Below are positions 1-64,000 of a DNA stretch of 64,000 nt, one piece after another (the stretch's first letter is position 1; every line of letters begins with the position of its first letter). Origin of the DNA: Candidatus Bathyarchaeia archaeon (GTDB lineage: Archaea > Thermoproteota > Bathyarchaeia > Bathyarchaeales > Bathycorpusculaceae); NCBI GenBank assembly GCA_037481775.1, contig JBBFKZ010000009.1:1-64000 (forward strand), given 5' to 3'. The position numbers were made by a program, and so were the translations under genes. The notes under the pieces are model-generated. The model worked only from the letters and a program-made list of their open reading frames with translations, was not told the origin of the DNA and made no database searches.

Positions 1-273
1 CAACACAAACATCATTTTCCGCAAAGTTGCACAAATCTCTTGCAGGTCACTTGTCTTGCCCTTATCACAATAAAGCGGAATAGGCTCTCCATCGCCATTC
101 TCATAGTAAACGTAAATCGGCGAAAGACTTTTTCGAAACTTGACCGTTTCAAATCCCAAATTCAAAAGCTTAGCTGTTTTTTCAGCCGCCATCTCGACAG
201 ACTTCAAGCGTTTCCTGCTGTCAGAATCAGCGGGCGCATAAACCAATAATTTTCCAAAATTGGTTTTGAGCAT
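1..273 (-). CDS. Hypothetical protein, 5' part only (runs off the window edge)
   Basis: Manual translation from ATG at 273: MLKTNFGKLLVYAP...PIYVYYENGDGEPIPLYCD...LRKMMFVL, open to base 1; absent from the ORF track because it has no stop in the window. Confidence 0.7.
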   Translation of the reverse strand, partial: MLKTNFGKLLVYAPADSDSRKRLKSVEMAAEKTAKLLNLGFETVKFRKSLSPIYVYYENGDGEPIPLYCDKGKTSDLQEICATLRKMMFVL

Positions 274-428
274 CAGCAGCCACCGTTATTACTTTCAAGA
301 GCAAAAACCCCTTTTAAAACACGTGAACAAAAGACCATTGAATGCAGCAGAGAGGTGAGTTAAAGTGAAAGCTCTTAAACAATAGAAAGCGCCAAATTTT
401 TATAATGCTGACACTTATGGCAGAAGCT

Positions 429-704
429 ATGAAAGTCAGAGCGCACGTGTTTGTAAGCGGCACGGTTCAAGGGGTCTTTTTTAGGTCAGAGACGAAGCGT
501 AAAGCGGACCTCTATGGCGTGAAAGGCTGGGTTCGCAATCTACCGGATGGCAGAGTTGAAGCCGTTTTTGAAGGCGACGAAGAAGCCGTCAAGGCCCTTG
601 TAGAATTCTGCAAACGTGGACCATCAGGCGCGAGAGTTACAAATGTTGATTTAATGTGGGAAACTTTCGCTGGAGAGTTTGTTGGCTTCAAAATAAAATA
701 CTAA
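429..704 (+). CDS. acyP: Acylphosphatase
   Basis: VSGTVQGVFFR and GWVRNLPDGRVE signatures; start moved to ATG of MKVRAHV. Confidence 0.95.
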   Translation: MKVRAHVFVSGTVQGVFFRSETKRKADLYGVKGWVRNLPDGRVEAVFEGDEEAVKALVEFCKRGPSGARVTNVDLMWETFAGEFVGFKIKY

Positions 705-780
705 AGCGCTTGTCGCATAATGCCGAGTTGAAGACATAAATTGAACAAGCTACTATTTCCTCAATACACGAGAGGATTAG

Positions 781-1317
781 ATGCGGGTTCTTGGTTTGGT
801 TGGAAGCCCCAGAAAAGGCGGTAACACAGACTTGCTGGTCAGCAGGATATTGGATGGCGCGGGCGCAAGCAAGCACCTGACTGAAAAGGTGCACCTTTAC
901 GCTTTGAATATTTCGCCTTGCGTTGACTGCAGAAGCTGTCAGAAAGGCAAACTCCAATGTGCAGTTGAGGATGATATGCAAATGCTCTACCAGAAGCTTG
1001 AAGATGCCGATGTGATTATTTTTGGTACGCCATTATACTGGTATGGGCCTACAGGCAAAATGAAGCTCCTAATGGACAGGCTTCGCCCCTTTGTGGCCTC
1101 ACGAAAGTTGAATGGGAAAAAAGCCATAATTGTTGTTCCTTCTGAAGAAGGAGCAGGCGCGTGTGACTGCTTGGTTAGGATGTTTGAGCTTTCATTCGAA
1201 TATTTGGACATCGCGCTGATAGATAAAATGCTGGTTAAAGCCTACGAAAAAGCTGAAGTGAAGGAGCAGCCTGAAACGCTTAACTGCGCGTTTGAAATAG
1301 GAAAAAAATTAAAATAA
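781..1317 (+). CDS. Iron-sulfur flavoprotein / flavodoxin-like NADPH-dependent FMN reductase family
   Basis: GSPRKGGNT, CxxCxxC-x6-C (CVDCRSCQKGKLQC), FGTPLYW. Confidence 0.85.
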   Translation: MRVLGLVGSPRKGGNTDLLVSRILDGAGASKHLTEKVHLYALNISPCVDCRSCQKGKLQCAVEDDMQMLYQKLEDADVIIFGTPLYWYGPTGKMKLLMDRLRPFVASRKLNGKKAIIVVPSEEGAGACDCLVRMFELSFEYLDIALIDKMLVKAYEKAEVKEQPETLNCAFEIGKKLK

Positions 1318-1353
1318 CGTCTATTCCGTTTGACTTTAGCAATGCAGTAGCGG

Positions 1354-1755
1354 TTAAGTCTTTTTCTTATATATCCTGAAGTGCGAGTCACGCCCAGCGC
1401 TTATATATTCGCCGCCCATGCCGCGCACTGTTGAGGCGATTCTCGCAAAGTTTTCAGATCCAAGAAACTGCTTGGGCTTCACTATTATGTAGTCGCCTTT
1501 ATCTTCGAAGTTAAGCATGTTTTCTAAATCTTCTGGAAACGCAATTCGAATGTCTTCTATGCTTTTCTTCTTTTCATGGGCACCAGCAGGCGGAGTAGCT
1601 ACAACTGCTAGTTGAGGCGCTGGCTGCGCTGTTTGCGAACCCATCGTGGATTTCATTGAGGACACCACGGTTCGGAGGTCCTCAGAAATCTTGCCTAAAA
1701 CCACAAGAAGCTCTTCAACTTTTTCTACAAGCTTTTCCAGCTTTTCTTCGCTCAT
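1354..1755 (-). CDS. Hypothetical protein (N-terminal coiled coil, low-complexity linker, small C-terminal domain)
   Basis: ORF track; likely start MSEEKLEK at 1755; heptad-like N-terminus. Confidence 0.7.
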   Translation of the reverse strand: MSEEKLEKLVEKVEELLVVLGKISEDLRTVVSSMKSTMGSQTAQPAPQLAVVATPPAGAHEKKKSIEDIRIAFPEDLENMLNFEDKGDYIIVKPKQFLGSENFARIASTVRGMGGEYISAGRDSHFRIYKKKT

Positions 1756-1855
1756 AATAACGTTCCCTTCAAATCTAAAATACTTAAGGCACTTATTAAT
1801 TATTTGCAACGCCAATAGAATCCGACTTCAGCATGATTGTTTGAGGATGTGAATA

Positions 1856-2899
1856 TTGTTGATTGAGATTGATGGTAGCCAAAAGAGTGGAAGCGGCACA
1901 ATTCTAAGACTCTCGGTAGCCTTAGCCGCTGTTACCAAGCAGCCGTTGCACATTTACAACATCAGGCAGAATAGGCCGCAAGCGGGCTTGATGCCTCAGC
2001 ATTTGGAAGCGGTTTTAACAGCTGCAAAGCTTTGCAGTGCAAAAATAAAGGGTGCCACGCTTGGCTCTAGAGAACTTTGGTTTGAGCCGCAGGAAGTGAG
2101 GGGCGGTGACTTCGAAGCAGAAATAGGAACCGCTGGAAGCATACCTATGCTTTTGCTGGCGGCTCTGCCTATATGCATGTTAGCCAAAGATAAGGTACGC
2201 TTGAATGTGGCAAAAGGCGGCACAGACGTTTCCCACTCGCCTACAATCAATTACATGAGAAACGTGTTCGCGCCAGTGCTCCATCGCATGGGTCTTGACG
2301 TTGCTATCATAGTGCATAAGTATGGCTATTATCCGAAGGGCATGGGCGAAGTAACGATGATCGTAAAGCCCACGAGAAGTCTAACGCCTCTCAGGTTAGA
2401 GGAGTTTGGGCAGATAAAAGGTGTTAAAGGTGTGTCGGTTTGTACTTTTTTGGCGGAGAAAAAGGTGGCAGAGCGCCAAGCCAACGCGGCAAGCGAGTGC
2501 CTCGCGGAAAGGGGCTATGCCGCTGATATTCAAGTTGTAAATGATAAATCGAATCTTTTCCAAAAGGGGAGCTCACTTGTTTTGTGGGCTGAAACGGACA
2601 AGGGTGCAATGATAGGCGCAGACGCCATCGGCGAGCTTAAAAAACCCGGCGAAGCTGTCGGTAGAGAAGCAGCGGAAAAACTTGCAGCAGAGCTTTCCAT
2701 TAAGCCTACGGTGGATGTTTACTTGGCAGATATGCTTATTCCCTACATTGCTGTGGCCAAGGGTGCATCGTGCTTTTTAACCAGAGCCGTTTCTGATCAC
2801 TTGGAAACTAATGTTTGGCTTGCAGAAAAAATATTAGGCGTACGCTTTAGCCTCAAAAAGTATGGCAGCTTATTCAAAATAGAAAAACATGGAAACTGA
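1856..2899 (+). CDS. rtcA: RNA 3'-terminal phosphate cyclase
   Basis: IEIDGS..SGSGTILRLS, GTAGSI, GYYPKGMG, HLETN catalytic His; TTG start. Confidence 0.93.
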   Translation: MLIEIDGSQKSGSGTILRLSVALAAVTKQPLHIYNIRQNRPQAGLMPQHLEAVLTAAKLCSAKIKGATLGSRELWFEPQEVRGGDFEAEIGTAGSIPMLLLAALPICMLAKDKVRLNVAKGGTDVSHSPTINYMRNVFAPVLHRMGLDVAIIVHKYGYYPKGMGEVTMIVKPTRSLTPLRLEEFGQIKGVKGVSVCTFLAEKKVAERQANAASECLAERGYAADIQVVNDKSNLFQKGSSLVLWAETDKGAMIGADAIGELKKPGEAVGREAAEKLAAELSIKPTVDVYLADMLIPYIAVAKGASCFLTRAVSDHLETNVWLAEKILGVRFSLKKYGSLFKIEKHGN

Positions 2900-3974
2900 T
2901 CACATGCCAGAAACAGCATATTGTATTAAAATTGCTAAAGCTAATGGCGAAAAAGCCTTGACGCTAGTAAAACAGCTCGCTATGCTCAACACGCTGCTGG
3001 AGATTCAGAAGGACGATGATTTCATTTACATACCGCTTCTTCGTCAACCAGAAGGGAAAGAGCTGGAAACGCTGAAAGTAGCAACGCTTGGCTTTCAAAT
3101 CATAACCAGGACCTTTACAGAAAAAAATATGCAGAGGAAAACTCTTGTCCAAGCCCTTCAAAAAACTTTGCCCTCGCACTTATTGGCGAAGGTGCCGCGA
3201 GCGCTGGACATAATAGGAGACATAGCCATCGTTGAAATTCCAGCTGAGCTTGAAGCTCATGAAGCGCTGATTGGTGAAGCCATCTTAGCGGTGCATAAAA
3301 ACGTACACACAGTGCTTGCGAAAGCGAGCGCGATCAGCGGCACTTACCGCCTACGTGAGTTCAGAATTATTGCTGGAGAACCAAGGACAACCACTGTCCA
3401 CAAGGAATACGGCTGTAAATACCATGTGGACATTGCGAAAGCGTACTTTTCTCCGCGGCTTTCACGAGAACACCATCGGGTAGCATCACTTGTGAAGAAA
3501 AACGAAGTCGTGATTGATCTATTCGCCGGGGTCGGTCCCTTCGCTGTTCTCATAGCCAAAAATAACTGTGACGTTAAGGTTTACGCTGTAGACATAAATC
3601 CCGAGGCCGTTGAGTTTCTGAAAAGAAACATCAGCCTCAACAGGGTGGAAAGCCGCGTTATCCCTATTTTCGGAGACGCTAGGAAAGTTGTTGAAGAGCG
3701 GCTTACAGGTGTTGCAGATCGAGTGATAATGAATCTTCCTGAAAAAGCCATAGAATACGTGGATGCTGCTTGCAAGTCGCTAAAGCCAGAGGGCGGCATA
3801 GTTCACTTCTACTCGTTTGTTAGCCGCGCAAACTCTATAGAAGACTTAAAGCAACTTGTTTCTGATGCAGTAGCGGCTGTGGGCAGAAAAGTGGATGATT
3901 TCCTTTTTGCATGGGCAGTCCGTGAGACTGCGCCTTATGAGCAGCAGATCGTTTTGGATGTCAAAATCCTCTAG
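2889..3974 (+). CDS. trm5: tRNA (guanine-37-N1) methyltransferase, Trm5/Met-10+ family
   Basis: DIIGDIAI, AYFSPRL..EH.R, DLFAGVGPF, DRVIMNLP; alternative start ATG 2904. Confidence 0.88.
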   Translation: METDHMPETAYCIKIAKANGEKALTLVKQLAMLNTLLEIQKDDDFIYIPLLRQPEGKELETLKVATLGFQIITRTFTEKNMQRKTLVQALQKTLPSHLLAKVPRALDIIGDIAIVEIPAELEAHEALIGEAILAVHKNVHTVLAKASAISGTYRLREFRIIAGEPRTTTVHKEYGCKYHVDIAKAYFSPRLSREHHRVASLVKKNEVVIDLFAGVGPFAVLIAKNNCDVKVYAVDINPEAVEFLKRNISLNRVESRVIPIFGDARKVVEERLTGVADRVIMNLPEKAIEYVDAACKSLKPEGGIVHFYSFVSRANSIEDLKQLVSDAVAAVGRKVDDFLFAWAVRETAPYEQQIVLDVKIL

Positions 3975-4405
3975 GCGCGCGCTATTAGCGTGATTTTCAC
4001 TTTTTGTTGCGGATTCTTCAATTTTTCAATCAACTCTCTAGACAAGTCGCATGCCGCTTTATCTGCGTGAACCGCCAATGTTCGGTTGCATACATAATCG
4101 CTTTTTCTAACCACCAAATCTGATGGGTGGGTTAGAATTAGACTTGGAGAACCTTGAGCGTTAATTTGCTCAGTTATGCCGTCAACTTCAATTGTTATAG
4201 TCAGTTTTGCATTTGTTTTCCGCAGTGTTTCCTTAAATTTAGCGCTTAAATCAGCTAGGGCTCTGTTAGCAGCCACGGCAACTATGCAGTCTCCCCTTTT
4301 AGTTAGGTGCGTGTCCTTTGTAAATTCAAGTGTGGTTTTGTGTGTTGCTTGGATATTTCTGTGGCCATAGCCCACAATTACCTCTCTTACTTCGGAGGCG
4401 TGCAA
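3971..4405 (-). CDS. DUF371 family protein
   Basis: GHRNIQATHKTTLEFTKD..LT.RGDCI signature. Confidence 0.85.
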   Translation of the reverse strand: MHASEVREVIVGYGHRNIQATHKTTLEFTKDTHLTKRGDCIVAVAANRALADLSAKFKETLRKTNAKLTITIEVDGITEQINAQGSPSLILTHPSDLVVRKSDYVCNRTLAVHADKAACDLSRELIEKLKNPQQKVKITLIARA

Positions 4406-4406
4406 T

Positions 4407-5369
4407 CTACTCCATTACCTCGATAGAATCTACTTTTCCGTCTCCGTCCAGATCAAAGCCTTGTATGACGGTTGCAAAGGTTTCTTCGCTACGATACTGC
4501 TGGAGTGTTTTTTTCGAAAAATTAGTTAAAGCTAAAACGCATGCTTTGGTTCCTACTGCTTTGTTTCCAGCTAAAACTATAATACGTTTAGTTGCATCCC
4601 ATGGGTTCACAATTTTGGCTATTACACCTATGGCGTCGGCGGTGTAAACGCGCAAAGTCTTCTCTGACGTCAAGCCGCCAAGCAAGAACCCTTGATCTGA
4701 AGCTTGCATGTTAAACTTGACTGGTAAATAACTGTTGACTTCTTGCGTAAGCAGATTTGTGCCTGGGCCGCCGACGAGAATTAAGTGGTTTTTTTCTTCT
4801 TTTTCAGCTTTTACATCTACATCTAACTTTACGACAAAATCCGCTGGCATCCGGGCGAATTGGCCTAGAAAAAGAGCTAAATGTGCAGCATAGTGTCCAT
4901 CGCGGGCGCTGGTTTTAAAGGGGCCATGTGGAATTGGGCTGCCCACAATTATTTTCCCTTCAAAGACACCCTCGTTGTTGACGTATTCTTTGAAGAATTT
5001 TTGAATCTGCCCATCCACTGGCTGCATGAAATTTTGAATTACCGTGTAACCTTTAGGCAGTTCTATGCCGAAAGCTGAAGAGGCAGTTTTATAGTACTTT
5101 GCTGTGGCGCCTTTCCTCTTTTCTTCCCTCGCTATTTGTATTGCGCCAGCTTTAGCCAGTTTTCTTATATGGTAATAGACCTTTTGCTCGTGAACACCAA
5201 GCTGGCGGGCTATTTCTAGGGAATACATTTCCTTTTCGGAAAGCATCGTCATAATTTTCCAGCTCAGTTTGCCCAAAATCATTTTCAGTTTTTGTGCGTC
5301 TTGTATCATGGTGATTTCTTTTACTTTTTGCGATGAGTCTTCATTTTGGAGCAGTACCTTTTTTTGCAT
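4407..5369 (-). CDS. ArsR-type winged-helix regulator with an extra C-terminal domain
   Basis: EIARQLGVHEQKVYYHIRKLAKAG HTH; C-terminal LILVGGPGTN and DLDGDGKVD. Confidence 0.75.
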   Translation of the reverse strand: MQKKVLLQNEDSSQKVKEITMIQDAQKLKMILGKLSWKIMTMLSEKEMYSLEIARQLGVHEQKVYYHIRKLAKAGAIQIAREEKRKGATAKYYKTASSAFGIELPKGYTVIQNFMQPVDGQIQKFFKEYVNNEGVFEGKIIVGSPIPHGPFKTSARDGHYAAHLALFLGQFARMPADFVVKLDVDVKAEKEEKNHLILVGGPGTNLLTQEVNSYLPVKFNMQASDQGFLLGGLTSEKTLRVYTADAIGVIAKIVNPWDATKRIIVLAGNKAVGTKACVLALTNFSKKTLQQYRSEETFATVIQGFDLDGDGKVDSIEVME

Positions 5370-5601
5370 AATTTCTTTCCAGTTTTAATTCTCTGCATTA
5401 TTATTAAAAATTTTATTATAGTTACCTGCGGTGGGATAACACCTTCCGACTTTAAACAGGGACTTACAAAAGAGCAAGCGAGGAAAACTCCTAAAAAACT
5501 TTTTTTTAACATAGAAAGTTTTCTCCTAAAAATCCTTATTAACAAAAGAAACCTTTGGATAAAGCTCGAAACAACTAAACATACTACTGAGGTCTAAATG
5601 A

Positions 5602-7431
5602 ATGTGCGGAATTTTCGGCTGCATAACAAAAGAAGGAACAGCTGCACCTTTAATACGCAATTCACTAAAACGACTTGAATACCGAGGTTATGACTCCGTA
5701 GGTATAGCCACAATCCAAGACGGAAAAATACACGTAAAAAAGGATCAGGGTAAAATAGATGATGTCCACAAAATCTGGAATCTTGACGATCTGCCAGGTA
5801 ACATAGGCATAGGTCACACTCGATGGGCCACACATGGCGCGCCATTAAAGATAAACGCACACCCACATATAGATTGCACAGGACAAATAGCCGTAGTGCA
5901 TAATGGCATTGTGGAAAATTTTTCTGAATTAAAAATTGAATTGGAAAATAACAATCACACTTTTGTTTCAAAAACAGACACCGAAGTAATAGCGCACCTC
6001 ATTGAAGAAAATCTCAGAAATAAACCTGAACGCGGCTTAGCTAACGCGGTTTTAGAAGCGGTGAGAAGACTTAACGGCTCCTACGCTATCGCGGTAATCT
6101 CCGCAAGTGAGCCGGATAAGATAATATGCGCCAGAAATGAAAGCCCCTTGGTCTTGGGGATAGACAAAAACGCCATTTACTGTGCGTCAGATATACCCGC
6201 GTTTTTGCCTCTAACTAACAAGGCAGTTTTGATAAATGACGGAGAGCTTGTAATTATTTCCGACAAGGGCTACGAAATTAGGAGAATTAGTGATAACAGC
6301 ATAGTCACCAGACAGCCAGAAACAATTGATTGGACACCAGAAATGGCAGTTAAGCAAGGCTATCCCCATTTCATGATTAAAGAGATCCATGAGCAGCCCA
6401 CAACACTCCGCAACACATTGCGGTTGCAGGAGCATTATCTTGATTTAATCGCAACATTCCTCGATCGCGCCCATGAGGTTTTCTTAGTTGCTTGCGGCAC
6501 ATCATATCACGCTTGTTTAGCTGCGTCTTACATGTTCTCAAAACTTGCATTCTTGGCAACTTACCCTGTTTACGCATCAGAATTTATAGAGCAACACGGC
6601 AAATCAGTCAACATAGACAGCACCATTCTAGCAGTAAGCCAGTCAGGCGAAACCGCAGACACGTTAGCAGCAGTCACATGTGCCCAACAACGCGCCGCAA
6701 CAATACTTGGTTTGACAAACGTAATAGGCTCCACCTTAACCCGGGTGTCGCGGGTCTATGTCAGCCAGCAGTCCGGCCCAGAAATTGGCGTGGCAGCCAC
6801 AAAAACCTTCACCTCACAACTGTCAGTTTTAGCTCAACTCGCGCTTAGGCTATCAAAAAAGCGGGGCAAAATTTCCCAAGACGAAATGGATTACATCGAA
6901 GAACAACTGGAAAAGCTGCCTGAAACTGTCAAAACGATAATTCAAACACAAGAGGAAAAAGTCAAGCAACTTGCCAAAAAATACCGCGACGCAGAAATTT
7001 TCTTCTTCCTAGGCCGCGGTATAAGCACAGCCACTGCATATGAAGGACGCCTTAAACTCATGGAGATAGCCTATGTTCCCTCATTGGCTTTTCCTGCAGG
7101 TGAAAGCAAACATGGCCCAATCAGCCTAATTGAACCTGGCTTTCCGGTGATTTTCGTATGTGCAAAAGATGCGACGCATAAGACCTTGATTGGCAACATA
7201 ATGGAGATGAAAGCCAGAGGCGCCTCAATAATTGCGATTATAGAGGAAGATGACGAGGAAATTAAGGCCCTCGCGGATGATTACGTTGAAGTCCCTAAAG
7301 GGATACCAGAAGTTTTATCGCCGATACCTTTCGTAATACCATTACAGCTTCTAGCCTACTACTTGGCAGTTGAGAAAGGGCTAAATCCGGACATGCCACG
7401 AAACCTCGCAAAGTCTGTCACCGTCAAGTAA
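5602..7431 (+). CDS. glmS: Glutamine-fructose-6-phosphate aminotransferase (isomerizing)
   Basis: N-terminal MCGI (Ntn Cys), GHTRWATHG, SQSGETADT, C-terminal PRNLAKSVTV. Confidence 0.98.
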   Translation: MCGIFGCITKEGTAAPLIRNSLKRLEYRGYDSVGIATIQDGKIHVKKDQGKIDDVHKIWNLDDLPGNIGIGHTRWATHGAPLKINAHPHIDCTGQIAVVHNGIVENFSELKIELENNNHTFVSKTDTEVIAHLIEENLRNKPERGLANAVLEAVRRLNGSYAIAVISASEPDKIICARNESPLVLGIDKNAIYCASDIPAFLPLTNKAVLINDGELVIISDKGYEIRRISDNSIVTRQPETIDWTPEMAVKQGYPHFMIKEIHEQPTTLRNTLRLQEHYLDLIATFLDRAHEVFLVACGTSYHACLAASYMFSKLAFLATYPVYASEFIEQHGKSVNIDSTILAVSQSGETADTLAAVTCAQQRAATILGLTNVIGSTLTRVSRVYVSQQSGPEIGVAATKTFTSQLSVLAQLALRLSKKRGKISQDEMDYIEEQLEKLPETVKTIIQTQEEKVKQLAKKYRDAEIFFFLGRGISTATAYEGRLKLMEIAYVPSLAFPAGESKHGPISLIEPGFPVIFVCAKDATHKTLIGNIMEMKARGASIIAIIEEDDEEIKALADDYVEVPKGIPEVLSPIPFVIPLQLLAYYLAVEKGLNPDMPRNLAKSVTVK

Positions 7432-7507
7432 TCTAAACGCAGCCAAAGTTGCGGCATAAATTGGGACTTCAAACCAAAAGTTAAAAAGGCGCCATAAAAC
7501 ACTGCGT

Positions 7508-7563
7508 CATCATATTTGGCGCATATTAGCAATTCAATGCAGAAACCTATAGAGGGGGCTATC
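7508..7563. repeat. Dispersed 55-56 bp intergenic repeat, copy 1
   Basis: CATCATATTTGGCGCATATTAGCAATTCAATGCAGAAACCTATAGAGGGGGCTATC; identical to 52016-52070 except one extra G. Confidence 0.9.
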
Positions 7564-7660
7564 CAGAATCCTCCAAAGTGCTGTGTAACTTCCAAGTGGC
7601 TATAGACTAATTTAAGCAATCCCACTTGGAAACTTCATTCCACATATTTTCCGTCTGCTT

Positions 7661-7673
7661 TAAAGTTTATATA
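7661..7673 (+). promoter_or_regulatory. Candidate BRE/TATA promoter of cdc48
   Basis: TAAAG-TTTATATA about 48 bp upstream of the TTG start; GGAGG Shine-Dalgarno follows. Confidence 0.55.
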
Positions 7674-7720
7674 GGAATAAACCTCTGTTTCAACATGTTG
7701 AGTACTCAGGAGGGTTCTAG

Positions 7721-9892
<2,172 letters not shown>

Positions 9893-9904
9893 GGAGTAAA
9901 AACG

Positions 9905-10135
9905 ATGCCAGCGGCAAAAATTTGGAAGACACGCCCTGCATACTTTGTGGTGCTCGACATACTTAGTAAGAAAGGAGACATGACTGATGATGACTTGTTT
10001 GAACAGTTGAAAGAAGAATTTGAAGACTTAGGTTACAAAGACTTCAACAACATTCTGCTGCGACTGGAAGTCAGCGGCAAAATCCGCAGTACATCCATGT
10101 CTCGCGGAAAGCGGCGTATCGAGCTTATCTCATAA
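9905..10135 (+). CDS. Small winged-helix-like protein in the cdc48 operon
   Basis: 76 aa, SD GGGAG; helix-helix-helix-wing pattern (LLRLEVSGKIRS..RGKRRIEL). Confidence 0.75.
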   Translation: MPAAKIWKTRPAYFVVLDILSKKGDMTDDDLFEQLKEEFEDLGYKDFNNILLRLEVSGKIRSTSMSRGKRRIELIS

Positions 10136-10160
10136 GCTTACCGTGCTCAGCGTGCAATAA

Positions 10161-11384
10161 ATGAAAGAAATGCCCGACGCCGTGGTTGTCGGAGGCGGGC
10201 CTGTCGGCTCCTTTGCCGCTTTGAACCTCGCTAAACTACGCAACAAAGTTATGGTTTTCGAGGAGCATGAAGCGATTGGTCTGCCATCGCACTGCGCAGG
10301 TCACCTGAGCATCCGCAGCTTACGATGCTTAGGGTTATATCCGCTTCCAAGTGCAATTGTTGAGAACACCTTTTCTCAAGCCAACTTTTATTCGCCCGGC
10401 GGCTTCAATTTTTCTGTTAGATTAGCGAAGCCCGTCACATGCGCCGTTAACCGCGAGGCCTTTGATAAGTACCTAGCAAACAAAGCGGAAGCTGCAGGCG
10501 CGTGCTACCGTTTGAACTCCCGTGTGCAATCGCTCGTTGTGGAAGGCGGCATCGTTAAAGGCGTAAATGTTAAGCATGACAATACGCTCGAGAGGGTTCC
10601 AGCTAGAATTGTAGTTGACGCGGAAGGCATCTCCTCTCGACTCTTGCGACAAGCGGGTTTAACAGGATTCAATGGCGAAGGACTTGTTTACGGTGTGGAA
10701 GCAGAAGTGGAAAATGTCAAGGATTTGGAGCTTGACGCAGTTGAAGTATTTTTGGGCAAATCGTATGCGCCAGGCTTCTACGCATGGATTATACCGAAGC
10801 TTGATGGAACTGCCAAGGTTGGGCTTGCAGCAAAAAAAGGCAACCCGAAAATGTTCCTGCAAAGACTCATGCACAAGCATCCAGTGGCTTCAAAAAAACT
10901 CAACAAAGCAAGAATTAACCGCATGGCGTTTCACTCTATAACTCTCGGCGGGCCAATCCGTAGAGCATACACAGATGGCTTCATGGTCGTCGGCGATGCT
11001 GCCTCACAGGTGAAGCCAACCACTGGCGGCGGAGTAATTTTCGGGTTAACATGCGCGCGTATGGCAGCGGAAGTTGCTCATGAAGCTCTCAGAAGAAACG
11101 ATGTATCCTCACGGTTCCTGCAAGCGTATCAGAGACGTTTTACTGAAGCTTTGGGCTTCGATTTCGGCGTTATGCTCAGGTTAAGGCGGTTTCTTGACTC
11201 TCTTTCCGACGAGAAGTTAGATGCGATTCTGCGGTTTTACAAAAGGATAGGATTGAATAAAACATTGAAGGATGTTGAAGAAATAGACTTTCAAGGCAAA
11301 ATGCTTCTCAAAATATCAAATACTCCTGCCACGTTTGCTGCCTTGGCATATCTGCTTAAGCTTTACCTTATAGCAAACCCTTAA
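10161..11384 (+). CDS. Geranylgeranyl reductase family FAD oxidoreductase
   Basis: VVGGGPVGS, PSHCAG, YAWIIP, VGDAASQVKPTTGGG. Confidence 0.88.
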   Translation: MKEMPDAVVVGGGPVGSFAALNLAKLRNKVMVFEEHEAIGLPSHCAGHLSIRSLRCLGLYPLPSAIVENTFSQANFYSPGGFNFSVRLAKPVTCAVNREAFDKYLANKAEAAGACYRLNSRVQSLVVEGGIVKGVNVKHDNTLERVPARIVVDAEGISSRLLRQAGLTGFNGEGLVYGVEAEVENVKDLELDAVEVFLGKSYAPGFYAWIIPKLDGTAKVGLAAKKGNPKMFLQRLMHKHPVASKKLNKARINRMAFHSITLGGPIRRAYTDGFMVVGDAASQVKPTTGGGVIFGLTCARMAAEVAHEALRRNDVSSRFLQAYQRRFTEALGFDFGVMLRLRRFLDSLSDEKLDAILRFYKRIGLNKTLKDVEEIDFQGKMLLKISNTPATFAALAYLLKLYLIANP

Positions 11385-11429
11385 AGGCTTAAGAATACAA
11401 CCGTTTAGAAGGCGCCGGAGAAAAGTGTG

Positions 11430-11792
11430 ATGAGCGAATCCAAGTACAAGCAAGTTCTCGTTTTCCGCAGCGATTTGAAACTTAGTAAGGGGAAAATTGC
11501 GGCACAAGCAGGGCATGCAGCGGTTTCCGCAGCACAAGAAGCATATAAACGCCACAGAGAGTGGTGGGAAGCATGGTTGTTTGAGGGACAGCGTAAAGTA
11601 GCCGTTAAAGTGAAGAATGAACAGGAGCTTTTAACGCTCAAAAATCAAGCCGAAGATTTAGATTTACCCCACGCTCTAATCGTTGACAGCGGCCTAACCG
11701 AGATCCCGCCTGGCACAATCACCTGCCTAGGAATTGGTCCGGCGCCAGCGGAGAAAATTGACCGTTTAACAGGCAAGCTTCCTCTCCTGTAG
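11430..11792 (+). CDS. pth2: Peptidyl-tRNA hydrolase Pth2
   Basis: GKIAAQAGHA, GQRKVAVK, DSGLTEIPPGT..CLGIGP. Confidence 0.96.
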   Translation: MSESKYKQVLVFRSDLKLSKGKIAAQAGHAAVSAAQEAYKRHREWWEAWLFEGQRKVAVKVKNEQELLTLKNQAEDLDLPHALIVDSGLTEIPPGTITCLGIGPAPAEKIDRLTGKLPLL

Positions 11793-11802
11793 ATGAAGCC
11801 GC

Positions 11803-13185
11803 ATGAAAATCTGCACTTCGGAAATTGACAATCTGATCGGCATTGAGGTTTACGCCGCTGAAACCGAGGGCATAGGCGGAGTTATACGCCAGTCTGTTGA
11901 CGATTTTAAGGTTGAGGAGGTTCTTGTTGACGGCTCGAAAGCGGCGATTGAAAAGATTACTGAAAGCCGGGTCTTAGGCGCTTCCGGCATCAAGCAGCAT
12001 TATCTGTTGTGCGTTTTGGTTAAGCGAAACTGGGACACTTTCACCGCCATAAAACGGGTGGCCGAGCAGTTAGGCATAAGCCCGCGACAGATTAGCATAG
12101 CTGGAATAAAAGACGCTAAAGCTGTTACCGCACAGCACATCACAATCGAAAACGCCACGACTGAGGACATAGCCAAAGTTAACGTTAGAGACATTGAGCT
12201 TCGCCCTTTGGGCTACATCCGCGAAAAGCTATCACCATACTATCTTCTAGGCAACAATTTTACCATAAAAATCAAAGCAATAAAACTTCCCGAAGCAACC
12301 GCTGCAAAACAGATAGCCGAGACAATAGAGACACTAAACGCGCTTGGTGGGCTTCCAAACTTTTTTGGGCATCAAAGGTTCGGAACAACGCGGCCAATAA
12401 CGCACATCGTTGGGAAAGCCTTGGTCAAAGGTGACTTTGAGGAAGCTGCAATGCAGTTTCTGGCCAACCCAAGCAGCCGTGAACATTCCTCCTCGAGGCA
12501 AGCACGTGAAGCATTGCAGTCAACACGGGACTTTAAGCGTGCATTGCAAAACTTTCCTAGGCATTTGCGTTATGAGCGGCTGATGCTGCAACATTTAGCT
12601 GATCAGCCAGAGGACTTCGTTGGCGCCTTCAAGAGATTGCCCTTTAAGCTTCAAGCACTCTTCGTTCAAGCCTACCAATCCTACCTGTTCAATCGTTTTT
12701 TAAGTGAGAGAATTAAGCAAGGATTATCCTTAAGCAAGGCTGAAATAGGCGATTATGTACTTCGTGTAGATCGCTTAGGGCTACCCATGCCTAATACATC
12801 CAAAGCTGTAAGTTCGGAGACTATCGCCGAGGCTAACGAGCTTATTAAGGCGGGAAAAATGCGAATTGCGCTTCCGCTCGTTGGACCGAAGCAAAAGCTT
12901 GCGGGGGGTATCACAGGGCAAATTGTGCATCGGATTCTCGAGGAAGAAGGCGTCGAAGCGAGCGGTTTTAAAATCACCGCGGTTCCCAGCATAAGCGCGA
13001 GAGGCGGCTTTCGCGCGGTTTTGTCTCCCATCAAGAATTTCAAGTTGGATGCCGTCTCTGTATGCGCTAATGATGACTCTGAACGAGAAGCTAATTTGAG
13101 TTTCACGTTGCAGCGTGGTTCCTACGCAACAGTGCTTCTAAGAGAGATAATGAAACCTCATAGTCCAGATTGCGCTGGCTTTTAG
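11803..13185 (+). CDS. truD: tRNA pseudouridine(13) synthase
   Basis: DFKVEE, AGIKDAKAVTAQ, GNNF, NFFGHQRFG, QAYQSYLFN, GSYATVLLRE. Confidence 0.95.
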   Translation: MKICTSEIDNLIGIEVYAAETEGIGGVIRQSVDDFKVEEVLVDGSKAAIEKITESRVLGASGIKQHYLLCVLVKRNWDTFTAIKRVAEQLGISPRQISIAGIKDAKAVTAQHITIENATTEDIAKVNVRDIELRPLGYIREKLSPYYLLGNNFTIKIKAIKLPEATAAKQIAETIETLNALGGLPNFFGHQRFGTTRPITHIVGKALVKGDFEEAAMQFLANPSSREHSSSRQAREALQSTRDFKRALQNFPRHLRYERLMLQHLADQPEDFVGAFKRLPFKLQALFVQAYQSYLFNRFLSERIKQGLSLSKAEIGDYVLRVDRLGLPMPNTSKAVSSETIAEANELIKAGKMRIALPLVGPKQKLAGGITGQIVHRILEEEGVEASGFKITAVPSISARGGFRAVLSPIKNFKLDAVSVCANDDSEREANLSFTLQRGSYATVLLREIMKPHSPDCAGF

Positions 13186-13361
13186 CTCTGCAAAACAAGC
13201 CTCTCAGTTATCTTCAGTGAGTATTCTCCTGCGGGTTTTGGTCCTCATGCTTGTCGCTTACCTTTGCCTGCATCTTCTAGCAAAACCCTTTTTGCAATAG
13301 CCTAATAGCCGCTTAGTATCTTAGCAGGCTACATAAATAATTCAAGTTTATTCTTGCCGCT

Positions 13362-13889
13362 TTAGATTTTGTCGGTTTTGTTCAAGTCTTTGAGTCTGCT
13401 AACTCCGTCTATTTCGGTTATGAAATCCGCGACGCTTTTAGGAACCATAGTCATCCAGTTTTCGCCTTTAAGCATTTTTTCTCGGACAATTGTTGAGGTG
13501 TAAAGCTTTCTTTGGAAGAACTGTATGCTCTTCACTTTGTAGCCTGCTTCCATGAAAAGCCGACGCGTCAACGGTTCATTAGAGTAAACTACCTTGAAGC
13601 GTGGTGTATACCCTTCAACGGCAGAAACCCATAGCATATGTAAGTGCACATCTGGAACTGGAACAATCCAAATTCGTGATAAATCTATACTTGCTTCTTG
13701 TAGTGCTCTACGAATCATAACCAACCTTTCGCCAGCGGTGAACGGGTTGTTAATGTTGTGACTATACTGGGCGCTACCGATGACTATCACCAGTTCATCA
13801 ACTTCCGCTAAAGCCTCTTTTATAGCCTCAAGATGCCCTAAGTGAAAAGGCTGAAATCTTCCTACGTAAAGTCCACGATTTACCATCAT
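13362..13889 (-). CDS. nadM: Nicotinamide-nucleotide adenylyltransferase
   Basis: GRFQPFHLGH, GSAQYSH, NPFTAGER. Confidence 0.93.
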   Translation of the reverse strand: MMVNRGLYVGRFQPFHLGHLEAIKEALAEVDELVIVIGSAQYSHNINNPFTAGERLVMIRRALQEASIDLSRIWIVPVPDVHLHMLWVSAVEGYTPRFKVVYSNEPLTRRLFMEAGYKVKSIQFFQRKLYTSTIVREKMLKGENWMTMVPKSVADFITEIDGVSRLKDLNKTDKI

Positions 13890-14094
13890 GATGCCTCTTG
13901 CACCTTTGAGGTTGACTGCAAGTGACTTTTATCATTTGCGATTTCAGAACAAAAAGGCTTTCCATGGCTTCCTTATTTCGACTGATTAGAAAAGGCACCC
14001 TTTTAGCTGTCTCGGGCTTCTAGTTTTTAGAGCGAATTCATCATGTGCCCCAGGCGCAAAAGTACTTATATGCAATGGTGATGTTCTCTTATTT

Positions 14095-14709
14095 ATGGTT
14101 CTGAAAAGAGAAGGCGTAATTTTTCTCCTTGGAATAGCTGCTCTGGCAGCGGTTGTAGCCGTGCTTTTTTTGGCTAGCGCTACCAATGCGGAACCAGTGC
14201 GTTTGGTTGTACGATTTTTCGGCTTGTATGGTTACCTATTCCTTAGCGTGGCAACTTTGATAACGCCATTTCTGAAAGAAGTCACACAAACATTCGGCAA
14301 GCCCTTCCTCAAGGTACACCATTCCTTTTCCATAATGGGCATAGTATTCATAACTTTACACCCAGTTTTCAATGCGATAGAACGCCTTAGCCTCTCAGTG
14401 TTCATACCCAACTTCAGTTCATGGGACACTTTTTGGAGACTGGCAGGCAGACCTGCTTTCATCCTATTCTACATCGCGGTTTTTGCTGCCGTATTACGCG
14501 CTAAGGCGCCGAAGTACTGGCGCACTTTCCATGCCTTAATGTACGTAGTATTACTCTTCGGCATAGTGCATGCCAATCTTATTGGTACCGATTTCGAAAA
14601 TTTTGGCGTAATGCTCATCTATAACGCCTTGTTTGCAGCGGCCCTTGCGGCTTTTGCATTAAAAAGATATCGAAAACATCTTATGAAAAAAGATGCGGCT
14701 GTTTTTTAA
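14095..14709 (+). CDS. Ferric-reductase-like (MsrQ-type) heme-binding membrane protein
   Basis: About 6 hydrophobic segments; membrane His in KVHH, LHP, WRTFHAL, IVHA. Confidence 0.65.
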   Translation: MVLKREGVIFLLGIAALAAVVAVLFLASATNAEPVRLVVRFFGLYGYLFLSVATLITPFLKEVTQTFGKPFLKVHHSFSIMGIVFITLHPVFNAIERLSLSVFIPNFSSWDTFWRLAGRPAFILFYIAVFAAVLRAKAPKYWRTFHALMYVVLLFGIVHANLIGTDFENFGVMLIYNALFAAALAAFALKRYRKHLMKKDAAVF

Positions 14710-14815
14710 TAAATGCAAAAGTGAACCCTGTTTTCATGTTCTTTCCATTTGCTTGTTGCCATAAACATTAATTACCCTTTCAACTAAACTCTAACATGAA
14801 AAGGAGCGTAGCAGC

Positions 14816-15565
14816 ATAAACAAAGCAGCCGTTGTCATCAAGGATCTCGTCAAAAAATTTGAGGATGTCACTGCTGTGGACAACCTGAGTCTGCAGGTTG
14901 AAAAAGGCGAACTCTTCGGATTGTTGGGACCAAACGGCGCCGGCAAAACCACAATCATAAATGTTCTCTGCGGCTTGATAAAACCCACAAGCGGCTCAGC
15001 CACGGTGGGCGGTTACGATGTTCAGAAGGAAGCCTCAAAAGTTAAAGCGCTCATAGGCGTCTGCCCTCAAGAAACTGCGCTATACCCTTATCTGACGGGC
15101 ATAGAGAACATTGAATTATTCGGAAATCTTTACACGATGAACAGAGGATCGCTCAAAAAAAGATGCGAACAGTTGCTCAGGAAGATGGGACTTGAGGATG
15201 ATGCCAAACGAAGAGTCGCTAAATACAGCGGCGGCATGAAGCGCCGGTTAAGCCTCATTCTTGCTCTAATTCACGACCCTGAAATAGCATTTTTAGATGA
15301 GCCTACAGTGGCTATGGATCCACAATCAAGGCACGCCGTCTGGGACTTTATAACAGAACTGAAAAAGGGAGACAAAACAATAATTTTGACCACGCACTAC
15401 ATGGAGGAGGCGGAAGAACTGTGTGACCGAGTAGGCATCATAGATCATGGAAAACTCATCGCGCTTGGCGCACCTAAAGATTTGATTTCAAAAAACAACG
15501 TCAAAAACCTGGAAGAAGTATTCATCAAATTAACAGGGCGGAAAATAAGAGAGGAGATCCAATGA
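14816..15565 (+). CDS. ABC transporter ATP-binding protein (DrrA-like exporter); probable ATA start
   Basis: GPNGAGKT, YSGGM, FLDE; conserved N-terminus (IKDLVKKFEDVTAVDNLSL) extends upstream of GTG 14876 to ATA 14816, 9 nt after AAGGAG. Confidence 0.9.
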   Translation: MNKAAVVIKDLVKKFEDVTAVDNLSLQVEKGELFGLLGPNGAGKTTIINVLCGLIKPTSGSATVGGYDVQKEASKVKALIGVCPQETALYPYLTGIENIELFGNLYTMNRGSLKKRCEQLLRKMGLEDDAKRRVAKYSGGMKRRLSLILALIHDPEIAFLDEPTVAMDPQSRHAVWDFITELKKGDKTIILTTHYMEEAEELCDRVGIIDHGKLIALGAPKDLISKNNVKNLEEVFIKLTGRKIREEIQ

Positions 15566-16719
15566 AGCTTCAACGAGTTTTCGCCTTAACCAAAAAGGAA
15601 ATAAAGAAAACCGTTCGAGAACCGGCAGTTCTGTTCATGATTTTCCTGTTTCCCGTAGTCTTCGTCCTCGCATTCGGTGCCTCCTTCGGCGGCGTCGGAG
15701 GCGAACAAGCCGCTTACACTATTGGCGTAGTCAACATGGATCAAGCCACTTCGGTAAACGCGTCGCAGATATTATTGGCAGCGTTGTCTGACACGAAAAT
15801 ACTGAAAATTCAAGTCTACGTTGACAACCAAACTGCACAGAGCGATCTGCTACAGGGAAAAATTCAAGGTGTGATGATAATTCCCAGCGATTTTAGCCAA
15901 AGCTTTGCTTCATATAAGGCAGCCTCAAACAACCCCTGCTTATGGACAAACGCCACCATAGCCTTATACCTGGATCAAGGCTCCATAGTCGCAACTCAAG
16001 CCATACCGCCGATTATCCAGCAAATCCTGGAAACCATCACTGGTCAGGGTCAGCAAGCATATTCAACGCCGTTTCGCTTGGAAATTGCGTCTTTGGTCAC
16101 CGTGGAAGCGCCTTCAGCGTTTGCCTTCATGGCGCCTGGCATGTTTACTTTTGCGTCTATCTTCCTCATAATGATGGTCGCACAATCGTTTACCCAGGAC
16201 CGTGAAAACGGCATGATGAAAAGAATCCGAATTACGCCTACAACGCCAACAGAGTTCATGGCTAGCCAAGTTATATCTTACATGACCATTGCGCTAGCTC
16301 AAGCAGTGCTAGTTTTCATCATGATCTACCTAATGGGCTTTAGACCAAACGTGGAGATACCTGCCTACGCCTTTGCCTTTGCACTAGTGCTGATTTTCTC
16401 GTTATCCAACATTGGATTCGGCTTAATAACAGCCACAATCGCAAAGTCCTCTAACGCGGCAACTGGCCTTTCATTTCTCTTTGTGCTTCCGCAACTGTTC
16501 CTCGGCACTTTCGTCGGTGCGTCTCTCTCTTCGGCAGCACAGGTTGCCGGCAAATTTGTACCCAGCTACTATGTCACTGATGCTCTAACGTCTCTTTTCC
16601 TGAGAGGCTCCCCAATTGCCAGCGCCACCGTGTTACTGGATCTAGCGGTAATTTCCGTTTCCTGCATAGCTATCCTAATAGTTGGCATAGTCCTCTACGG
16701 TAAATACTTTAAAATCTAA
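15562..16719 (+). CDS. ABC-2 type transporter permease
   Basis: ATGA overlap with the ATPase; N-terminal TM, extracellular loop, further TMs; DRENGMMKRI..TP motif. Confidence 0.9.
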   Translation: MKLQRVFALTKKEIKKTVREPAVLFMIFLFPVVFVLAFGASFGGVGGEQAAYTIGVVNMDQATSVNASQILLAALSDTKILKIQVYVDNQTAQSDLLQGKIQGVMIIPSDFSQSFASYKAASNNPCLWTNATIALYLDQGSIVATQAIPPIIQQILETITGQGQQAYSTPFRLEIASLVTVEAPSAFAFMAPGMFTFASIFLIMMVAQSFTQDRENGMMKRIRITPTTPTEFMASQVISYMTIALAQAVLVFIMIYLMGFRPNVEIPAYAFAFALVLIFSLSNIGFGLITATIAKSSNAATGLSFLFVLPQLFLGTFVGASLSSAAQVAGKFVPSYYVTDALTSLFLRGSPIASATVLLDLAVISVSCIAILIVGIVLYGKYFKI

Positions 16720-16891
16720 GCAGAAACATGGGCAGGTAAACTGCGGAATCGCGCAAGCTTAACAAGGGAGAAGTGAAAGGAACCCTTTTACGGCTAAGGT
16801 CCCAGATGGAAAAACCATGTGAGTGGGTCTTCTATAGGTGCTAGAGAATTCGCCTAAAAAGCGGATATAACATGTTGAATAACGCTAGTAT

Positions 16892-17569
16892 TTATTCTCT
16901 GCTTGAGAGTACTGCAATGTAGTCTGCTGTGTCTGCGCACATGTCTGCAGCGTGCTCAATGAACTCGATTAAATCGTCAAATATGACCATGGCTCCGCAA
17001 TTGATTTCTGCACCGTACTTGACAAACAAACTTTTCGTCTTCAGATACTCCTCATCAAGCACATGTTCAATTTCCTCAACTTTTTTGGCTTGAGCCATAG
17101 CCTCCGCGGGATCGGACGATATTTTTTCGATGCTGTTGCGTAGTGTTTGCGCGGTTTCAACAAGTTTTGCCGCCATAAACACCGTTTTAGCGCTTAGTTC
17201 TTGTGGAATTTTTACTTCTTCAAGCATTTCTAAACAGCGTGCGGCGTCTTTTGTGTGGTCCGCCAGTGTGTCCAACCTTTTAACGAGATGCAGTAAGTCT
17301 TCGCGGTAGTCAGCCACCAGCGCTGCGCCTTTGGACAATTCCATGAAAACTTCTGTCCGCAACCTGTCCACTTCTTCTTCAGCCTTATACAGGTTTGCGA
17401 CATGCTTCTTGGACTCGGCAAAGTTGCCTTCAGAGAAGCTTTTGATAGCTCTGTGAAGCCACGTTACCGTATCAAAGGCTTTTGTTATCTGCTCGTGAGC
17501 TAATTCTAACGCCTTAGTTTTACGACGCTTCTCAAACCAATTATAGCTTTTTCTTTCCACCGAGTGCAT
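16892..17569 (-). CDS. DUF47 / PhoU-like phosphate transport regulator family
   Basis: Duplicated helical repeats EEEVDRLR / EEIEHVLD, REDLLHL..LD.LAD, AADMCADTAD; GTG 17560 is better spaced from the SD. Confidence 0.85.
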   Translation of the reverse strand: MHSVERKSYNWFEKRRKTKALELAHEQITKAFDTVTWLHRAIKSFSEGNFAESKKHVANLYKAEEEVDRLRTEVFMELSKGAALVADYREDLLHLVKRLDTLADHTKDAARCLEMLEEVKIPQELSAKTVFMAAKLVETAQTLRNSIEKISSDPAEAMAQAKKVEEIEHVLDEEYLKTKSLFVKYGAEINCGAMVIFDDLIEFIEHAADMCADTADYIAVLSSRE

Positions 17570-18061
17570 CTCCTCTTATCACTATTTGCTACTGTAAACA
17601 TATAACCCTTCTTGTAATCCCCATTCATCCTGAACTGACTGTTAGCATTTTCTCCACCTTTAGCGGGGTTTACTAATGTTGGTAAGTTAATGCTATTTAG
17701 GCCAGTTATGCCAAGCACGCATCAATTGCCAAAAACCAGTCTACAGAGCCCACATCACGCACATATGTTTGCCTTTGCTTTTTCCTCTTTTCACGTATAG
17801 CCATATTCTCACCTTGCTTCATGCTCTGTAATGGGTGAACTGCGTGGGCTTAACAATTCGGCTTTCCCTTTTCCCCGCTTCAGCTTTTTCCATCACAATG
17901 ACCCAGGATGTAAAACAGTTGCGTTTGCACTTATTTAGCATCTCCAAATATTATCTATAACTCCCTTTAGTCTATATAGTCCCATTTCAAAAAACCTAGT
18001 ACACTTAAACCCCGTTTTCAGTCACTCCAATAAAGATGCACGCTTGTTAAATTCGTCCGTG

Positions 18062-18526
18062 TTATGGCCTTTGTCTTCCCTTTTCCGAAACCCAGTATTC
18101 AGTTACTGCGCCTTTTGAATCAATAATTTGCTCTTTTTTGAATACGGGAGCCTCTTTTTTGTAGCGTTCTACGGCTTCTCGCAAAACTGGAAACACGTCT
18201 GCACGATGGGAACCAGCAACTGAAACATAAACGAGGTCTTCGCCGATGTTGAATTCGCCTAATAGATGGTGAATTTGGACATCTACTATGCCAGGCTTCT
18301 GCATCAATTCGTTGCAGAGTTTTTCGAGAACCTCATTTGCTTTTTCTTCGTATGCTTCCAGCATCAGCTTTTGCACTTTTTCCCCCTCCAGTGTCTCGCC
18401 GCGGGCAACACCGATGAAAAGCGCTATGGCGCCCACTTTATCGTATTTGCTGTTCTCTTTAATGTTCTTAAGTAGGTCTGAAACTGAAAATGCTCCTTTT
18501 TGATGGACACCTGCATGGTGCGTCAA
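18062..18526 (-). CDS. moaE: Molybdopterin synthase catalytic subunit
   Basis: GAIALFIGVAR, LEAYEEKA, HHLLG, HRADVF, KKEAPVFKKE. Confidence 0.9.
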   Translation of the reverse strand: MTHHAGVHQKGAFSVSDLLKNIKENSKYDKVGAIALFIGVARGETLEGEKVQKLMLEAYEEKANEVLEKLCNELMQKPGIVDVQIHHLLGEFNIGEDLVYVSVAGSHRADVFPVLREAVERYKKEAPVFKKEQIIDSKGAVTEYWVSEKGRQRP

Positions 18527-18649
18527 ACTTGTCTCTCCTTAAGTTGATCTGCACTCTACAATTTACTTCGCATCTAAAGAAATTTCCGCATTCTTGAACA
18601 GCTAACCTACACTAATCAAAATTGCATTGCATAACACTTTTAGCTGTTG

Positions 18650-19047
18650 CTACAATTTTTTATGTTCTTTATTTTGTTGGTGATGAATTGTGGCAGGACA
18701 ACCGCTGCAACCGTATTCTGACCTTAAAGGACAGTTTTTACAGTTAGCGCCACATGGAGCAGTATCCGTTTTCTTTTTAGGAAGCCTAGGCGTAAACTTA
18801 GGATGCAAAACATTCCTAACCATGTGGACTGTTGCTTTTTCTAAACCTATTTCCTTCGGGTTTGTTTCAGGATATTTTAGCCACCATTCTTTTTCTGAAG
18901 GAACAACATAGACAAAGTAAATTATGTTCGCAGTTGTTCCCAAAACAATGAGGTTGGGACAGTTTTTCATGTTTTCCGCGCGACTGTTTGCTTCTTCGGC
19001 GAGCTTGCTTCGCCGATCATTATACCACAAATATTTTTGGTTGACAT
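18650..19047 (-). pseudogene. Cys-rich hypothetical protein with an apparent frameshift near the 5' end
   Basis: SD GGAG + ATG 19047 reads MSTKNICGIMIGEASS, 17 nt out of frame with the downstream ORF (EEANSRAENMKNCP...APCGANCKNC...CSGCPAT). Confidence 0.55.
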
Positions 19048-19183
19048 CAAACTCCGCGTTCCTTAACTTCTTTTTAAGAAACTCGCCTTTTAATCATTTT
19101 TCAACTGAAAATTGGAAATGCAAAAGACAATTTTGTAAGAAACTGCTGGAACTACAATTATTTAATAGATGCTGAGGAACTGT

Positions 19184-19807
19184 TTATGCTTGTTTTGCTT
19201 CTTGCAATGCTGGCTGAACGGCCTTAGTTGGCTGCGCGACTAGTTTGGATTTTCTGATGCCCACGTGCCTGAGTGGTGCCACCTTTTTGGCTATATTGTA
19301 AACGTCTGATGCAATCTTTCCCAGAACCATCTCTTGGACGAACTGGTCTAGCGTCAGTAAATTAGCTTTTTCCTTGACAGTTTTTTCCATTATACTTCGG
19401 ATAATTTTTTCTTGGGATGTTTTGATGCGTGCAAGCGTAAGTGCTGAAATTGCCACCCTCAGTTTATAGCCGTCTTTGGTGGTTATATTGAAGATTCCAT
19501 CCACTTTTGTTGTTCTACGCCTAACTAAGCTGCGCAGATAATCGCGAGAGTATTCATGGCCCTTGAATATTGTGCGGGCGGTTTTTCCCTCCACCTCGCT
19601 TATTTGGAAGAATAGTTTCATGTTTTGGTGAGAAAAATCACTGGTTATGTCGTAGAGTGTGGCTTCAACAACTCTTCCGATAAGTTGCTCTGGCTCTTCT
19701 GCTGGAACCGTGCCTAACTCGACGTTTCCAAAGAAGGATGGCGCAACCACTAAGTACCATGCTTTGCCTCGCCACTTATCGCGCATTTGTTTAGCTTTTG
19801 AAGACAA
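19184..19807 (-). CDS. rps3ae: 30S ribosomal protein S3Ae (eS1)
   Basis: RDKWRGKAWY..AP..F, RDYLRSLVRR, PLRHVGIRKSK; TTG start. Confidence 0.97.
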   Translation of the reverse strand: MSSKAKQMRDKWRGKAWYLVVAPSFFGNVELGTVPAEEPEQLIGRVVEATLYDITSDFSHQNMKLFFQISEVEGKTARTIFKGHEYSRDYLRSLVRRRTTKVDGIFNITTKDGYKLRVAISALTLARIKTSQEKIIRSIMEKTVKEKANLLTLDQFVQEMVLGKIASDVYNIAKKVAPLRHVGIRKSKLVAQPTKAVQPALQEAKQA

Positions 19808-19857
19808 GTTTATCCTCCAAACGTGGCATCATGAATCTCAAGGCAGTATTAAAAGTT

Positions 19858-21147
19858 TTACCGTTCAACGCTTATCTTCTCGATGTCATGCATGTATTTT
19901 CTCAGGACTTTGGGAACTACCACAGAGCCGTCTTCCTGCTGAAAATTCTCCAATATCGCAACTATGGTCCTGCCTGTAGCTATAGCGGTAGAATTCAAAG
20001 TATGCACAAACCCTTTCGGTGGCGCGCCTTCCTTCTCCCGATAGCGGATGCGCAGCCGCCTAGCTTGGTAATCTGTGCAGTTGCTGCATGAAACTACTTC
20101 TCTGTAGGCGTTCTGCGCGGGCATCCAAACTTCGATATCATATTTTTTGGCCGCTACTGTTCCAATGTCACCTGTGCAAACGTTAACTACCCGATAAGGC
20201 AAACCCAGCTTCTGGATGAGTTCTTCCGCGTTATGGACGAGTTCCTCATGAAGCTTCCATGAGTCTTCAGGCGTGCAAAAAATAAACTGTTCTATCTTGT
20301 TGAACTGGTGTGTTCGAAATATCCCGCGTGTATCTTTACCGTGGGCTCCAGCCTCTTTTCTGAAGCAAGCGCTTATCCCCACAAGTCTAAGAGGTAACTC
20401 TTCTTCCTTGAACACTTCGTCCATGAACATTGCCGCCATGGGATGCTCCGAAGTCGCGATTAAATACAAGTCTTCATTTTCAATTTTGTATAATACGTCT
20501 GCAAAGTCGCTTAGCGCCGTGACGCCTTCGTAGGCGTCTCGCCTCATCAGGTACGGTGGCTGAATGGGAACGTAGCCTTTCTTATTCATTTCTTCCATAG
20601 CAAAACTCATCAGTGCCATATCCAAAAGCACGCCTTCTCTCTTTAGGTAAAAGAATCTTGAGCCGGCGATTTTTCCTGCTCTCTCCACATCAATTATATC
20701 CAAGTTTAGGCCTATGTCTATGTGATTTTTAACGGCAAAATCGAATTTGGGAATTGTGCCCCATTTTCTAACTTGAACATTGTCGTTTTCATCTTTGCCA
20801 AGTGGTACAGTTTCATGTAGCAAATTCGGGAGTCGCATGAGATAGTCCCGTATTTTCTCTTCTGCTTTGGTTACTTCTGTCTGTATTTTTGTGATTTCTG
20901 TGTCAATGGTCTTTGCTTTCTCAACTTTGCTACCAGCGTCTTTTCCAGCTTTTTTTAGAGTAGCGATTTCTGTGGTTATTAGTTTTCTTTCGTGGCGAAG
21001 TTCATTTAGCTTTGTTAAGTTCCTTCGCCATTCGCTGTCAATAGCAATAAGTTCCTCAAGCATTTTGATGATTTCAGGGTTTCCTCTTTTCATTAAATTG
21101 CTCTTCACGAATTCAGGATTTTCACGAATAAGCTTGACATCTAACAT
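19858..21147 (-). CDS. serS: Seryl-tRNA synthetase (bacterial/eukaryal type)
   Basis: MLDVKLIREN, ATSEHP, CFRKEAG, RTHQFNKIEQ, SCSNCTDYQARRL, TLNST. Confidence 0.98.
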   Translation of the reverse strand: MLDVKLIRENPEFVKSNLMKRGNPEIIKMLEELIAIDSEWRRNLTKLNELRHERKLITTEIATLKKAGKDAGSKVEKAKTIDTEITKIQTEVTKAEEKIRDYLMRLPNLLHETVPLGKDENDNVQVRKWGTIPKFDFAVKNHIDIGLNLDIIDVERAGKIAGSRFFYLKREGVLLDMALMSFAMEEMNKKGYVPIQPPYLMRRDAYEGVTALSDFADVLYKIENEDLYLIATSEHPMAAMFMDEVFKEEELPLRLVGISACFRKEAGAHGKDTRGIFRTHQFNKIEQFIFCTPEDSWKLHEELVHNAEELIQKLGLPYRVVNVCTGDIGTVAAKKYDIEVWMPAQNAYREVVSCSNCTDYQARRLRIRYREKEGAPPKGFVHTLNSTAIATGRTIVAILENFQQEDGSVVVPKVLRKYMHDIEKISVER

Positions 21148-21308
21148 CTTTATCACAAGCTACTCTTTATTTTGAAGCCAATTTAGCTATTAATTTTGCT
21201 ATGTGAAAAACCAACAAAAAAGGTACAAAATGAGGTTAACATTTTGGTAAAAATCAAAAAATGGAAGAGAATTTAAAACATGTATTCCTTGTTTAGCTCT
21301 GCTTTGGT

Positions 21309-21596
21309 TTACTTTTTGGTCAGTGTTATTTCCATCGTTGAGACCATGCGGCTTTTGTTTTCGCCTTCCCTCGGCGGCATCTCAGCAGTGCCAATGGCTA
21401 TGCTGCTAACCTTCAAATCCTTCATGAAGCGGTTCCTAGCTATCTCAGCCACGTCAACAGCCGTCGTAATCGCCTGCCCACGAGCCTTCAACGTTATCTG
21501 CTTAGCATTGCCGGAAGAGAAAGCCGTTATGATAGCCAGCACATAACTCATCGGAGGCTTATTCCCAACGAAGATAACATCAGAGTTGTCAGCCAT
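21309..21596 (-). CDS. alba: DNA/RNA-binding chromatin protein Alba
   Basis: IFVGNKPPMSYV, KARGQAITTAVDVAE, VSTMEI. Confidence 0.95.
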   Translation of the reverse strand: MADNSDVIFVGNKPPMSYVLAIITAFSSGNAKQITLKARGQAITTAVDVAEIARNRFMKDLKVSSIAIGTAEMPPREGENKSRMVSTMEITLTKK

Positions 21597-21887
21597 TTTA
21601 TTCACTCCTTTTTATTGTTTCTTTTGTGTAATGTTGCTGTTTACGCGTTTCTGTCGGTGACAGAACGTTACTGCCTATATAATTTGTATCTTCCTTATAA
21701 GTCAATTGCCTAAAAGAGCTATAATGAAATTATAAATTCAACCATAAATTTACATTATGAATAGCGCGCTATCGTTTTCAAGAGCAAGTTTAATCGGCAA
21801 ACATGTGTTGTATTAAAAACTTGAACTACGGCACAGCCCAGTTTAAATAATAAGCCTCAGCATACAAAATACAAGAGTGGATAAACG

Positions 21888-22502
21888 TTGCTGACAAAAT
21901 TAAAGAAGAAAGTCCAAGACTTATTGACTTCAGAAGCGAAAGCCGCGCATAAAATAGGCTTAACTCCAAATAGCGTAAGTCTCATAGGTTTGATGCTGGC
22001 TTTCTTTTCAGCAGCTGCATATGCAATTGGGCAAAATCAGCCCGTTTGGCTTCTTACAGCAACTGTTCTGCTCTTAGCATCAGGATTTTGCGATGCGCTT
22101 GACGGCGTAATAGCTAGAATTTATCAGCAGCAAAGCGTTTTAGGCGGGTTCTTGGACTCCTTGCTGGATAGATACGCCGACGCCGCTGTATTCATTGGTA
22201 TTATAATCGGTGAACTGTGCGAGCCTTTATGGGGATTAGCCGCCTTGGCGGGTTCTTTGCTGGTGAGTTACAGCCGGGCAAGGGCTGAGGCAGCAGGTAT
22301 AAAACTGGAGTCTGTAGGCTTAGCTGAAAGAGCTGAACGCATGATAATTTTGTCAGCCGCTAGCCTAGCCGCGATTTATTGGCTTCCAGCCTTAAACATC
22401 AGCGTAGTGTTGCTTGCTATACTCACAAACTTGACAGTCCTACAGAGAGGCTTACATGTTTATAATGCATTAAAGAAAAAAGGTGATAAAATTGAAAGCT
22501 AG
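21888..22502 (+). CDS. CDP-alcohol phosphatidyltransferase, probable archaetidylinositol phosphate synthase
   Basis: TPN, DALDG..AR..GGFLDSLLDRYAD, SYSRARAE, GLAERAER. Confidence 0.9.
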   Translation: MLTKLKKKVQDLLTSEAKAAHKIGLTPNSVSLIGLMLAFFSAAAYAIGQNQPVWLLTATVLLLASGFCDALDGVIARIYQQQSVLGGFLDSLLDRYADAAVFIGIIIGELCEPLWGLAALAGSLLVSYSRARAEAAGIKLESVGLAERAERMIILSAASLAAIYWLPALNISVVLLAILTNLTVLQRGLHVYNALKKKGDKIES

Positions 22503-22786
22503 CGTCTTCTATGGCGCGAGCGCCTTTCGCTTTCGGCCCTAACCTTTACAATTCCCCGATGTACAGCGCATGAAATGCAATAATATTTGGTATCCACCCA
22601 TGAGGAGAGGTATGTGCCTTTCTGCCGAAGTTCCTTAGCCAATTGAGGATCGACAAAGGACACACGACGCGTAGACTTTTTCGCCTTGTCACGCGGCACC
22701 ATCTGCCCACACATGGCGCATTGTACAAGGCCGCTACTTCCTTTGCCTCCTTTGGATCTTCCACGACTTTTTCGCTTAACTGGCAA
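22499..22786 (-). CDS. rps26e: 30S ribosomal protein S26e
   Basis: KRKSRGR, VQCAMCGQMVPRDKA, YCISCAVH..IVKVR. Confidence 0.97.
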   Translation of the reverse strand: MPVKRKSRGRSKGGKGSSGLVQCAMCGQMVPRDKAKKSTRRVSFVDPQLAKELRQKGTYLSSWVDTKYYCISCAVHRGIVKVRAESERRSRHRRR

Positions 22787-23138
22787 CTATTATAAACCCC
22801 TATGTACTCGTTGATGTGCAAATAGTAATTTTTCTGCTTTATATACTTGCGCTTATGAAAGACACATAGCGTGATATTCCGCCTAAGCGTCAAGCTTGTC
22901 TTAACCTTTGTGCAATTGCGATAACCCTTTTTTGATGCCCTTATATTCTTTGAACTACGCCTTTAGTAGTTTGCAGCTACTTTTTATACATAGGCTTTCA
23001 TCAATGCAACGATATGAACCGCAAAACAATCTTATGTTTGCGCCAATTCTGCAAGCTTTTGCCAATTTTAGATTAAACATGTTAAGCAACTCATTCAAGT
23101 CGCTGAAACATGAAGGACTTGTTGCCGTCAAACCAAAT

Positions 23139-24044
23139 TCAGCAAATATCTGGGCGCAACTTTAAGATGTAAGCAATGTTTGCCTTGGCATCAATTTTAG
23201 GTATTATTTTACCTGTAGGCGAAGTCATGAGGCTTGTTACGCCTGGCCCATGGCCTGCAGTAACACAATTTGTATGTATCACTATGCCGAGTGAGACAGC
23301 GCCTTGGCGGTAAATTCGTCCAAAAGAGTGATCTGCATCGATTATAGCTACTAAATCGCCGAGCTTCAAATCTTCAAGCCCGTACTGTTCTATCACTTTT
23401 TCATCAAACAGTTGTATGTCATAATCTCCTGAGTGCACATGGTTTGCGCCTAGACCTGAACCCATTATGGCTGCGGGAACGATATGCGTTACAGGAACTT
23501 CCAGTTTTTCCCCATGGGGTTTCGGATTTAGCGCCTCCAGAAAGCCTGGGTCCATGTTCATCACTTTTATGTCAGGGAAATCTATGAGTTTTAAGCCGAC
23601 ACCGAGTGCTTTCACAAGTATTTTGTCGCCAAGCATGAGCTTCTCTAAAGTTTCAGGCTGAAAATCAACGAGAACGTGTTCTATTCCTCCGTGTTTTCCT
23701 GTGACAATGCCTTTAGCGCCTTTTGCGTCACCGGTGACAACGATTGCTTCGTTGCCAATGCAAGAAAGCACATTGAAAGCGGCGTTGGCACCTTGCCCAT
23801 AGCGCGGATCGTTTTCTTTGTTTTCCACGCTGACACCCGGCTCAACATGATCAGCCTCCCAGCCGCACGCTGGATCACCTACTCGCAGGTTGTAGGTTAT
23901 CCCTCCTACCCCAGGCAAAATCAATGGCTTGCCACTGGCTGAGATATTGTAAACTGATCTGCCAACGACTGGACTGGCGATTTCTCCCATAACTGAAATT
24001 TTTACGAGCTTATCAACATTTGTTCTTAACATGGACATCTGCAT
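23139..24044 (-). CDS. DUF4438 family protein
   Basis: PGVGGITYN, DHVEPGVS, GKHGGIEH, MGSGLG, DYDI, GHGPG motifs. Confidence 0.8.
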   Translation of the reverse strand: MQMSMLRTNVDKLVKISVMGEIASPVVGRSVYNISASGKPLILPGVGGITYNLRVGDPACGWEADHVEPGVSVENKENDPRYGQGANAAFNVLSCIGNEAIVVTGDAKGAKGIVTGKHGGIEHVLVDFQPETLEKLMLGDKILVKALGVGLKLIDFPDIKVMNMDPGFLEALNPKPHGEKLEVPVTHIVPAAIMGSGLGANHVHSGDYDIQLFDEKVIEQYGLEDLKLGDLVAIIDADHSFGRIYRQGAVSLGIVIHTNCVTAGHGPGVTSLMTSPTGKIIPKIDAKANIAYILKLRPDIC

Positions 24045-24351
24045 CTTTATGTTGTTTATATTAAATAAAAACTTGTCAGTTGTCTAGAGGTTTTCCGTTG
24101 TGAGGGTGATTTTTGCTGAGCCACTGGTACTGTTGTTTATCTGCAAATCTCTGCACTGTTATGCGCCAAAATTGCGCGCCGTACAGCTTATGTAATAAAA
24201 AAGTAAAAAGAATCTTTTTTTGTTCGCCGAGGTAAAAGGGAAAACTGCAAAGTTTTTTGTGTTTGGACTTAAGCAACTCTTAAATGTGTGATTACTACTT
24301 TTGACTTGTGGATGTCAAGGCACAGCTGAACAGTTGGGAAGGCGCTTAGTT

Positions 24352-24930
24352 ATGTCTGAAATAGGATTAAGAACACGTATGCTCGTCAAAGACGTCATGA
24401 GTAGTCCAGTAGTAACCGTGAACGAAGACGCAACATCAAATAAAGTTGCCAGTCTCATGGAAGAAAACGAGTTGGGCTGCGTCATAATCACTAACAAGGA
24501 AGGGAAACCCGTTGGCATAATAACAGAAAGAGACTTGGTGATTAGGGTTCTATCCAAAAACCTAAAGCCTGATGCTGTAAAAGCGAAGGAAATTATGACG
24601 TCGCCTTTAGTTACAATAGAGCCAGATGTAACAATAAACGAAGCAGCGAAAAAAATGAACAAACTCAATATCAGGCGACTTGGAGTTATCTACAAAGGCA
24701 ACCTTGTTGGCGTAGTCTCAAGCAAAGACATTCTTGGAGTAATGCCTGAGCTAATAGAGATAATCCAGGAAAAGACACGCATCGAAGACGCTTCTGGCTC
24801 AGAAGAATCAGTAATCGAGGAAGCACCTCTCTCTGGATATTGCGACCGTTGCGGCGTGTTCTCAGAAAACCTGAAAAACGTAGATGGTCACAACTTATGC
24901 GAAGACTGCCGCATAGAATTAGAAATTTAG
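24352..24930 (+). CDS. CBS-pair protein with C-terminal zinc ribbon
   Basis: VKDVMS, GIITERD, KEIMTSP; C-terminal CDRC...CEDC. Confidence 0.88.
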   Translation: MSEIGLRTRMLVKDVMSSPVVTVNEDATSNKVASLMEENELGCVIITNKEGKPVGIITERDLVIRVLSKNLKPDAVKAKEIMTSPLVTIEPDVTINEAAKKMNKLNIRRLGVIYKGNLVGVVSSKDILGVMPELIEIIQEKTRIEDASGSEESVIEEAPLSGYCDRCGVFSENLKNVDGHNLCEDCRIELEI

Positions 24931-25021
24931 CGAATCGGCGAAATCAAGCGAAACAGCTGATGTTCAAATAAACTTTTAATTAATCTTCCTCTTTGTTATT
25001 CGCTGGAAAGGCGCGTTTAAA

Positions 25022-26368
25022 TTGATTGTTGATTCTGTGCTGGCAAACGCTAAGGCTTACCTTGACAAGGAAATAGTTGATTGCTGCATAGCGATAGAGG
25101 ACGGCAGAATCTTCAAGATAGGCAAAGAGTCACAGATGCCAAAAGCCGACGAGAAACTTGACCTTAGGAACCTTCTGGTTCTGCCTGGCTTAATCGATGC
25201 GCATGTACACCTTCGCGATGAAGGGAAAGCTTACAAAGAAGACTTTTACACGGGGACTGCTGCTGCCGCTGCTGGCGGAATAACAACAGTCCTAGATATG
25301 CCTAACAATTCACCTGTAACCATGAGTGCAGAAGCACTGAAAAATCGGATGCAGATAGCGGAAAAAAAGGTTCTTGTTAATGTTGGATTTTATTCTGAGT
25401 TTCCAACCAACTTGAATAGCATTAAAGATATTGTTACTCAAGGCGCGGTGGCTTTCAAACTCTTTATGGCTGCCAACATCGGCGGATTAAACGTTGATGA
25501 TGATAAAGCATTGCAAGAGGCGTTTAGCAAAGTTGGGGAACTAGGTGTTCCAGTTGCGGTTCACGCCGAAGATAAGGCGCTTTTAAGGGCAAACGAGGAA
25601 AGACTTAAGCGGGCCAACCGCCACGACGCAGATGCCTTCCTTAAGGCGCATTCAGAGCAGGTTGAACTTAAAGCAGTAAAGCGGTTGCTGGAGACAAGTG
25701 CGAAAGTCAATGTGCATTTGCATTTTTGCCATATGACAACTAAAGAAGGGTTGAACGCCGTGATTGAGGCGAAAAAAGCTGGCAGAAATGTAACTTGCGA
25801 AGTGACTCCCCTGCACCTTTTGTTGTCAAACGCTGATTTCGAGCGTTATGGGCTAATGCTAATAATGGTGCCGCCCCTTCGCAGCAAAAGCCACATAGAA
25901 GCACTTTGGCGTGGAATATCTGAGGGTTGGGTCGACACTTTAGGTTCCGATCACGCCCCTCACACTTTAGATGAAAAATCTGCTAGCAGCGTTTGGGACA
26001 TTAAAGTTGGCTTGCCTGGGCTTGAAACAACTCTTCCTCTCATGTTAACTATGATGAAGAAGGGCAGAATTTCATTAGCGAATGTTATCCGTTTGCTCTC
26101 GGAAAAACCCGCGGAAATTTTCAATTTAAAAGACCGCGGCTACCTAAAACCGGGGAACAAGGCCGATTTAACAATTGTAGACTTAAAAAAGAAATTCAAG
26201 ATTGACGCCGCAAAGTTCCATTCCAAAGCAAAATATTCGCCTTTTGACGGCTGGGAAGTGCAAGGCAAACCAGTAAAAACTTTTGTTAATGGGCTTTTAG
26301 TCATGGATGAACAGGAGATTATAGCGAAACCAGGAAGTGGCGAAGTCCTGCGGAGAGAGTGTATGTGA
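25022..26368 (+). CDS. pyrC: Dihydroorotase family cyclic amidohydrolase
   Basis: PGLIDAHVHLR, AAAGGITTVLDMPN, HAED, CEVTPLHL, GSDHAPH. Confidence 0.88.
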   Translation: MIVDSVLANAKAYLDKEIVDCCIAIEDGRIFKIGKESQMPKADEKLDLRNLLVLPGLIDAHVHLRDEGKAYKEDFYTGTAAAAAGGITTVLDMPNNSPVTMSAEALKNRMQIAEKKVLVNVGFYSEFPTNLNSIKDIVTQGAVAFKLFMAANIGGLNVDDDKALQEAFSKVGELGVPVAVHAEDKALLRANEERLKRANRHDADAFLKAHSEQVELKAVKRLLETSAKVNVHLHFCHMTTKEGLNAVIEAKKAGRNVTCEVTPLHLLLSNADFERYGLMLIMVPPLRSKSHIEALWRGISEGWVDTLGSDHAPHTLDEKSASSVWDIKVGLPGLETTLPLMLTMMKKGRISLANVIRLLSEKPAEIFNLKDRGYLKPGNKADLTIVDLKKKFKIDAAKFHSKAKYSPFDGWEVQGKPVKTFVNGLLVMDEQEIIAKPGSGEVLRRECM

Positions 26369-26844
26369 ATTTTATTGCGGATGGCATGCTTGGGAAACTG
26401 ACGAGGTGGCTTCGCATGCTGGGACAAGACGTGAAATACTCCAACCAATTTGAGGATGACGAGCTTATTACGCTTGCTAAAAAAGAGCACCGCATTCTTC
26501 TTACAAGAGATCTGGAGCTTTACCAACGCGCCATCGCCAGAGGTGTTGAGGCTTTCTATGTTGAAGGGCGAACAGAAGCAGAAAGGCTATCTGAACTTGC
26601 TAAGCGATTTGATATTCCGCTAACTATAGATATGGCGCGCTCTCGTTGCCCGAAATGCAACACCATTGTTCAGCCAGTACCTAAAGAAAAAATTGTAGGC
26701 AAAATTGAGCAGAACACTTTCACCTTTTATGATAAATTTTGGGAATGCCCTAAGTGTGATAGCATCTATTGGCAAGGCGCCCATTGGAGTCGAATCAACG
26801 CTACTCTTGAAGAAGCAAAGAAAAGACTGTTTAATTTTAGCTAA
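26359..26844 (+). CDS. Mut7-C RNase (PIN-like, DUF82) with zinc ribbon
   Basis: [41 protein letters not shown]. Confidence 0.9.
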
Positions 26845-27088
26845 GTAGCCACTTCAACGGAATATCCTGAAAGGTTCCGTCAGGCAAGGTTCTTCTGATA
26901 GTTATTGGAAGTATGCCAACTTCAAGCTCTTTTAATGCTATTTCAATAGGATTCGAATATTCCCCGCTCACTTCTATGAGTATTGGTGCACCCATAGAAA
27001 TCTGAAGTGCTCTCGCTCCCACTATTCTAGCCTTCTCGAACCGCGTGAGTTTCGGAGGACCTACTAATATTTTCTTTTGTGCAGACGT
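26837..27088 (-). CDS. rpoK: DNA-directed RNA polymerase subunit K (Rpo6); probable non-canonical start (ACG 27088 or ATA 27070)
   Basis: Reading upstream of GTG 27022 in frame gives [26 protein letters not shown], the Rpo6 signature; no ATG/GTG/TTG precedes it before the thermosome TAG. Confidence 0.92.
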
Positions 27089-27091
27089 ATT

Positions 27092-28747
27092 CTAATACTC
27101 TCCAGCGCCTGGATATGGTCCACCAGGAGCTTCGCCTGGTGGTGTTGGTGGCGCCTTCATTTTTCCAGCAGCAATTATATCATCGATTTTAAGAATCATC
27201 GAAGCCGCCTCGGTTGCTGACTTAATTATCTGTTTCTTCACTGTAACAGGCTCGAAGACACCAGCTTTTGTCATGTCCTGAACTTTTCCTTCTATGACTT
27301 CTATGCCTGCCCATATTTCCCCTTTGTCATGTCGGGCTCTTAATTCTGAAAGTATGTCAATTGGTTCTAAACCAGCATTTTCAGCGAGCGCCACTGCAAT
27401 TGACTCCAAGGCGTCTGCGAAAATTCTAACTGCCAATTGCTCTCTTCCAGGCAAGGTGTCTGCGTAAGCCCTTAGTGCACGTGCCATTTCAAGCTCTGGT
27501 GCACTGCCGCCTGCAACGACCTTTGGCTCTTCAAGTATGTCTTTGATCACGCATAGTGCATCATGGATTGATCGTTCAGCTTCTGCTATTATGCGTTCGG
27601 TTCCGCCTCTTATCAAAATTGTAACTGCTCGTGGATGCTTGCAGCCTTCAATAAAGGTCATTTTGTCGTTTCCGATTTTCCGTTCTTCGACTAAGTCGGC
27701 ATACCCAAGGTCAGCGGATGTTATGCTATCCAATTTAGTTACTATTTTCCCACCTGTAGCTTTTGCCAACTTTTCCATATCTGACTTTTTGGCTCTTCGA
27801 ACTGCAGTTATTCCTTTCCTTGCAAGGAAGTGCTGAACCATGTCGTCTATACCTTTTTGGCATATGACAACATTTGCACCGACAGCGGTTATTTTATCAA
27901 CCATGTCTTTCAGCATGACTTCTTCTTGTTTGAGAAAAGCTTCAATCTGGTCTGGGCTTTCAATATTGATTTTTGAATCGAACTCGGTTTTTTCAATTTC
28001 TAAAGAAGTATCAAGCAGAGCAATTTTGGCTTTTTCAACTCGCTTTGGCATTCCTGAATGCGCTATTTCTTTGTCTAGGACTATGCCTTTTATCAAGCTT
28101 GTATCTCTGAGGGATTCACCTGTTTTCTTTTCAACCTTAACGTCTTCTACATCAACCTTATAGTTGGCGCCTTCTTTCGTTGCGACTTCCAACATAGCTT
28201 TTACCGCCATGTCCGCCAAGTACTCTTTATGCTCAGCCACGATTTTACTTGCCATAGACGTCACGGCGGCTTTCTTCAGATGTTCTTGCTTGCTTACATC
28301 CACCGGTATCGCTATTTTTTCCAAAATTTCTATCGCTTTTCCCGCCGCTTTTTTATACCCATCAATTATTATTGTTGGGTGCACATTTTTATCTATCAAC
28401 TCTTCAGCTTTGCTTAGTAGTTCTCCCGCTATTATGACCGCAGATGTTGTGCCGTCGCCAGCCTCGTTATCCTGTGTTTTCGCAACTTCCACTAGCATCT
28501 TAGCTGCAGGATGCTGAATATCCATTTCATCTAAAATGGTGCGCCCATCGCTTGTGATTGTCACATCGCCAAAACTGTCAACTAACATTTTATCCATGCC
28601 TTTAGGGCCTAAGGAGCTTCGAACACTTTCAGCCACGATTTTTGCAGCAGTTATATTTGCATGCTGCGCTTCTCTTCCGCGAGATCTGCTTGAACCTTCT
28701 TTCAACACGAGAACTGGAATTCCGCCAGCTTGAGCTGGTAATGACAA
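27092..28747 (-). CDS. Thermosome (group II chaperonin) subunit
   Basis: [27 protein letters not shown]; TTG start at 28747. Confidence 0.97.
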
Positions 28748-28886
28748 ATCAAGATAACCCCCTTTTAGTGCGCACAACAAAAAAACATAATTACCATATA
28801 AATTTTTCTAGCAAAATTGTCGAACCGCGCTTAAAAAGTTTCCTATAAATGTTGTCGCAATTCTTAACTTTGACTTATCGAGCAGA

Positions 28887-29390
28887 TTAATAGACGGCGA
28901 CTTTGGCTACACCCTTAATTTTCAGCAGCTCAGGAATTAACTCGCCTGGAATCTTTTTCTCCACAATTAATGTAAGTTTTGGTTCTGGAGAGAGCTCGGG
29001 GTCATCTACTATTGCCTGCCTGATGCTTAAGCCAGCTCTTGTAAGAATCATGGCAGAGTTGGCCAGTATGCCAGGCGTCTTCGCGTCAACCGGTGTTATC
29101 TCTAATACACCCAAGTTCAGGTATTTCGAGATTTCTTTCAAAGAATGTCCAGCTGGGCGTATTTCCTCAAATATCAGCTCGAGTTCGCGGTTGGCTTTGA
29201 TGACCTTTAATGTTTCACTTACTGTTCGCCTATCTACACCAGCGGCTCTTGCAACGCGTAATGGCGGAATTTCAATTTGATTGAGATATATTTTGCCGTC
29301 TTTTGTGCTCAACCCGTTTTCGACTAGGATGCGTGCTACCTTAAGCCGTTCAGGGTATCCCTCTAAATATTTCCTGATGGTGTTCCACAT
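28887..29390 (-). CDS. trpY: TrpY-like HTH + ACT domain regulator (COG2150)
   Basis: Starts MW (MWNTIRKYL); ARAAGVDRRTV HTH; ACT domain (PGILA, IRQAI.DDP); divergent from trpB2 with TGTACA boxes between. Confidence 0.8.
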   Translation of the reverse strand: MWNTIRKYLEGYPERLKVARILVENGLSTKDGKIYLNQIEIPPLRVARAAGVDRRTVSETLKVIKANRELELIFEEIRPAGHSLKEISKYLNLGVLEITPVDAKTPGILANSAMILTRAGLSIRQAIVDDPELSPEPKLTLIVEKKIPGELIPELLKIKGVAKVAVY

Positions 29391-29512
29391 AACCAAGTTC
29401 CTTTTCATGTACTTAGTTTATTAAAGTATAAATGTATTAGTGGGTTTTTCGCGCATCTATTTTCCATGTAAATTCAACTCTACTGCTAACGTTTCTTTTG
29501 CAGTGTTGTTCA

Positions 29513-29528
29513 TGTACAGTTCTGTACA
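29513..29528. promoter_or_regulatory. Tandem TRP boxes TGTACA-GTTC-TGTACA (TrpY operator) next to the trpB2 BRE/TATA
   Basis: Perfect inverted repeat TGTACAG-TT-CTGTACA directly upstream of AAAAGATTTAATA; matches the TGTACA TRP-box consensus of methanogen TrpY. Confidence 0.8.
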
Positions 29529-29593
29529 CAAAAGATTTAATACGTCATCTACGTACGGTTTACAACTTATACGCATACAGGAGGAAATAGGAC

Positions 29594-30988
29594 ATACCCT
29601 CTAAGAAAATAATCTTAGACGAAGAAAACATTCCAAAACAGTGGTACTGCATATTACCTGACTTGCCTAAACCGCTACCGCCGCCCATAGATCCCGTTAC
29701 AAAGGAGCCTGGCCCAGGCATTGTTGCCAAAATATTCCCTAAGCAAATACTAGCCCAAGAAATGAGCACTGAACGGTGGATAAGTATCCCTGAAGAGGTG
29801 CGGGATGTTTACCGACTTTGGCGACCAACGCCAATGTATAGAGCTACTGGTTTGGAGAAAGCTTTGAAGACGCCGGCTAAAATCTATTACAAGTATGAAG
29901 GAGTAAGCCCGCCTGGAAGCCATAAGCCGAACACCGCAGTCGCGCAGGCTTACTATAACATGAAAGAAGGAGTAACTCGATTGGCTACTGAAACAGGCGC
30001 TGGCCAATGGGGGTCGTCTCTTGCTTTTGCATGCATGATTTTTGGGTTAGAATGCACGGTTTACATGGTTAAAGCTAGCTATCAGCAGAAGCCGTACCGA
30101 AGGATTATGATGGAATCATATGGCGCTGATGTCTATGCAAGCCCAAGCACGCATACAAAAAGCGGAAGGGCAATTTTAAAGGAGAATCCTGATAGCCCAG
30201 GCAGCTTGGGAATAGCCATAAGCGAAGCAGTTGAAGACGCGCTGGAGCATGATACCGTCAATTACGGCATAGGCAGCGTTTTCAATCATGTTCTTACACA
30301 CCAAACCGTAATAGGGCTAGAAGCTAAAGAACAGATGGCGATGGCAGGAGAATACCCTGACGTGATAATCGGATGTATAGGCGGGGGCAGCAGCTTTTCT
30401 GGGCTTTTCTGGCCCTTCTACCACGACAAAATCTCCAAGAAAGCACCGAAAGATGTGCGCTTTGTGGCAACTGAAGCTACAGCTTGCCCCAAGGTCACAA
30501 AAGGCGAGTACACTTATGACCACGGTGATACTGCAAGGCTTACGCCGCTGGTGCCAATGCACACCATTGGGCACGATTTTATACCAGCTCCCATCCATGC
30601 TGGTGGCTTACGCTATCATGGAATAGCGCCGACCATAAGCAATCTTTATCAAGCGAAGCAGTTGGAAACAAAGGCCTATAATCAGCTAGATGTCTTCGAG
30701 GCTGCCAAACTCTTCATTCAAACTGAAGGGATAATTCCCGCTCCAGAACCAGCTCATGCCATCAAAGGCGCGGTCGATGAAGCCTTGCGGTGTAAAGAAA
30801 CGGGCGAGGAAAAAGTTATTCTTTTCCTGCTTTGCGGTCACGGCTACTTTGACATGCAGGCCTACGACGACTACTTGAATGGTAAACTGTTGCCGTACGA
30901 GTATCCCGCAGAGAAAGTTGCGGAATCAATGCGAAAACTTAGGCAACTCTATCCTTGGCTGGATGAAGTCAAAAACAAGTTTATTTGA
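29594..30988 (+). CDS. trpB2: TrpB2 (tryptophan synthase beta type 2) PLP enzyme; probable ATA start
   Basis: [34 protein letters not shown]; conserved N-terminus [22 protein letters not shown] lies upstream of TTG 29663; ATA 29594 is 9 nt after GGAGG. Confidence 0.93.
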
Positions 30989-31119
30989 AAACACCTAGAA
31001 CACAGGAGGATTGCGCAGCAACGCGCAGCCTCTTAGCTTTTTATGCTTAGACACCATAAATTTTAATCACTTGCTCTCCGTTATTGTGTGTCTCTCCTGC
31101 AGAGACAAAGAAGGAATAA

Positions 31120-32259
31120 GTGTTGTGTGCTAAAAGTGCAAGTCTACCTACAAAAACCCTCGGTTTAATCGTCAATCCTGTTGCTGGTATGGGTGGCGCT
31201 GTTGGGCTCAAAGGCACCGATGGCGCAGAAATCTTGAAACGAGCTATATCCCTCGGTGCAAAGCCAACAGCGCCTGCGCGTGCCAAATCATTTCTCTCTG
31301 AATTAAGATTTCTTAAGGATAACTTGCGTCTCCTTGTGGGTGCTGGAATCATGGGCGAAGAAGAAGCGTTAAGCTGTGGTTTTTCCTGCAATGTTTTCGG
31401 GGAGAGGAAAGAGAAAACCACGGCTGAGGACACGAGGGAAATTGCAAGAGAAATTGTTGAAGCAAAAGCTGACCTTCTCGTGTTCTGCGGCGGAGATGGA
31501 ACCGCAAGAGACATTCTGGATGCTGTCAACTTCCGTACCCCCGTGCTTGGCGTCCCGACAGGTGTAAAGATGCACAGTTCTGTTTTTGCCGTGGATCCTA
31601 AAGCGGCAGCGAAGATTGCTGTTGGTTTCCTATGGGGCGAGTTGCCCTTGCGTGAGGCAGAAGTTATGGATATTGATGAAGACGCTTTTAGGGCTGGTCG
31701 CATATCAGCAAGTCTTTATGGTTACTTGTTAACCCCGTACGAGCCTTATTTGATTCAAGGCGCCAAGATGGCAAGTCCAATGACAGAGGACGAATTGCGT
31801 AACCAAGCAGCAATAGCCATATACGTCATTGAAAGCATGAAACCTGATGTGGTCTACATTATTGGCCCAGGCACAACAACCCGCGTTATTGCTGACCTTT
31901 TGGATGAGAAGAAAACGCTCTTGGGCGTTGACATTTTCTGCAACAAGAAAATTGTGGCGCGAGATGTGAATGAGCGGCAGATTTTGGATGCAATACATGG
32001 AAAAACTGCGCAGATAATCGTCACGCCAATAGGCGGTCAAGGTTTCGTTTTTGGAAGAGGAAACCAGCAGATAAGCTCAGAGGTCATTCGTCAAGTGGGC
32101 TTGGACAACATAGTTGTGATTGCAACTCAAAGTAAACTGAGAGGCCTAAAAGCGTTGAGAGTAGATACTGGCGATGCACACTTGGATGAGGCTTTTCGGA
32201 AACGCAGAATGAAAGTCATAGCCGATTACAAATTGGAATACGAAATGCCCATAGAGTAA
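31120..32259 (+). CDS. ATP-NAD kinase family protein (AcoX-like)
   Basis: NPVAGMGGAVGLKGTDG, GGDGTARD, GVKMHS, GPGTT, GRGNQQ. Confidence 0.85.
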   Translation: MLCAKSASLPTKTLGLIVNPVAGMGGAVGLKGTDGAEILKRAISLGAKPTAPARAKSFLSELRFLKDNLRLLVGAGIMGEEEALSCGFSCNVFGERKEKTTAEDTREIAREIVEAKADLLVFCGGDGTARDILDAVNFRTPVLGVPTGVKMHSSVFAVDPKAAAKIAVGFLWGELPLREAEVMDIDEDAFRAGRISASLYGYLLTPYEPYLIQGAKMASPMTEDELRNQAAIAIYVIESMKPDVVYIIGPGTTTRVIADLLDEKKTLLGVDIFCNKKIVARDVNERQILDAIHGKTAQIIVTPIGGQGFVFGRGNQQISSEVIRQVGLDNIVVIATQSKLRGLKALRVDTGDAHLDEAFRKRRMKVIADYKLEYEMPIE

Positions 32260-32334
32260 ACTGCGGTTTGCTGCTAAATTGATGCATAGACTTTTATGAA
32301 AGCAGTTTGTTTTTGTTAGTCTGAGGCGGAAATC

Positions 32335-33438
32335 TTGATTCCTATTAATCTGCCAAAAATAGGCGAAGAAGAAATTGAAGCTGTTGTTAAAGTCATGAAA
32401 AGCGGCTTGCTCACGCATGGATTAGGCGCGGGACCCATGGTTACTCAGTTCGAGAAAAATTTTGCTAAATTCGCTGGTGTAAAATACGCTGTGGCCGTGA
32501 ATACCGGCACTGCAGCATTACATTCTGCTATCGTAGCGGCAGGTGTGCAGCAAGGTGATGAAGTAATTTTGCCAAGTTTCACTTTTGTAGCGACTGCTGA
32601 AGCTGTGGTTATGGCCGGGGGCAAACCTGTATTCGCCGACGTTGACCCTGAAACTTACAACATTTCTCCTGCAGAAATTGAAAAGAAGATAACGAAAAAG
32701 ACTAAGGCTATATTGCCTGTGGATATTTATGGTTTCTCAGCTGACATCAAGCCTATCCGAGAAATTGCTGCCGCCCATGGGTTAAGAGTTGTCGAAGACG
32801 CCGCTCAGGCACACGGCGCAACCTATGATGGGCAACCTGCAGGGTTTTTCGCGGATGCAGCTTGTTGGAGCCTTTATGCCAGCAAAAACATGACCACAGG
32901 TGAAGGTGGCGTTATAACCACGGACAACGCCGAGATGGCGGAGACGTTGCGGCTGATAAGAAATCATGGCGAGAAGACCAAGTACACTTCACTGATGCTT
33001 GGTTATAATTATCGAATGTCCGAAATTCAGGCTGCCATTGGTTTAGTGCAATTAGAAAAGTTGCCTAGCTTCATTGCCAAGCGTCGAGAAAACGCTAGGC
33101 GACTTACCAAACTGCTTGCAAAAACTGACCGTCTAAAGTTGCCAGAAGAAACCGATGAGAGGCGCCATAGCTGGTACCTTTACACTGTAAGGCTAAAAGA
33201 CGCCGCAGAGGCTAAGCGGAACAAAATTGTGGAAGAGCTACGACAGAAGGGCATAGGCGCCGAAGTCTACTATAGCACTCCAGTGCATCTCATGCCCTAC
33301 TACCGCGAGCGCTTTGGCAGATTTAGCCTTCCAGAGACCGAAAAGGCGGCAAAACAAGTTTTCTCCTTGCCCATCCACCCAAACGTAACAGAGGAGCAAG
33401 TAGACTACATCGGGGAGACGCTTCTGAAGCTTCTATAA
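32335..33438 (+). CDS. DegT/DnrJ/EryC1/StrS family PLP aminotransferase
   Basis: NTGTAALH, FTFVAT, EDAAQAHGA, SLYASKNMTTGEGG, GYNYRM. Confidence 0.93.
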   Translation: MIPINLPKIGEEEIEAVVKVMKSGLLTHGLGAGPMVTQFEKNFAKFAGVKYAVAVNTGTAALHSAIVAAGVQQGDEVILPSFTFVATAEAVVMAGGKPVFADVDPETYNISPAEIEKKITKKTKAILPVDIYGFSADIKPIREIAAAHGLRVVEDAAQAHGATYDGQPAGFFADAACWSLYASKNMTTGEGGVITTDNAEMAETLRLIRNHGEKTKYTSLMLGYNYRMSEIQAAIGLVQLEKLPSFIAKRRENARRLTKLLAKTDRLKLPEETDERRHSWYLYTVRLKDAAEAKRNKIVEELRQKGIGAEVYYSTPVHLMPYYRERFGRFSLPETEKAAKQVFSLPIHPNVTEEQVDYIGETLLKLL

Positions 33439-33509
33439 CCGTGCTTCAGCATTAAGGTTTATACCAAGCGCTTCCTTATTTTTCATTGCTATTTTCTGAG
33501 GTATCTGTA

Positions 33510-34838
33510 ATGCGAAAGAAAATCATAATTATGGGTGCCGCCGGACGGGATTTTCACAACTTTAACGTTCACTTCAAGGACAATAGTCACTACGAGGTAG
33601 TGGCGTTCACTGCAGCGCAGATTCCAGGCATACACTGCCGAATTTACCCGCCTGAGCTTGCTGGCCCTAGATATCCCGCTGGCATACCTGTTTATCCTGA
33701 GGAGATGCTGCCGCAATTAATAAGAGAGTTTGATGTTGACGAAGTTGTTTTTGCTTACAGTGACGTTTCCCATGAATATATCATGTGCAAGGCATCATTG
33801 GTTTTAGCTTGCGGCGCCGACTTCTGTTTAATGGGCGCTAAAAGCACCATGCTGAAAGCCGAAGTTCCCGTGATTTCTGTGTGCGCTGTCAGAACAGGCT
33901 CTGGGAAAAGCCAAACTTCCAGGCAAATTGCCAGATTTCTGAAAAGTAGAGGCTTAAAGGTTGTGGTAATTCGGCATCCTATGCCCTACGGCGATTTGAA
34001 AAGACAGATTTTACAGCGCTTCGCTTCTCATCAAGATTTGGCCAATTGCAAATGCACGATTGAGGAGCTAGAAGAATATGAGCCGCATGTAGAAAACGGA
34101 ATAGTTGTTTATGCTGGAGTAGATTACGGGAGAATTCTCAAAGAAGCCCAAAATGAAGCCGACATAATAATTTGGGATGGCGGCAATAATGACCTGCCCT
34201 TTCTCAAACCCGACTTGCACATAGTTCTGGCTGACCCGCATCGTGTTGGGCATGAATTGATTTATTATCCTAGTGCGGTTAACATACGGCTGGCAAATGT
34301 AGTTATCGTAAACAAGGTTGACACTGCTGATCCAGCCAAAGTTAAACAGGTAAAAGAAAACGTTAAGTCGCTTAACCCAGGCGTTATGATATTAGAAGCG
34401 GCGTCGCCCATAACTGTCGATAAACCTGAGCTAATTAGGGGAAGAAGAGTTTTGGTAATTGAGGACGGCCCAACAGTAACTCATGGCGATATGCCCTATG
34501 GGGCGGCGACTATTGCGGCGGAAAAGTTTGGGGCGAAAGAGCTTGTCAACCCGAAACCCTTCGCTGTAGGGTCGATAAAGGATACGTATGCTCAATATCC
34601 TCATTTGGGCGCGGTTCTTCCAGCAGTCGGTTACAGCGAAACGCAAATCGCAGAGCTTGAAGAAACAATCAACGCTACAGCCTGCGATGTTGTCTTGATC
34701 GGAACGCCCATCGACTTAGGGAGACTTATAAAAGTGAATAAACCCACTGTAAGAGTTAAATATGAACTTCAAATAATAAGTCCTGTTTGTCTCGAAGAGA
34801 TCCTGGAAGATTTCTTGAAGGATGTTGTGAAACATTGA
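33510..34838 (+). CDS. COG2403 P-loop NTPase (cPGS-like; probable arginine synthetase family)
   Basis: MGAAGRDFHNFN, RTGSGKS, RHPMPYGD, TIEE.EEYE, DGGNND, EDGPT. Confidence 0.8.
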   Translation: MRKKIIIMGAAGRDFHNFNVHFKDNSHYEVVAFTAAQIPGIHCRIYPPELAGPRYPAGIPVYPEEMLPQLIREFDVDEVVFAYSDVSHEYIMCKASLVLACGADFCLMGAKSTMLKAEVPVISVCAVRTGSGKSQTSRQIARFLKSRGLKVVVIRHPMPYGDLKRQILQRFASHQDLANCKCTIEELEEYEPHVENGIVVYAGVDYGRILKEAQNEADIIIWDGGNNDLPFLKPDLHIVLADPHRVGHELIYYPSAVNIRLANVVIVNKVDTADPAKVKQVKENVKSLNPGVMILEAASPITVDKPELIRGRRVLVIEDGPTVTHGDMPYGAATIAAEKFGAKELVNPKPFAVGSIKDTYAQYPHLGAVLPAVGYSETQIAELEETINATACDVVLIGTPIDLGRLIKVNKPTVRVKYELQIISPVCLEEILEDFLKDVVKH

Positions 34839-35218
34839 GTGGCGAGGAAAATATTTCACGGGTTAAAATACGATTCGTTATAGAAGGATTAGGCGAGGCA
34901 GAAGGTGAGCTCGTTAGGTTTCTAGCGCCCAGAACCATCGACACAATTGTTCGAAGGCTTCCTGTTGAGGGTAGAGCTGCCTTATGGAAAGAAGAGGTCT
35001 ACTTTGAAATTCCAGTTAAAATCGGAGAAGAAAAAGCTAAGCCTACCGTTGAAACAGGAACTATCGCCTTTTGGCCAATGGGAAGCGCTCTCTGTATATT
35101 CTATGGCCAATCGCAACCCTACAGCCCAGTGAATGTCCTAGGCAAGGTTACAAAAAATCTGGAGCTGTTTAAACAAGTTAAAAGTGGCACAACAATCAAG
35201 GTTGAGTTACTGGCTTAG
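34835..35218 (+). CDS. Cyclophilin-like fold protein (DUF369)
   Basis: APRT...LP.EG...WKEEVYF, GTIAFWPMGSALCIFYG, PVNVLGK; TTG start overlaps the upstream stop. Confidence 0.85.
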   Translation: MSGEENISRVKIRFVIEGLGEAEGELVRFLAPRTIDTIVRRLPVEGRAALWKEEVYFEIPVKIGEEKAKPTVETGTIAFWPMGSALCIFYGQSQPYSPVNVLGKVTKNLELFKQVKSGTTIKVELLA

Positions 35219-35694
35219 TACGCTATCGAACTGTCTCTCCACATTTGTAGCAATCGTTCGCACTCAGCCCTCACATTCGCATCTTGGGTTTTCTGTTTCA
35301 AAATCTCCAAGAATTCCATGCGTTTTTCAACTGAACGCTTTTCTGCGGTGCCTCCGTAATAGAGCTCGCCTTCCAAATATTCCTTCATTTGGCTGGCTTT
35401 TTGAATGAAAAGGCTTGCAGCGTCAACGGGGTTTTCAACTGCAAACTTGTTTGCCCATATCGCAACTTCTGTCTCGCGAAGTTGAGTTAATCCATCAATT
35501 TCAACAATTTCTCTGATGTAAGTTCTCAAGAAATCGTAGTACCCAGCAGTTTTTATTAATTCAAGAGTTTGGGATACTTTCTCCTTAAATTCAGGGCTTC
35601 CCTCCACTGCCAATTCATGCTTATAGCCGCTGTTTATGAGCTCTATTGCTGTTTTCACTTCTTTTTTTGTGTAGACTCGTTTTGGAAACTTCAA
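35215..35694 (-). CDS. Hypothetical protein
   Basis: ORF track; probable TTG start at 35694 after AGGAG; co-oriented with rps25e. Confidence 0.65.
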   Translation of the reverse strand: MKFPKRVYTKKEVKTAIELINSGYKHELAVEGSPEFKEKVSQTLELIKTAGYYDFLRTYIREIVEIDGLTQLRETEVAIWANKFAVENPVDAASLFIQKASQMKEYLEGELYYGGTAEKRSVEKRMEFLEILKQKTQDANVRAECERLLQMWRDSSIAY

Positions 35695-35753
35695 GCTGAA
35701 CAAACTCCTGTTACTCAAAAACAAGAACAGTAGATTTTATGCAATGTTAGATG

Positions 35754-36086
35754 CTAGGCGGCTTTTGGCTTGTATACCTTTATATTGTGACTTCCCGATA
35801 CTAACTCTACTACGCCGTTTTGCTCCAGCTCTTCCAAGAAGTCCTTGGCGGTGCTTATCCGAATGTTGAACTTTGAAGCTAAAGCGTAAGGCGTCAAAAC
35901 ATTCATCTTTTTTACTTCTCCGATAACTTTCTCGTTTTTTACGTCAGGAGGGATTACCGCTGCAGGCTTTTTTTCCTTCGGCGGACCTGCTTTTTCCTTC
36001 TTCTTCTCTGCTGCTTTTTCTTCTTCATCTTTTCTGGATTGCATGCGTTCCATTTGTTTTAGCCCAAGTTTCTTTTTTCCGCCCAT
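35754..36086 (-). CDS. rps25e: 30S ribosomal protein S25e
   Basis: MGGKKK basic N-terminus; LTPYALASKFNIRISTAKDFLEEL...IKVY winged helix. Confidence 0.92.
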   Translation of the reverse strand: MGGKKKLGLKQMERMQSRKDEEEKAAEKKKEKAGPPKEKKPAAVIPPDVKNEKVIGEVKKMNVLTPYALASKFNIRISTAKDFLEELEQNGVVELVSGSHNIKVYKPKAA

Positions 36087-36108
36087 TTTTCGTAACTCCT
36101 TTTCTGCA

Positions 36109-37599
36109 TTAGGCCAGTTGACTTATTTCAACTTTATGCTTGCTCTTCCACTCTTTGATGGGTATGCCCATTTTCCTTTCAACTTCAGCTCTATGTATAG
36201 AATTCATGGTGCAAAATGGTATTATGCGCCCGTCTGGCACTGCATAGTGAATGACGCAGCGTTGAACTCGTTCTAAGTCGAAGTTGTACGGATCCATGAA
36301 GTGCATGGCTGAAAGCAGAATCGCTTTTCTCTGCAGATCGCCTAGCGCTTTGTAGCTTCCTTCCGTTAAAACTCGCAGAAGATATTTTCTCAAAAAACTG
36401 AATTTCACATGCCTTAATGCCCCAAACAAGCGTATTTTGGCTTTGTTTTTGCTTCCTTTCGAGGCGTTTTCGTAAACTTTCCGCATGGTTTCAACGAACT
36501 TTTCCACGCTAGCATAGCGGGTAATCGGTATGATTTCGCCATCCTCAACAAACAGGTAGGTGGCCATGCCACAGTGTGGATGCGCCGTGAACTCTACATA
36601 ACGCTTGTCTTTTAGGGCACCAACCGCCTTTGAAACTGGCACAACAGTGGGCACAGGATAAAAGTCTGAAACTTTCACTTTGCCTCCTGTCTGTTCTTCA
36701 ACTAGCCGCATGAAATCAGTGATTGTGATGCGCATGCGGTCTCGTTCCTTTTGTGGAATACGCCCGCAAAGAGAGACCGGCTGCACATTTATGCATCTTA
36801 CAACATCGAAGTTTTTTACCGCAAAGTTTATGATGTCGCCTAGTTGTCCGTCATTGACGCCTTTCACCAGAGTGACTACTAAGACTATGCTGTGCAATCC
36901 TGCTTGGCGACAGTTTTCGATGGCCTTCATTTTCGTTTCCAGCAAGTCGACGCCGCGTATGAACTTGTAAACTTCGGATGTTAATCCGTCAAATTGCAGG
37001 TAGATGGTGCTTACGCCTGCCTCTTTCAGTTGCCTACAGTAATCAACGCTCTGCGCGAGTCGAAGACCGTTCGTATTTACTTCCACATGGCGGAACCCAA
37101 GTTCCTTTGCTTTTCGAACAAGGTCGAAGAGGTCGTTGCGGATTGTTGGTTCTCCGCCGCTGAACTGAAGCGCTGTTGCTGGCACTGGATCATTTGCACG
37201 TAGGTTCTCCAGCATTCTTGTGATTTCCTCGCGTGTAGGCTCGTACACGTAGCCTGCAGCAGCCGCGTTTGCAAAACAGACTGGGCACGTAAGATTGCAC
37301 CTATTGGTCACGTCAATTATTGCAAGCGCCGTGTGCGACTTATGTTCTGGGCATATGCCGCAGTCGTAGGGGCAGCCTTTCTCCTTTTTTGTACGCGGAT
37401 TATTCAAACCTTCGCCGTCATATCTGAGCTTTTCAACACGCAAGTACTGCTCATAATCGGACCAGTAAAGTTCTTGGAAAAAGCCGTGAGTAGGGCACTC
37501 TTTTTTAATGTAGACTTTGCCGTCGTCCTCAAAAATTGTGGCATCTAACACTTTCAAGCACTCGGGACAAATGCTCTTCGTGTTTTTAATCTTGTTCAT
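36109..37599 (-). CDS. tes: Radical SAM tetraether lipid synthase (Tes/GDGT-MAS family)
   Basis: N-terminal CPEC..CPTHG, CPYDCGICPEH, CNLTCPVC radical SAM motif, HPHCG, CVIHY..PDGRIIPFC. Confidence 0.88.
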   Translation of the reverse strand: MNKIKNTKSICPECLKVLDATIFEDDGKVYIKKECPTHGFFQELYWSDYEQYLRVEKLRYDGEGLNNPRTKKEKGCPYDCGICPEHKSHTALAIIDVTNRCNLTCPVCFANAAAAGYVYEPTREEITRMLENLRANDPVPATALQFSGGEPTIRNDLFDLVRKAKELGFRHVEVNTNGLRLAQSVDYCRQLKEAGVSTIYLQFDGLTSEVYKFIRGVDLLETKMKAIENCRQAGLHSIVLVVTLVKGVNDGQLGDIINFAVKNFDVVRCINVQPVSLCGRIPQKERDRMRITITDFMRLVEEQTGGKVKVSDFYPVPTVVPVSKAVGALKDKRYVEFTAHPHCGMATYLFVEDGEIIPITRYASVEKFVETMRKVYENASKGSKNKAKIRLFGALRHVKFSFLRKYLLRVLTEGSYKALGDLQRKAILLSAMHFMDPYNFDLERVQRCVIHYAVPDGRIIPFCTMNSIHRAEVERKMGIPIKEWKSKHKVEISQLA

Positions 37600-37707
37600 G
37601 TTTTTCACTATACCTTTTTTGGTAAACAAGTTTTCGAAGTGCTTAAGAATCGCAGTAGACATAATAATGTTTCCAACCGTTTCATAAGGTGATTGAGGGG
37701 AATTAAA

Positions 37708-38457
37708 GTGTCAATCAGCGATAGCATCCGCGAGATTCTACGGGAAATAGGCTTAAGCGCTTACGAGATTGACGCTTACACGGCGCTTATAGAGGGCGGG
37801 CGGATGACGGCATTGGAGATAAGCCGCGAGGCATCTGTTCCCTACTCAAAGATTTATGAGGTATTGAACACGCTTAAAGAGAAGGGCTGGATTAAAAGCT
37901 CGGAAAGGCGGCCTTTCAAGTATTATCCTGTCTCGCCTGTTGAGGCTATGGCGTTCACTAAACTCAAATTTGAAGACAAATATCAAGGCTGGGAAAGAGC
38001 TATAGCTGAAGAGCTGCAGCCTCTGTATGAAAAGCAGGCGCTGGTGGAGCGCGCTGATCTGCTTTTACTGCACGGGCAGCAAGCAGTTCTCGCCAAGCTT
38101 GAGGAGGTTCTCAAGAAAGCCACAAAGGAAATTATGGTTGCCACTCCTGAATTTGCAAGACCCATAATGGCGTCTGCGGAACCGCTGCTCGGCATGATCA
38201 AAAAGACGGTGAACGTTAAGCTTATGGTGGCTGGAAAAACCGAGGACTGGCTTTTCCTAAAAAGGTTCGCTGGCATAAGCGAGCTACGGGTTAGAGATCA
38301 CATGTTCGGCGGAGGCATAATTGCGGACAGCAAAGAAGCCATGCTCTTCCTCGGAGAAGACAAACCCAGCTTAGTCATATGGAGCAATCATGTGGGTCTG
38401 GTGGGTTTTGCGCGGGAATATTTCCAGTTTCTATGGGACTCGTCAGCAAAAGCTTAG
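37708..38457 (+). CDS. TrmB family transcriptional regulator
   Basis: IGLSAYE..AY.AL, TALEISREASVPYSKIYEVL..L.EKG, RPFKY; start GTG 37708 or TTG 37693. Confidence 0.9.
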   Translation: MSISDSIREILREIGLSAYEIDAYTALIEGGRMTALEISREASVPYSKIYEVLNTLKEKGWIKSSERRPFKYYPVSPVEAMAFTKLKFEDKYQGWERAIAEELQPLYEKQALVERADLLLLHGQQAVLAKLEEVLKKATKEIMVATPEFARPIMASAEPLLGMIKKTVNVKLMVAGKTEDWLFLKRFAGISELRVRDHMFGGGIIADSKEAMLFLGEDKPSLVIWSNHVGLVGFAREYFQFLWDSSAKA

Positions 38458-38602
38458 TGTAATGATGCAATGTAGTGCAAAATGGCTTCTGAGCATAGCG
38501 TGTTAATGGCTCCTACTAGGCAGTCTAGCTACTTTTAATTGCTTAAAGCATAAATATTGTTGGCGCTATACCTTTAGCTTGCCAAAAAAGGAGAATAGGA
38601 GA

Positions 38603-41128
38603 ATGATGAAGAAAAAGATAGCTGTTGCTTTAACTGTCGCGCTTGTATTTGCTATGATTGCTCCGTTTTCCATAATGCCCTTGGCTGAAGCACAAGCAGC
38701 TCGCAGAGTAAAAACCTACCCCTACATTGGGGCAGTACCTAACCCCGCGCAAGTTGGCAAACCAATAATGCTTCATGTCGGCATATCGCTACCTGCAACT
38801 TGGCCACAGACAGGCCACAAAGGACTTACGGTGACGATTGAAAGGCCAGATGGCAAAGTTGACACTTTGGGCCCAATTAATACGGATACAACAGGCGGTA
38901 CCGGCGTAACTTATGTGCCCACAATCACTGGAACCTACTATGCGCAAGTGCATTTTCCTGAGCAAGCTTTGGAAGTAGCTGTTTTAGGCTTGCCCGCGGG
39001 AACAATACTCGAAGCGTCGGACAGTGACAAGCTCCAAATCATCGTGCAGGAGGAGCCGCTTGAGTACTGGCCCAGCGTCCCGCTTCCAAGCGAATTCTGG
39101 AGCCGCCCAATAAACGCGCAATTCAGAGAATGGAATGTGATAGCTGGAAACTGGCTATACTCGAAAGGCTACTTCATTGACATGGATACACCTGGCAATG
39201 AAGACGCGCCAGAGGCGCCGCACATACTTTGGGCTAAGCCCTTAGTGAAAGGCGGCTTAGGCGCACTTGGCGGAGGCTTGGTCGGCATTAACGTTGGCGA
39301 ACACGCGTTTGAAGACGGCGACGCTTACGAAGGATTGTTCCTGCCACCAGTCATAATCGCCGGCGTGCTATACTTCAACAGATACAAGAGTATCGGTGAC
39401 ACAGCAGTTGAGCAAGAGGTCGTTGCTGTTGATCTACGCACTGGCGAAGAATTGTGGGTTAGAAACTGGAACAACACAAGACTGGCTTTTGGTCAAACTT
39501 TCTACTGGGACGGATTCAACTATCACGGTGTATTCGCTTATCTCTGGGCAACTGTGGGCACGACATGGTACGCTTATGAAGCTGCAACAGGTCGCTGGGT
39601 GTACACCATGACTAACGTGCCTGCTTCAGGCGCCAACATATACGGACCAAACGGCGAAATAATCAGATACACCGTCAACTTGGCACAGGGCTGGATGACG
39701 AAGTGGAATTCTGCCGCAGTAATCAGCGCATACTGGGCTACTGACCCCAACAACCCAGGTTGGGGTTCATGGCGACCACAAGGCAAAGTAATCAACGCTA
39801 CTGGATCGGTTCCAGTGACTTCTGTTACGCCGCTCGGCTTAAACGGCTATGAATGGAACGCAACCATACCAAGAGGCCTGCCTGGAAGCGTTGTCGCATA
39901 TCTCGAAGACCGCGTCTTAGGCACAAACTTTGCCAGCGGCTCGCTCGCGCCGAGCACCATGGTTATGTGGGGAATAAGCGCCAAAACTGAATCGAAAGGA
40001 CAGTTGCTCTTTAATGTAACATGGACGCCACCGAGGCCTGATGCACGCTATAGGCTAGAGGCAGCCAGCGTCAAAGACGGCATATTCGTCGTAGTTTGCT
40101 TGGAGACTACTGAGAAATGGGCTTTCGACATTAACACTGGCAGGCAACTTTGGGGACCCACAGAGAAGCAGGATTACAAGGATGCATGGTCTTACGCCTC
40201 AGGATACTCCTGGGACTTCATATACAATGGCAAATACTACGCAGCGGGCACTGGCGGCTCAGTGTACTGTTACGACGCAAAAACTGGCAACCGCCTTTGG
40301 ACCTACAACTTCAAAGACCGATATCATGACTTCTTATTCGGCAACAACTGGTTCATCTACACAGCATTTATTGCTGATGGAAAGCTCTACTTCAACTACG
40401 CCGAGCACTCGCCAGGCGATCCGAAAGAACGTGGCTCCGAAATGGTCTGCATTGACGCGGAGACAGGCGAAGAAATCTGGCGTCTCAATTACTACGGCAC
40501 TGTCTGGGGAGGAAAACCTGTAATCGGCGATAGCATAATAGCTTGCTTAAACTCATACGACTCCCGCGTATATGCCATCGGCAAAGGTCCAAGTGCAACG
40601 ACCGTCTCAGCGTCGCCTGAAATCGCCACACATGGAAGCAAAGTGCTTGTAAAAGGCACAGTCACCGACATCTCTCCAGGAACAGATGATGTGGCCATCA
40701 AGAAGCGGTTCCCTAATGGTGTGCCTGCTGTTGCTGACGAGTCAATGAGCGCCTGGATGGAATACGTCTACATGCAGTTCTCATGTCCTGCGAACGTTAA
40801 GGGCGTCGAGGTCATCATTGAAGTGCTTGATCCGAACGGCAACTATTACGAGGTTGCCAAGGCAACCACAGATGGCAGCGGCTTCTACAGCGCTACTTTC
40901 GAACCGCCAGTTCCAGGCAAATACACAATCGTCGCCAGATTCGCAGGCTCCAAGGCCTACTATGGCTCGCACGCTGAAACCGCCATAGTCGTTGAGGAAG
41001 CTCCACCTGCTACGCCAGAAGCCACGCCTGCTCCTCAGGCGCCTGTTGAAACATACTTCGCCATCTCCACTGTTGCTATCATAATTGCAATCGCCGTCGC
41101 CGTTACATTATTACTGAGGAAACGGTAA
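38603..41128 (+). CDS. Secreted, C-terminally anchored PQQ-like beta-propeller protein (paralog 1)
   Basis: Signal peptide (KKKIAVALTVAL...AEA); repeats AVDLRTGEELW, AFDINTGRQLW, CYDAKTGNRLW, CIDAETGEEIW; C-terminal TM + RKR. Confidence 0.85.
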   Translation: MMKKKIAVALTVALVFAMIAPFSIMPLAEAQAARRVKTYPYIGAVPNPAQVGKPIMLHVGISLPATWPQTGHKGLTVTIERPDGKVDTLGPINTDTTGGTGVTYVPTITGTYYAQVHFPEQALEVAVLGLPAGTILEASDSDKLQIIVQEEPLEYWPSVPLPSEFWSRPINAQFREWNVIAGNWLYSKGYFIDMDTPGNEDAPEAPHILWAKPLVKGGLGALGGGLVGINVGEHAFEDGDAYEGLFLPPVIIAGVLYFNRYKSIGDTAVEQEVVAVDLRTGEELWVRNWNNTRLAFGQTFYWDGFNYHGVFAYLWATVGTTWYAYEAATGRWVYTMTNVPASGANIYGPNGEIIRYTVNLAQGWMTKWNSAAVISAYWATDPNNPGWGSWRPQGKVINATGSVPVTSVTPLGLNGYEWNATIPRGLPGSVVAYLEDRVLGTNFASGSLAPSTMVMWGISAKTESKGQLLFNVTWTPPRPDARYRLEAASVKDGIFVVVCLETTEKWAFDINTGRQLWGPTEKQDYKDAWSYASGYSWDFIYNGKYYAAGTGGSVYCYDAKTGNRLWTYNFKDRYHDFLFGNNWFIYTAFIADGKLYFNYAEHSPGDPKERGSEMVCIDAETGEEIWRLNYYGTVWGGKPVIGDSIIACLNSYDSRVYAIGKGPSATTVSASPEIATHGSKVLVKGTVTDISPGTDDVAIKKRFPNGVPAVADESMSAWMEYVYMQFSCPANVKGVEVIIEVLDPNGNYYEVAKATTDGSGFYSATFEPPVPGKYTIVARFAGSKAYYGSHAETAIVVEEAPPATPEATPAPQAPVETYFAISTVAIIIAIAVAVTLLLRKR

Positions 41129-41143
41129 ACCTGCAAAAATCGC

Positions 41144-41168
41144 ACAAAACTCATTTCCCCTTTTTTTC
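41144..41168 (+). terminator. Oligo-T terminator of PQQ paralog 1
   Basis: AAAACTCATTTCCCCTTTTTTTC shortly after the stop; similar tract after paralog 2. Confidence 0.6.
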
Positions 41169-41306
41169 GGGTTATTTCTGCGTCAAGCTTTGAGGTGCTG
41201 AGTGGACTTTAGGCATTAATTGAAGCTGCAGTAGCAGAATGTTGTGTTATCTTTCAAGATATAGTGTATCTTCTACAGAATCTATCAAGGGCATTGTTGC
41301 AATTTG

Positions 41307-41585
41307 CTATTTGTAGGTGATGCCCATTTGTTTCATGAAGTTGAGAACTTTCTCATACTCTTCAAGATACCTTTTTCCCTTTTCTGTTAACTTAAGCGAG
41401 GTCTCATCTTGAATCAAACCGAGTTGATTAAGTTCTGAAATGTATATTTTCAGCCTATCAAAGGGGACTCTCATTTGCATTTGAATGTGTGTTAGCACTA
41501 TCTTTTCCTTTTTACCTTCGTTGTAAAGTATTGATAAGAGGTCACCGTAGATTTTCAGTCTGTCTCTCCGCGCAATCTTTTTCAT
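41307..41585 (-). CDS. Small archaeal winged-helix regulator
   Basis: RRDRLKIYGDLL...THI.....FDRLKIYISEL..GLI....LTEKGKRYL; start overlaps the end of the upstream membrane gene. Confidence 0.85.
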   Translation of the reverse strand: MKKIARRDRLKIYGDLLSILYNEGKKEKIVLTHIQMQMRVPFDRLKIYISELNQLGLIQDETSLKLTEKGKRYLEEYEKVLNFMKQMGITYK

Positions 41586-42249
41586 TTAACCGCCCCTTTT
41601 CAGTACTATAGAAGGCTTTGTATGAAACAAATAGAAAGATGGCAAGGCTAGCCCAGCGAATTGCTAGTGCCGAAAAAAATGCAAAAATACTGTTGTCAAC
41701 AATCCAAATTAATAGCGAATATTGGCTTATTCCTAGGAGAATGTACGCTAATGGGATCCATATGGTTCCCGGGGTTGGCGCTTCTATGTGGCTTCTAAGC
41801 GTGTGAGCACAGATATACAGGATGCAGCACAGATTAAAAATTCGGATAACAACACTTGTAAGTTGATAGCTGGGTAATGCATCGATAGGAAGGTTGAGCA
41901 AAAGTGCTAAAGTTGCTATAAGCCCAACAGTTAATGTTGCTATAGTGCTATTCCAAAGCAATTTTGACTTTGTCTCTTTCCCTGAAAAGTAGTAGGTCAT
42001 TGTTAGAAACATAAATGCGAATGCTCTTACGACAAGTTGAAGATACAGTGTTTGTCGGCCAAAAATGTATGGTTGGAAATATGAAAAGGAGGAGAAGGCG
42101 TATGTTGCTCCAAGAAATCCAAATCCGAGAGGTAACCCTAGATATCTGCTTTCTCTGGTGATTTGATAGGGTTTAATCATGAATTTTACGAGAATAAAAC
42201 AGAGAATAGCCGAGATCGCTTCGTATGCGATTCGTATTTCATCATACAT
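41542..42249 (-). CDS. Multi-pass (about 7 TM) membrane protein, possible sensor
   Basis: About seven hydrophobic segments with short loops; overlaps the wHTH gene. Confidence 0.75.
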   Translation of the reverse strand: MYDEIRIAYEAISAILCFILVKFMIKPYQITRESRYLGLPLGFGFLGATYAFSSFSYFQPYIFGRQTLYLQLVVRAFAFMFLTMTYYFSGKETKSKLLWNSTIATLTVGLIATLALLLNLPIDALPSYQLTSVVIRIFNLCCILYICAHTLRSHIEAPTPGTIWIPLAYILLGISQYSLLIWIVDNSIFAFFSALAIRWASLAIFLFVSYKAFYSTEKGRLNEKDCAERQTENLR

Positions 42250-42389
42250 AATGCTTCACTAACCTACTGTGTGAAGTTCGCTTTTCCTATAATTAATTTA
42301 CGCACACGATAGGTGAGTTTGACTTATTAGCACTCTCTTGAAAATAGGAAGTTGCCTTATAAAGACATATAACTAAAGGGAGGATAAAA

Positions 42390-44963
42390 ATGGAGCTTGC
42401 AAGAAACAAGGCTAATCTGGCTGCTTTATTTCTAATGACTGCTATGTTGTTTGTACTTGCTGAGGCACCTGCCGCTAACGCACATGACCCTGCTTGGACC
42501 ATTATTTCCTACGCCTATGTCGTTCCTGCACCTAACCCTGTGGGACTCGCTCAACGTGTAGCCATCGTAATGTGGGTTGACACGCCTTTACCGGGTGCGC
42601 TTGTTACTAATGACATCCGACGTCATGATTACAAACTCACCATAACAAAACCTGACGGAAACACAGAAGTACACGAATGGGACGTTGTTTGGGACACGAC
42701 AAGTTTCCAGTACTTTTCCTACGTTCCAGATCAAGTAGGTGAGTACACTTTATTGTTCGAGTATCCGGGGCAAAAATACACTTGGGCAGGCGAGTATAAT
42801 GGAGACACATTTACACCCGCTAGCGCCACAGCGACCTTCACAGTTCTGGAAAATCCGCTGCCTGAACCCACACTTAGCTATCCGCTTCCCACAGAATACT
42901 GGGTACGCCCCATAGAAGGGCAGAACTCCTACTGGTATACCATCTCATCAAACTGGCTGGGTTCGCCATACATTCGTTCCGGTGAAAGCAGCACTGGCGG
43001 TGCAGGTTACGCAAGGTTCCAGCCTGATGGTACAGCGCCTAACAGCCCACACATAATGTGGACAAGACCAATTCAGGATGGCGGTGTCGTCGGAGGAAGC
43101 AATGTCGGTCGTGATGGCAACACGTTCTACATGGGCGGCTCATACAATACTAGGTTCAGCAATGCAATAGTTATGTACGGAAGACTCTATTACGAACTTC
43201 CCTATGGCAATTCAGGCGGAGGCGGAGGATGGATATGCGTCGATTTGCGGACTGGCGAAGAGATATGGTACAATGCAGAAATGGGCGCCACAGCGAGTCT
43301 GCCTGACCCAGCTTTTGGCTACTATTATTGCTATGACGACGGTAATCAACATGGAATTCTTCCAAACGGCTTGCTGTTTGCGAGCAACTTCCAAACTGCA
43401 TATGATCCAGCCACAGGAAAACCCACAGGCACGAACATAACAGGTGTTCCTTCAGGCACATCGGTCGTCGGGCCAAAAGGTGAAATAATTCGCTATGTTC
43501 TTAAAAACGTAGGCACGCCTTCAAATCCAAGTTATCGTCTGCTACAGTGGAACTCTTCCTACATAAACTTCCAAACTGCGGGGCAGATCGGTGCAGCCAA
43601 TTGGTATCCAGGAACTATAGATGCAAGTCAAGATCGCTTTTACGACTGGAACATATCGCTGTCAGGGTTAGGTCCCGGAACATGGAGCGCTTGGCGAGAA
43701 GCTAGCTTAGACAACATAATCCTTCTCATTCAAGGTAACCTTGGAACACATGTAGGCGTTTATGGAGGAGCAATAAGCCAGGCAGGAGCAAACGTTACTG
43801 CAGTAAGTCTAAAGCCAGAATCAAGAGGACAAATATTGTGGACTAAGCACTATCCAGTAGCACCAAATAACATTACCCGAGAAATCACTGCATGGGATCC
43901 AGAACTCGGTGTATTCGTTATGGAGGATAAAGAAACCATGGCACATTACGGCTACAGCCTATACGATGGAAGCCTGTTATGGACTAACACTGATTATGTG
44001 CACCCGTATGACACCCTGCGGTCAGTGTCTCTAGCTGCTTATGGCAAGCTTTATGTGGCTGGTTTCGGCGGGATACTCTACTGCTATGACATGTCAAACG
44101 GAAAACTACTGTGGACTTACGGTAACGGCGGAGAAGGCAACAGCACTTTCTCAGGTCTTGAGACGCCATGGGGTCACTACCCAATCTTCGTAGATGTTAT
44201 TGCTGACGGCAAAGTTTACGTGGGCACTACTGAACATTCGCCTGACTCCCCATACTACAAGGGTGCAAGGTATCGCTGCATAAACGCTACTACCGGCGAG
44301 GAAATCTGGACTATTCTAGGATGGGGCTCTGGCATGTACGTCGGATCCTGCGATGTCGTTGCAGACGGTTTCTTCGTATTCCTCAACTGCTATGACATGC
44401 AAGTGTACTGCATTGGTAAGGGCCCGAGCGCCACGACTGTAACTGCGTCTCCGAAGGTTTCTGTGCATGGCAGCAAAGTCCTCGTGGAAGGCACCGTAAC
44501 GGATATTTCTGCTGGTACAAGACAGGCTGAGCAGGCTGCGCGGTTCCCGAATGGCGTGCCCGCTGTTTCTGACGAGAGCATGGGTGCGTGGATGGAGTAC
44601 GTGTACATGCAGAAGCCTAAGCCTACTAACGTTAAAGGCGTCGACGTCATCGTTGAAGTCTTGGATCCCAACGGCAACTACTATGAGGTAGCTAGAACCA
44701 CAAGTGATTCGAGCGGCTTCTTTAAGGCTACGTTTACGCCGCCTGTGCCTGGCGAGTACACCATTATCGCCCGTTTTGCTGGCTCGGAGTCGTACTGGCC
44801 TTCGCATGCAGAAACAGCCCTATATGTCGAAGATGCGCCGCCAGCTACGCCTGAAGCTACGCCTACGCCCCAAGCGCCAGTGGAAACCTACTTTGCTATT
44901 TCAACAATCGCCATAATCGTCGCTATCGCCATAGTTGGTCTACTACTAATGAGGAAACGGTAA
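42390..44963 (+). CDS. Secreted, C-terminally anchored PQQ-like beta-propeller protein (paralog 2)
   Basis: SD GGAGG; signal peptide; CVDLRTGEEIW, CYDMSNGKLLW, CINATTGEEIW; C-terminal TM + RKR. Confidence 0.85.
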   Translation: MELARNKANLAALFLMTAMLFVLAEAPAANAHDPAWTIISYAYVVPAPNPVGLAQRVAIVMWVDTPLPGALVTNDIRRHDYKLTITKPDGNTEVHEWDVVWDTTSFQYFSYVPDQVGEYTLLFEYPGQKYTWAGEYNGDTFTPASATATFTVLENPLPEPTLSYPLPTEYWVRPIEGQNSYWYTISSNWLGSPYIRSGESSTGGAGYARFQPDGTAPNSPHIMWTRPIQDGGVVGGSNVGRDGNTFYMGGSYNTRFSNAIVMYGRLYYELPYGNSGGGGGWICVDLRTGEEIWYNAEMGATASLPDPAFGYYYCYDDGNQHGILPNGLLFASNFQTAYDPATGKPTGTNITGVPSGTSVVGPKGEIIRYVLKNVGTPSNPSYRLLQWNSSYINFQTAGQIGAANWYPGTIDASQDRFYDWNISLSGLGPGTWSAWREASLDNIILLIQGNLGTHVGVYGGAISQAGANVTAVSLKPESRGQILWTKHYPVAPNNITREITAWDPELGVFVMEDKETMAHYGYSLYDGSLLWTNTDYVHPYDTLRSVSLAAYGKLYVAGFGGILYCYDMSNGKLLWTYGNGGEGNSTFSGLETPWGHYPIFVDVIADGKVYVGTTEHSPDSPYYKGARYRCINATTGEEIWTILGWGSGMYVGSCDVVADGFFVFLNCYDMQVYCIGKGPSATTVTASPKVSVHGSKVLVEGTVTDISAGTRQAEQAARFPNGVPAVSDESMGAWMEYVYMQKPKPTNVKGVDVIVEVLDPNGNYYEVARTTSDSSGFFKATFTPPVPGEYTIIARFAGSESYWPSHAETALYVEDAPPATPEATPTPQAPVETYFAISTIAIIVAIAIVGLLLMRKR

Positions 44964-44980
44964 ACATGCTGATGCGAAAC

Positions 44981-45003
44981 AAAACTCTTTTTCCCTCTTT
45001 TTT
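44981..45003 (+). terminator. Oligo-T terminator of PQQ paralog 2
   Basis: AAAACTCTTTTTCCCTCTTTTTT after the stop. Confidence 0.6.
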
Positions 45004-45229
45004 CATTGCCGATAAAACGCAGTGGGCTGAATGGGCTTTGGGTTATGATTTATCTGCAGCAGCAGATTACCATTCTTCTTTTCTCCTTTAGTTGATGCCC
45101 AAAGCCCCAGCAAACCTCTCCCGATTGTAGAGTAAAGTGATATTTAACTAACCGGTTCAAGCTGTTTATAGATGGGCTATGTTTTTTCAACGCAAAAATT
45201 TTGCAAACTAAAAAAAGAGAAAGAGGGAA

Positions 45230-45451
45230 TTATTTTCCCATGACTTTTTTAGCAGCGATTTCTATGTCTTCTGCTTTGATGGTTTTGCGACCGGCGTGCA
45301 TGGCAAAATCTAATGCTTCTTTCGCGATTTTTACGCCAATCTCCTCCAGCGCCTTAGCGAGCTCTTTCGCTGCTGCTTCACTGACTCTGTCTGCTCCTGC
45401 CTTTTTGCACAACCTGTGCATGGGAGCTACAGCTAATTCTAAATCCGTCAT
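45230..45451 (-). CDS. Archaeal histone (HMf family)
   Basis: [33 protein letters not shown] histone fold. Confidence 0.95.
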
Positions 45452-45588
45452 AAAGACGACTCCTTAGCCTCTTTTTCTTTTTAAAGCCATATTTAACCTT
45501 TTTTATCCCGCCGACTCTTAAGCTTGTCTTGTTGCTTAAAATTCCTCGAATAAAGAAGAAAATTATAAAAACGCTATAACCGATAAAA

Positions 45589-46386
45589 ATGGCGAAGGTT
45601 TCAAAGATGAAGCTAGTTGACGCGCATATTCATCTCTCCGACGCGGAGTACGCTCAGATCGTTGATGAACTTGTGTTGGAAGCTAAAAACTCCGGTGTTG
45701 TCGCGCTGGTTTCGAATTCAATGGATTTTGATACCAGCCTTAAAAGTGTGAAGCTGGCTGAGAAATACTCTAGCCTTGTTTACGCTGCGTTAGGCATTCA
45801 TCCATGGAATGTGAATGTGCTCAAGGAAAACGAGCTTGAAGACACACTAAAGCTGATTTTTGAGCAAAGCCAAAGAAAGGCAATAGTCGCAATAGGCGAA
45901 ATCGGACTAGACTATAAGTATGAGGCAATATGGGATAAACAGCTCATGGTTTTCGACAAGATGCTGCGTGCAGCTGAAAAGACAAGTCTGCCTGTTATAA
46001 TTCACTCGCGTGGAACAACCGCTCAAATTGTGGATATGCTTCCGTCCTATAATCTCAAGCGTGTTCTGCTACACTGGTTCAGCCACCCCTTAAGTGCATT
46101 AAACAAAGCTTTAACGCATGGATATTTCATCACTGAAGGGCCGCCAGTAGCTTATTCTCCAGGCATCCGCGAGGTCGTTAAAAGAGTGCCCCTAACAAGC
46201 TTTCTAACAGAAACTGACGGTCCCGTGACTTACCGGAAACCGCCCTACAATGGCAAGATTACGAAGCCTTCATTTATAAATACAGTGGTTGAAGCCGTAG
46301 CCGCGATCAAGAATATGCCTATCACCGATGTTGCTGAGCAAATAGCCAGAAACTTTGAAGTTTTCTTCGATATAAAACTAAATTAA
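45589..46386 (+). CDS. tatD: TatD family DNase
   Basis: DAHIHL, GIHP, IGEIGLD, IIHSR, LHWF, LTETDGP. Confidence 0.93.
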   Translation: MAKVSKMKLVDAHIHLSDAEYAQIVDELVLEAKNSGVVALVSNSMDFDTSLKSVKLAEKYSSLVYAALGIHPWNVNVLKENELEDTLKLIFEQSQRKAIVAIGEIGLDYKYEAIWDKQLMVFDKMLRAAEKTSLPVIIHSRGTTAQIVDMLPSYNLKRVLLHWFSHPLSALNKALTHGYFITEGPPVAYSPGIREVVKRVPLTSFLTETDGPVTYRKPPYNGKITKPSFINTVVEAVAAIKNMPITDVAEQIARNFEVFFDIKLN

Positions 46387-46748
46387 CATTTGCCCGTGAA
46401 ATCCGCTTTTGCACTGTTAAACCATGAAAAGCTGAACTTTTAGGCAAGCCTTCAAAACGGCGTGAGATGCAACAAGTGCCCGATTCATCTTCTTCGATTA
46501 GTGCTAACGGCATACTCACGCTTTTTAATCTTAAGTTATGTGTTAGGCCAGTTTTTTAGGGAATCCTCCTTTTTGAACGGAGTTTTAATGTATTTTAATT
46601 TGTGCAATGCGTTTCTATTTTACCCTTTGCGGTAATAGAATTTGCAAGGCGTAAACTTAAATTAAGCCTCTCTACTATTGAAAGTTGCTTTTACGCTTTC
46701 AAGCGGTGGAAGAAGAAAACCGATGCGTAACTGGAGGAACAGGTATAC

Positions 46749-46979
46749 TTGGGAAAAGTCAAAACGGAACAAATTAAACGGTTAGCTAAGGAACTCATAG
46801 CAAGGTTTCCGAATAAATTTTCCACTAATTTTGAAGACAACAAGCGTGCAGTTGAGGCGCTTACATTGGGCGCAACCACGAGAGTTAAAAATCAAATCGC
46901 TGGGTATATAACACACGTTATGACTTTAACGCAGAAAAAGTCGCCAACTGAAGCAGTCAAGGAAGAAATAGCAGCATAA
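46749..46979 (+). CDS. rps17e: 30S ribosomal protein S17e
   Basis: MGKVKT..IKR, F.TNFEDNK, VKNQIAGYIT; SD GGAGG + TTG. Confidence 0.96.
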   Translation: MGKVKTEQIKRLAKELIARFPNKFSTNFEDNKRAVEALTLGATTRVKNQIAGYITHVMTLTQKKSPTEAVKEEIAA

Positions 46980-46992
46980 TGCCGGGAAAAAC

Positions 46993-47373
46993 ATGTTGCT
47001 AATAGATGAATACAGAAAGGGCTGGGCAATACGCTATCTACGCGAAGCGAAAGCCGAGTTGGAAGCAGCGCGAAAGATTCCCTATATGGCGCCCAGTCTT
47101 GTGTTGGAAGCTATTAGAAAAGCCAGAAACGCCATATACTACAGCATAGGTGAACCCGCCTTCATCGAGTTTCTCATACATGAAGAGCTGCTAAAGACGC
47201 CGCCTACGAATGACCAGACCCTACGTTTTCTCATTGAAATTGAGGCGATTTTACAGCAGCTATCCCAATTAGAGGACATTAACGGCGATGCAATTATTAA
47301 GCAGGCGGATACGCTTATTCAGATAGCCGCGGACATTGTGGAGACCTTCACTGAAGAGAAATTAGAAGATTAG
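46993..47373 (+). CDS. Hypothetical all-helical protein (possibly HEPN-like)
   Basis: ORF track; N-terminal RYLREAKAELEAA helix resembles HEPN starts, but no RxxxxH motif seen. Confidence 0.65.
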   Translation: MLLIDEYRKGWAIRYLREAKAELEAARKIPYMAPSLVLEAIRKARNAIYYSIGEPAFIEFLIHEELLKTPPTNDQTLRFLIEIEAILQQLSQLEDINGDAIIKQADTLIQIAADIVETFTEEKLED

Positions 47374-47499
47374 CGCGTAAAGCAACTTGTTTTGCGTTTT
47401 CTAATCTTATCCTTTTAGATTGAAGACTTGCGCTTAAAAATCGAGAATTGTTTATTAGCATTTTGCCTCCTAATTTCCATAAATAGGCTGAGTGGGAAA

Positions 47500-47784
47500 A
47501 TGACAATCTCCCTCAAATTTCTCGGCACCTTGCGCCACATATCAAACACGAGCAAACTTGCGTTGAGTGTTAATGGCGCTCTTTCCGTGAAGGAGTTACT
47601 TAGCAGGCTTGTTGAAGAAATACCCGCCCTCAAGCAGAGCTTGAGTCCTCAGCAACTGGAAGATTTACAGTCAAGCACGTTAATACTTGTAAATGGTAAA
47701 GAAATCAGCGTTTTAGATGGTTTAGCTACCAACCTAAATGATGGTGATGAAGTAGTTTTTGTTCCTGTTGTTCATGGAGGCTGA
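47500..47784 (+). CDS. MoaD/ThiS family ubiquitin-like small archaeal modifier (SAMP)
   Basis: ILVNGKEI..LDG..T.L.DGDEV..VP.VHGG with terminal di-glycine; start ATG 47500. Confidence 0.9.
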   Translation: MTISLKFLGTLRHISNTSKLALSVNGALSVKELLSRLVEEIPALKQSLSPQQLEDLQSSTLILVNGKEISVLDGLATNLNDGDEVVFVPVVHGG

Positions 47785-48572
47785 GGCAGACGATTACTTT
47801 AACTACTGATTTTGGCTTGAAAGACCCTTACGTTGCAGAGATGAAGGCTGTAATTTTGGGCATATGCCCGGCAGCCGTTATAGTAGATATAACCCATGAA
47901 GTAGAAAAGTTCAATATACGAATGGGCGCTTACATGCTGTCTTCAGCAGCACCGTATTTTCCAAAGGGCACAATTCATGTGGCGGTTGTCGACCCAGGTG
48001 TTGGCACCCAAAGGCGCCCCATAGTTATACAGACAAAGCAAGGCTTTTTTATTGGGCCAGATAATGGTCTATTAATTTTAGCCGCAGAGCAGCAAGGCAT
48101 ATTGTGCATCCGAGAGTTGGCGAATCTGCGGTTTATGTTGCCCAAAGTTTCTTTCACCTTTCACGGCAGAGACATTTTCGCTCCTGCAGCGGCGCATCTG
48201 ATGAATGGGGTGAAACCAGAAGAACTTGGACCTGAAATACACAATGTAGTGTATCCTGAATTTGCAAAAGTCACGGAAAGAAGCGGCATGCTCATAGGTG
48301 AGGTTTTACATGTGGATGATTTTGGAAATATAATCACAAACATAAGTGAGAAAGAGCTTTCTCATGCCGCTGTGGCGGCAATGTTGAACGTCAATCTGAG
48401 TGGTAGCAAATTTAAGTTGAGGCTTTGTCAAGCTTATGGTGAAGCTGGGCTTCAGGAGCCGTTAGCTTTAATCGGAAGCCATGGTTTTCTTGAAATAGCC
48501 TTAAATCAGGGCAACGCTGCCCAAAAATTCAAGGTAAAGGCTGGCGACAAAATCGCTGTTTTGCCGGCATAG
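47781..48572 (+). CDS. SAM hydroxide adenosyltransferase (DUF62, chlorinase/fluorinase family); probable CTG start
   Basis: ITLTTDFG motif lies upstream of TTG 47817; VVDPGVGT.R, GPDNG, TFHGRDIF, DDFGN; in-frame TGA at 47748. Confidence 0.9.
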   Translation: MRQTITLTTDFGLKDPYVAEMKAVILGICPAAVIVDITHEVEKFNIRMGAYMLSSAAPYFPKGTIHVAVVDPGVGTQRRPIVIQTKQGFFIGPDNGLLILAAEQQGILCIRELANLRFMLPKVSFTFHGRDIFAPAAAHLMNGVKPEELGPEIHNVVYPEFAKVTERSGMLIGEVLHVDDFGNIITNISEKELSHAAVAAMLNVNLSGSKFKLRLCQAYGEAGLQEPLALIGSHGFLEIALNQGNAAQKFKVKAGDKIAVLPA

Positions 48573-48690
48573 AGGTACATGGTCGCCTAAGGGCACTTTC
48601 TGTGATAGTTGTTTTGCTATGGCGTAACCGTAAATGAAACGAAGCCTTTATTAGATAAACAGAGAAGGGCCCTTTCGGAATGCTGGTTGA

Positions 48691-49539
48691 ATGACTAGGT
48701 ATCATGCTTTAGCTTTAGCTACGGAATATTGGAAGCCTCGCGAAGATTACCTTAGCAGTATTGTTGAGGAGCTGGCGGGACGAGTATGCGATGGCGACTT
48801 TGTTGTTGTTTCTGAAAAGGCGCTTTCAACCGCGCTAGGCAACATTATTGATGAAAGCGTTGTTAAGGCTGGATTTAACGCGAAAATGATATGTCGTTTA
48901 TGGGTGCGCTTCGTCTGGGGATACTGCTTAAGCGTGATATGCCATCTCGGAAGAAGACTGGCGCAAAGACTGCGAGAGTACCCGCTGGACGCGGGGAGCC
49001 GTCACAAACAGGTTGCTTTGCAACATGCAGGGCTTTTGCAGGCGCTTATGTGGGGTTCTGAAGGCGGCATCGACGGCTCTAATCTGCCGTTTTCTTATGT
49101 AAGCTTGCCTCTGAGGAACCCGTATGAGGTGGCTGAGGCTATTCGCAGGCAGATCTGGTGTAAGCTGAAAAAGAAAGTATGTGTAATAATCGTGGATACG
49201 GATAAAACTTATTCCTTCAGGAATGTCCATTTCACTCCACGTCCAAACCCAATTAGGGGGATCCACTCTTTCGGCGGCGTTATCGCCTACGTTATTGGCA
49301 GGGCACTAAGGTTTAGAAAGAGATCCACGCCGCTTGCCACAGCCGGCTGCGTGCTTCAAGCAGAAGAGGCGTTAAAAATTGCTAATGTCGCTGACAGGGC
49401 AAGAGGCGCGGGTTCAGGCGCAACGGTGTGGGATATGGCTGCGCGGTTTCATGTGGCGGTAACGGAAATAGATTGGCGTATGCTGGCGCAGATGAAGCAT
49501 AAACCAATCGTCATTGTCAGAAAGAGGCGCGCAGGATAG
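48691..49539 (+). CDS. CofE-like gamma-glutamyl ligase family protein
   Basis: DGDFVVVSEKA, EGGIDGSN, IIVDTD, G.GSG motifs. Confidence 0.75.
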   Translation: MTRYHALALATEYWKPREDYLSSIVEELAGRVCDGDFVVVSEKALSTALGNIIDESVVKAGFNAKMICRLWVRFVWGYCLSVICHLGRRLAQRLREYPLDAGSRHKQVALQHAGLLQALMWGSEGGIDGSNLPFSYVSLPLRNPYEVAEAIRRQIWCKLKKKVCVIIVDTDKTYSFRNVHFTPRPNPIRGIHSFGGVIAYVIGRALRFRKRSTPLATAGCVLQAEEALKIANVADRARGAGSGATVWDMAARFHVAVTEIDWRMLAQMKHKPIVIVRKRRAG

Positions 49540-49603
49540 AATGCCGTTTTTGGAAGAGTAAAGAATAAACACTTCTCTTTTCTTAATGAACGCTGTGATA
49601 GTT

Positions 49604-51097
49604 ATGGAAGAAACTGAGCAGCTTGATGCCTTTTTTAATCCTCGTTCAGTCGCGGTTATCGGCGCTACTAAAAAGATAGATAAGGCTGGACATGTGATTT
49701 TCAAAAATTTTGCTTATAACAAAACTAGAGGCGTTTTCAAAGGAGAACTTTATCCCGTAAATCCCAATGAAGAATCAATTCTAGGCTTTAAGTGCTACCC
49801 AACTATAACCGAGATTCCAGGAGAACTAGACCTAATAGTGGTCGTTGTTCCCGCAAAAATTGTGCCGTCCATCATGGAAGATGCGGTTGCTAAAAAGGTT
49901 AAGACTGCAATAATAATTACTTCGGGCTTCAAAGAAATCGGAAACATCGAGCTTGAAGAGCAGCTGGTGGCCACAGCTAAGAAAGCGGGAATACGCATTT
50001 TAGGTCCAAACTGCTTGGGGGTCTACTATCAGAAGACAGGTGTGGACACGCTATTTCTTCCTGAAACCAAGGTTCTAACAACAGGAGACGAAGTTATTGC
50101 CACGCCAAGGCCAATGGTCGGCGACATCGCTATAGTCACTCAAAGCGGCGCCTTCGGTGTTGCGGCTCTCGACTTTCTCGCTGGCCGCCAAATTGGAATC
50201 AGCAAATTCGTAAGCTTTGGCAATAAATGCGACGTGACCGAGTCCGAAATGCTGCATTACCTACTTTCTGATAAAGAAACCAGGGTTATACTTCTCTACG
50301 TGGAAGACATAAAATATGGCAGGCAATTTCTCAATGTAGCCAAAGAAGTCTCTTTGAAGAAGCCCATAGTGGCGCTTAAGGCTGGCAGAAGCACCGCTGG
50401 CGCCAGAGCCGCCGCTTCGCATACAGGTGCCATCGCGGGTTCGGATAGAATCTACGATGCCGCTTTCGAGCAAGCAGGAGTGATCCGCGCGCGGGACATG
50501 GAGGAGTTCTTTGACATGGGGAAAGCTCTCGCCATGCAGCCGCCCGCATTAGGCGGGAACATCGGTATACTCACAGACGCTGGTGGTCCAGGCATAATGG
50601 CAGTGGATGAGTGCGAAAGTAATGGTTTATCTGTGGAGCGCTTTTCAGAAGAAACCTTACAGAAGTTTCAGAAGCTCAAGGATGAGGGTGTGCTTCCCAA
50701 ATTTGCGGCAACTTCTAATCCCGTTGACCTTACTGGCTCGGTGACTGATGTCATGTTCGAGGTTGCAGCAGATCTTATGTTTCAAGATCCTGAAGTAGAC
50801 GGCATAATCTTGCTCGGTCTGCATCATCTGCCTGCTTTGCGTGAAAAATACATTGAAGGCGTGGCTCGCGTGGCAGACAAGTATAGTAAGCCTATTGTCA
50901 TGTGCGATATAGGCGAGACGGAAATGGCATTATACACGCGCTTTAGGTTTGATAAGCTGGGGATTCCCGCTTATCCCTCGCCAGAGGATGCGGCACGAGC
51001 CATGAAGGCCTTAGTAAGCTATGGTGCATATCTTCAGAAAAATAACCGCGCGGAAGACTACATAAATGACTTCATAAAGCGGAAGCGGCAAGCCTAA
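49604..51097 (+). CDS. acdA: ADP-forming acyl-CoA synthetase, alpha subunit
   Basis: FNPRSVAVIGA, YPVNP, GPNCLG, QSGA, SFGN, AASHTG phospho-His, NPVDLTG. Confidence 0.9.
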   Translation: MEETEQLDAFFNPRSVAVIGATKKIDKAGHVIFKNFAYNKTRGVFKGELYPVNPNEESILGFKCYPTITEIPGELDLIVVVVPAKIVPSIMEDAVAKKVKTAIIITSGFKEIGNIELEEQLVATAKKAGIRILGPNCLGVYYQKTGVDTLFLPETKVLTTGDEVIATPRPMVGDIAIVTQSGAFGVAALDFLAGRQIGISKFVSFGNKCDVTESEMLHYLLSDKETRVILLYVEDIKYGRQFLNVAKEVSLKKPIVALKAGRSTAGARAAASHTGAIAGSDRIYDAAFEQAGVIRARDMEEFFDMGKALAMQPPALGGNIGILTDAGGPGIMAVDECESNGLSVERFSEETLQKFQKLKDEGVLPKFAATSNPVDLTGSVTDVMFEVAADLMFQDPEVDGIILLGLHHLPALREKYIEGVARVADKYSKPIVMCDIGETEMALYTRFRFDKLGIPAYPSPEDAARAMKALVSYGAYLQKNNRAEDYINDFIKRKRQA

Positions 51098-51480
51098 ATT
51101 AGGACTGTAACGGTGATTTCATCTCCATCTTTAAGCTTAAGCGCCTCGCGCAAGTTTACAGGAGCGATGATTTCTAGGATGTCGCTTGGATATCCTGGCA
51201 CTTCAGGAATCACAACAGCACACTCCACACTACCAATGAATGCCTTGAACAGTTTCCCGCTGCAATAACCTTCAGCTGGCAAAATCTTCATTGCGCATTT
51301 TTCTTCAAGCAATTCTCTGCGTTTCACGCCTTCATGCGAGAGTCTTAAATTTAAGGTGCCCGCGTACGGTGTAAAGCCTGCCTTCTGCTTCATTTGACTT
51401 TTAACCCACGATAACTCTAGAAACTTTCTTCCCTCGCCTCGACGGCAGAATACTCTGCCGCTGAGTTCAATCCTCTTCAT
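51094..51480 (-). CDS. ribK: CTP-dependent riboflavin kinase domain protein (DUF120), no N-terminal HTH
   Basis: G.V...GEG, PYAGTLN, LEIIAPVNLREALKLKDGD. Confidence 0.8.
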   Translation of the reverse strand: MKRIELSGRVFCRRGEGRKFLELSWVKSQMKQKAGFTPYAGTLNLRLSHEGVKRRELLEEKCAMKILPAEGYCSGKLFKAFIGSVECAVVIPEVPGYPSDILEIIAPVNLREALKLKDGDEITVTVLI

Positions 51481-51536
51481 CAGCGCTTCCGGCCTCTCAA
51501 AACTGCGACCGCTGTATCCCGCAGCTTAACCGTTTT

Positions 51537-51908
51537 TTACTCTTTTTGTTCTTTTAGCCATTGAGCAACTTTGCGGAGAATATGATCAGAAGACATGTCG
51601 ATTACGGGTACAATAATTTTCTCTTTTGTCTCTATGGTCGGCGTATACTTCGGCATTAAAGAGTAGCCGACAAAAGTCCAGTAAACTTTACCCGACTCTA
51701 TCAACGCCTTCGCAACCGCTGTTGTGGAAGCTGGAAGCGGGAAATACAGAAAAACCACGCCTTCAGCCCAATATAAGCCCGCCAGTTTTCCACCAGCTAT
51801 CACCGACGTGAAACGAGCCATCTCTTCAGGGGTTGAAAAATACGTGCGCTCCATTACAACGATTTCTTTAAAGGGTGCATACTCAATTGTAATGTCCTTT
51901 TTGCTCAT
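51537..51908 (-). CDS. Conserved hypothetical archaeal protein
   Basis: Start MSKKDITIEY at 51908; the longer ORF-track start runs into the dispersed repeat. Confidence 0.7.
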   Translation of the reverse strand: MSKKDITIEYAPFKEIVVMERTYFSTPEEMARFTSVIAGGKLAGLYWAEGVVFLYFPLPASTTAVAKALIESGKVYWTFVGYSLMPKYTPTIETKEKIIVPVIDMSSDHILRKVAQWLKEQKE

Positions 51909-52015
51909 AAACTGCTCACAACCTACACGATATTGTATTGGCAGTTCCCTTTTAATCTTGCCATGGCGACTGACCGCAATGCTATCCCCCGACAGCCTCT
52001 CACAAGCGCATACGC

Positions 52016-52070
52016 CATCATATTTGGCGCATATTAGCAATTCAATGCAGAAACCTATAGAGGGGCTATC
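52016..52070. repeat. Dispersed 55-56 bp intergenic repeat, copy 2
   Basis: Identical to 7508-7563 apart from a 1-nt indel in the G run. Confidence 0.9.
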
Positions 52071-52101
52071 ACGGCAATAGCGCTATGCGTCAGCTAGAAC
52101 A

Positions 52102-52803
52102 TTACGATTTTATCATTATGAGAAGCATTTTGAATTTCGTCACAGCCGATAGCGAATGAGGCTCGTTAGCAGGCATTATGGTAAATTCGCCTTTCTTTAA
52201 TCGAACTGGTTTTCCAGATATGACTACCTCCGCTTCTCCTTCGAGAACGTAAACCATTGCATCATAAGGTGCCGTATGCTCGCTTAATCCTTCGCCTTGA
52301 TCAAAAGCGAAAAGGGTTATTGTTCCAGCTTTCTTATCAAGTATTGTTCGGCTTACCACGGAACCTAATTGGTAATCGATCAGTTCAGCTAAATTTACAG
52401 CTTGAGCTGCAAGCAACTCGGTTTTTTCCTTGCGCGGTATGAAATCCAGCGAAATGGAGTTTACACAGTGCCGAACATTCTTTTTTGTGAAACCTTCGCC
52501 AACAAAAACATGACCCAGATGCGCTCCGCAATTAGCGCAAATAATTTCCGTACGAACGCCGTCAGCGTCTGGAATCCGCTTCACGGCTCCGGGAATTTCA
52601 TCGTCGAAGCTGGGCCAGCCACAGCCCGGGTTAAATTTGTCTTCAGAACGGTAAAGCGGGGCGCCGCATCTTTTACAGACATATATGCCGTGTTCCCAAA
52701 AATCATTGTATTTGCCGGTGAAAGGTTCCTCTGTGCCTTTATGTATTATCACATCCTCTTCTTCCTTAGTTAACTTTCTATATTCCGCTTCTTTTTTCGC
52801 CAT
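52102..52803 (-). CDS. msrB: Methionine-R-sulfoxide reductase MsrB fused to a cupin domain
   Basis: GTE.PF.G, CKRC/CANC Zn ligands, GCGWPSF, HLGHVF, RHCVNS; then LSEHTAP..A.V.VLEG...PANEPH cupin. Confidence 0.88.
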
Positions 52804-53009
52804 TTATCCCACACGCAGCCAATTTTTATTCGGTTACAAGATGGATAAATAACTTTGCAGAACACAGCACCCAAGGCACACGTGTAGACACGCTAAATTA
52901 CTTGTTCAGTCATTTTTGGGCGGTGAAACCGCAGATTTATATGCAGGAAACAGGCAGATTAGCTTGACTTAGCACTCAAATATGCGGCTTAGAAAAGGGA
53001 GAGAACATT

Positions 53010-53735
53010 ATGAAGCATGTAAAAATCACGGCGTTTGATTGCCCAGACGCTTGGTTTCAAGCGTTAAGCCGCATCTGGCATGAAGGAGACTCTTTCCAAG
53101 TTGGTTACGGTTCAGAGATAACAGAAACCAAAAAGCTCAATTTGACAATAGAAATTACACATCCAGAAAATAGGCCCTTGGTAAGTGATAAGGCGCCCTG
53201 CGACATCAGATATGTTCAAGGTTACGCCTTGGAATATTTGTGGTGTGGCGAGAAACAAGAAGATGAAACGTACACTTATGGTAGCAGACTCAACTATCCT
53301 GTCAACCAGATAGAAGAAGCAATAGAACGGTACGTGCAAGAGCAGCGGGATAGGCAAGTTACCCTTGTTATTCGATTGCCAGAGGACATAAAGAAAACGA
53401 TTGGCGCTAAAAGGCATGAACCGCCATGCTTAAGCCTAATCGACACTGAGATTCTGGAAGGAAAAATGCATCTAACATGCTATTTCAGATCATGGGATGC
53501 CTATGCGGGTTTACCAGCCAACATCGCGGGACTACAGCTTTTCAATGAAGCATTTGTGAAAGAAATCAACAGACGCGGAAACCTCACTTTGGAAACTGGA
53601 AAGCTGATTTTTCACTCAAAGAACTGCCACATATACCAACGTCAATTCAAGCTTGTAGAAGAGCTACTAAAGCCGAAAAACAGCGCCAAAACATCGCGAA
53701 TCGCAAAAACAATTAAGGAAGACAGCGACGAATAA
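53010..53735 (+). CDS. thyA: Archaeal-type thymidylate synthase homolog
   Basis: YTYGSR, PPCL catalytic Cys, FRSWD, GLPANI, HIY. Confidence 0.82.
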   Translation: MKHVKITAFDCPDAWFQALSRIWHEGDSFQVGYGSEITETKKLNLTIEITHPENRPLVSDKAPCDIRYVQGYALEYLWCGEKQEDETYTYGSRLNYPVNQIEEAIERYVQEQRDRQVTLVIRLPEDIKKTIGAKRHEPPCLSLIDTEILEGKMHLTCYFRSWDAYAGLPANIAGLQLFNEAFVKEINRRGNLTLETGKLIFHSKNCHIYQRQFKLVEELLKPKNSAKTSRIAKTIKEDSDE

Positions 53736-53747
53736 GGTGCACTCGGC

Positions 53748-54077
53748 TTGAGCGACTTGGTCAGAATTAGAAAATGGGAAGAATTTAAACGACTAGTCAT
53801 AGAGCTGAAACCTCCTTCGCTTGTCTATAGCATCGATCAAAACGCCATGTCAAAGACAAAGGAAACCACGGCATTGCGGCTGATTCTCCTCGCCCGAGGC
53901 GGCTACCACGTTTACATAGATTTCCCCAAAGAAGGAGAAAACAGATTGAGAGAAACGGGAATCCCAATACGCCAAGACAAAAATGGAAACCGCTACCTAG
54001 AAGATGAGGACATAATACACTTTATAAAGCAACAGTTTGGCGAGAACCTGCAAATTTTCTCGTTCTGGACAACCTAA
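53748..54077 (+). CDS. Hypothetical protein co-oriented with thyA
   Basis: ORF track; AGGTG SD + TTG start 12 nt after the thyA stop. Confidence 0.7.
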   Translation: MSDLVRIRKWEEFKRLVIELKPPSLVYSIDQNAMSKTKETTALRLILLARGGYHVYIDFPKEGENRLRETGIPIRQDKNGNRYLEDEDIIHFIKQQFGENLQIFSFWTT

Positions 54078-54222
54078 TATAGAAAGCCGCCTTTAGCCTT
54101 CCAGCCACCGCGGGTGTGCAGATTAATTTGTCTCAGAAACAAAAGCGCCTTAAAACATAGAGTTACCAGCGAAAACCGATGCGCGCATATAGCTGTTAAA
54201 AAAAAATAAAGGGTGAGCCCTC

Positions 54223-55875
54223 TTAGTAGGGGGGCATTCCGCCCATGCCGCCTGGAGGCATTCCTGATGGTGCAGGAGCGCCCTTTTCTTCGCCTTTGAC
54301 AGATATCAGATCATCGATCTTCAGTATCATATTTGCTGCTTCAGTTGCCGACTTGATGACCTGCTGCTTCACCCGAAGTGGTTCGAGAACTTGGAGGTCA
54401 AGCATATTCTTGATTTTTCCTGTGGTTACCTCGATGCCGAGATATTTGTTGTCTGGTTTTTCGTGCTCTGCTCTTAAAGCCACCATCGTATCGATTGGGT
54501 CTAATCCAGCGTTTTCAGCCAGCGTTAACGGGATAGCTTCGGCAGCATCTGCGAAGGCTTCTATGGCTAACTGCTCACGACCACCTACTTTGGGCGCATA
54601 CTTCCTCAGTTGCTTGGCGATTTCTGCTTCTGGAGCGCCGCCGCCTGCAACGATTTTCCCGTCCTCAATAGAATTTCTGACAACACACAAGGCGTCATGC
54701 AGCGAACGCTCAGCCTCATCCACAACATGCGGTGAAGCGCCGCGGATGACTATGGTCACTGCCTTTGGGTTTTTGCATTCTCGCACGTAAATTAGCTTGT
54801 CGTCGCCGATTTTGGCTTCTTCTACTCTCTTAGCTTTTCCAAGCGCTTCCGCAGTCAAATCTTTGATGCTTGATAGTATTTTGCCGCCAGTAGCTTTCGC
54901 TAATTTCTCCATGTCGCTGCTGCTTACACTTTTGACTGCAAGTATACCATTTTTCGCCAAAAAGTGCAACGCTAAATCATCAATTCCTTTCTCGCAGAAA
55001 ACCACGTTAGCGCCCGACTTTGCTATCGTGGTGACCATTTCTTTAATCATGCGTTCCTCTTCATCCAAAAACTGCTTCATCTGATCTGGGCTTTCAATAT
55101 TGATTTTCGCGTCGAACTCTGTTTTCTCGATCTCCAGTTTCTCATTAAGTAACGCGATTTTTGCGTTTTCAACTATCTTGGGCATCTGTGAGCTGGCAAC
55201 TTCTTTGTCGATAACTATGCCTTTAACGAGCTCTGTTTCCTCCAAGCTTTTTCCATGCTTCTTGACGATTTTGATTAGATCAATGTCCGCTTTATATTTG
55301 CCGTCAACTTCTTCAGCCACTTGTTTAACTGCATCAACAATTATTTTGGCAAAATGCTCAACAGCTACGTTGACAGCTTTACTGGACAAAGAGGTAGCGG
55401 CAACTTGCCGTAGCGTCTTCTCGTCGTCTATTTTTATTGGGATAGCGATTTTTTCCAAGACTTCTTGAGCTTTTTCGCTGGCTTTCTTAAAGCCGTCGAT
55501 AATCACGATAGGATGCACATTTTTATTCAGTAGTTCTTCTGCCTTGGCGAGTAACTCGCCAGCTAAGATCACCGCGGTTGTGGTTCCGTCACCAACTTCG
55601 TTATCCTGCGCCTTAGCAACTTCCACAAGCATTTTCGCCGCCGGATGCTGCACATCAAGCTCCTTCATTATGGTTGCGCCGTCATTTGTTATGGTTACGT
55701 CGCCGAAGCTTGTGACCAGCATCTTATCCATGCCACATGGACCCAATGAAGTTTTAACGGCTTCGGCTACTATCTTCGCAGCCATTATATTGTTCTTTTG
55801 TGCTTCACGCCCAGTGGTTCTGCCTGTGCCTTCTTTCAACACTATAACTGGAACTGTTCCTCCACCTACAGCCAT
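54223..55875 (-). CDS. Thermosome (group II chaperonin) subunit, second paralog
   Basis: [29 protein letters not shown] tail; T-rich terminator near 54198-54213. Confidence 0.97.
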
Positions 55876-55962
55876 TTCTTTTCACATCTTTTCCTTATTT
55901 AACGCGCAATGCATCGAATTATAAACGCAACACTTAACCCATTGATATAAGTGTTTCTTACT

Positions 55963-57024
55963 TTATGATACCTTGATGATGTTGTAACCAGAGGCTTTGC
56001 GCAGTCTGTTCATGACAGCTAAACCTAACCCCTCTGTTGGCACACCCTCAGCGATTATTATTCCCACATCTTCCTCATCGAATTCTCTTAACAGGCTGAA
56101 CAGGTTCTGGGCTATAGCTTCCAGGTTGAAGCGGCTGCCAAGAGACTTAACAACATCAGCCTCGTAGTTCGCTATGGTCTCATCAGTAGCTAAGATACCT
56201 ACTTTGACGCCTTTAAGCTTGTAAGAATCCGTCAACTCTGTTATTTTGGCAATAACCCTTGGAATTGCACCTTCCACGACAACCATCCTAGCTTTTGGCG
56301 CATAATGCCGGTGCCTCATCCCAGGCGACCGCGCCTTTTCGACGGGCAAATCTTTCTCAGCTACCACAACAGGGTGAAGCTGCACATCTCCAAGAACTTT
56401 TCTCAAAGCTTCAAAGGATGTCCCGCCAGGACGAAGAACTTGGGGAGGATCAACGCTTAAGTCTAAGACTGTGGATTCCACGCCTATGCGTGTGGAGCCG
56501 CCATCCAGAATCGCGTCAATTCGCCCATTGAGATCAGCGAAAACGTGCTTAGCCGAGGTGGGGCTGGGTTTTCCCGCAAGATTTGCGCTTGGCGCAGCAA
56601 TAGGGCAACAGCTTTCCTTAATCAGCGCTAAGGCAACAGCGTGTTGCGGCATTCTAATCGCGATTGTTTCTAAACCGGCAACGGTCACGTCAGGAACATG
56701 CATTGAACGCTTAAAAATCAAGGTTAACGGGCCAGGCCAAAACTCCTGCATCAGAAGCCCAGCCTTCGGCGGAACATGCTTGGTTAGTTCATAAACGGTA
56801 CTTATGTTCGCAACGTGGACAATGGGCGGGTTATCTAAAGGTCGATTTTTTGCCTTAAACAACGCTAAAACGGCATCGGGATTCAATGCATCCGCGCCTA
56901 AACCGTACACGGTCTCCGTAGGAAACGCTACTAAACCGCCTTTTCTGATAATGTCTGCTGCGGCTTGAACTTTTTTGATGCTTGGTTTCTGAGGGTTAAC
57001 CCTTAACACAAGAGTCTGTTTCAT
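55963..57024 (-). CDS. sua5: L-threonylcarbamoyladenylate synthase (Sua5 with C-terminal domain)
   Basis: FPTETVYGL, K.RP.DNP.IVH, FWPGPLT, APSAN.G, PGMRHRHYAP. Confidence 0.96.
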   Translation of the reverse strand: MKQTLVLRVNPQKPSIKKVQAAADIIRKGGLVAFPTETVYGLGADALNPDAVLALFKAKNRPLDNPPIVHVANISTVYELTKHVPPKAGLLMQEFWPGPLTLIFKRSMHVPDVTVAGLETIAIRMPQHAVALALIKESCCPIAAPSANLAGKPSPTSAKHVFADLNGRIDAILDGGSTRIGVESTVLDLSVDPPQVLRPGGTSFEALRKVLGDVQLHPVVVAEKDLPVEKARSPGMRHRHYAPKARMVVVEGAIPRVIAKITELTDSYKLKGVKVGILATDETIANYEADVVKSLGSRFNLEAIAQNLFSLLREFDEEDVGIIIAEGVPTEGLGLAVMNRLRKASGYNIIKVS

Positions 57025-57104
57025 TCAATAGTACCCTGCCATTAACACGTAAATGCTTGCGTAGGAAGCAACTTGCCAAGCGCTTGCTTGAGCAAGCTGT
57101 TCTG

Positions 57105-57593
57105 TCAAACAATATAGGAATCTATAACTTTTTTCATGCTTTTGGGGATGTCCTGTGCGGCTGCGAAGCTTTTCAGGAGTTTCATTAAAGCTGGCTGACA
57201 GCGGGTAATGTCTGTTAAGCTGACTAAGCCTAAAAGACGGCTTTTATAAATTACAGGTAGCTTTTTTATTTTTTTCTGGAACATCAATTGCACAGCTTCT
57301 TCTAAACTTGTGTCAGGAGAAACAACAATCAGCGGTTTAGACATGATTTCTTTAACTTTCGTTTCTTTTGCGTTTTTACCTTCAACAATTATGCGTTTCA
57401 GCAGGTCTCTTTCGGTAATTATGCCTACAGCTTTTCTCTTTCTGACCGCGATTATGCAGCTTATCTCATTTTGGTTCATAACGTCCGCAGCCTCTTTAAC
57501 TGAGGCATCTTCATCTATAGTGATGACACCTGCAGTCATCACGTCCTCCACACGCAGTGAAACCGTTCCTTTGCTCGTGCTTTCCTGCGGCAT
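57105..57593 (-). CDS. CBS-pair protein
   Basis: VEDVMT, GIITERD, VKEIMSKP, IKKLPV. Confidence 0.88.
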   Translation of the reverse strand: MPQESTSKGTVSLRVEDVMTAGVITIDEDASVKEAADVMNQNEISCIIAVRKRKAVGIITERDLLKRIIVEGKNAKETKVKEIMSKPLIVVSPDTSLEEAVQLMFQKKIKKLPVIYKSRLLGLVSLTDITRCQPALMKLLKSFAAAQDIPKSMKKVIDSYIV

Positions 57594-57714
57594 CAAAACC
57601 CCACGATATTTAAACTCTTAATGCTGGTATATAAAAACTAACCAACTTGCACAATACGGACGGCACTCTGCCCTTTATATTTCTGACACTTTAAGAGTTT
57701 AAATTAAACAAAAC

Positions 57715-58101
57715 CTATGTTGATATTGCTTCTTTTTCACTTTCCGCCCGCATGACCTTCTCCAACAATTTCATGAAAAATGCTTGCGCCTGTGTTTCAC
57801 TTAGCTTCTCCAAATACACGGAAACTAGGGCGATTTTTTCCTTCTTAGCGGCAACGTATTCAGCGAACATGCGTGCTGAAACTGCGTGCTTGTCGCCTAA
57901 AAGCACCGATGACGTGGCTGGCCCAAGCAAGTCTTTAGGTTTTGGAACTGCTACCGCGAGGGTTCCCATTCTGTCTTCTTTTTCGCTCAACATTATTAGA
58001 CAAGAGTTTTTGGCTTCAACGTAAACCGCAAGGAAACGCGTGTCTCGCTCTATTAATTCTTCTTTTATTACCTTGGCGCGCTCCATTGTCCCGTTCTCCA
58101 T
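57715..58101 (-). CDS. Proteasome assembly chaperone 4 (PAC4/PSMG4)-like protein
   Basis: NSCLIMLS...MGTLAVAVP...SSVLLGD...SARMFAEYVAAKKEKIALVSVYL resembles the PAC4 pattern recalled from memory. Confidence 0.6.
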   Translation of the reverse strand: MENGTMERAKVIKEELIERDTRFLAVYVEAKNSCLIMLSEKEDRMGTLAVAVPKPKDLLGPATSSVLLGDKHAVSARMFAEYVAAKKEKIALVSVYLEKLSETQAQAFFMKLLEKVMRAESEKEAIST

Positions 58102-58160
58102 TGACTATTTATAGTTTAATGAGGTTCACTATTTAGCATTTTCAATAATGAGGCAGGATA

Positions 58161-58832
58161 ATGGAAGAAAAACGCGCTGATGCTGTCTTGCGGATACTGC
58201 AACAAACCTTTACAATGCCAACATGGGCTGGCACGCATCGTAACCCATTTGAAACGTTGATTGTGACGATTATATCGCAGAACACTGCTGACAGGAACAC
58301 TGCAAGAGCTTTCGAACGGCTCTCGAAGCGTTTCGAAATAAAACCAGAAGCACTGGCGAAGGCGGAAAACAGTCATATTGAAGAAGCCTTACGCGTGGCT
58401 GGCCTCTACAGGAACAAGGCCAAAACAATAAAAACTGTTTCAATGATAATCGCGGAGAAATTTCACGGTTCAATGCAGACCATATTGTCGCAGCCTCTGG
58501 ATAAGGCAAGAAAAACTCTCATGGCGCTGCCAGGAGTAGGACCGAAAACAGCCGATGTCATATTGCTTTTTTCGGCAAGGCAGCCCACTATTCCCGTGGA
58601 TACGCATGTTAATCGCGTGGCAAAACGGTTAGGCTTTGCACCAGCAAAAGGTGACTACGAGACCGTGCGCATGTCGCTCCAATCGCTTTATAATCCACGT
58701 GACTATTTGGCTGTTCATGTACTGCTGATTGCGCATGGCCGGCGGTATTGCAAAGCTAAACGGCCACTATGCAAGCAATGCCCTGTAAGCATGCATTGCC
58801 CTTCAAGAGGATTATGGGATAAGAATGATTAA
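58161..58832 (+). CDS. nth: Endonuclease III
   Basis: NPFE.LI.TIISQ, LPGVGPKTA HhH, VDTHV, C-x6-C-x2-C-x5-C Fe-S motif. Confidence 0.95.
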   Translation: MEEKRADAVLRILQQTFTMPTWAGTHRNPFETLIVTIISQNTADRNTARAFERLSKRFEIKPEALAKAENSHIEEALRVAGLYRNKAKTIKTVSMIIAEKFHGSMQTILSQPLDKARKTLMALPGVGPKTADVILLFSARQPTIPVDTHVNRVAKRLGFAPAKGDYETVRMSLQSLYNPRDYLAVHVLLIAHGRRYCKAKRPLCKQCPVSMHCPSRGLWDKND

Positions 58833-60753
58833 ACTGCCTGAAGCAGCCCAAGAGTACTTCCCTTACACAAGCGTGCGCCCTCACCAAGACCAGTTCATAA
58901 AAACTGTTTATGACGCTGTTAAAGCGCAACGCTCAATTCTCATCGAAGGAAGCAACGGCCTAGGCAAAACCATATCAGCGCTTTCAGCTTGCCTCCCAAT
59001 AGCAGTTGAAAAAGATCTAAAGATATTATATGTGGCGAGGACTCACCGACAGCATGAGCGAGTAATAGAAGAATTAAGAGCGGTGTGCAAGAAGCATGCG
59101 GTTTCAGGGGTGTCTCTTCGTGGGCGCAATCAGATGTGCCTTAACACTTTTGCAGCAAAAAGCGCTTCTGACGCAAGATCGCTCATGGAAGTTTGTGAGC
59201 TTCTAAAAGCAAAAGGTAGATGTGCATATCATAGAGCTCCAGAAGAGCAAACCTACGAGTATCTTCAACTTCAGAATCAGTTAACCACGCGCCCTTACAA
59301 GGCATCTGAAATACAAAGAGTATGCCGAAAAAAGAGAATATGCTCCTACGAACTCGTCAAAGCATCCTTGCCAGACGTAGCCGTTATTGCTCTAAGCTAC
59401 CTTTATGTTTTCGACCCCGTGATTCGCACAGCATTCTTCAAAAATCTTGATTCACAACTTCAGAAAACCATCTTAATTGTGGATGAGGCACATAATTTGC
59501 CTGAAACAGCCATCGACATAGCAAGCAGTAGTCTATCCCTTTTCGTTTTGAAGCAAGCGGAGCTTGAAGCAGCGAAGTATGAAAATAGAGATGTTGCGGC
59601 TTTCGTGAATTTTTTCAGAAAAGAAATCGAGAAAATGACAGAGAAAATTAGACATGAGGAAATAATCTCGCCTGAAGCGCTAATAGAAATTATACAAAAG
59701 GAAGGAAGCATTTCTAATCCGCGGGACTTCTTTGAGCATATGCATGAGGTGGGCAGCGCCGTCAGACGAAGCTTGCTCGCTGAAGGAAAAAATCCGCGCT
59801 CTTACATCCACGGAGTGAGCGAGTTTCTACTACGGTGGCTTGAAACTCTAGGCGACGACTCCTATATCAATGTGGCAAGCAGATACACCACCAGAGAAAA
59901 CGTGAAAACCGCTAAGCTGGAGATAGTTGCCTTAGATCCATCCAAAGTTACTGCGCCAGTTTTCTCATCCACCTACGCCAATGTCATTATGTCCGGCACT
60001 CTTCAGCCCCTACAAGCCTACGCGAAAATGACAAAGCTTCCAGAAGACACTGTGCAGTGCGTTTTGCCCTCACCATTTCCTAAAGAGCACGTGCTCTCGA
60101 TTGTTTGTCTCGGCGTAACCACAGCTATGGAAAAAAGAACAAGCGACATGTACCAAATAATCATAAAGAGAATAACTGAAGTAGTGCAGAACACACCGGC
60201 AAACACGGGAATTTTCGCCGCTTCATTCGATGTTCTAAACGCCCTTATTGCCGAAGGGTTAGAAAAAGCGTTGAACAAACCGCTTTTGTATGAACGCAGA
60301 GGAATGAGCTCTAAAGCTAACGAAAAAATGGTAGCCGACTTCAAAGCCTACAGCAAGAGCGGCGGCGCGGTATTCCTCGGCGTTCAAGGCGGACGCACTT
60401 CAGAAGGCGTGGATTTCCCAGGCAACCAAATGAATTCTGTAATAATTGTAGGTGTTCCATACGCAGAGCCCACACCAAGAGTTAAAGCCCAAATAGATTA
60501 TTACGAAAAATGTTTTCCCAAACTAGGCAGAGAATATGGTTACGTTCTTCCCGCGATGAAAAAAGCCGCTCAAGCTGCTGGAAGGCCCATAAGAACACTG
60601 GAGGACCGAGGAGCCATAGTTTTCCTAGACTACCGTTTCGCTACTAACTATTGCCGCAGTTTTCTGCCTTCATGGATAAACAATGTATTGAAAATTTTAC
60701 CGTGCAAGGATGAAGTTCTAGCGAGGGAAATTCGCGAGTTCTTCAAACTTTAG
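58825..60753 (+). CDS. xpd: XPD/Rad3-like Fe-S DNA helicase
   Basis: RPHQ Q-motif, GSNGLGKT, four Fe-S Cys, DEAHN, SGTL, SEGVDF, QAAGRPIR. Confidence 0.9.
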   Translation: MIKLPEAAQEYFPYTSVRPHQDQFIKTVYDAVKAQRSILIEGSNGLGKTISALSACLPIAVEKDLKILYVARTHRQHERVIEELRAVCKKHAVSGVSLRGRNQMCLNTFAAKSASDARSLMEVCELLKAKGRCAYHRAPEEQTYEYLQLQNQLTTRPYKASEIQRVCRKKRICSYELVKASLPDVAVIALSYLYVFDPVIRTAFFKNLDSQLQKTILIVDEAHNLPETAIDIASSSLSLFVLKQAELEAAKYENRDVAAFVNFFRKEIEKMTEKIRHEEIISPEALIEIIQKEGSISNPRDFFEHMHEVGSAVRRSLLAEGKNPRSYIHGVSEFLLRWLETLGDDSYINVASRYTTRENVKTAKLEIVALDPSKVTAPVFSSTYANVIMSGTLQPLQAYAKMTKLPEDTVQCVLPSPFPKEHVLSIVCLGVTTAMEKRTSDMYQIIIKRITEVVQNTPANTGIFAASFDVLNALIAEGLEKALNKPLLYERRGMSSKANEKMVADFKAYSKSGGAVFLGVQGGRTSEGVDFPGNQMNSVIIVGVPYAEPTPRVKAQIDYYEKCFPKLGREYGYVLPAMKKAAQAAGRPIRTLEDRGAIVFLDYRFATNYCRSFLPSWINNVLKILPCKDEVLAREIREFFKL

Positions 60754-61864
60754 CTTGCGGCGCCGCCGTGTTACTCTCATTAAGGTGCGCCTCCTTGAAA
60801 CTTTCATTCAGTTTCACTTTGCCGAAAGCAACGATTGAGGGAGTTGCCGAAACCGATGTGAGAACCTTTAAGGTTTTTCGCTTGTGATCAAATTCGTGCA
60901 GAATGCCGAGGCCTAAGAATTTACGCTGAGCGCTATATAACCCTAATAGCAAGCCTCTTTCCGCATCCTGCTTGCTTTGCAAAGCAGCTTTTTCTTCAAG
61001 CTTCAGCTGACTTAACGGCAACGACTTAACTTTTGCGCCTGCTAAATACTTCGCGTAGCTCATCTCCCGCAAGAGCCTGCGTTTCTCTGGGCTTCGTTGC
61101 TTAACAGCAGAAGAAGACTCCACCACGATTTTCTTGAAGGTCGTAGCTTCAATCAAGGGGACCAGTTCATTTTTCTGCTGAATACAGAAAATAATATCTG
61201 GCTCAAGCTTCTTAGCCAACTGCACCTTGTACTGCGCGGCATTTTCGCCTTCAACCCAGCCGTCAGTATTAATTATTACAAAATCAACCGTTCTGCTGAT
61301 AATTTCTGATTTCATTAAGGCTAAGCCTTCAATCATTTTGTCCACTGCTTCGTTTGGAGATGTTACGCCCACAAAAAACGCGTTTTCCGCCTTCAGCTCG
61401 TACAGCTCTATTAAAGGCTTAGTTACACATGCATAAGCAACGGTGCAAGGCGGGCCTACGTCAGATTGCCCTAGGTCGCCGTCTAAAATTGCAGTCTTCT
61501 GTTTGGTGTTTACCAAATTATTTACAAGATACGTGCAGAAACTGGTTTTCCCAGAGTCAGCCTTACCCATAACCATAGCTACTACAGGCTTTTTGGGAAA
61601 GCCCATAAGCACTTTAACAGCGTCTGCCCATGAAGCGGGAACAGTGTTGCCATCAACTTCTTTGATGCTTGCATTTTCGCCTAATGAAATGTCAAAGACA
61701 GCCTTTTCTGTAACAAAGAAGGGCAGATGTTTTCCGTCTCGAATTACAACTCTGCGGTTATCCTTAACCTGGAAACCTAATACTTCTGCTTTCCCAGAAA
61801 CAAGCAACACTGCAGCTGGACCTGCAGCTAACAGAGTCTTACCTCGTTCAACTGTTTGCTCCAA
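60743..61864 (-). CDS. Clp1/Grc3 family polynucleotide 5'-kinase
   Basis: GKADSGKTS, DGDLGQ, INTDGW, RRLLRE lid; SD GGAGGA + TTG 61864. Confidence 0.88.
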   Translation of the reverse strand: MEQTVERGKTLLAAGPAAVLLVSGKAEVLGFQVKDNRRVVIRDGKHLPFFVTEKAVFDISLGENASIKEVDGNTVPASWADAVKVLMGFPKKPVVAMVMGKADSGKTSFCTYLVNNLVNTKQKTAILDGDLGQSDVGPPCTVAYACVTKPLIELYELKAENAFFVGVTSPNEAVDKMIEGLALMKSEIISRTVDFVIINTDGWVEGENAAQYKVQLAKKLEPDIIFCIQQKNELVPLIEATTFKKIVVESSSAVKQRSPEKRRLLREMSYAKYLAGAKVKSLPLSQLKLEEKAALQSKQDAERGLLLGLYSAQRKFLGLGILHEFDHKRKTLKVLTSVSATPSIVAFGKVKLNESFKEAHLNESNTAAPQAKV

Positions 61865-62495
61865 TATTTTTCCTCCTTGGGTAAACATGTCCTGTCCTTC
61901 CAGCTATGCGTATGGCGGAAGCTATATCTTTAATGCATCGTCTATGCACATCTTCCTTGGAAGAGCGGGTTGTTCCAGCCTCGCTAACCACTTCCAAGAC
62001 TGCTTCAAGCGGCAAGGCTGCGTCTAAAAGTTCTAAGAGCTCTTTGTATGCGGGCATGCCGCTGCCGATTTTTATGGTTACTTCGGTTGAGGATAAATCA
62101 ACGGCTTTTATGATGCCCTTAATTTTGGTCGTTACTTCATATGGGCTAAAGCAATTTTCTGTTTCGTTAACTTTTCCATCAGCTATAACTGCTACGCCGA
62201 AAACCTCGCCGGGATCTACGCCTACGACTATTTTCTCGTAGGTTTCTTTACCTTGAAGAATTTTCTTTACTTCATCTGCCATTATATCTGGCTCAGTCTC
62301 AGCGTCGTAAACCAACACTTTTCGATGGTTGATGCGGTGTTTTTCGTTCGCTGTGGTTAAAACCACTGAAACTTCCGCGGGCACTGCTTCGCCTGGAACC
62401 AAACTTATGAAGGGAATATTCTTTTCTTTCAACTTGTTCACTATAAAGAAGTAAGCTTTCCCCGAAACTGTAGCAACCGCAACCTTTGCTCTCAT
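61848..62495 (-). CDS. Conserved archaeal protein with an RNase H-like (YqgF-type) domain
   Basis: VVGVDPGEVFGVAV, KIGSG, VSEAGTT, DIASAIRIA. Confidence 0.7.
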   Translation of the reverse strand: MRAKVAVATVSGKAYFFIVNKLKEKNIPFISLVPGEAVPAEVSVVLTTANEKHRINHRKVLVYDAETEPDIMADEVKKILQGKETYEKIVVGVDPGEVFGVAVIADGKVNETENCFSPYEVTTKIKGIIKAVDLSSTEVTIKIGSGMPAYKELLELLDAALPLEAVLEVVSEAGTTRSSKEDVHRRCIKDIASAIRIAGRTGHVYPRRKNIGANS

Positions 62496-62644
62496 ATGAA
62501 CTTCCTATTTTTTGTGCAATACCAAACGTGGAAATGGCACTTGCATACCCTAGCTTTTTAGCATATTTAATTTTGTCTTTCCGATCTATATGTCTCTTTT
62601 TGTGGCTTCAGCGAGCAGGGACATTTCTGTGCATACTTTGTTTT

Positions 62645-63256
62645 TTACGTATCTGTTCTAGGCTGTTCCTCTTCCTTCGCGGCTTCGCCAAATATGCGTT
62701 TCAATTCTTTCTTCATAACGGCAATATCATGGCTTAGCCCGAAGTAATCGGCAAAATAATCTGTTGTCCTCAGCGTCATGGAGCGGCCGCTTCTTTCAGT
62801 CGCAATCAGCCCCATGTCCTTGAGAAGCTTTATGTGGCCGTAGGCATGTTGCCCTCGCACTTGGATTACTCGTTTCTGCGTGATCGGCTGTCTATAAGCG
62901 ATGTAGGCAAGTGTTTTCAGCGGACCCGCAGACAATAGAGGCTTGTTGACAAGTTTCTTAACCAACGGCGTAAATTCAGCTTTTAACTGCAGAACAAAGC
63001 GCTCGTCTTTCAGCGCTAATATTTCAAGCGCCGTGTTTCGTGAGGCATATTCCTGCATGAGTATCTTAACGTACTTGCTAGTTTTCTGTTGAGATCTTGT
63101 GTTCAAAACTGAAGATAACTCATTAAGGCTTAGAGGGCGACCCGCAACGTATAAAGCTGCTTCAATTAGCCTCAAGCAATGTTTTGTTTTCTCTGCTTCT
63201 TGCGCTCGCTTGTTCTCATCCTTTGCGCTAGATGCCTGTTTTTTCGTCTCCTGCAA
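62645..63256 (-). CDS. scpB: SMC-Scp complex subunit ScpB
   Basis: IEAALY..G.PLS, TLAYIAYRQPIT...IQVRG, TT..F..YFG. Confidence 0.92.
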   Translation of the reverse strand: MQETKKQASSAKDENKRAQEAEKTKHCLRLIEAALYVAGRPLSLNELSSVLNTRSQQKTSKYVKILMQEYASRNTALEILALKDERFVLQLKAEFTPLVKKLVNKPLLSAGPLKTLAYIAYRQPITQKRVIQVRGQHAYGHIKLLKDMGLIATERSGRSMTLRTTDYFADYFGLSHDIAVMKKELKRIFGEAAKEEEQPRTDT

Positions 63257-63926
63257 TGTTCAGGTTCCCCATGGCTATGTATATTTCTTCTGTCGCTTCA
63301 TCTTGCCACAGACTTATTTTTCCTTCTTGCGCCAGAAACAGTAATAGAATGAATGTGCGGATTGCTTCTATTCTGGTTATCCCTTTTATAAGTGATGAAA
63401 ACTCGATTATTCCCACGCCTTTAACTTTCTCGCAGAGAAGAGCATACAGCTTCTCCATTTGTATTTCAATTTCCATCAGAAACATGTCTATCTGAGGCAT
63501 TATATCAGAGACGGCTGGGAGAACAGGGTGTGCGACAACTCTGTCCAAACTCGGCAGTTTTTCCCCCTTCAAAACGTCATCCAAAACTTCCAGCAAATGC
63601 TGAATGGTTGTTGATGTAAACTCATGTCTCAAAGGCAAGAACAGAGGCGGCGGAACAAAATCCTGAGGTGTCTTTGGCGGTTCAGGTGGTTCCTGAAGAG
63701 TAAGCAGAAGCTTGGACTTCATCAAATAGATAAGTGCTGAAGAGTCTAAAGCCACGCCGGAAGCACGGAAATCCACTTTGCCGGTGCGCTCCATTTCCAA
63801 AAGAAACGAGGTGAGCAAATAAGCGATGTTTACGTTCCAAGGCGTAAGCTTTTCAAGTTTGCTGATTTCGAAGAGAATATTCCATGGAGGTCTCAAATAA
63901 AAGGGCTTTTTTACTACCGCTGACAT
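63228..63926 (-). CDS. scpA: Kleisin ScpA
   Basis: PWNVNI, DFRASG.AL.SSA...MKS, TFILLLFLAQEGKI.LWQ; between smc and scpB. Confidence 0.85.
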   Translation of the reverse strand: MSAVVKKPFYLRPPWNILFEISKLEKLTPWNVNIAYLLTSFLLEMERTGKVDFRASGVALDSSALIYLMKSKLLLTLQEPPEPPKTPQDFVPPPLFLPLRHEFTSTTIQHLLEVLDDVLKGEKLPSLDRVVAHPVLPAVSDIMPQIDMFLMEIEIQMEKLYALLCEKVKGVGIIEFSSLIKGITRIEAIRTFILLLFLAQEGKISLWQDEATEEIYIAMGNLNIAGDEKTGI

Positions 63927-64000
63927 TTAAGCAGTTGCCTCCAAGAATTTTGCGGCGATAACGTTTGAAACGCCGTTTTGGCCATATACGCCGTAAACTT
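63927..64000 (-). CDS. smc: Chromosome segregation protein SMC, 3' end only
   Basis: Reads VYGVYGQNGVSNVIAAKFLEATA*, a typical SMC C-terminal strand; stop abuts the scpA ATG. Confidence 0.7.
   Translation of the reverse strand, partial: VYGVYGQNGVSNVIAAKFLEATA

Follow-up and report, generated by a model that had tools for sequence, protein, structure and literature searches.

Candidate ACG and ATA start codons behind Shine-Dalgarno sequences in conserved genes of Bathyarchaeia

Four genes in a Bathyarchaeia genome (1.82 Mb in 54 contigs, 96.7% complete) lack a normal start codon, and in each of them an ACG or ATA behind a strong ribosome-binding site is very probably the start. All four lie in a window of 64,000 nucleotides, the whole stretch of DNA that was analyzed. 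A preliminary description of this window had stated that no ATG, GTG or TTG occurs between the in-frame stop and the conserved N-terminus of these genes, and this holds for all four. The frames are intact (84–465 codons), and a Shine-Dalgarno (SD) core is found 9 nt upstream of each of the four sites. The start codons proposed earlier stand for the ABC transporter ATPase gene (ATA 14816), rpoK (ACG 27088) and trpB2 (ATA 29594); for the DUF62 gene, ACG 47790 takes the place of CTG 47781. The likely explanation for these sequences is SD-anchored near-cognate initiation, mainly at ACG and less often at ATA, ATC or CTG.

The gene for RNA polymerase subunit K/Rpb6 (rpoK; 26837..27088, minus strand) very probably begins with ACG at 27088-27086, a codon conserved in the class. 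Next to it is a thermosome subunit gene (27092..28780, minus strand), the last codons of which carry the rpoK SD (GGAGAG, 27103-27098), with a spacing of 9 nt between the SD core and the ACG. The thermosome stop codon (TAG, 27094-27092) lies 3 nt before the ACG and in the rpoK frame, so that the order is TAG, AAT, ACG. The first canonical codon, GTG 27022, corresponds to residue 24 and falls within the Rpb6 domain; the Pfam RNA_pol_Rpb6 match runs from residue 14 of the open frame. ATA 27070, offered earlier as an alternative rpoK start, is an ordinary isoleucine codon, represented by ATA, ATC, ATT, GTT or CTC across relatives.

ACG is present at the rpoK start in 23 of 24 loci of the order. 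In seven of the 24 (L044, L045, L048, L054, L055, L057 and L059), the frame remains open for 6–41 codons upstream of the ACG region, and hence the stop of the thermosome gene lies outside the frame of rpoK; even so, these seven preserve the SD-to-ACG arrangement. Among named Bathyarchaeia loci, 49 of 80 have ACG, while ATG, CTG (in four species) or GTG occupies the same codon in others. None of the 49 loci that lack a canonical start has ACA, ACC or ACT at this position. An invariant internal threonine of rpoK is encoded by ACG in only 14 of the same 80 loci (Fisher P = 3e-23 versus the start codon, a value overstated because kin are not independent). Outside the order, no clear ACG pattern was evident among 36 anchored loci from other families of the phylum (40 fetched, 4 without an anchor), and most of these loci have a long N-terminal frame that offers canonical codons.

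The ABC transporter ATPase gene (14816..15565, plus strand) would start at ATA 14816-14818, 9 nt after an SD (AAGGAG, 14801..14806, plus strand) that complements the 16S 3' end of the genome. Its frame is closed upstream by TAA 14792-14794 and contains no canonical codon before GTG 14876. This GTG is GTT or GTA in 3/3 same-genus orthologues and is therefore an internal valine codon, which we rejected as the start. The conserved strand AVVI..LVKKFEDVTAV lies upstream of it, and the Pfam ABC_tran match begins only at residue 29 of the open frame. ATA is present in 4/4 same-genus orthologues, with variable codons flanking it; four more distant orthologues have ATG 2–4 codons further downstream, directly before the conserved strand. 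Just upstream of the ABC frame is an out-of-frame ATG (14796), which opens a seven-codon frame (14796-14819).

The frame of trpB2, a tryptophan synthase beta-like gene (29594..30988, plus strand), follows a stop at 29588-29590 (TAG) and reaches its first canonical codon at TTG 29663. The putative start, ATA 29594-29596, stands 9 nt after AGGAGG (29579..29584, plus strand); both ATA codons thus follow a strong SD by 9 nt, as the preliminary description had noted. The protein is 97% identical to that of genome G001. Relatives have ATG (G001, G002, G014) or GTG (G003, G005) at the start codon, and ATA is found in 0 of 18. There is no gene upstream on the same strand for 2.7 kb, and the genome has a second trpB-type gene.

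The DUF62/SAM hydroxide adenosyltransferase gene (47790..48572, plus strand) would begin with ACG 47790-47792. Upstream is a small ThiS/MoaD-like gene (47428..47784, plus strand; stop TGA 47782-47784), the end of which carries the DUF62 SD (GGAGG, 47776-47780). The ACG is 9 nt after this GGAGG and 5 nt after the upstream stop. It aligns with the ATG of a syntenic same-genus orthologue (G003) and with that of G018. The frame is open from 47751, and counted from 47757 its first canonical codon, TTG 47817, is residue 21. With the same numbering, residue 13 (47793) is the first of the SAM_HAT_N domain, so that profile position 1 falls on the codon after ACG. CTG 47781, the start named previously, has 0 nt spacing to the GGAGG and no counterpart in relatives. 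An out-of-frame ATG (47774) lies just upstream of the DUF62 frame.

Alignment of orthologues at the inferred starts, as suggested in the preliminary description, put ATG or GTG opposite the trpB2 ATA and ATG opposite the ACG of DUF62 and of rpoK. That description had also considered that these codons might be private mutations of genes in which close relatives have ATG. Privacy was seen at trpB2 and DUF62 but not at rpoK or the ABC ATPase gene; judged from the aligned sequences, ATG or GTG has been replaced in this genome alone by ATA in trpB2 and by ACG in DUF62. The comparison with independent sequence, for which raw reads had been proposed, was made at the level of contigs: runs X3, X4 and X5 were compared as DNA contigs, which drop rare variants, and 0 differences were found in a contig of X4 spanning 29123-30689 (trpB2) and in one of X3 spanning 47154-48000 (DUF62), both from independent studies. 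Run X5 represents a strain with 197 differences over 12.9 kb, and it spans both private sites. The substitutions at these two of the window's four sites could reflect genes whose expression is being lost, not a selected start. In the RNA run X20, a small share of words was present.

Genome-wide, we count ∼14 genes (∼1%) with a non-canonical start, namely 10 ACG, 2 ATA, 1 ATC and 1 CTG, with dnaG among them, and every one of these sites carries an SD. The tally is hand-curated, with a case kept only if the codon-level alignment was clear, and is a lower bound. In a raw comparison of G000 with G013, the alignment of 92 genes extended upstream past the first canonical start by 8 aa or more; on reading, most of these were conserved 5' leaders, gene overlaps, antisense shadows or rRNA translations. 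Ambiguous cases (C7(-)53261, C1(-)202254, C22(+)6145) were kept out. Elsewhere in the genome, at least two genes have frameshift-like breaks, and so not every oddity is biology.

We also scanned without homology for an SD at 8–10 nt, considering codons that precede the first canonical start by 8 codons or more. ACG ranked first of all codons in two genomes (SD-preceded in 7/114 cases in G000 and 10/104 in G013, against a background of 1.6%; combined binomial P = 1e-7); for the other threonine codons, the figure was 13/1017. In the same scan, ATA, ATT, ATC and CTG showed no genome-wide SD enrichment, and hence the ATA, ATC and CTG cases rest on single-gene alignments. The general relaxation of start choice envisaged earlier is not what these data describe, with ACG accounting for 10 of the ∼14 sites. 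An SD precedes 9/9 of the ACG starts found by homology alone, versus 560/1877 genes overall (P = 2e-5). Spacing is exactly 9 nt in 6/10 ACG sites, compared to 15% of canonical starts, for which the peak is at 7–10 nt. The SD cores match the 16S 3' end of the genome, GGATCACCTCCT. A SufS-like gene with an ATC start has a spacing of only ∼4 nt. For about half of the non-canonical sites, an upstream gene has its stop no more than ∼25 nt away.

Other genes show the same codon in relatives. The dnaG start is ACG in 19/26 loci and ATG in 7/26, and that of nuoCD is ACG in 6/6 close relatives and ATG in G013. The rpoK and ABC ATPase codons recur among relatives, and the earlier view that non-canonical initiation codons are real and a property of the lineage is supported. 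The TTG-rich background described previously was also evident: SD-led canonical starts in the genome comprise 305 ATG, 158 TTG (28%) and 97 GTG, and in the window an SD-backed TTG is the first canonical codon of seven genes, including cdc48 (7721). On balance we favor, with some reserve, the view that Bathyarchaeia have in ACG a fourth start codon under selection, kept through the history of the class in core genes such as rpoK and dnaG. Such a codon would need an SD at one exact distance, would combine bacterial-type placement with eukaryote-like tolerance of ACG, and would set low, fixed translation rates inside operons.

In the mechanism we propose, a strong duplex would form between the SD and the 16S 3' end (GGAGGTGA-type), with the GGAGG core ending ∼9 nt upstream, and this would bring the near-cognate codon into the P site. 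There the codon would presumably be read, with one mismatch, by the ordinary initiator Met-tRNA(CAU). At about half of the sites, ribosomes terminating at the stop of the upstream gene may re-initiate. Output would be low and would determine how much is made of proteins such as RpoK, whose gene immediately follows that of the thermosome subunit; weak starts may in this way tune expression. The genome has one canonical initiator tRNA(CAU). An initiator-like tRNA(CGU) (A1:U72, three G:C pairs in the anticodon stem) was not found in this 96.7% complete genome; a single tRNA(CGU) turned up, and with G1:C72 it is a normal elongator. The aIF1 protein shows no truncation and can be aligned gap-free with an archaeal aIF1 of known structure. 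These data lend no support to a divergent initiator tRNA or aIF1, to which the unusual starts had been tentatively attributed.

Could the mRNA be altered before the ribosome reads it? Site-specific C-to-U editing, in the manner of plant organelles, would turn ACG into AUG and present a normal start. ACG is indeed by far the commonest non-canonical start, and some relatives have ATG in its place, the pattern that edited starts leave in the DNA of plant organelles. However, the ATA of the ABC ATPase gene (4/4 species), the CTG of rpoK (four species), and the ATC and other CTG cases are not convertible to AUG by this reaction. Edited starts should moreover resemble ordinary AUG genes, of which only ∼30% have an SD by our criterion, yet every ACG start found by homology has one, at tight spacing. 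We know of no mRNA C-to-U editing system in archaea, and consider this account very improbable. Errors of sequencing or assembly, or gene decay, which would leave ATG as the real start or the genes without expression, seem very improbable as well. The private codons of trpB2 and DUF62, opposite ATG or GTG in relatives, would fit such an account, as would the second trpB-type gene and the frameshift-like breaks in two other genes. Against it, many genomes assembled independently of one another share the rpoK ACG and the ABC ATA, the X4 and X3 contigs agree with the assembly at the private sites, all four frames are intact, trpB2 is nearly identical in protein sequence to its G001 counterpart, and rpoK and dnaG are core genes.

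We assign the lowest probability, a very slight one, to the idea that these genes have no start of their own and that translation enters from upstream by stop-codon readthrough or frameshifting, giving, for example, a thermosome-RpoK fusion or feeding of the ABC frame by the 14796-14819 ATG frame. The in-frame passage from the thermosome gene to rpoK across TAG-AAT would permit the former, and out-of-frame ATGs do precede the ABC and DUF62 frames. But the SD-to-ACG arrangement persists in the 7/24 loci where the thermosome stop is outside the rpoK frame, the upstream ATG is missing from three same-genus ABC orthologues that keep ATA, and trpB2 has no nearby same-strand gene from which ribosomes could arrive.

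SD-anchored near-cognate initiation has partial parallels elsewhere. In eukaryotes and their viruses, ACG and CUG starts are read by Met-tRNAi, with output thought to be lower than from AUG, and eIF1, the homologue of aIF1, polices start codon choice. The Bathyarchaeia sites are similar in that one-mismatch codons, including ACG, appear to be real starts, but here the messages are SD-led and often in operons, and an SD at ∼9 nt, not scanning and a Kozak context, would place the codon. CUG, the best near-cognate codon in eukaryotes, is rare in the Bathyarchaeia genome. Rare bacterial starts, such as the AUU of infC and the ATA, ATT, ATC and CTG of the NCBI table 11 start list, are likewise SD-led and near-cognate, and in bacteria they are sometimes regulatory. 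To our knowledge ACG is not in that list, whereas Bathyarchaeia favor it over other non-canonical codons, and core genes have retained it across the class. In plant organelles, C-to-U RNA editing creates AUG from ACG starts, and organelle-genome papers mention ACG starts; there too the DNA has ACG where relatives have ATG. Unlike those cases, the present ones include ATA and CTG starts, depend strictly on an SD, and are known from DNA.

The established archaeal start codons are AUG, GUG and UUG, and we found no published description of ACG starts in archaea. In a ribosome-profiling study of Haloferax volcanii, ∼30% of putative alternative initiation sites were near-cognate and were set aside (PMC7261190). 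Those sites hint, as ours do, that archaeal ribosomes can initiate at near-cognate codons; they are, however, unverified extra sites, whereas the Bathyarchaeia codons are the sole possible starts of conserved, even essential genes, and have long been kept. The aIF1 of S. solfataricus discriminates against non-canonical starts, according to a paper citing Hasenohrl et al. (PMC8211752).

Standard gene callers take only ATG, GTG and TTG, and ∼1% of genes, including those for an RNA polymerase subunit and DnaG, would be truncated or missed; the preliminary description foresaw truncation of the window genes, and no canonical start precedes their conserved N-termini. The resulting errors distort protein families, estimates of completeness and reconstructions of metabolism for a lineage that is very abundant in sediments and hot springs. 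For translation research, conserved ACG starts on SD-led archaeal messages form a natural set on which codon checking by the eukaryote-type machinery (aIF1, aIF1A, aIF2) can be tested when an SD positions the mRNA. The set also suggests that, downstream of a highly expressed gene, a weak start codon acts as a dial fixing expression, as exemplified by rpoK after the thermosome gene. The window has four sites versus ∼0.5 predicted from the genome-wide rate; either the tally falls short of the true number or this window is exceptional. Reading the sequence ourselves, we interpret one further open frame without a canonical start (21342-21713) as an antisense shadow, cast by a minus-strand Alba-like gene.

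The ABC ATPase, rpoK, trpB2 and DUF62 frames were translated from their upstream stops, the sites were read directly in the DNA, and each protein was searched against 30 relatives (5 of the same genus, 13 of the same family and 12 of the same order), with orthologue 5' ends aligned codon by codon to locate the start. In all four translations, ATG, GTG and TTG are absent before the conserved N-terminus, bearing out the preliminary description on this point. The ABC ATPase frame (+ strand) is opened by TAA at 14792-14794, and ATA 14816 lies 9 nt beyond a Shine-Dalgarno (SD) sequence, AAGGAG (14801-14806). Its first canonical codon, GTG 14876, was rejected as the start, since it reads GTT or GTA in the other same-genus orthologues. 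ATA itself is present in all four orthologues from the genus (in the source genome, G000, and in the relatives G001, G002 and G005), behind AGGAG-like motifs and between codons that vary, and in none of the four does a canonical codon precede the conserved strand. In four orthologues from farther afield, ATG lies 2-4 codons downstream of this position, right before the strand. A 7-codon frame (ATG ... TAA, 14796-14819) covers the ABC gene's SD, and its TAA shares letters with the start as ATAA; the ATG of this small frame is private to G000, but all four orthologues of the genus retain ATAA.

For trpB2 (+ strand), GAC lies between TAG (29588-29590) and ATA 29594, with AGGAGG 9 nt before the ATA. 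The corresponding codon is ATG in G001 (whose protein is 97% identical), G002 and G014, whereas G003 and G005 have GTG, and ATA is found in none of the 18 relatives compared; by alignment, ATA occupies the true start position and is a change private to G000. The DUF62 frame (+ strand) is open from 47751, GGAGG (47776-47780) precedes ACG 47790 with a 9-nt gap, and the SAM_HAT_N profile starts at the codon directly after this ACG. The TDFG motif would be lost if translation began at TTG 47817, the first canonical codon. In syntenic orthologues the start is ATG or GTG, 3-5 nt past the stop of an upstream ThiS-like gene (47782-47784 in the window), and the same-genus copy in G003 reads GGAGG-9 nt-ATG ATA ACT, versus GGAGG-9 nt-ACG ATT ACT in G000. 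CTG 47781, previously taken as the DUF62 start, is therefore wrong: the G003 ATG, 9 nt after GGAGG, aligns with ACG 47790, which reads as a private ATG-to-ACG change. With this codon reassigned, and with ACG 27088 kept over ATA 27070 for rpoK, the original codon calls are largely right. The possibility of private mutations, with ATG in relatives, applies to trpB2 and DUF62, two of the four window cases, whose starts are recent private substitutions, but not to rpoK and the ABC ATPase.

In rpoK (- strand), AAT separates the thermosome stop (TAG, 27094-27092) from ACG 27088, the SD GGAGAG (27103-27098) leaves a gap of 9 nt, and the first canonical codon, GTG 27022, falls within the Rpb6 domain (Pfam). 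Every close relative retrieved through rpoK is a metagenome-assembled genome with a Bathyarchaeia or Bathyarchaeota label. ACG stands behind GGAGAG or GGGGAG in 23 of 24 loci, the one exception having ACC in place of the ACG and a GTG upstream. A survey of the class took in 80 anchored loci, namely G000 and 79 of 80 named Bathyarchaeia loci (L098 lacks the anchor). The homologous codon is ACG, with no canonical alternative within 12 codons, in 49 loci, ATG in 17, TTG in 2 and GTG in 7 as classified by script, four of these GTGs sitting 5' of the SD with CTG as the homologous codon. The remaining 5 loci have other codons; canonical codons lie farther upstream in four, and one perhaps has ATA. 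Leaders can be nearly identical apart from ACG versus ATG, as in loci L104 and L114. ACA, ACC or ACT appears at the start in none of the 49 ACG loci, versus ACT 34, ACC 21, ACG 14 and ACA 11 for the invariant Thr of the K-x-T-R-F-E motif across all 80 (Fisher's exact P = 3e-23, a significance overstated because the species are related). Judging from these codons, drift is clear at the internal Thr codon and absent at the start. Beyond the order, the anchor was present in 36 of 40 rpoK loci from other families of the phylum, and in most of these the N-terminal frame is longer and includes canonical codons. Three loci from Bathyarchaeia families f13 and f14 (L308, L309 and L311) show no obvious canonical start near the conserved core and have ATA, CTG or ATT at plausible start positions.

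The source genome (1.82 Mb, 54 contigs, 96.7% complete, G+C ∼45%; the window is C9:1-64000) was compared whole with G013, a two-contig genome from another genus of the same family. Comparison of stop-to-stop frames by blastp yielded 1,076 non-overlapping best pairs, and in 92 G000 genes the alignment reaches 8 or more residues upstream of the first canonical codon. On inspection, most of these candidates were rejected as conserved leaders, overlaps or antisense shadows. Further cases were kept by codon-level reading, with Pfam used for identities. Both genomes have ACG in dnaG (GGAGG-9-ACG in each), a nucleotidyltransferase-like gene, a PIN gene and an HflX-like gene, the last identified from its N-terminus. 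ACG in G000 corresponds to ATG in G013 for the nuoC/D fusion, and to TTG for a T2SSE-type ATPase (GGAGG-9-ACG in G000) and an OB-fold protein; a SufS-like aminotransferase has ATC versus ATG, and a permease CTG versus TTG. A membrane protein gene on contig C11 (AGGAGG-9-ACG) was found through an SD scan. Including the four window genes, G000 has ∼14 such sites (10 ACG, 2 ATA, 1 ATC and 1 CTG), or ∼1% of the compared genes, a lower bound given that the G000-G013 comparison missed, for example, the ABC gene. Among relatives, dnaG has ACG in 19 of 26 and ATG at the same codon in 7, and the nuoCD ACG is common to all six close relatives.

A homology-free scan took, in long frames, every codon that precedes the first canonical start by 8 or more codons and recorded the frequency of an SD core ending 8-10 nt ahead of it. 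ACG ranked top of all codons in both genomes (7 of 114 in G000 and 10 of 104 in G013, versus 13 of 1017 for other Thr codons in the two together; background rate 1.6%, combined P = 1e-7 for ACG), and the same scan gave no enrichment for ATA, ATT, ATC or CTG. The 10 G013 hits form that genome's own candidate set. One candidate there, a gene of 200 codons immediately 5' of nuoCD (C1 1451745-1452345, + strand), has a G000 orthologue that starts canonically; hence ACG and canonical starts swap gene by gene between genera. The open frame at 21342-21713 in the window (123 codons, no canonical start) was rejected as a non-canonical gene, being antisense to an Alba-like chromatin protein gene (21309-21605, - strand) identified by reading its translation. 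Two G000 genes look broken relative to G013: an FtsZ/CetZ-like gene (C15 ∼30400-31287, + strand), whose N-terminal part is lost behind a stop, and a nitrilase-like gene (C1 ∼97667-98131, + strand) with an apparent 1-nt deletion. They represent true pseudogenes or else errors of assembly.

The 16S rRNA of G000 ends in ...GGATCACCTCCT, so the expected SD is GGAGGTGA. An SD-type motif is present at all 14 non-canonical sites. For the nine ACG starts found by homology alone the proportion is 9/9, versus 30% of genes overall (P = 2e-5), and the gap after the GGAGG register is exactly 9 nt in 6 of 10 ACG sites, versus 15% of canonical starts. SD-led canonical starts number 305 for ATG, 158 for TTG and 97 for GTG, so the TTG-rich background described earlier is real. 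The lineage does use near-cognate starts; the proposed relaxation of start choice is, however, narrow, being mostly ACG, confined to ∼1% of genes and always SD-anchored. Divergent initiation factors or initiator tRNA had been suggested as the cause. The single initiator tRNA(CAU) is canonical (A1:U72, three G:C pairs in the anticodon stem), the sole tRNA(CGU) is an ordinary elongator, and aIF1 is full length, includes the zinc knuckle and aligns without gaps to the solved Methanocaldococcus jannaschii aIF1 (E = 3.5e-33); hence nothing points to a dedicated trans-acting factor, and no trans-acting cause is evident. The requirement appears to lie in cis, in a strong SD at exact spacing. Met-tRNAi would decode with one mismatch, at the second position for ACG and the third for ATA, and weak starts could set low expression, as for RpoK behind the abundant thermosome message. 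Seven of the 14 sites, the ABC and trpB2 genes not among them, have the stop of a preceding frame on the same strand no more than ∼25 nt away, and ribosomes terminating there may help by re-initiating. The aIF1 gene itself (locus L244 ∼1400-1440, on C11) has an ATG ∼30 nt after a TATA-like TTTATATA and no SD, and may be leaderless or short-leadered, in contrast to the SD-dependent ACG genes.

Full-text searching found no description of ACG start codons in archaea, the reports retrieved concerning eukaryotes, their viruses or organelles throughout; the supplements of PMC7261190 and the references of PMC8211752 may hold more. In Haloferax ribosome profiling, ∼30% of putative alternative initiation sites, as given in the article, fall at near-cognate codons and were set aside (PMC7261190). 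Work cited in a review indicates that Sulfolobus aIF1 discriminates against non-canonical starts (PMC8211752).

Were ACG converted to AUG by C-to-U editing of the mRNA, the same DNA pattern would be expected for ACG, but the ATA, CTG and ATC starts would be left unexplained and SD dependence is not predicted; we regard editing as highly improbable. Entry by readthrough or frameshift from upstream is contradicted by the relatives' ABC ATPase and rpoK loci. In 7 of 24 rpoK loci the frame is open for 6-41 codons upstream of the ACG region, so the thermosome stop is not in the rpoK frame there; because the SD-to-ACG layout is kept all the same, readthrough is ruled out for rpoK. Sequencing or assembly error, or gene decay, fits the private trpB2 and DUF62 sites only, and is weakened by intact frames and by independent contigs.

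Contigs of four sequencing runs were aligned to 28001-48000 of the window; as these are contigs, rare variants would stay hidden. Contigs from two runs of different studies show 0 differences over 29123-30689 (X4) and 47154-48000 (X3), and that of X1, which may be the source sample, also matches. For rpoK and ABC this control is unnecessary, since both codons recur in relatives assembled independently. At 40000-41300 and 44900-45500, contigs of the four metagenomes are far more divergent than elsewhere, with dense substitutions and small indels, and these may be strain-variable stretches.
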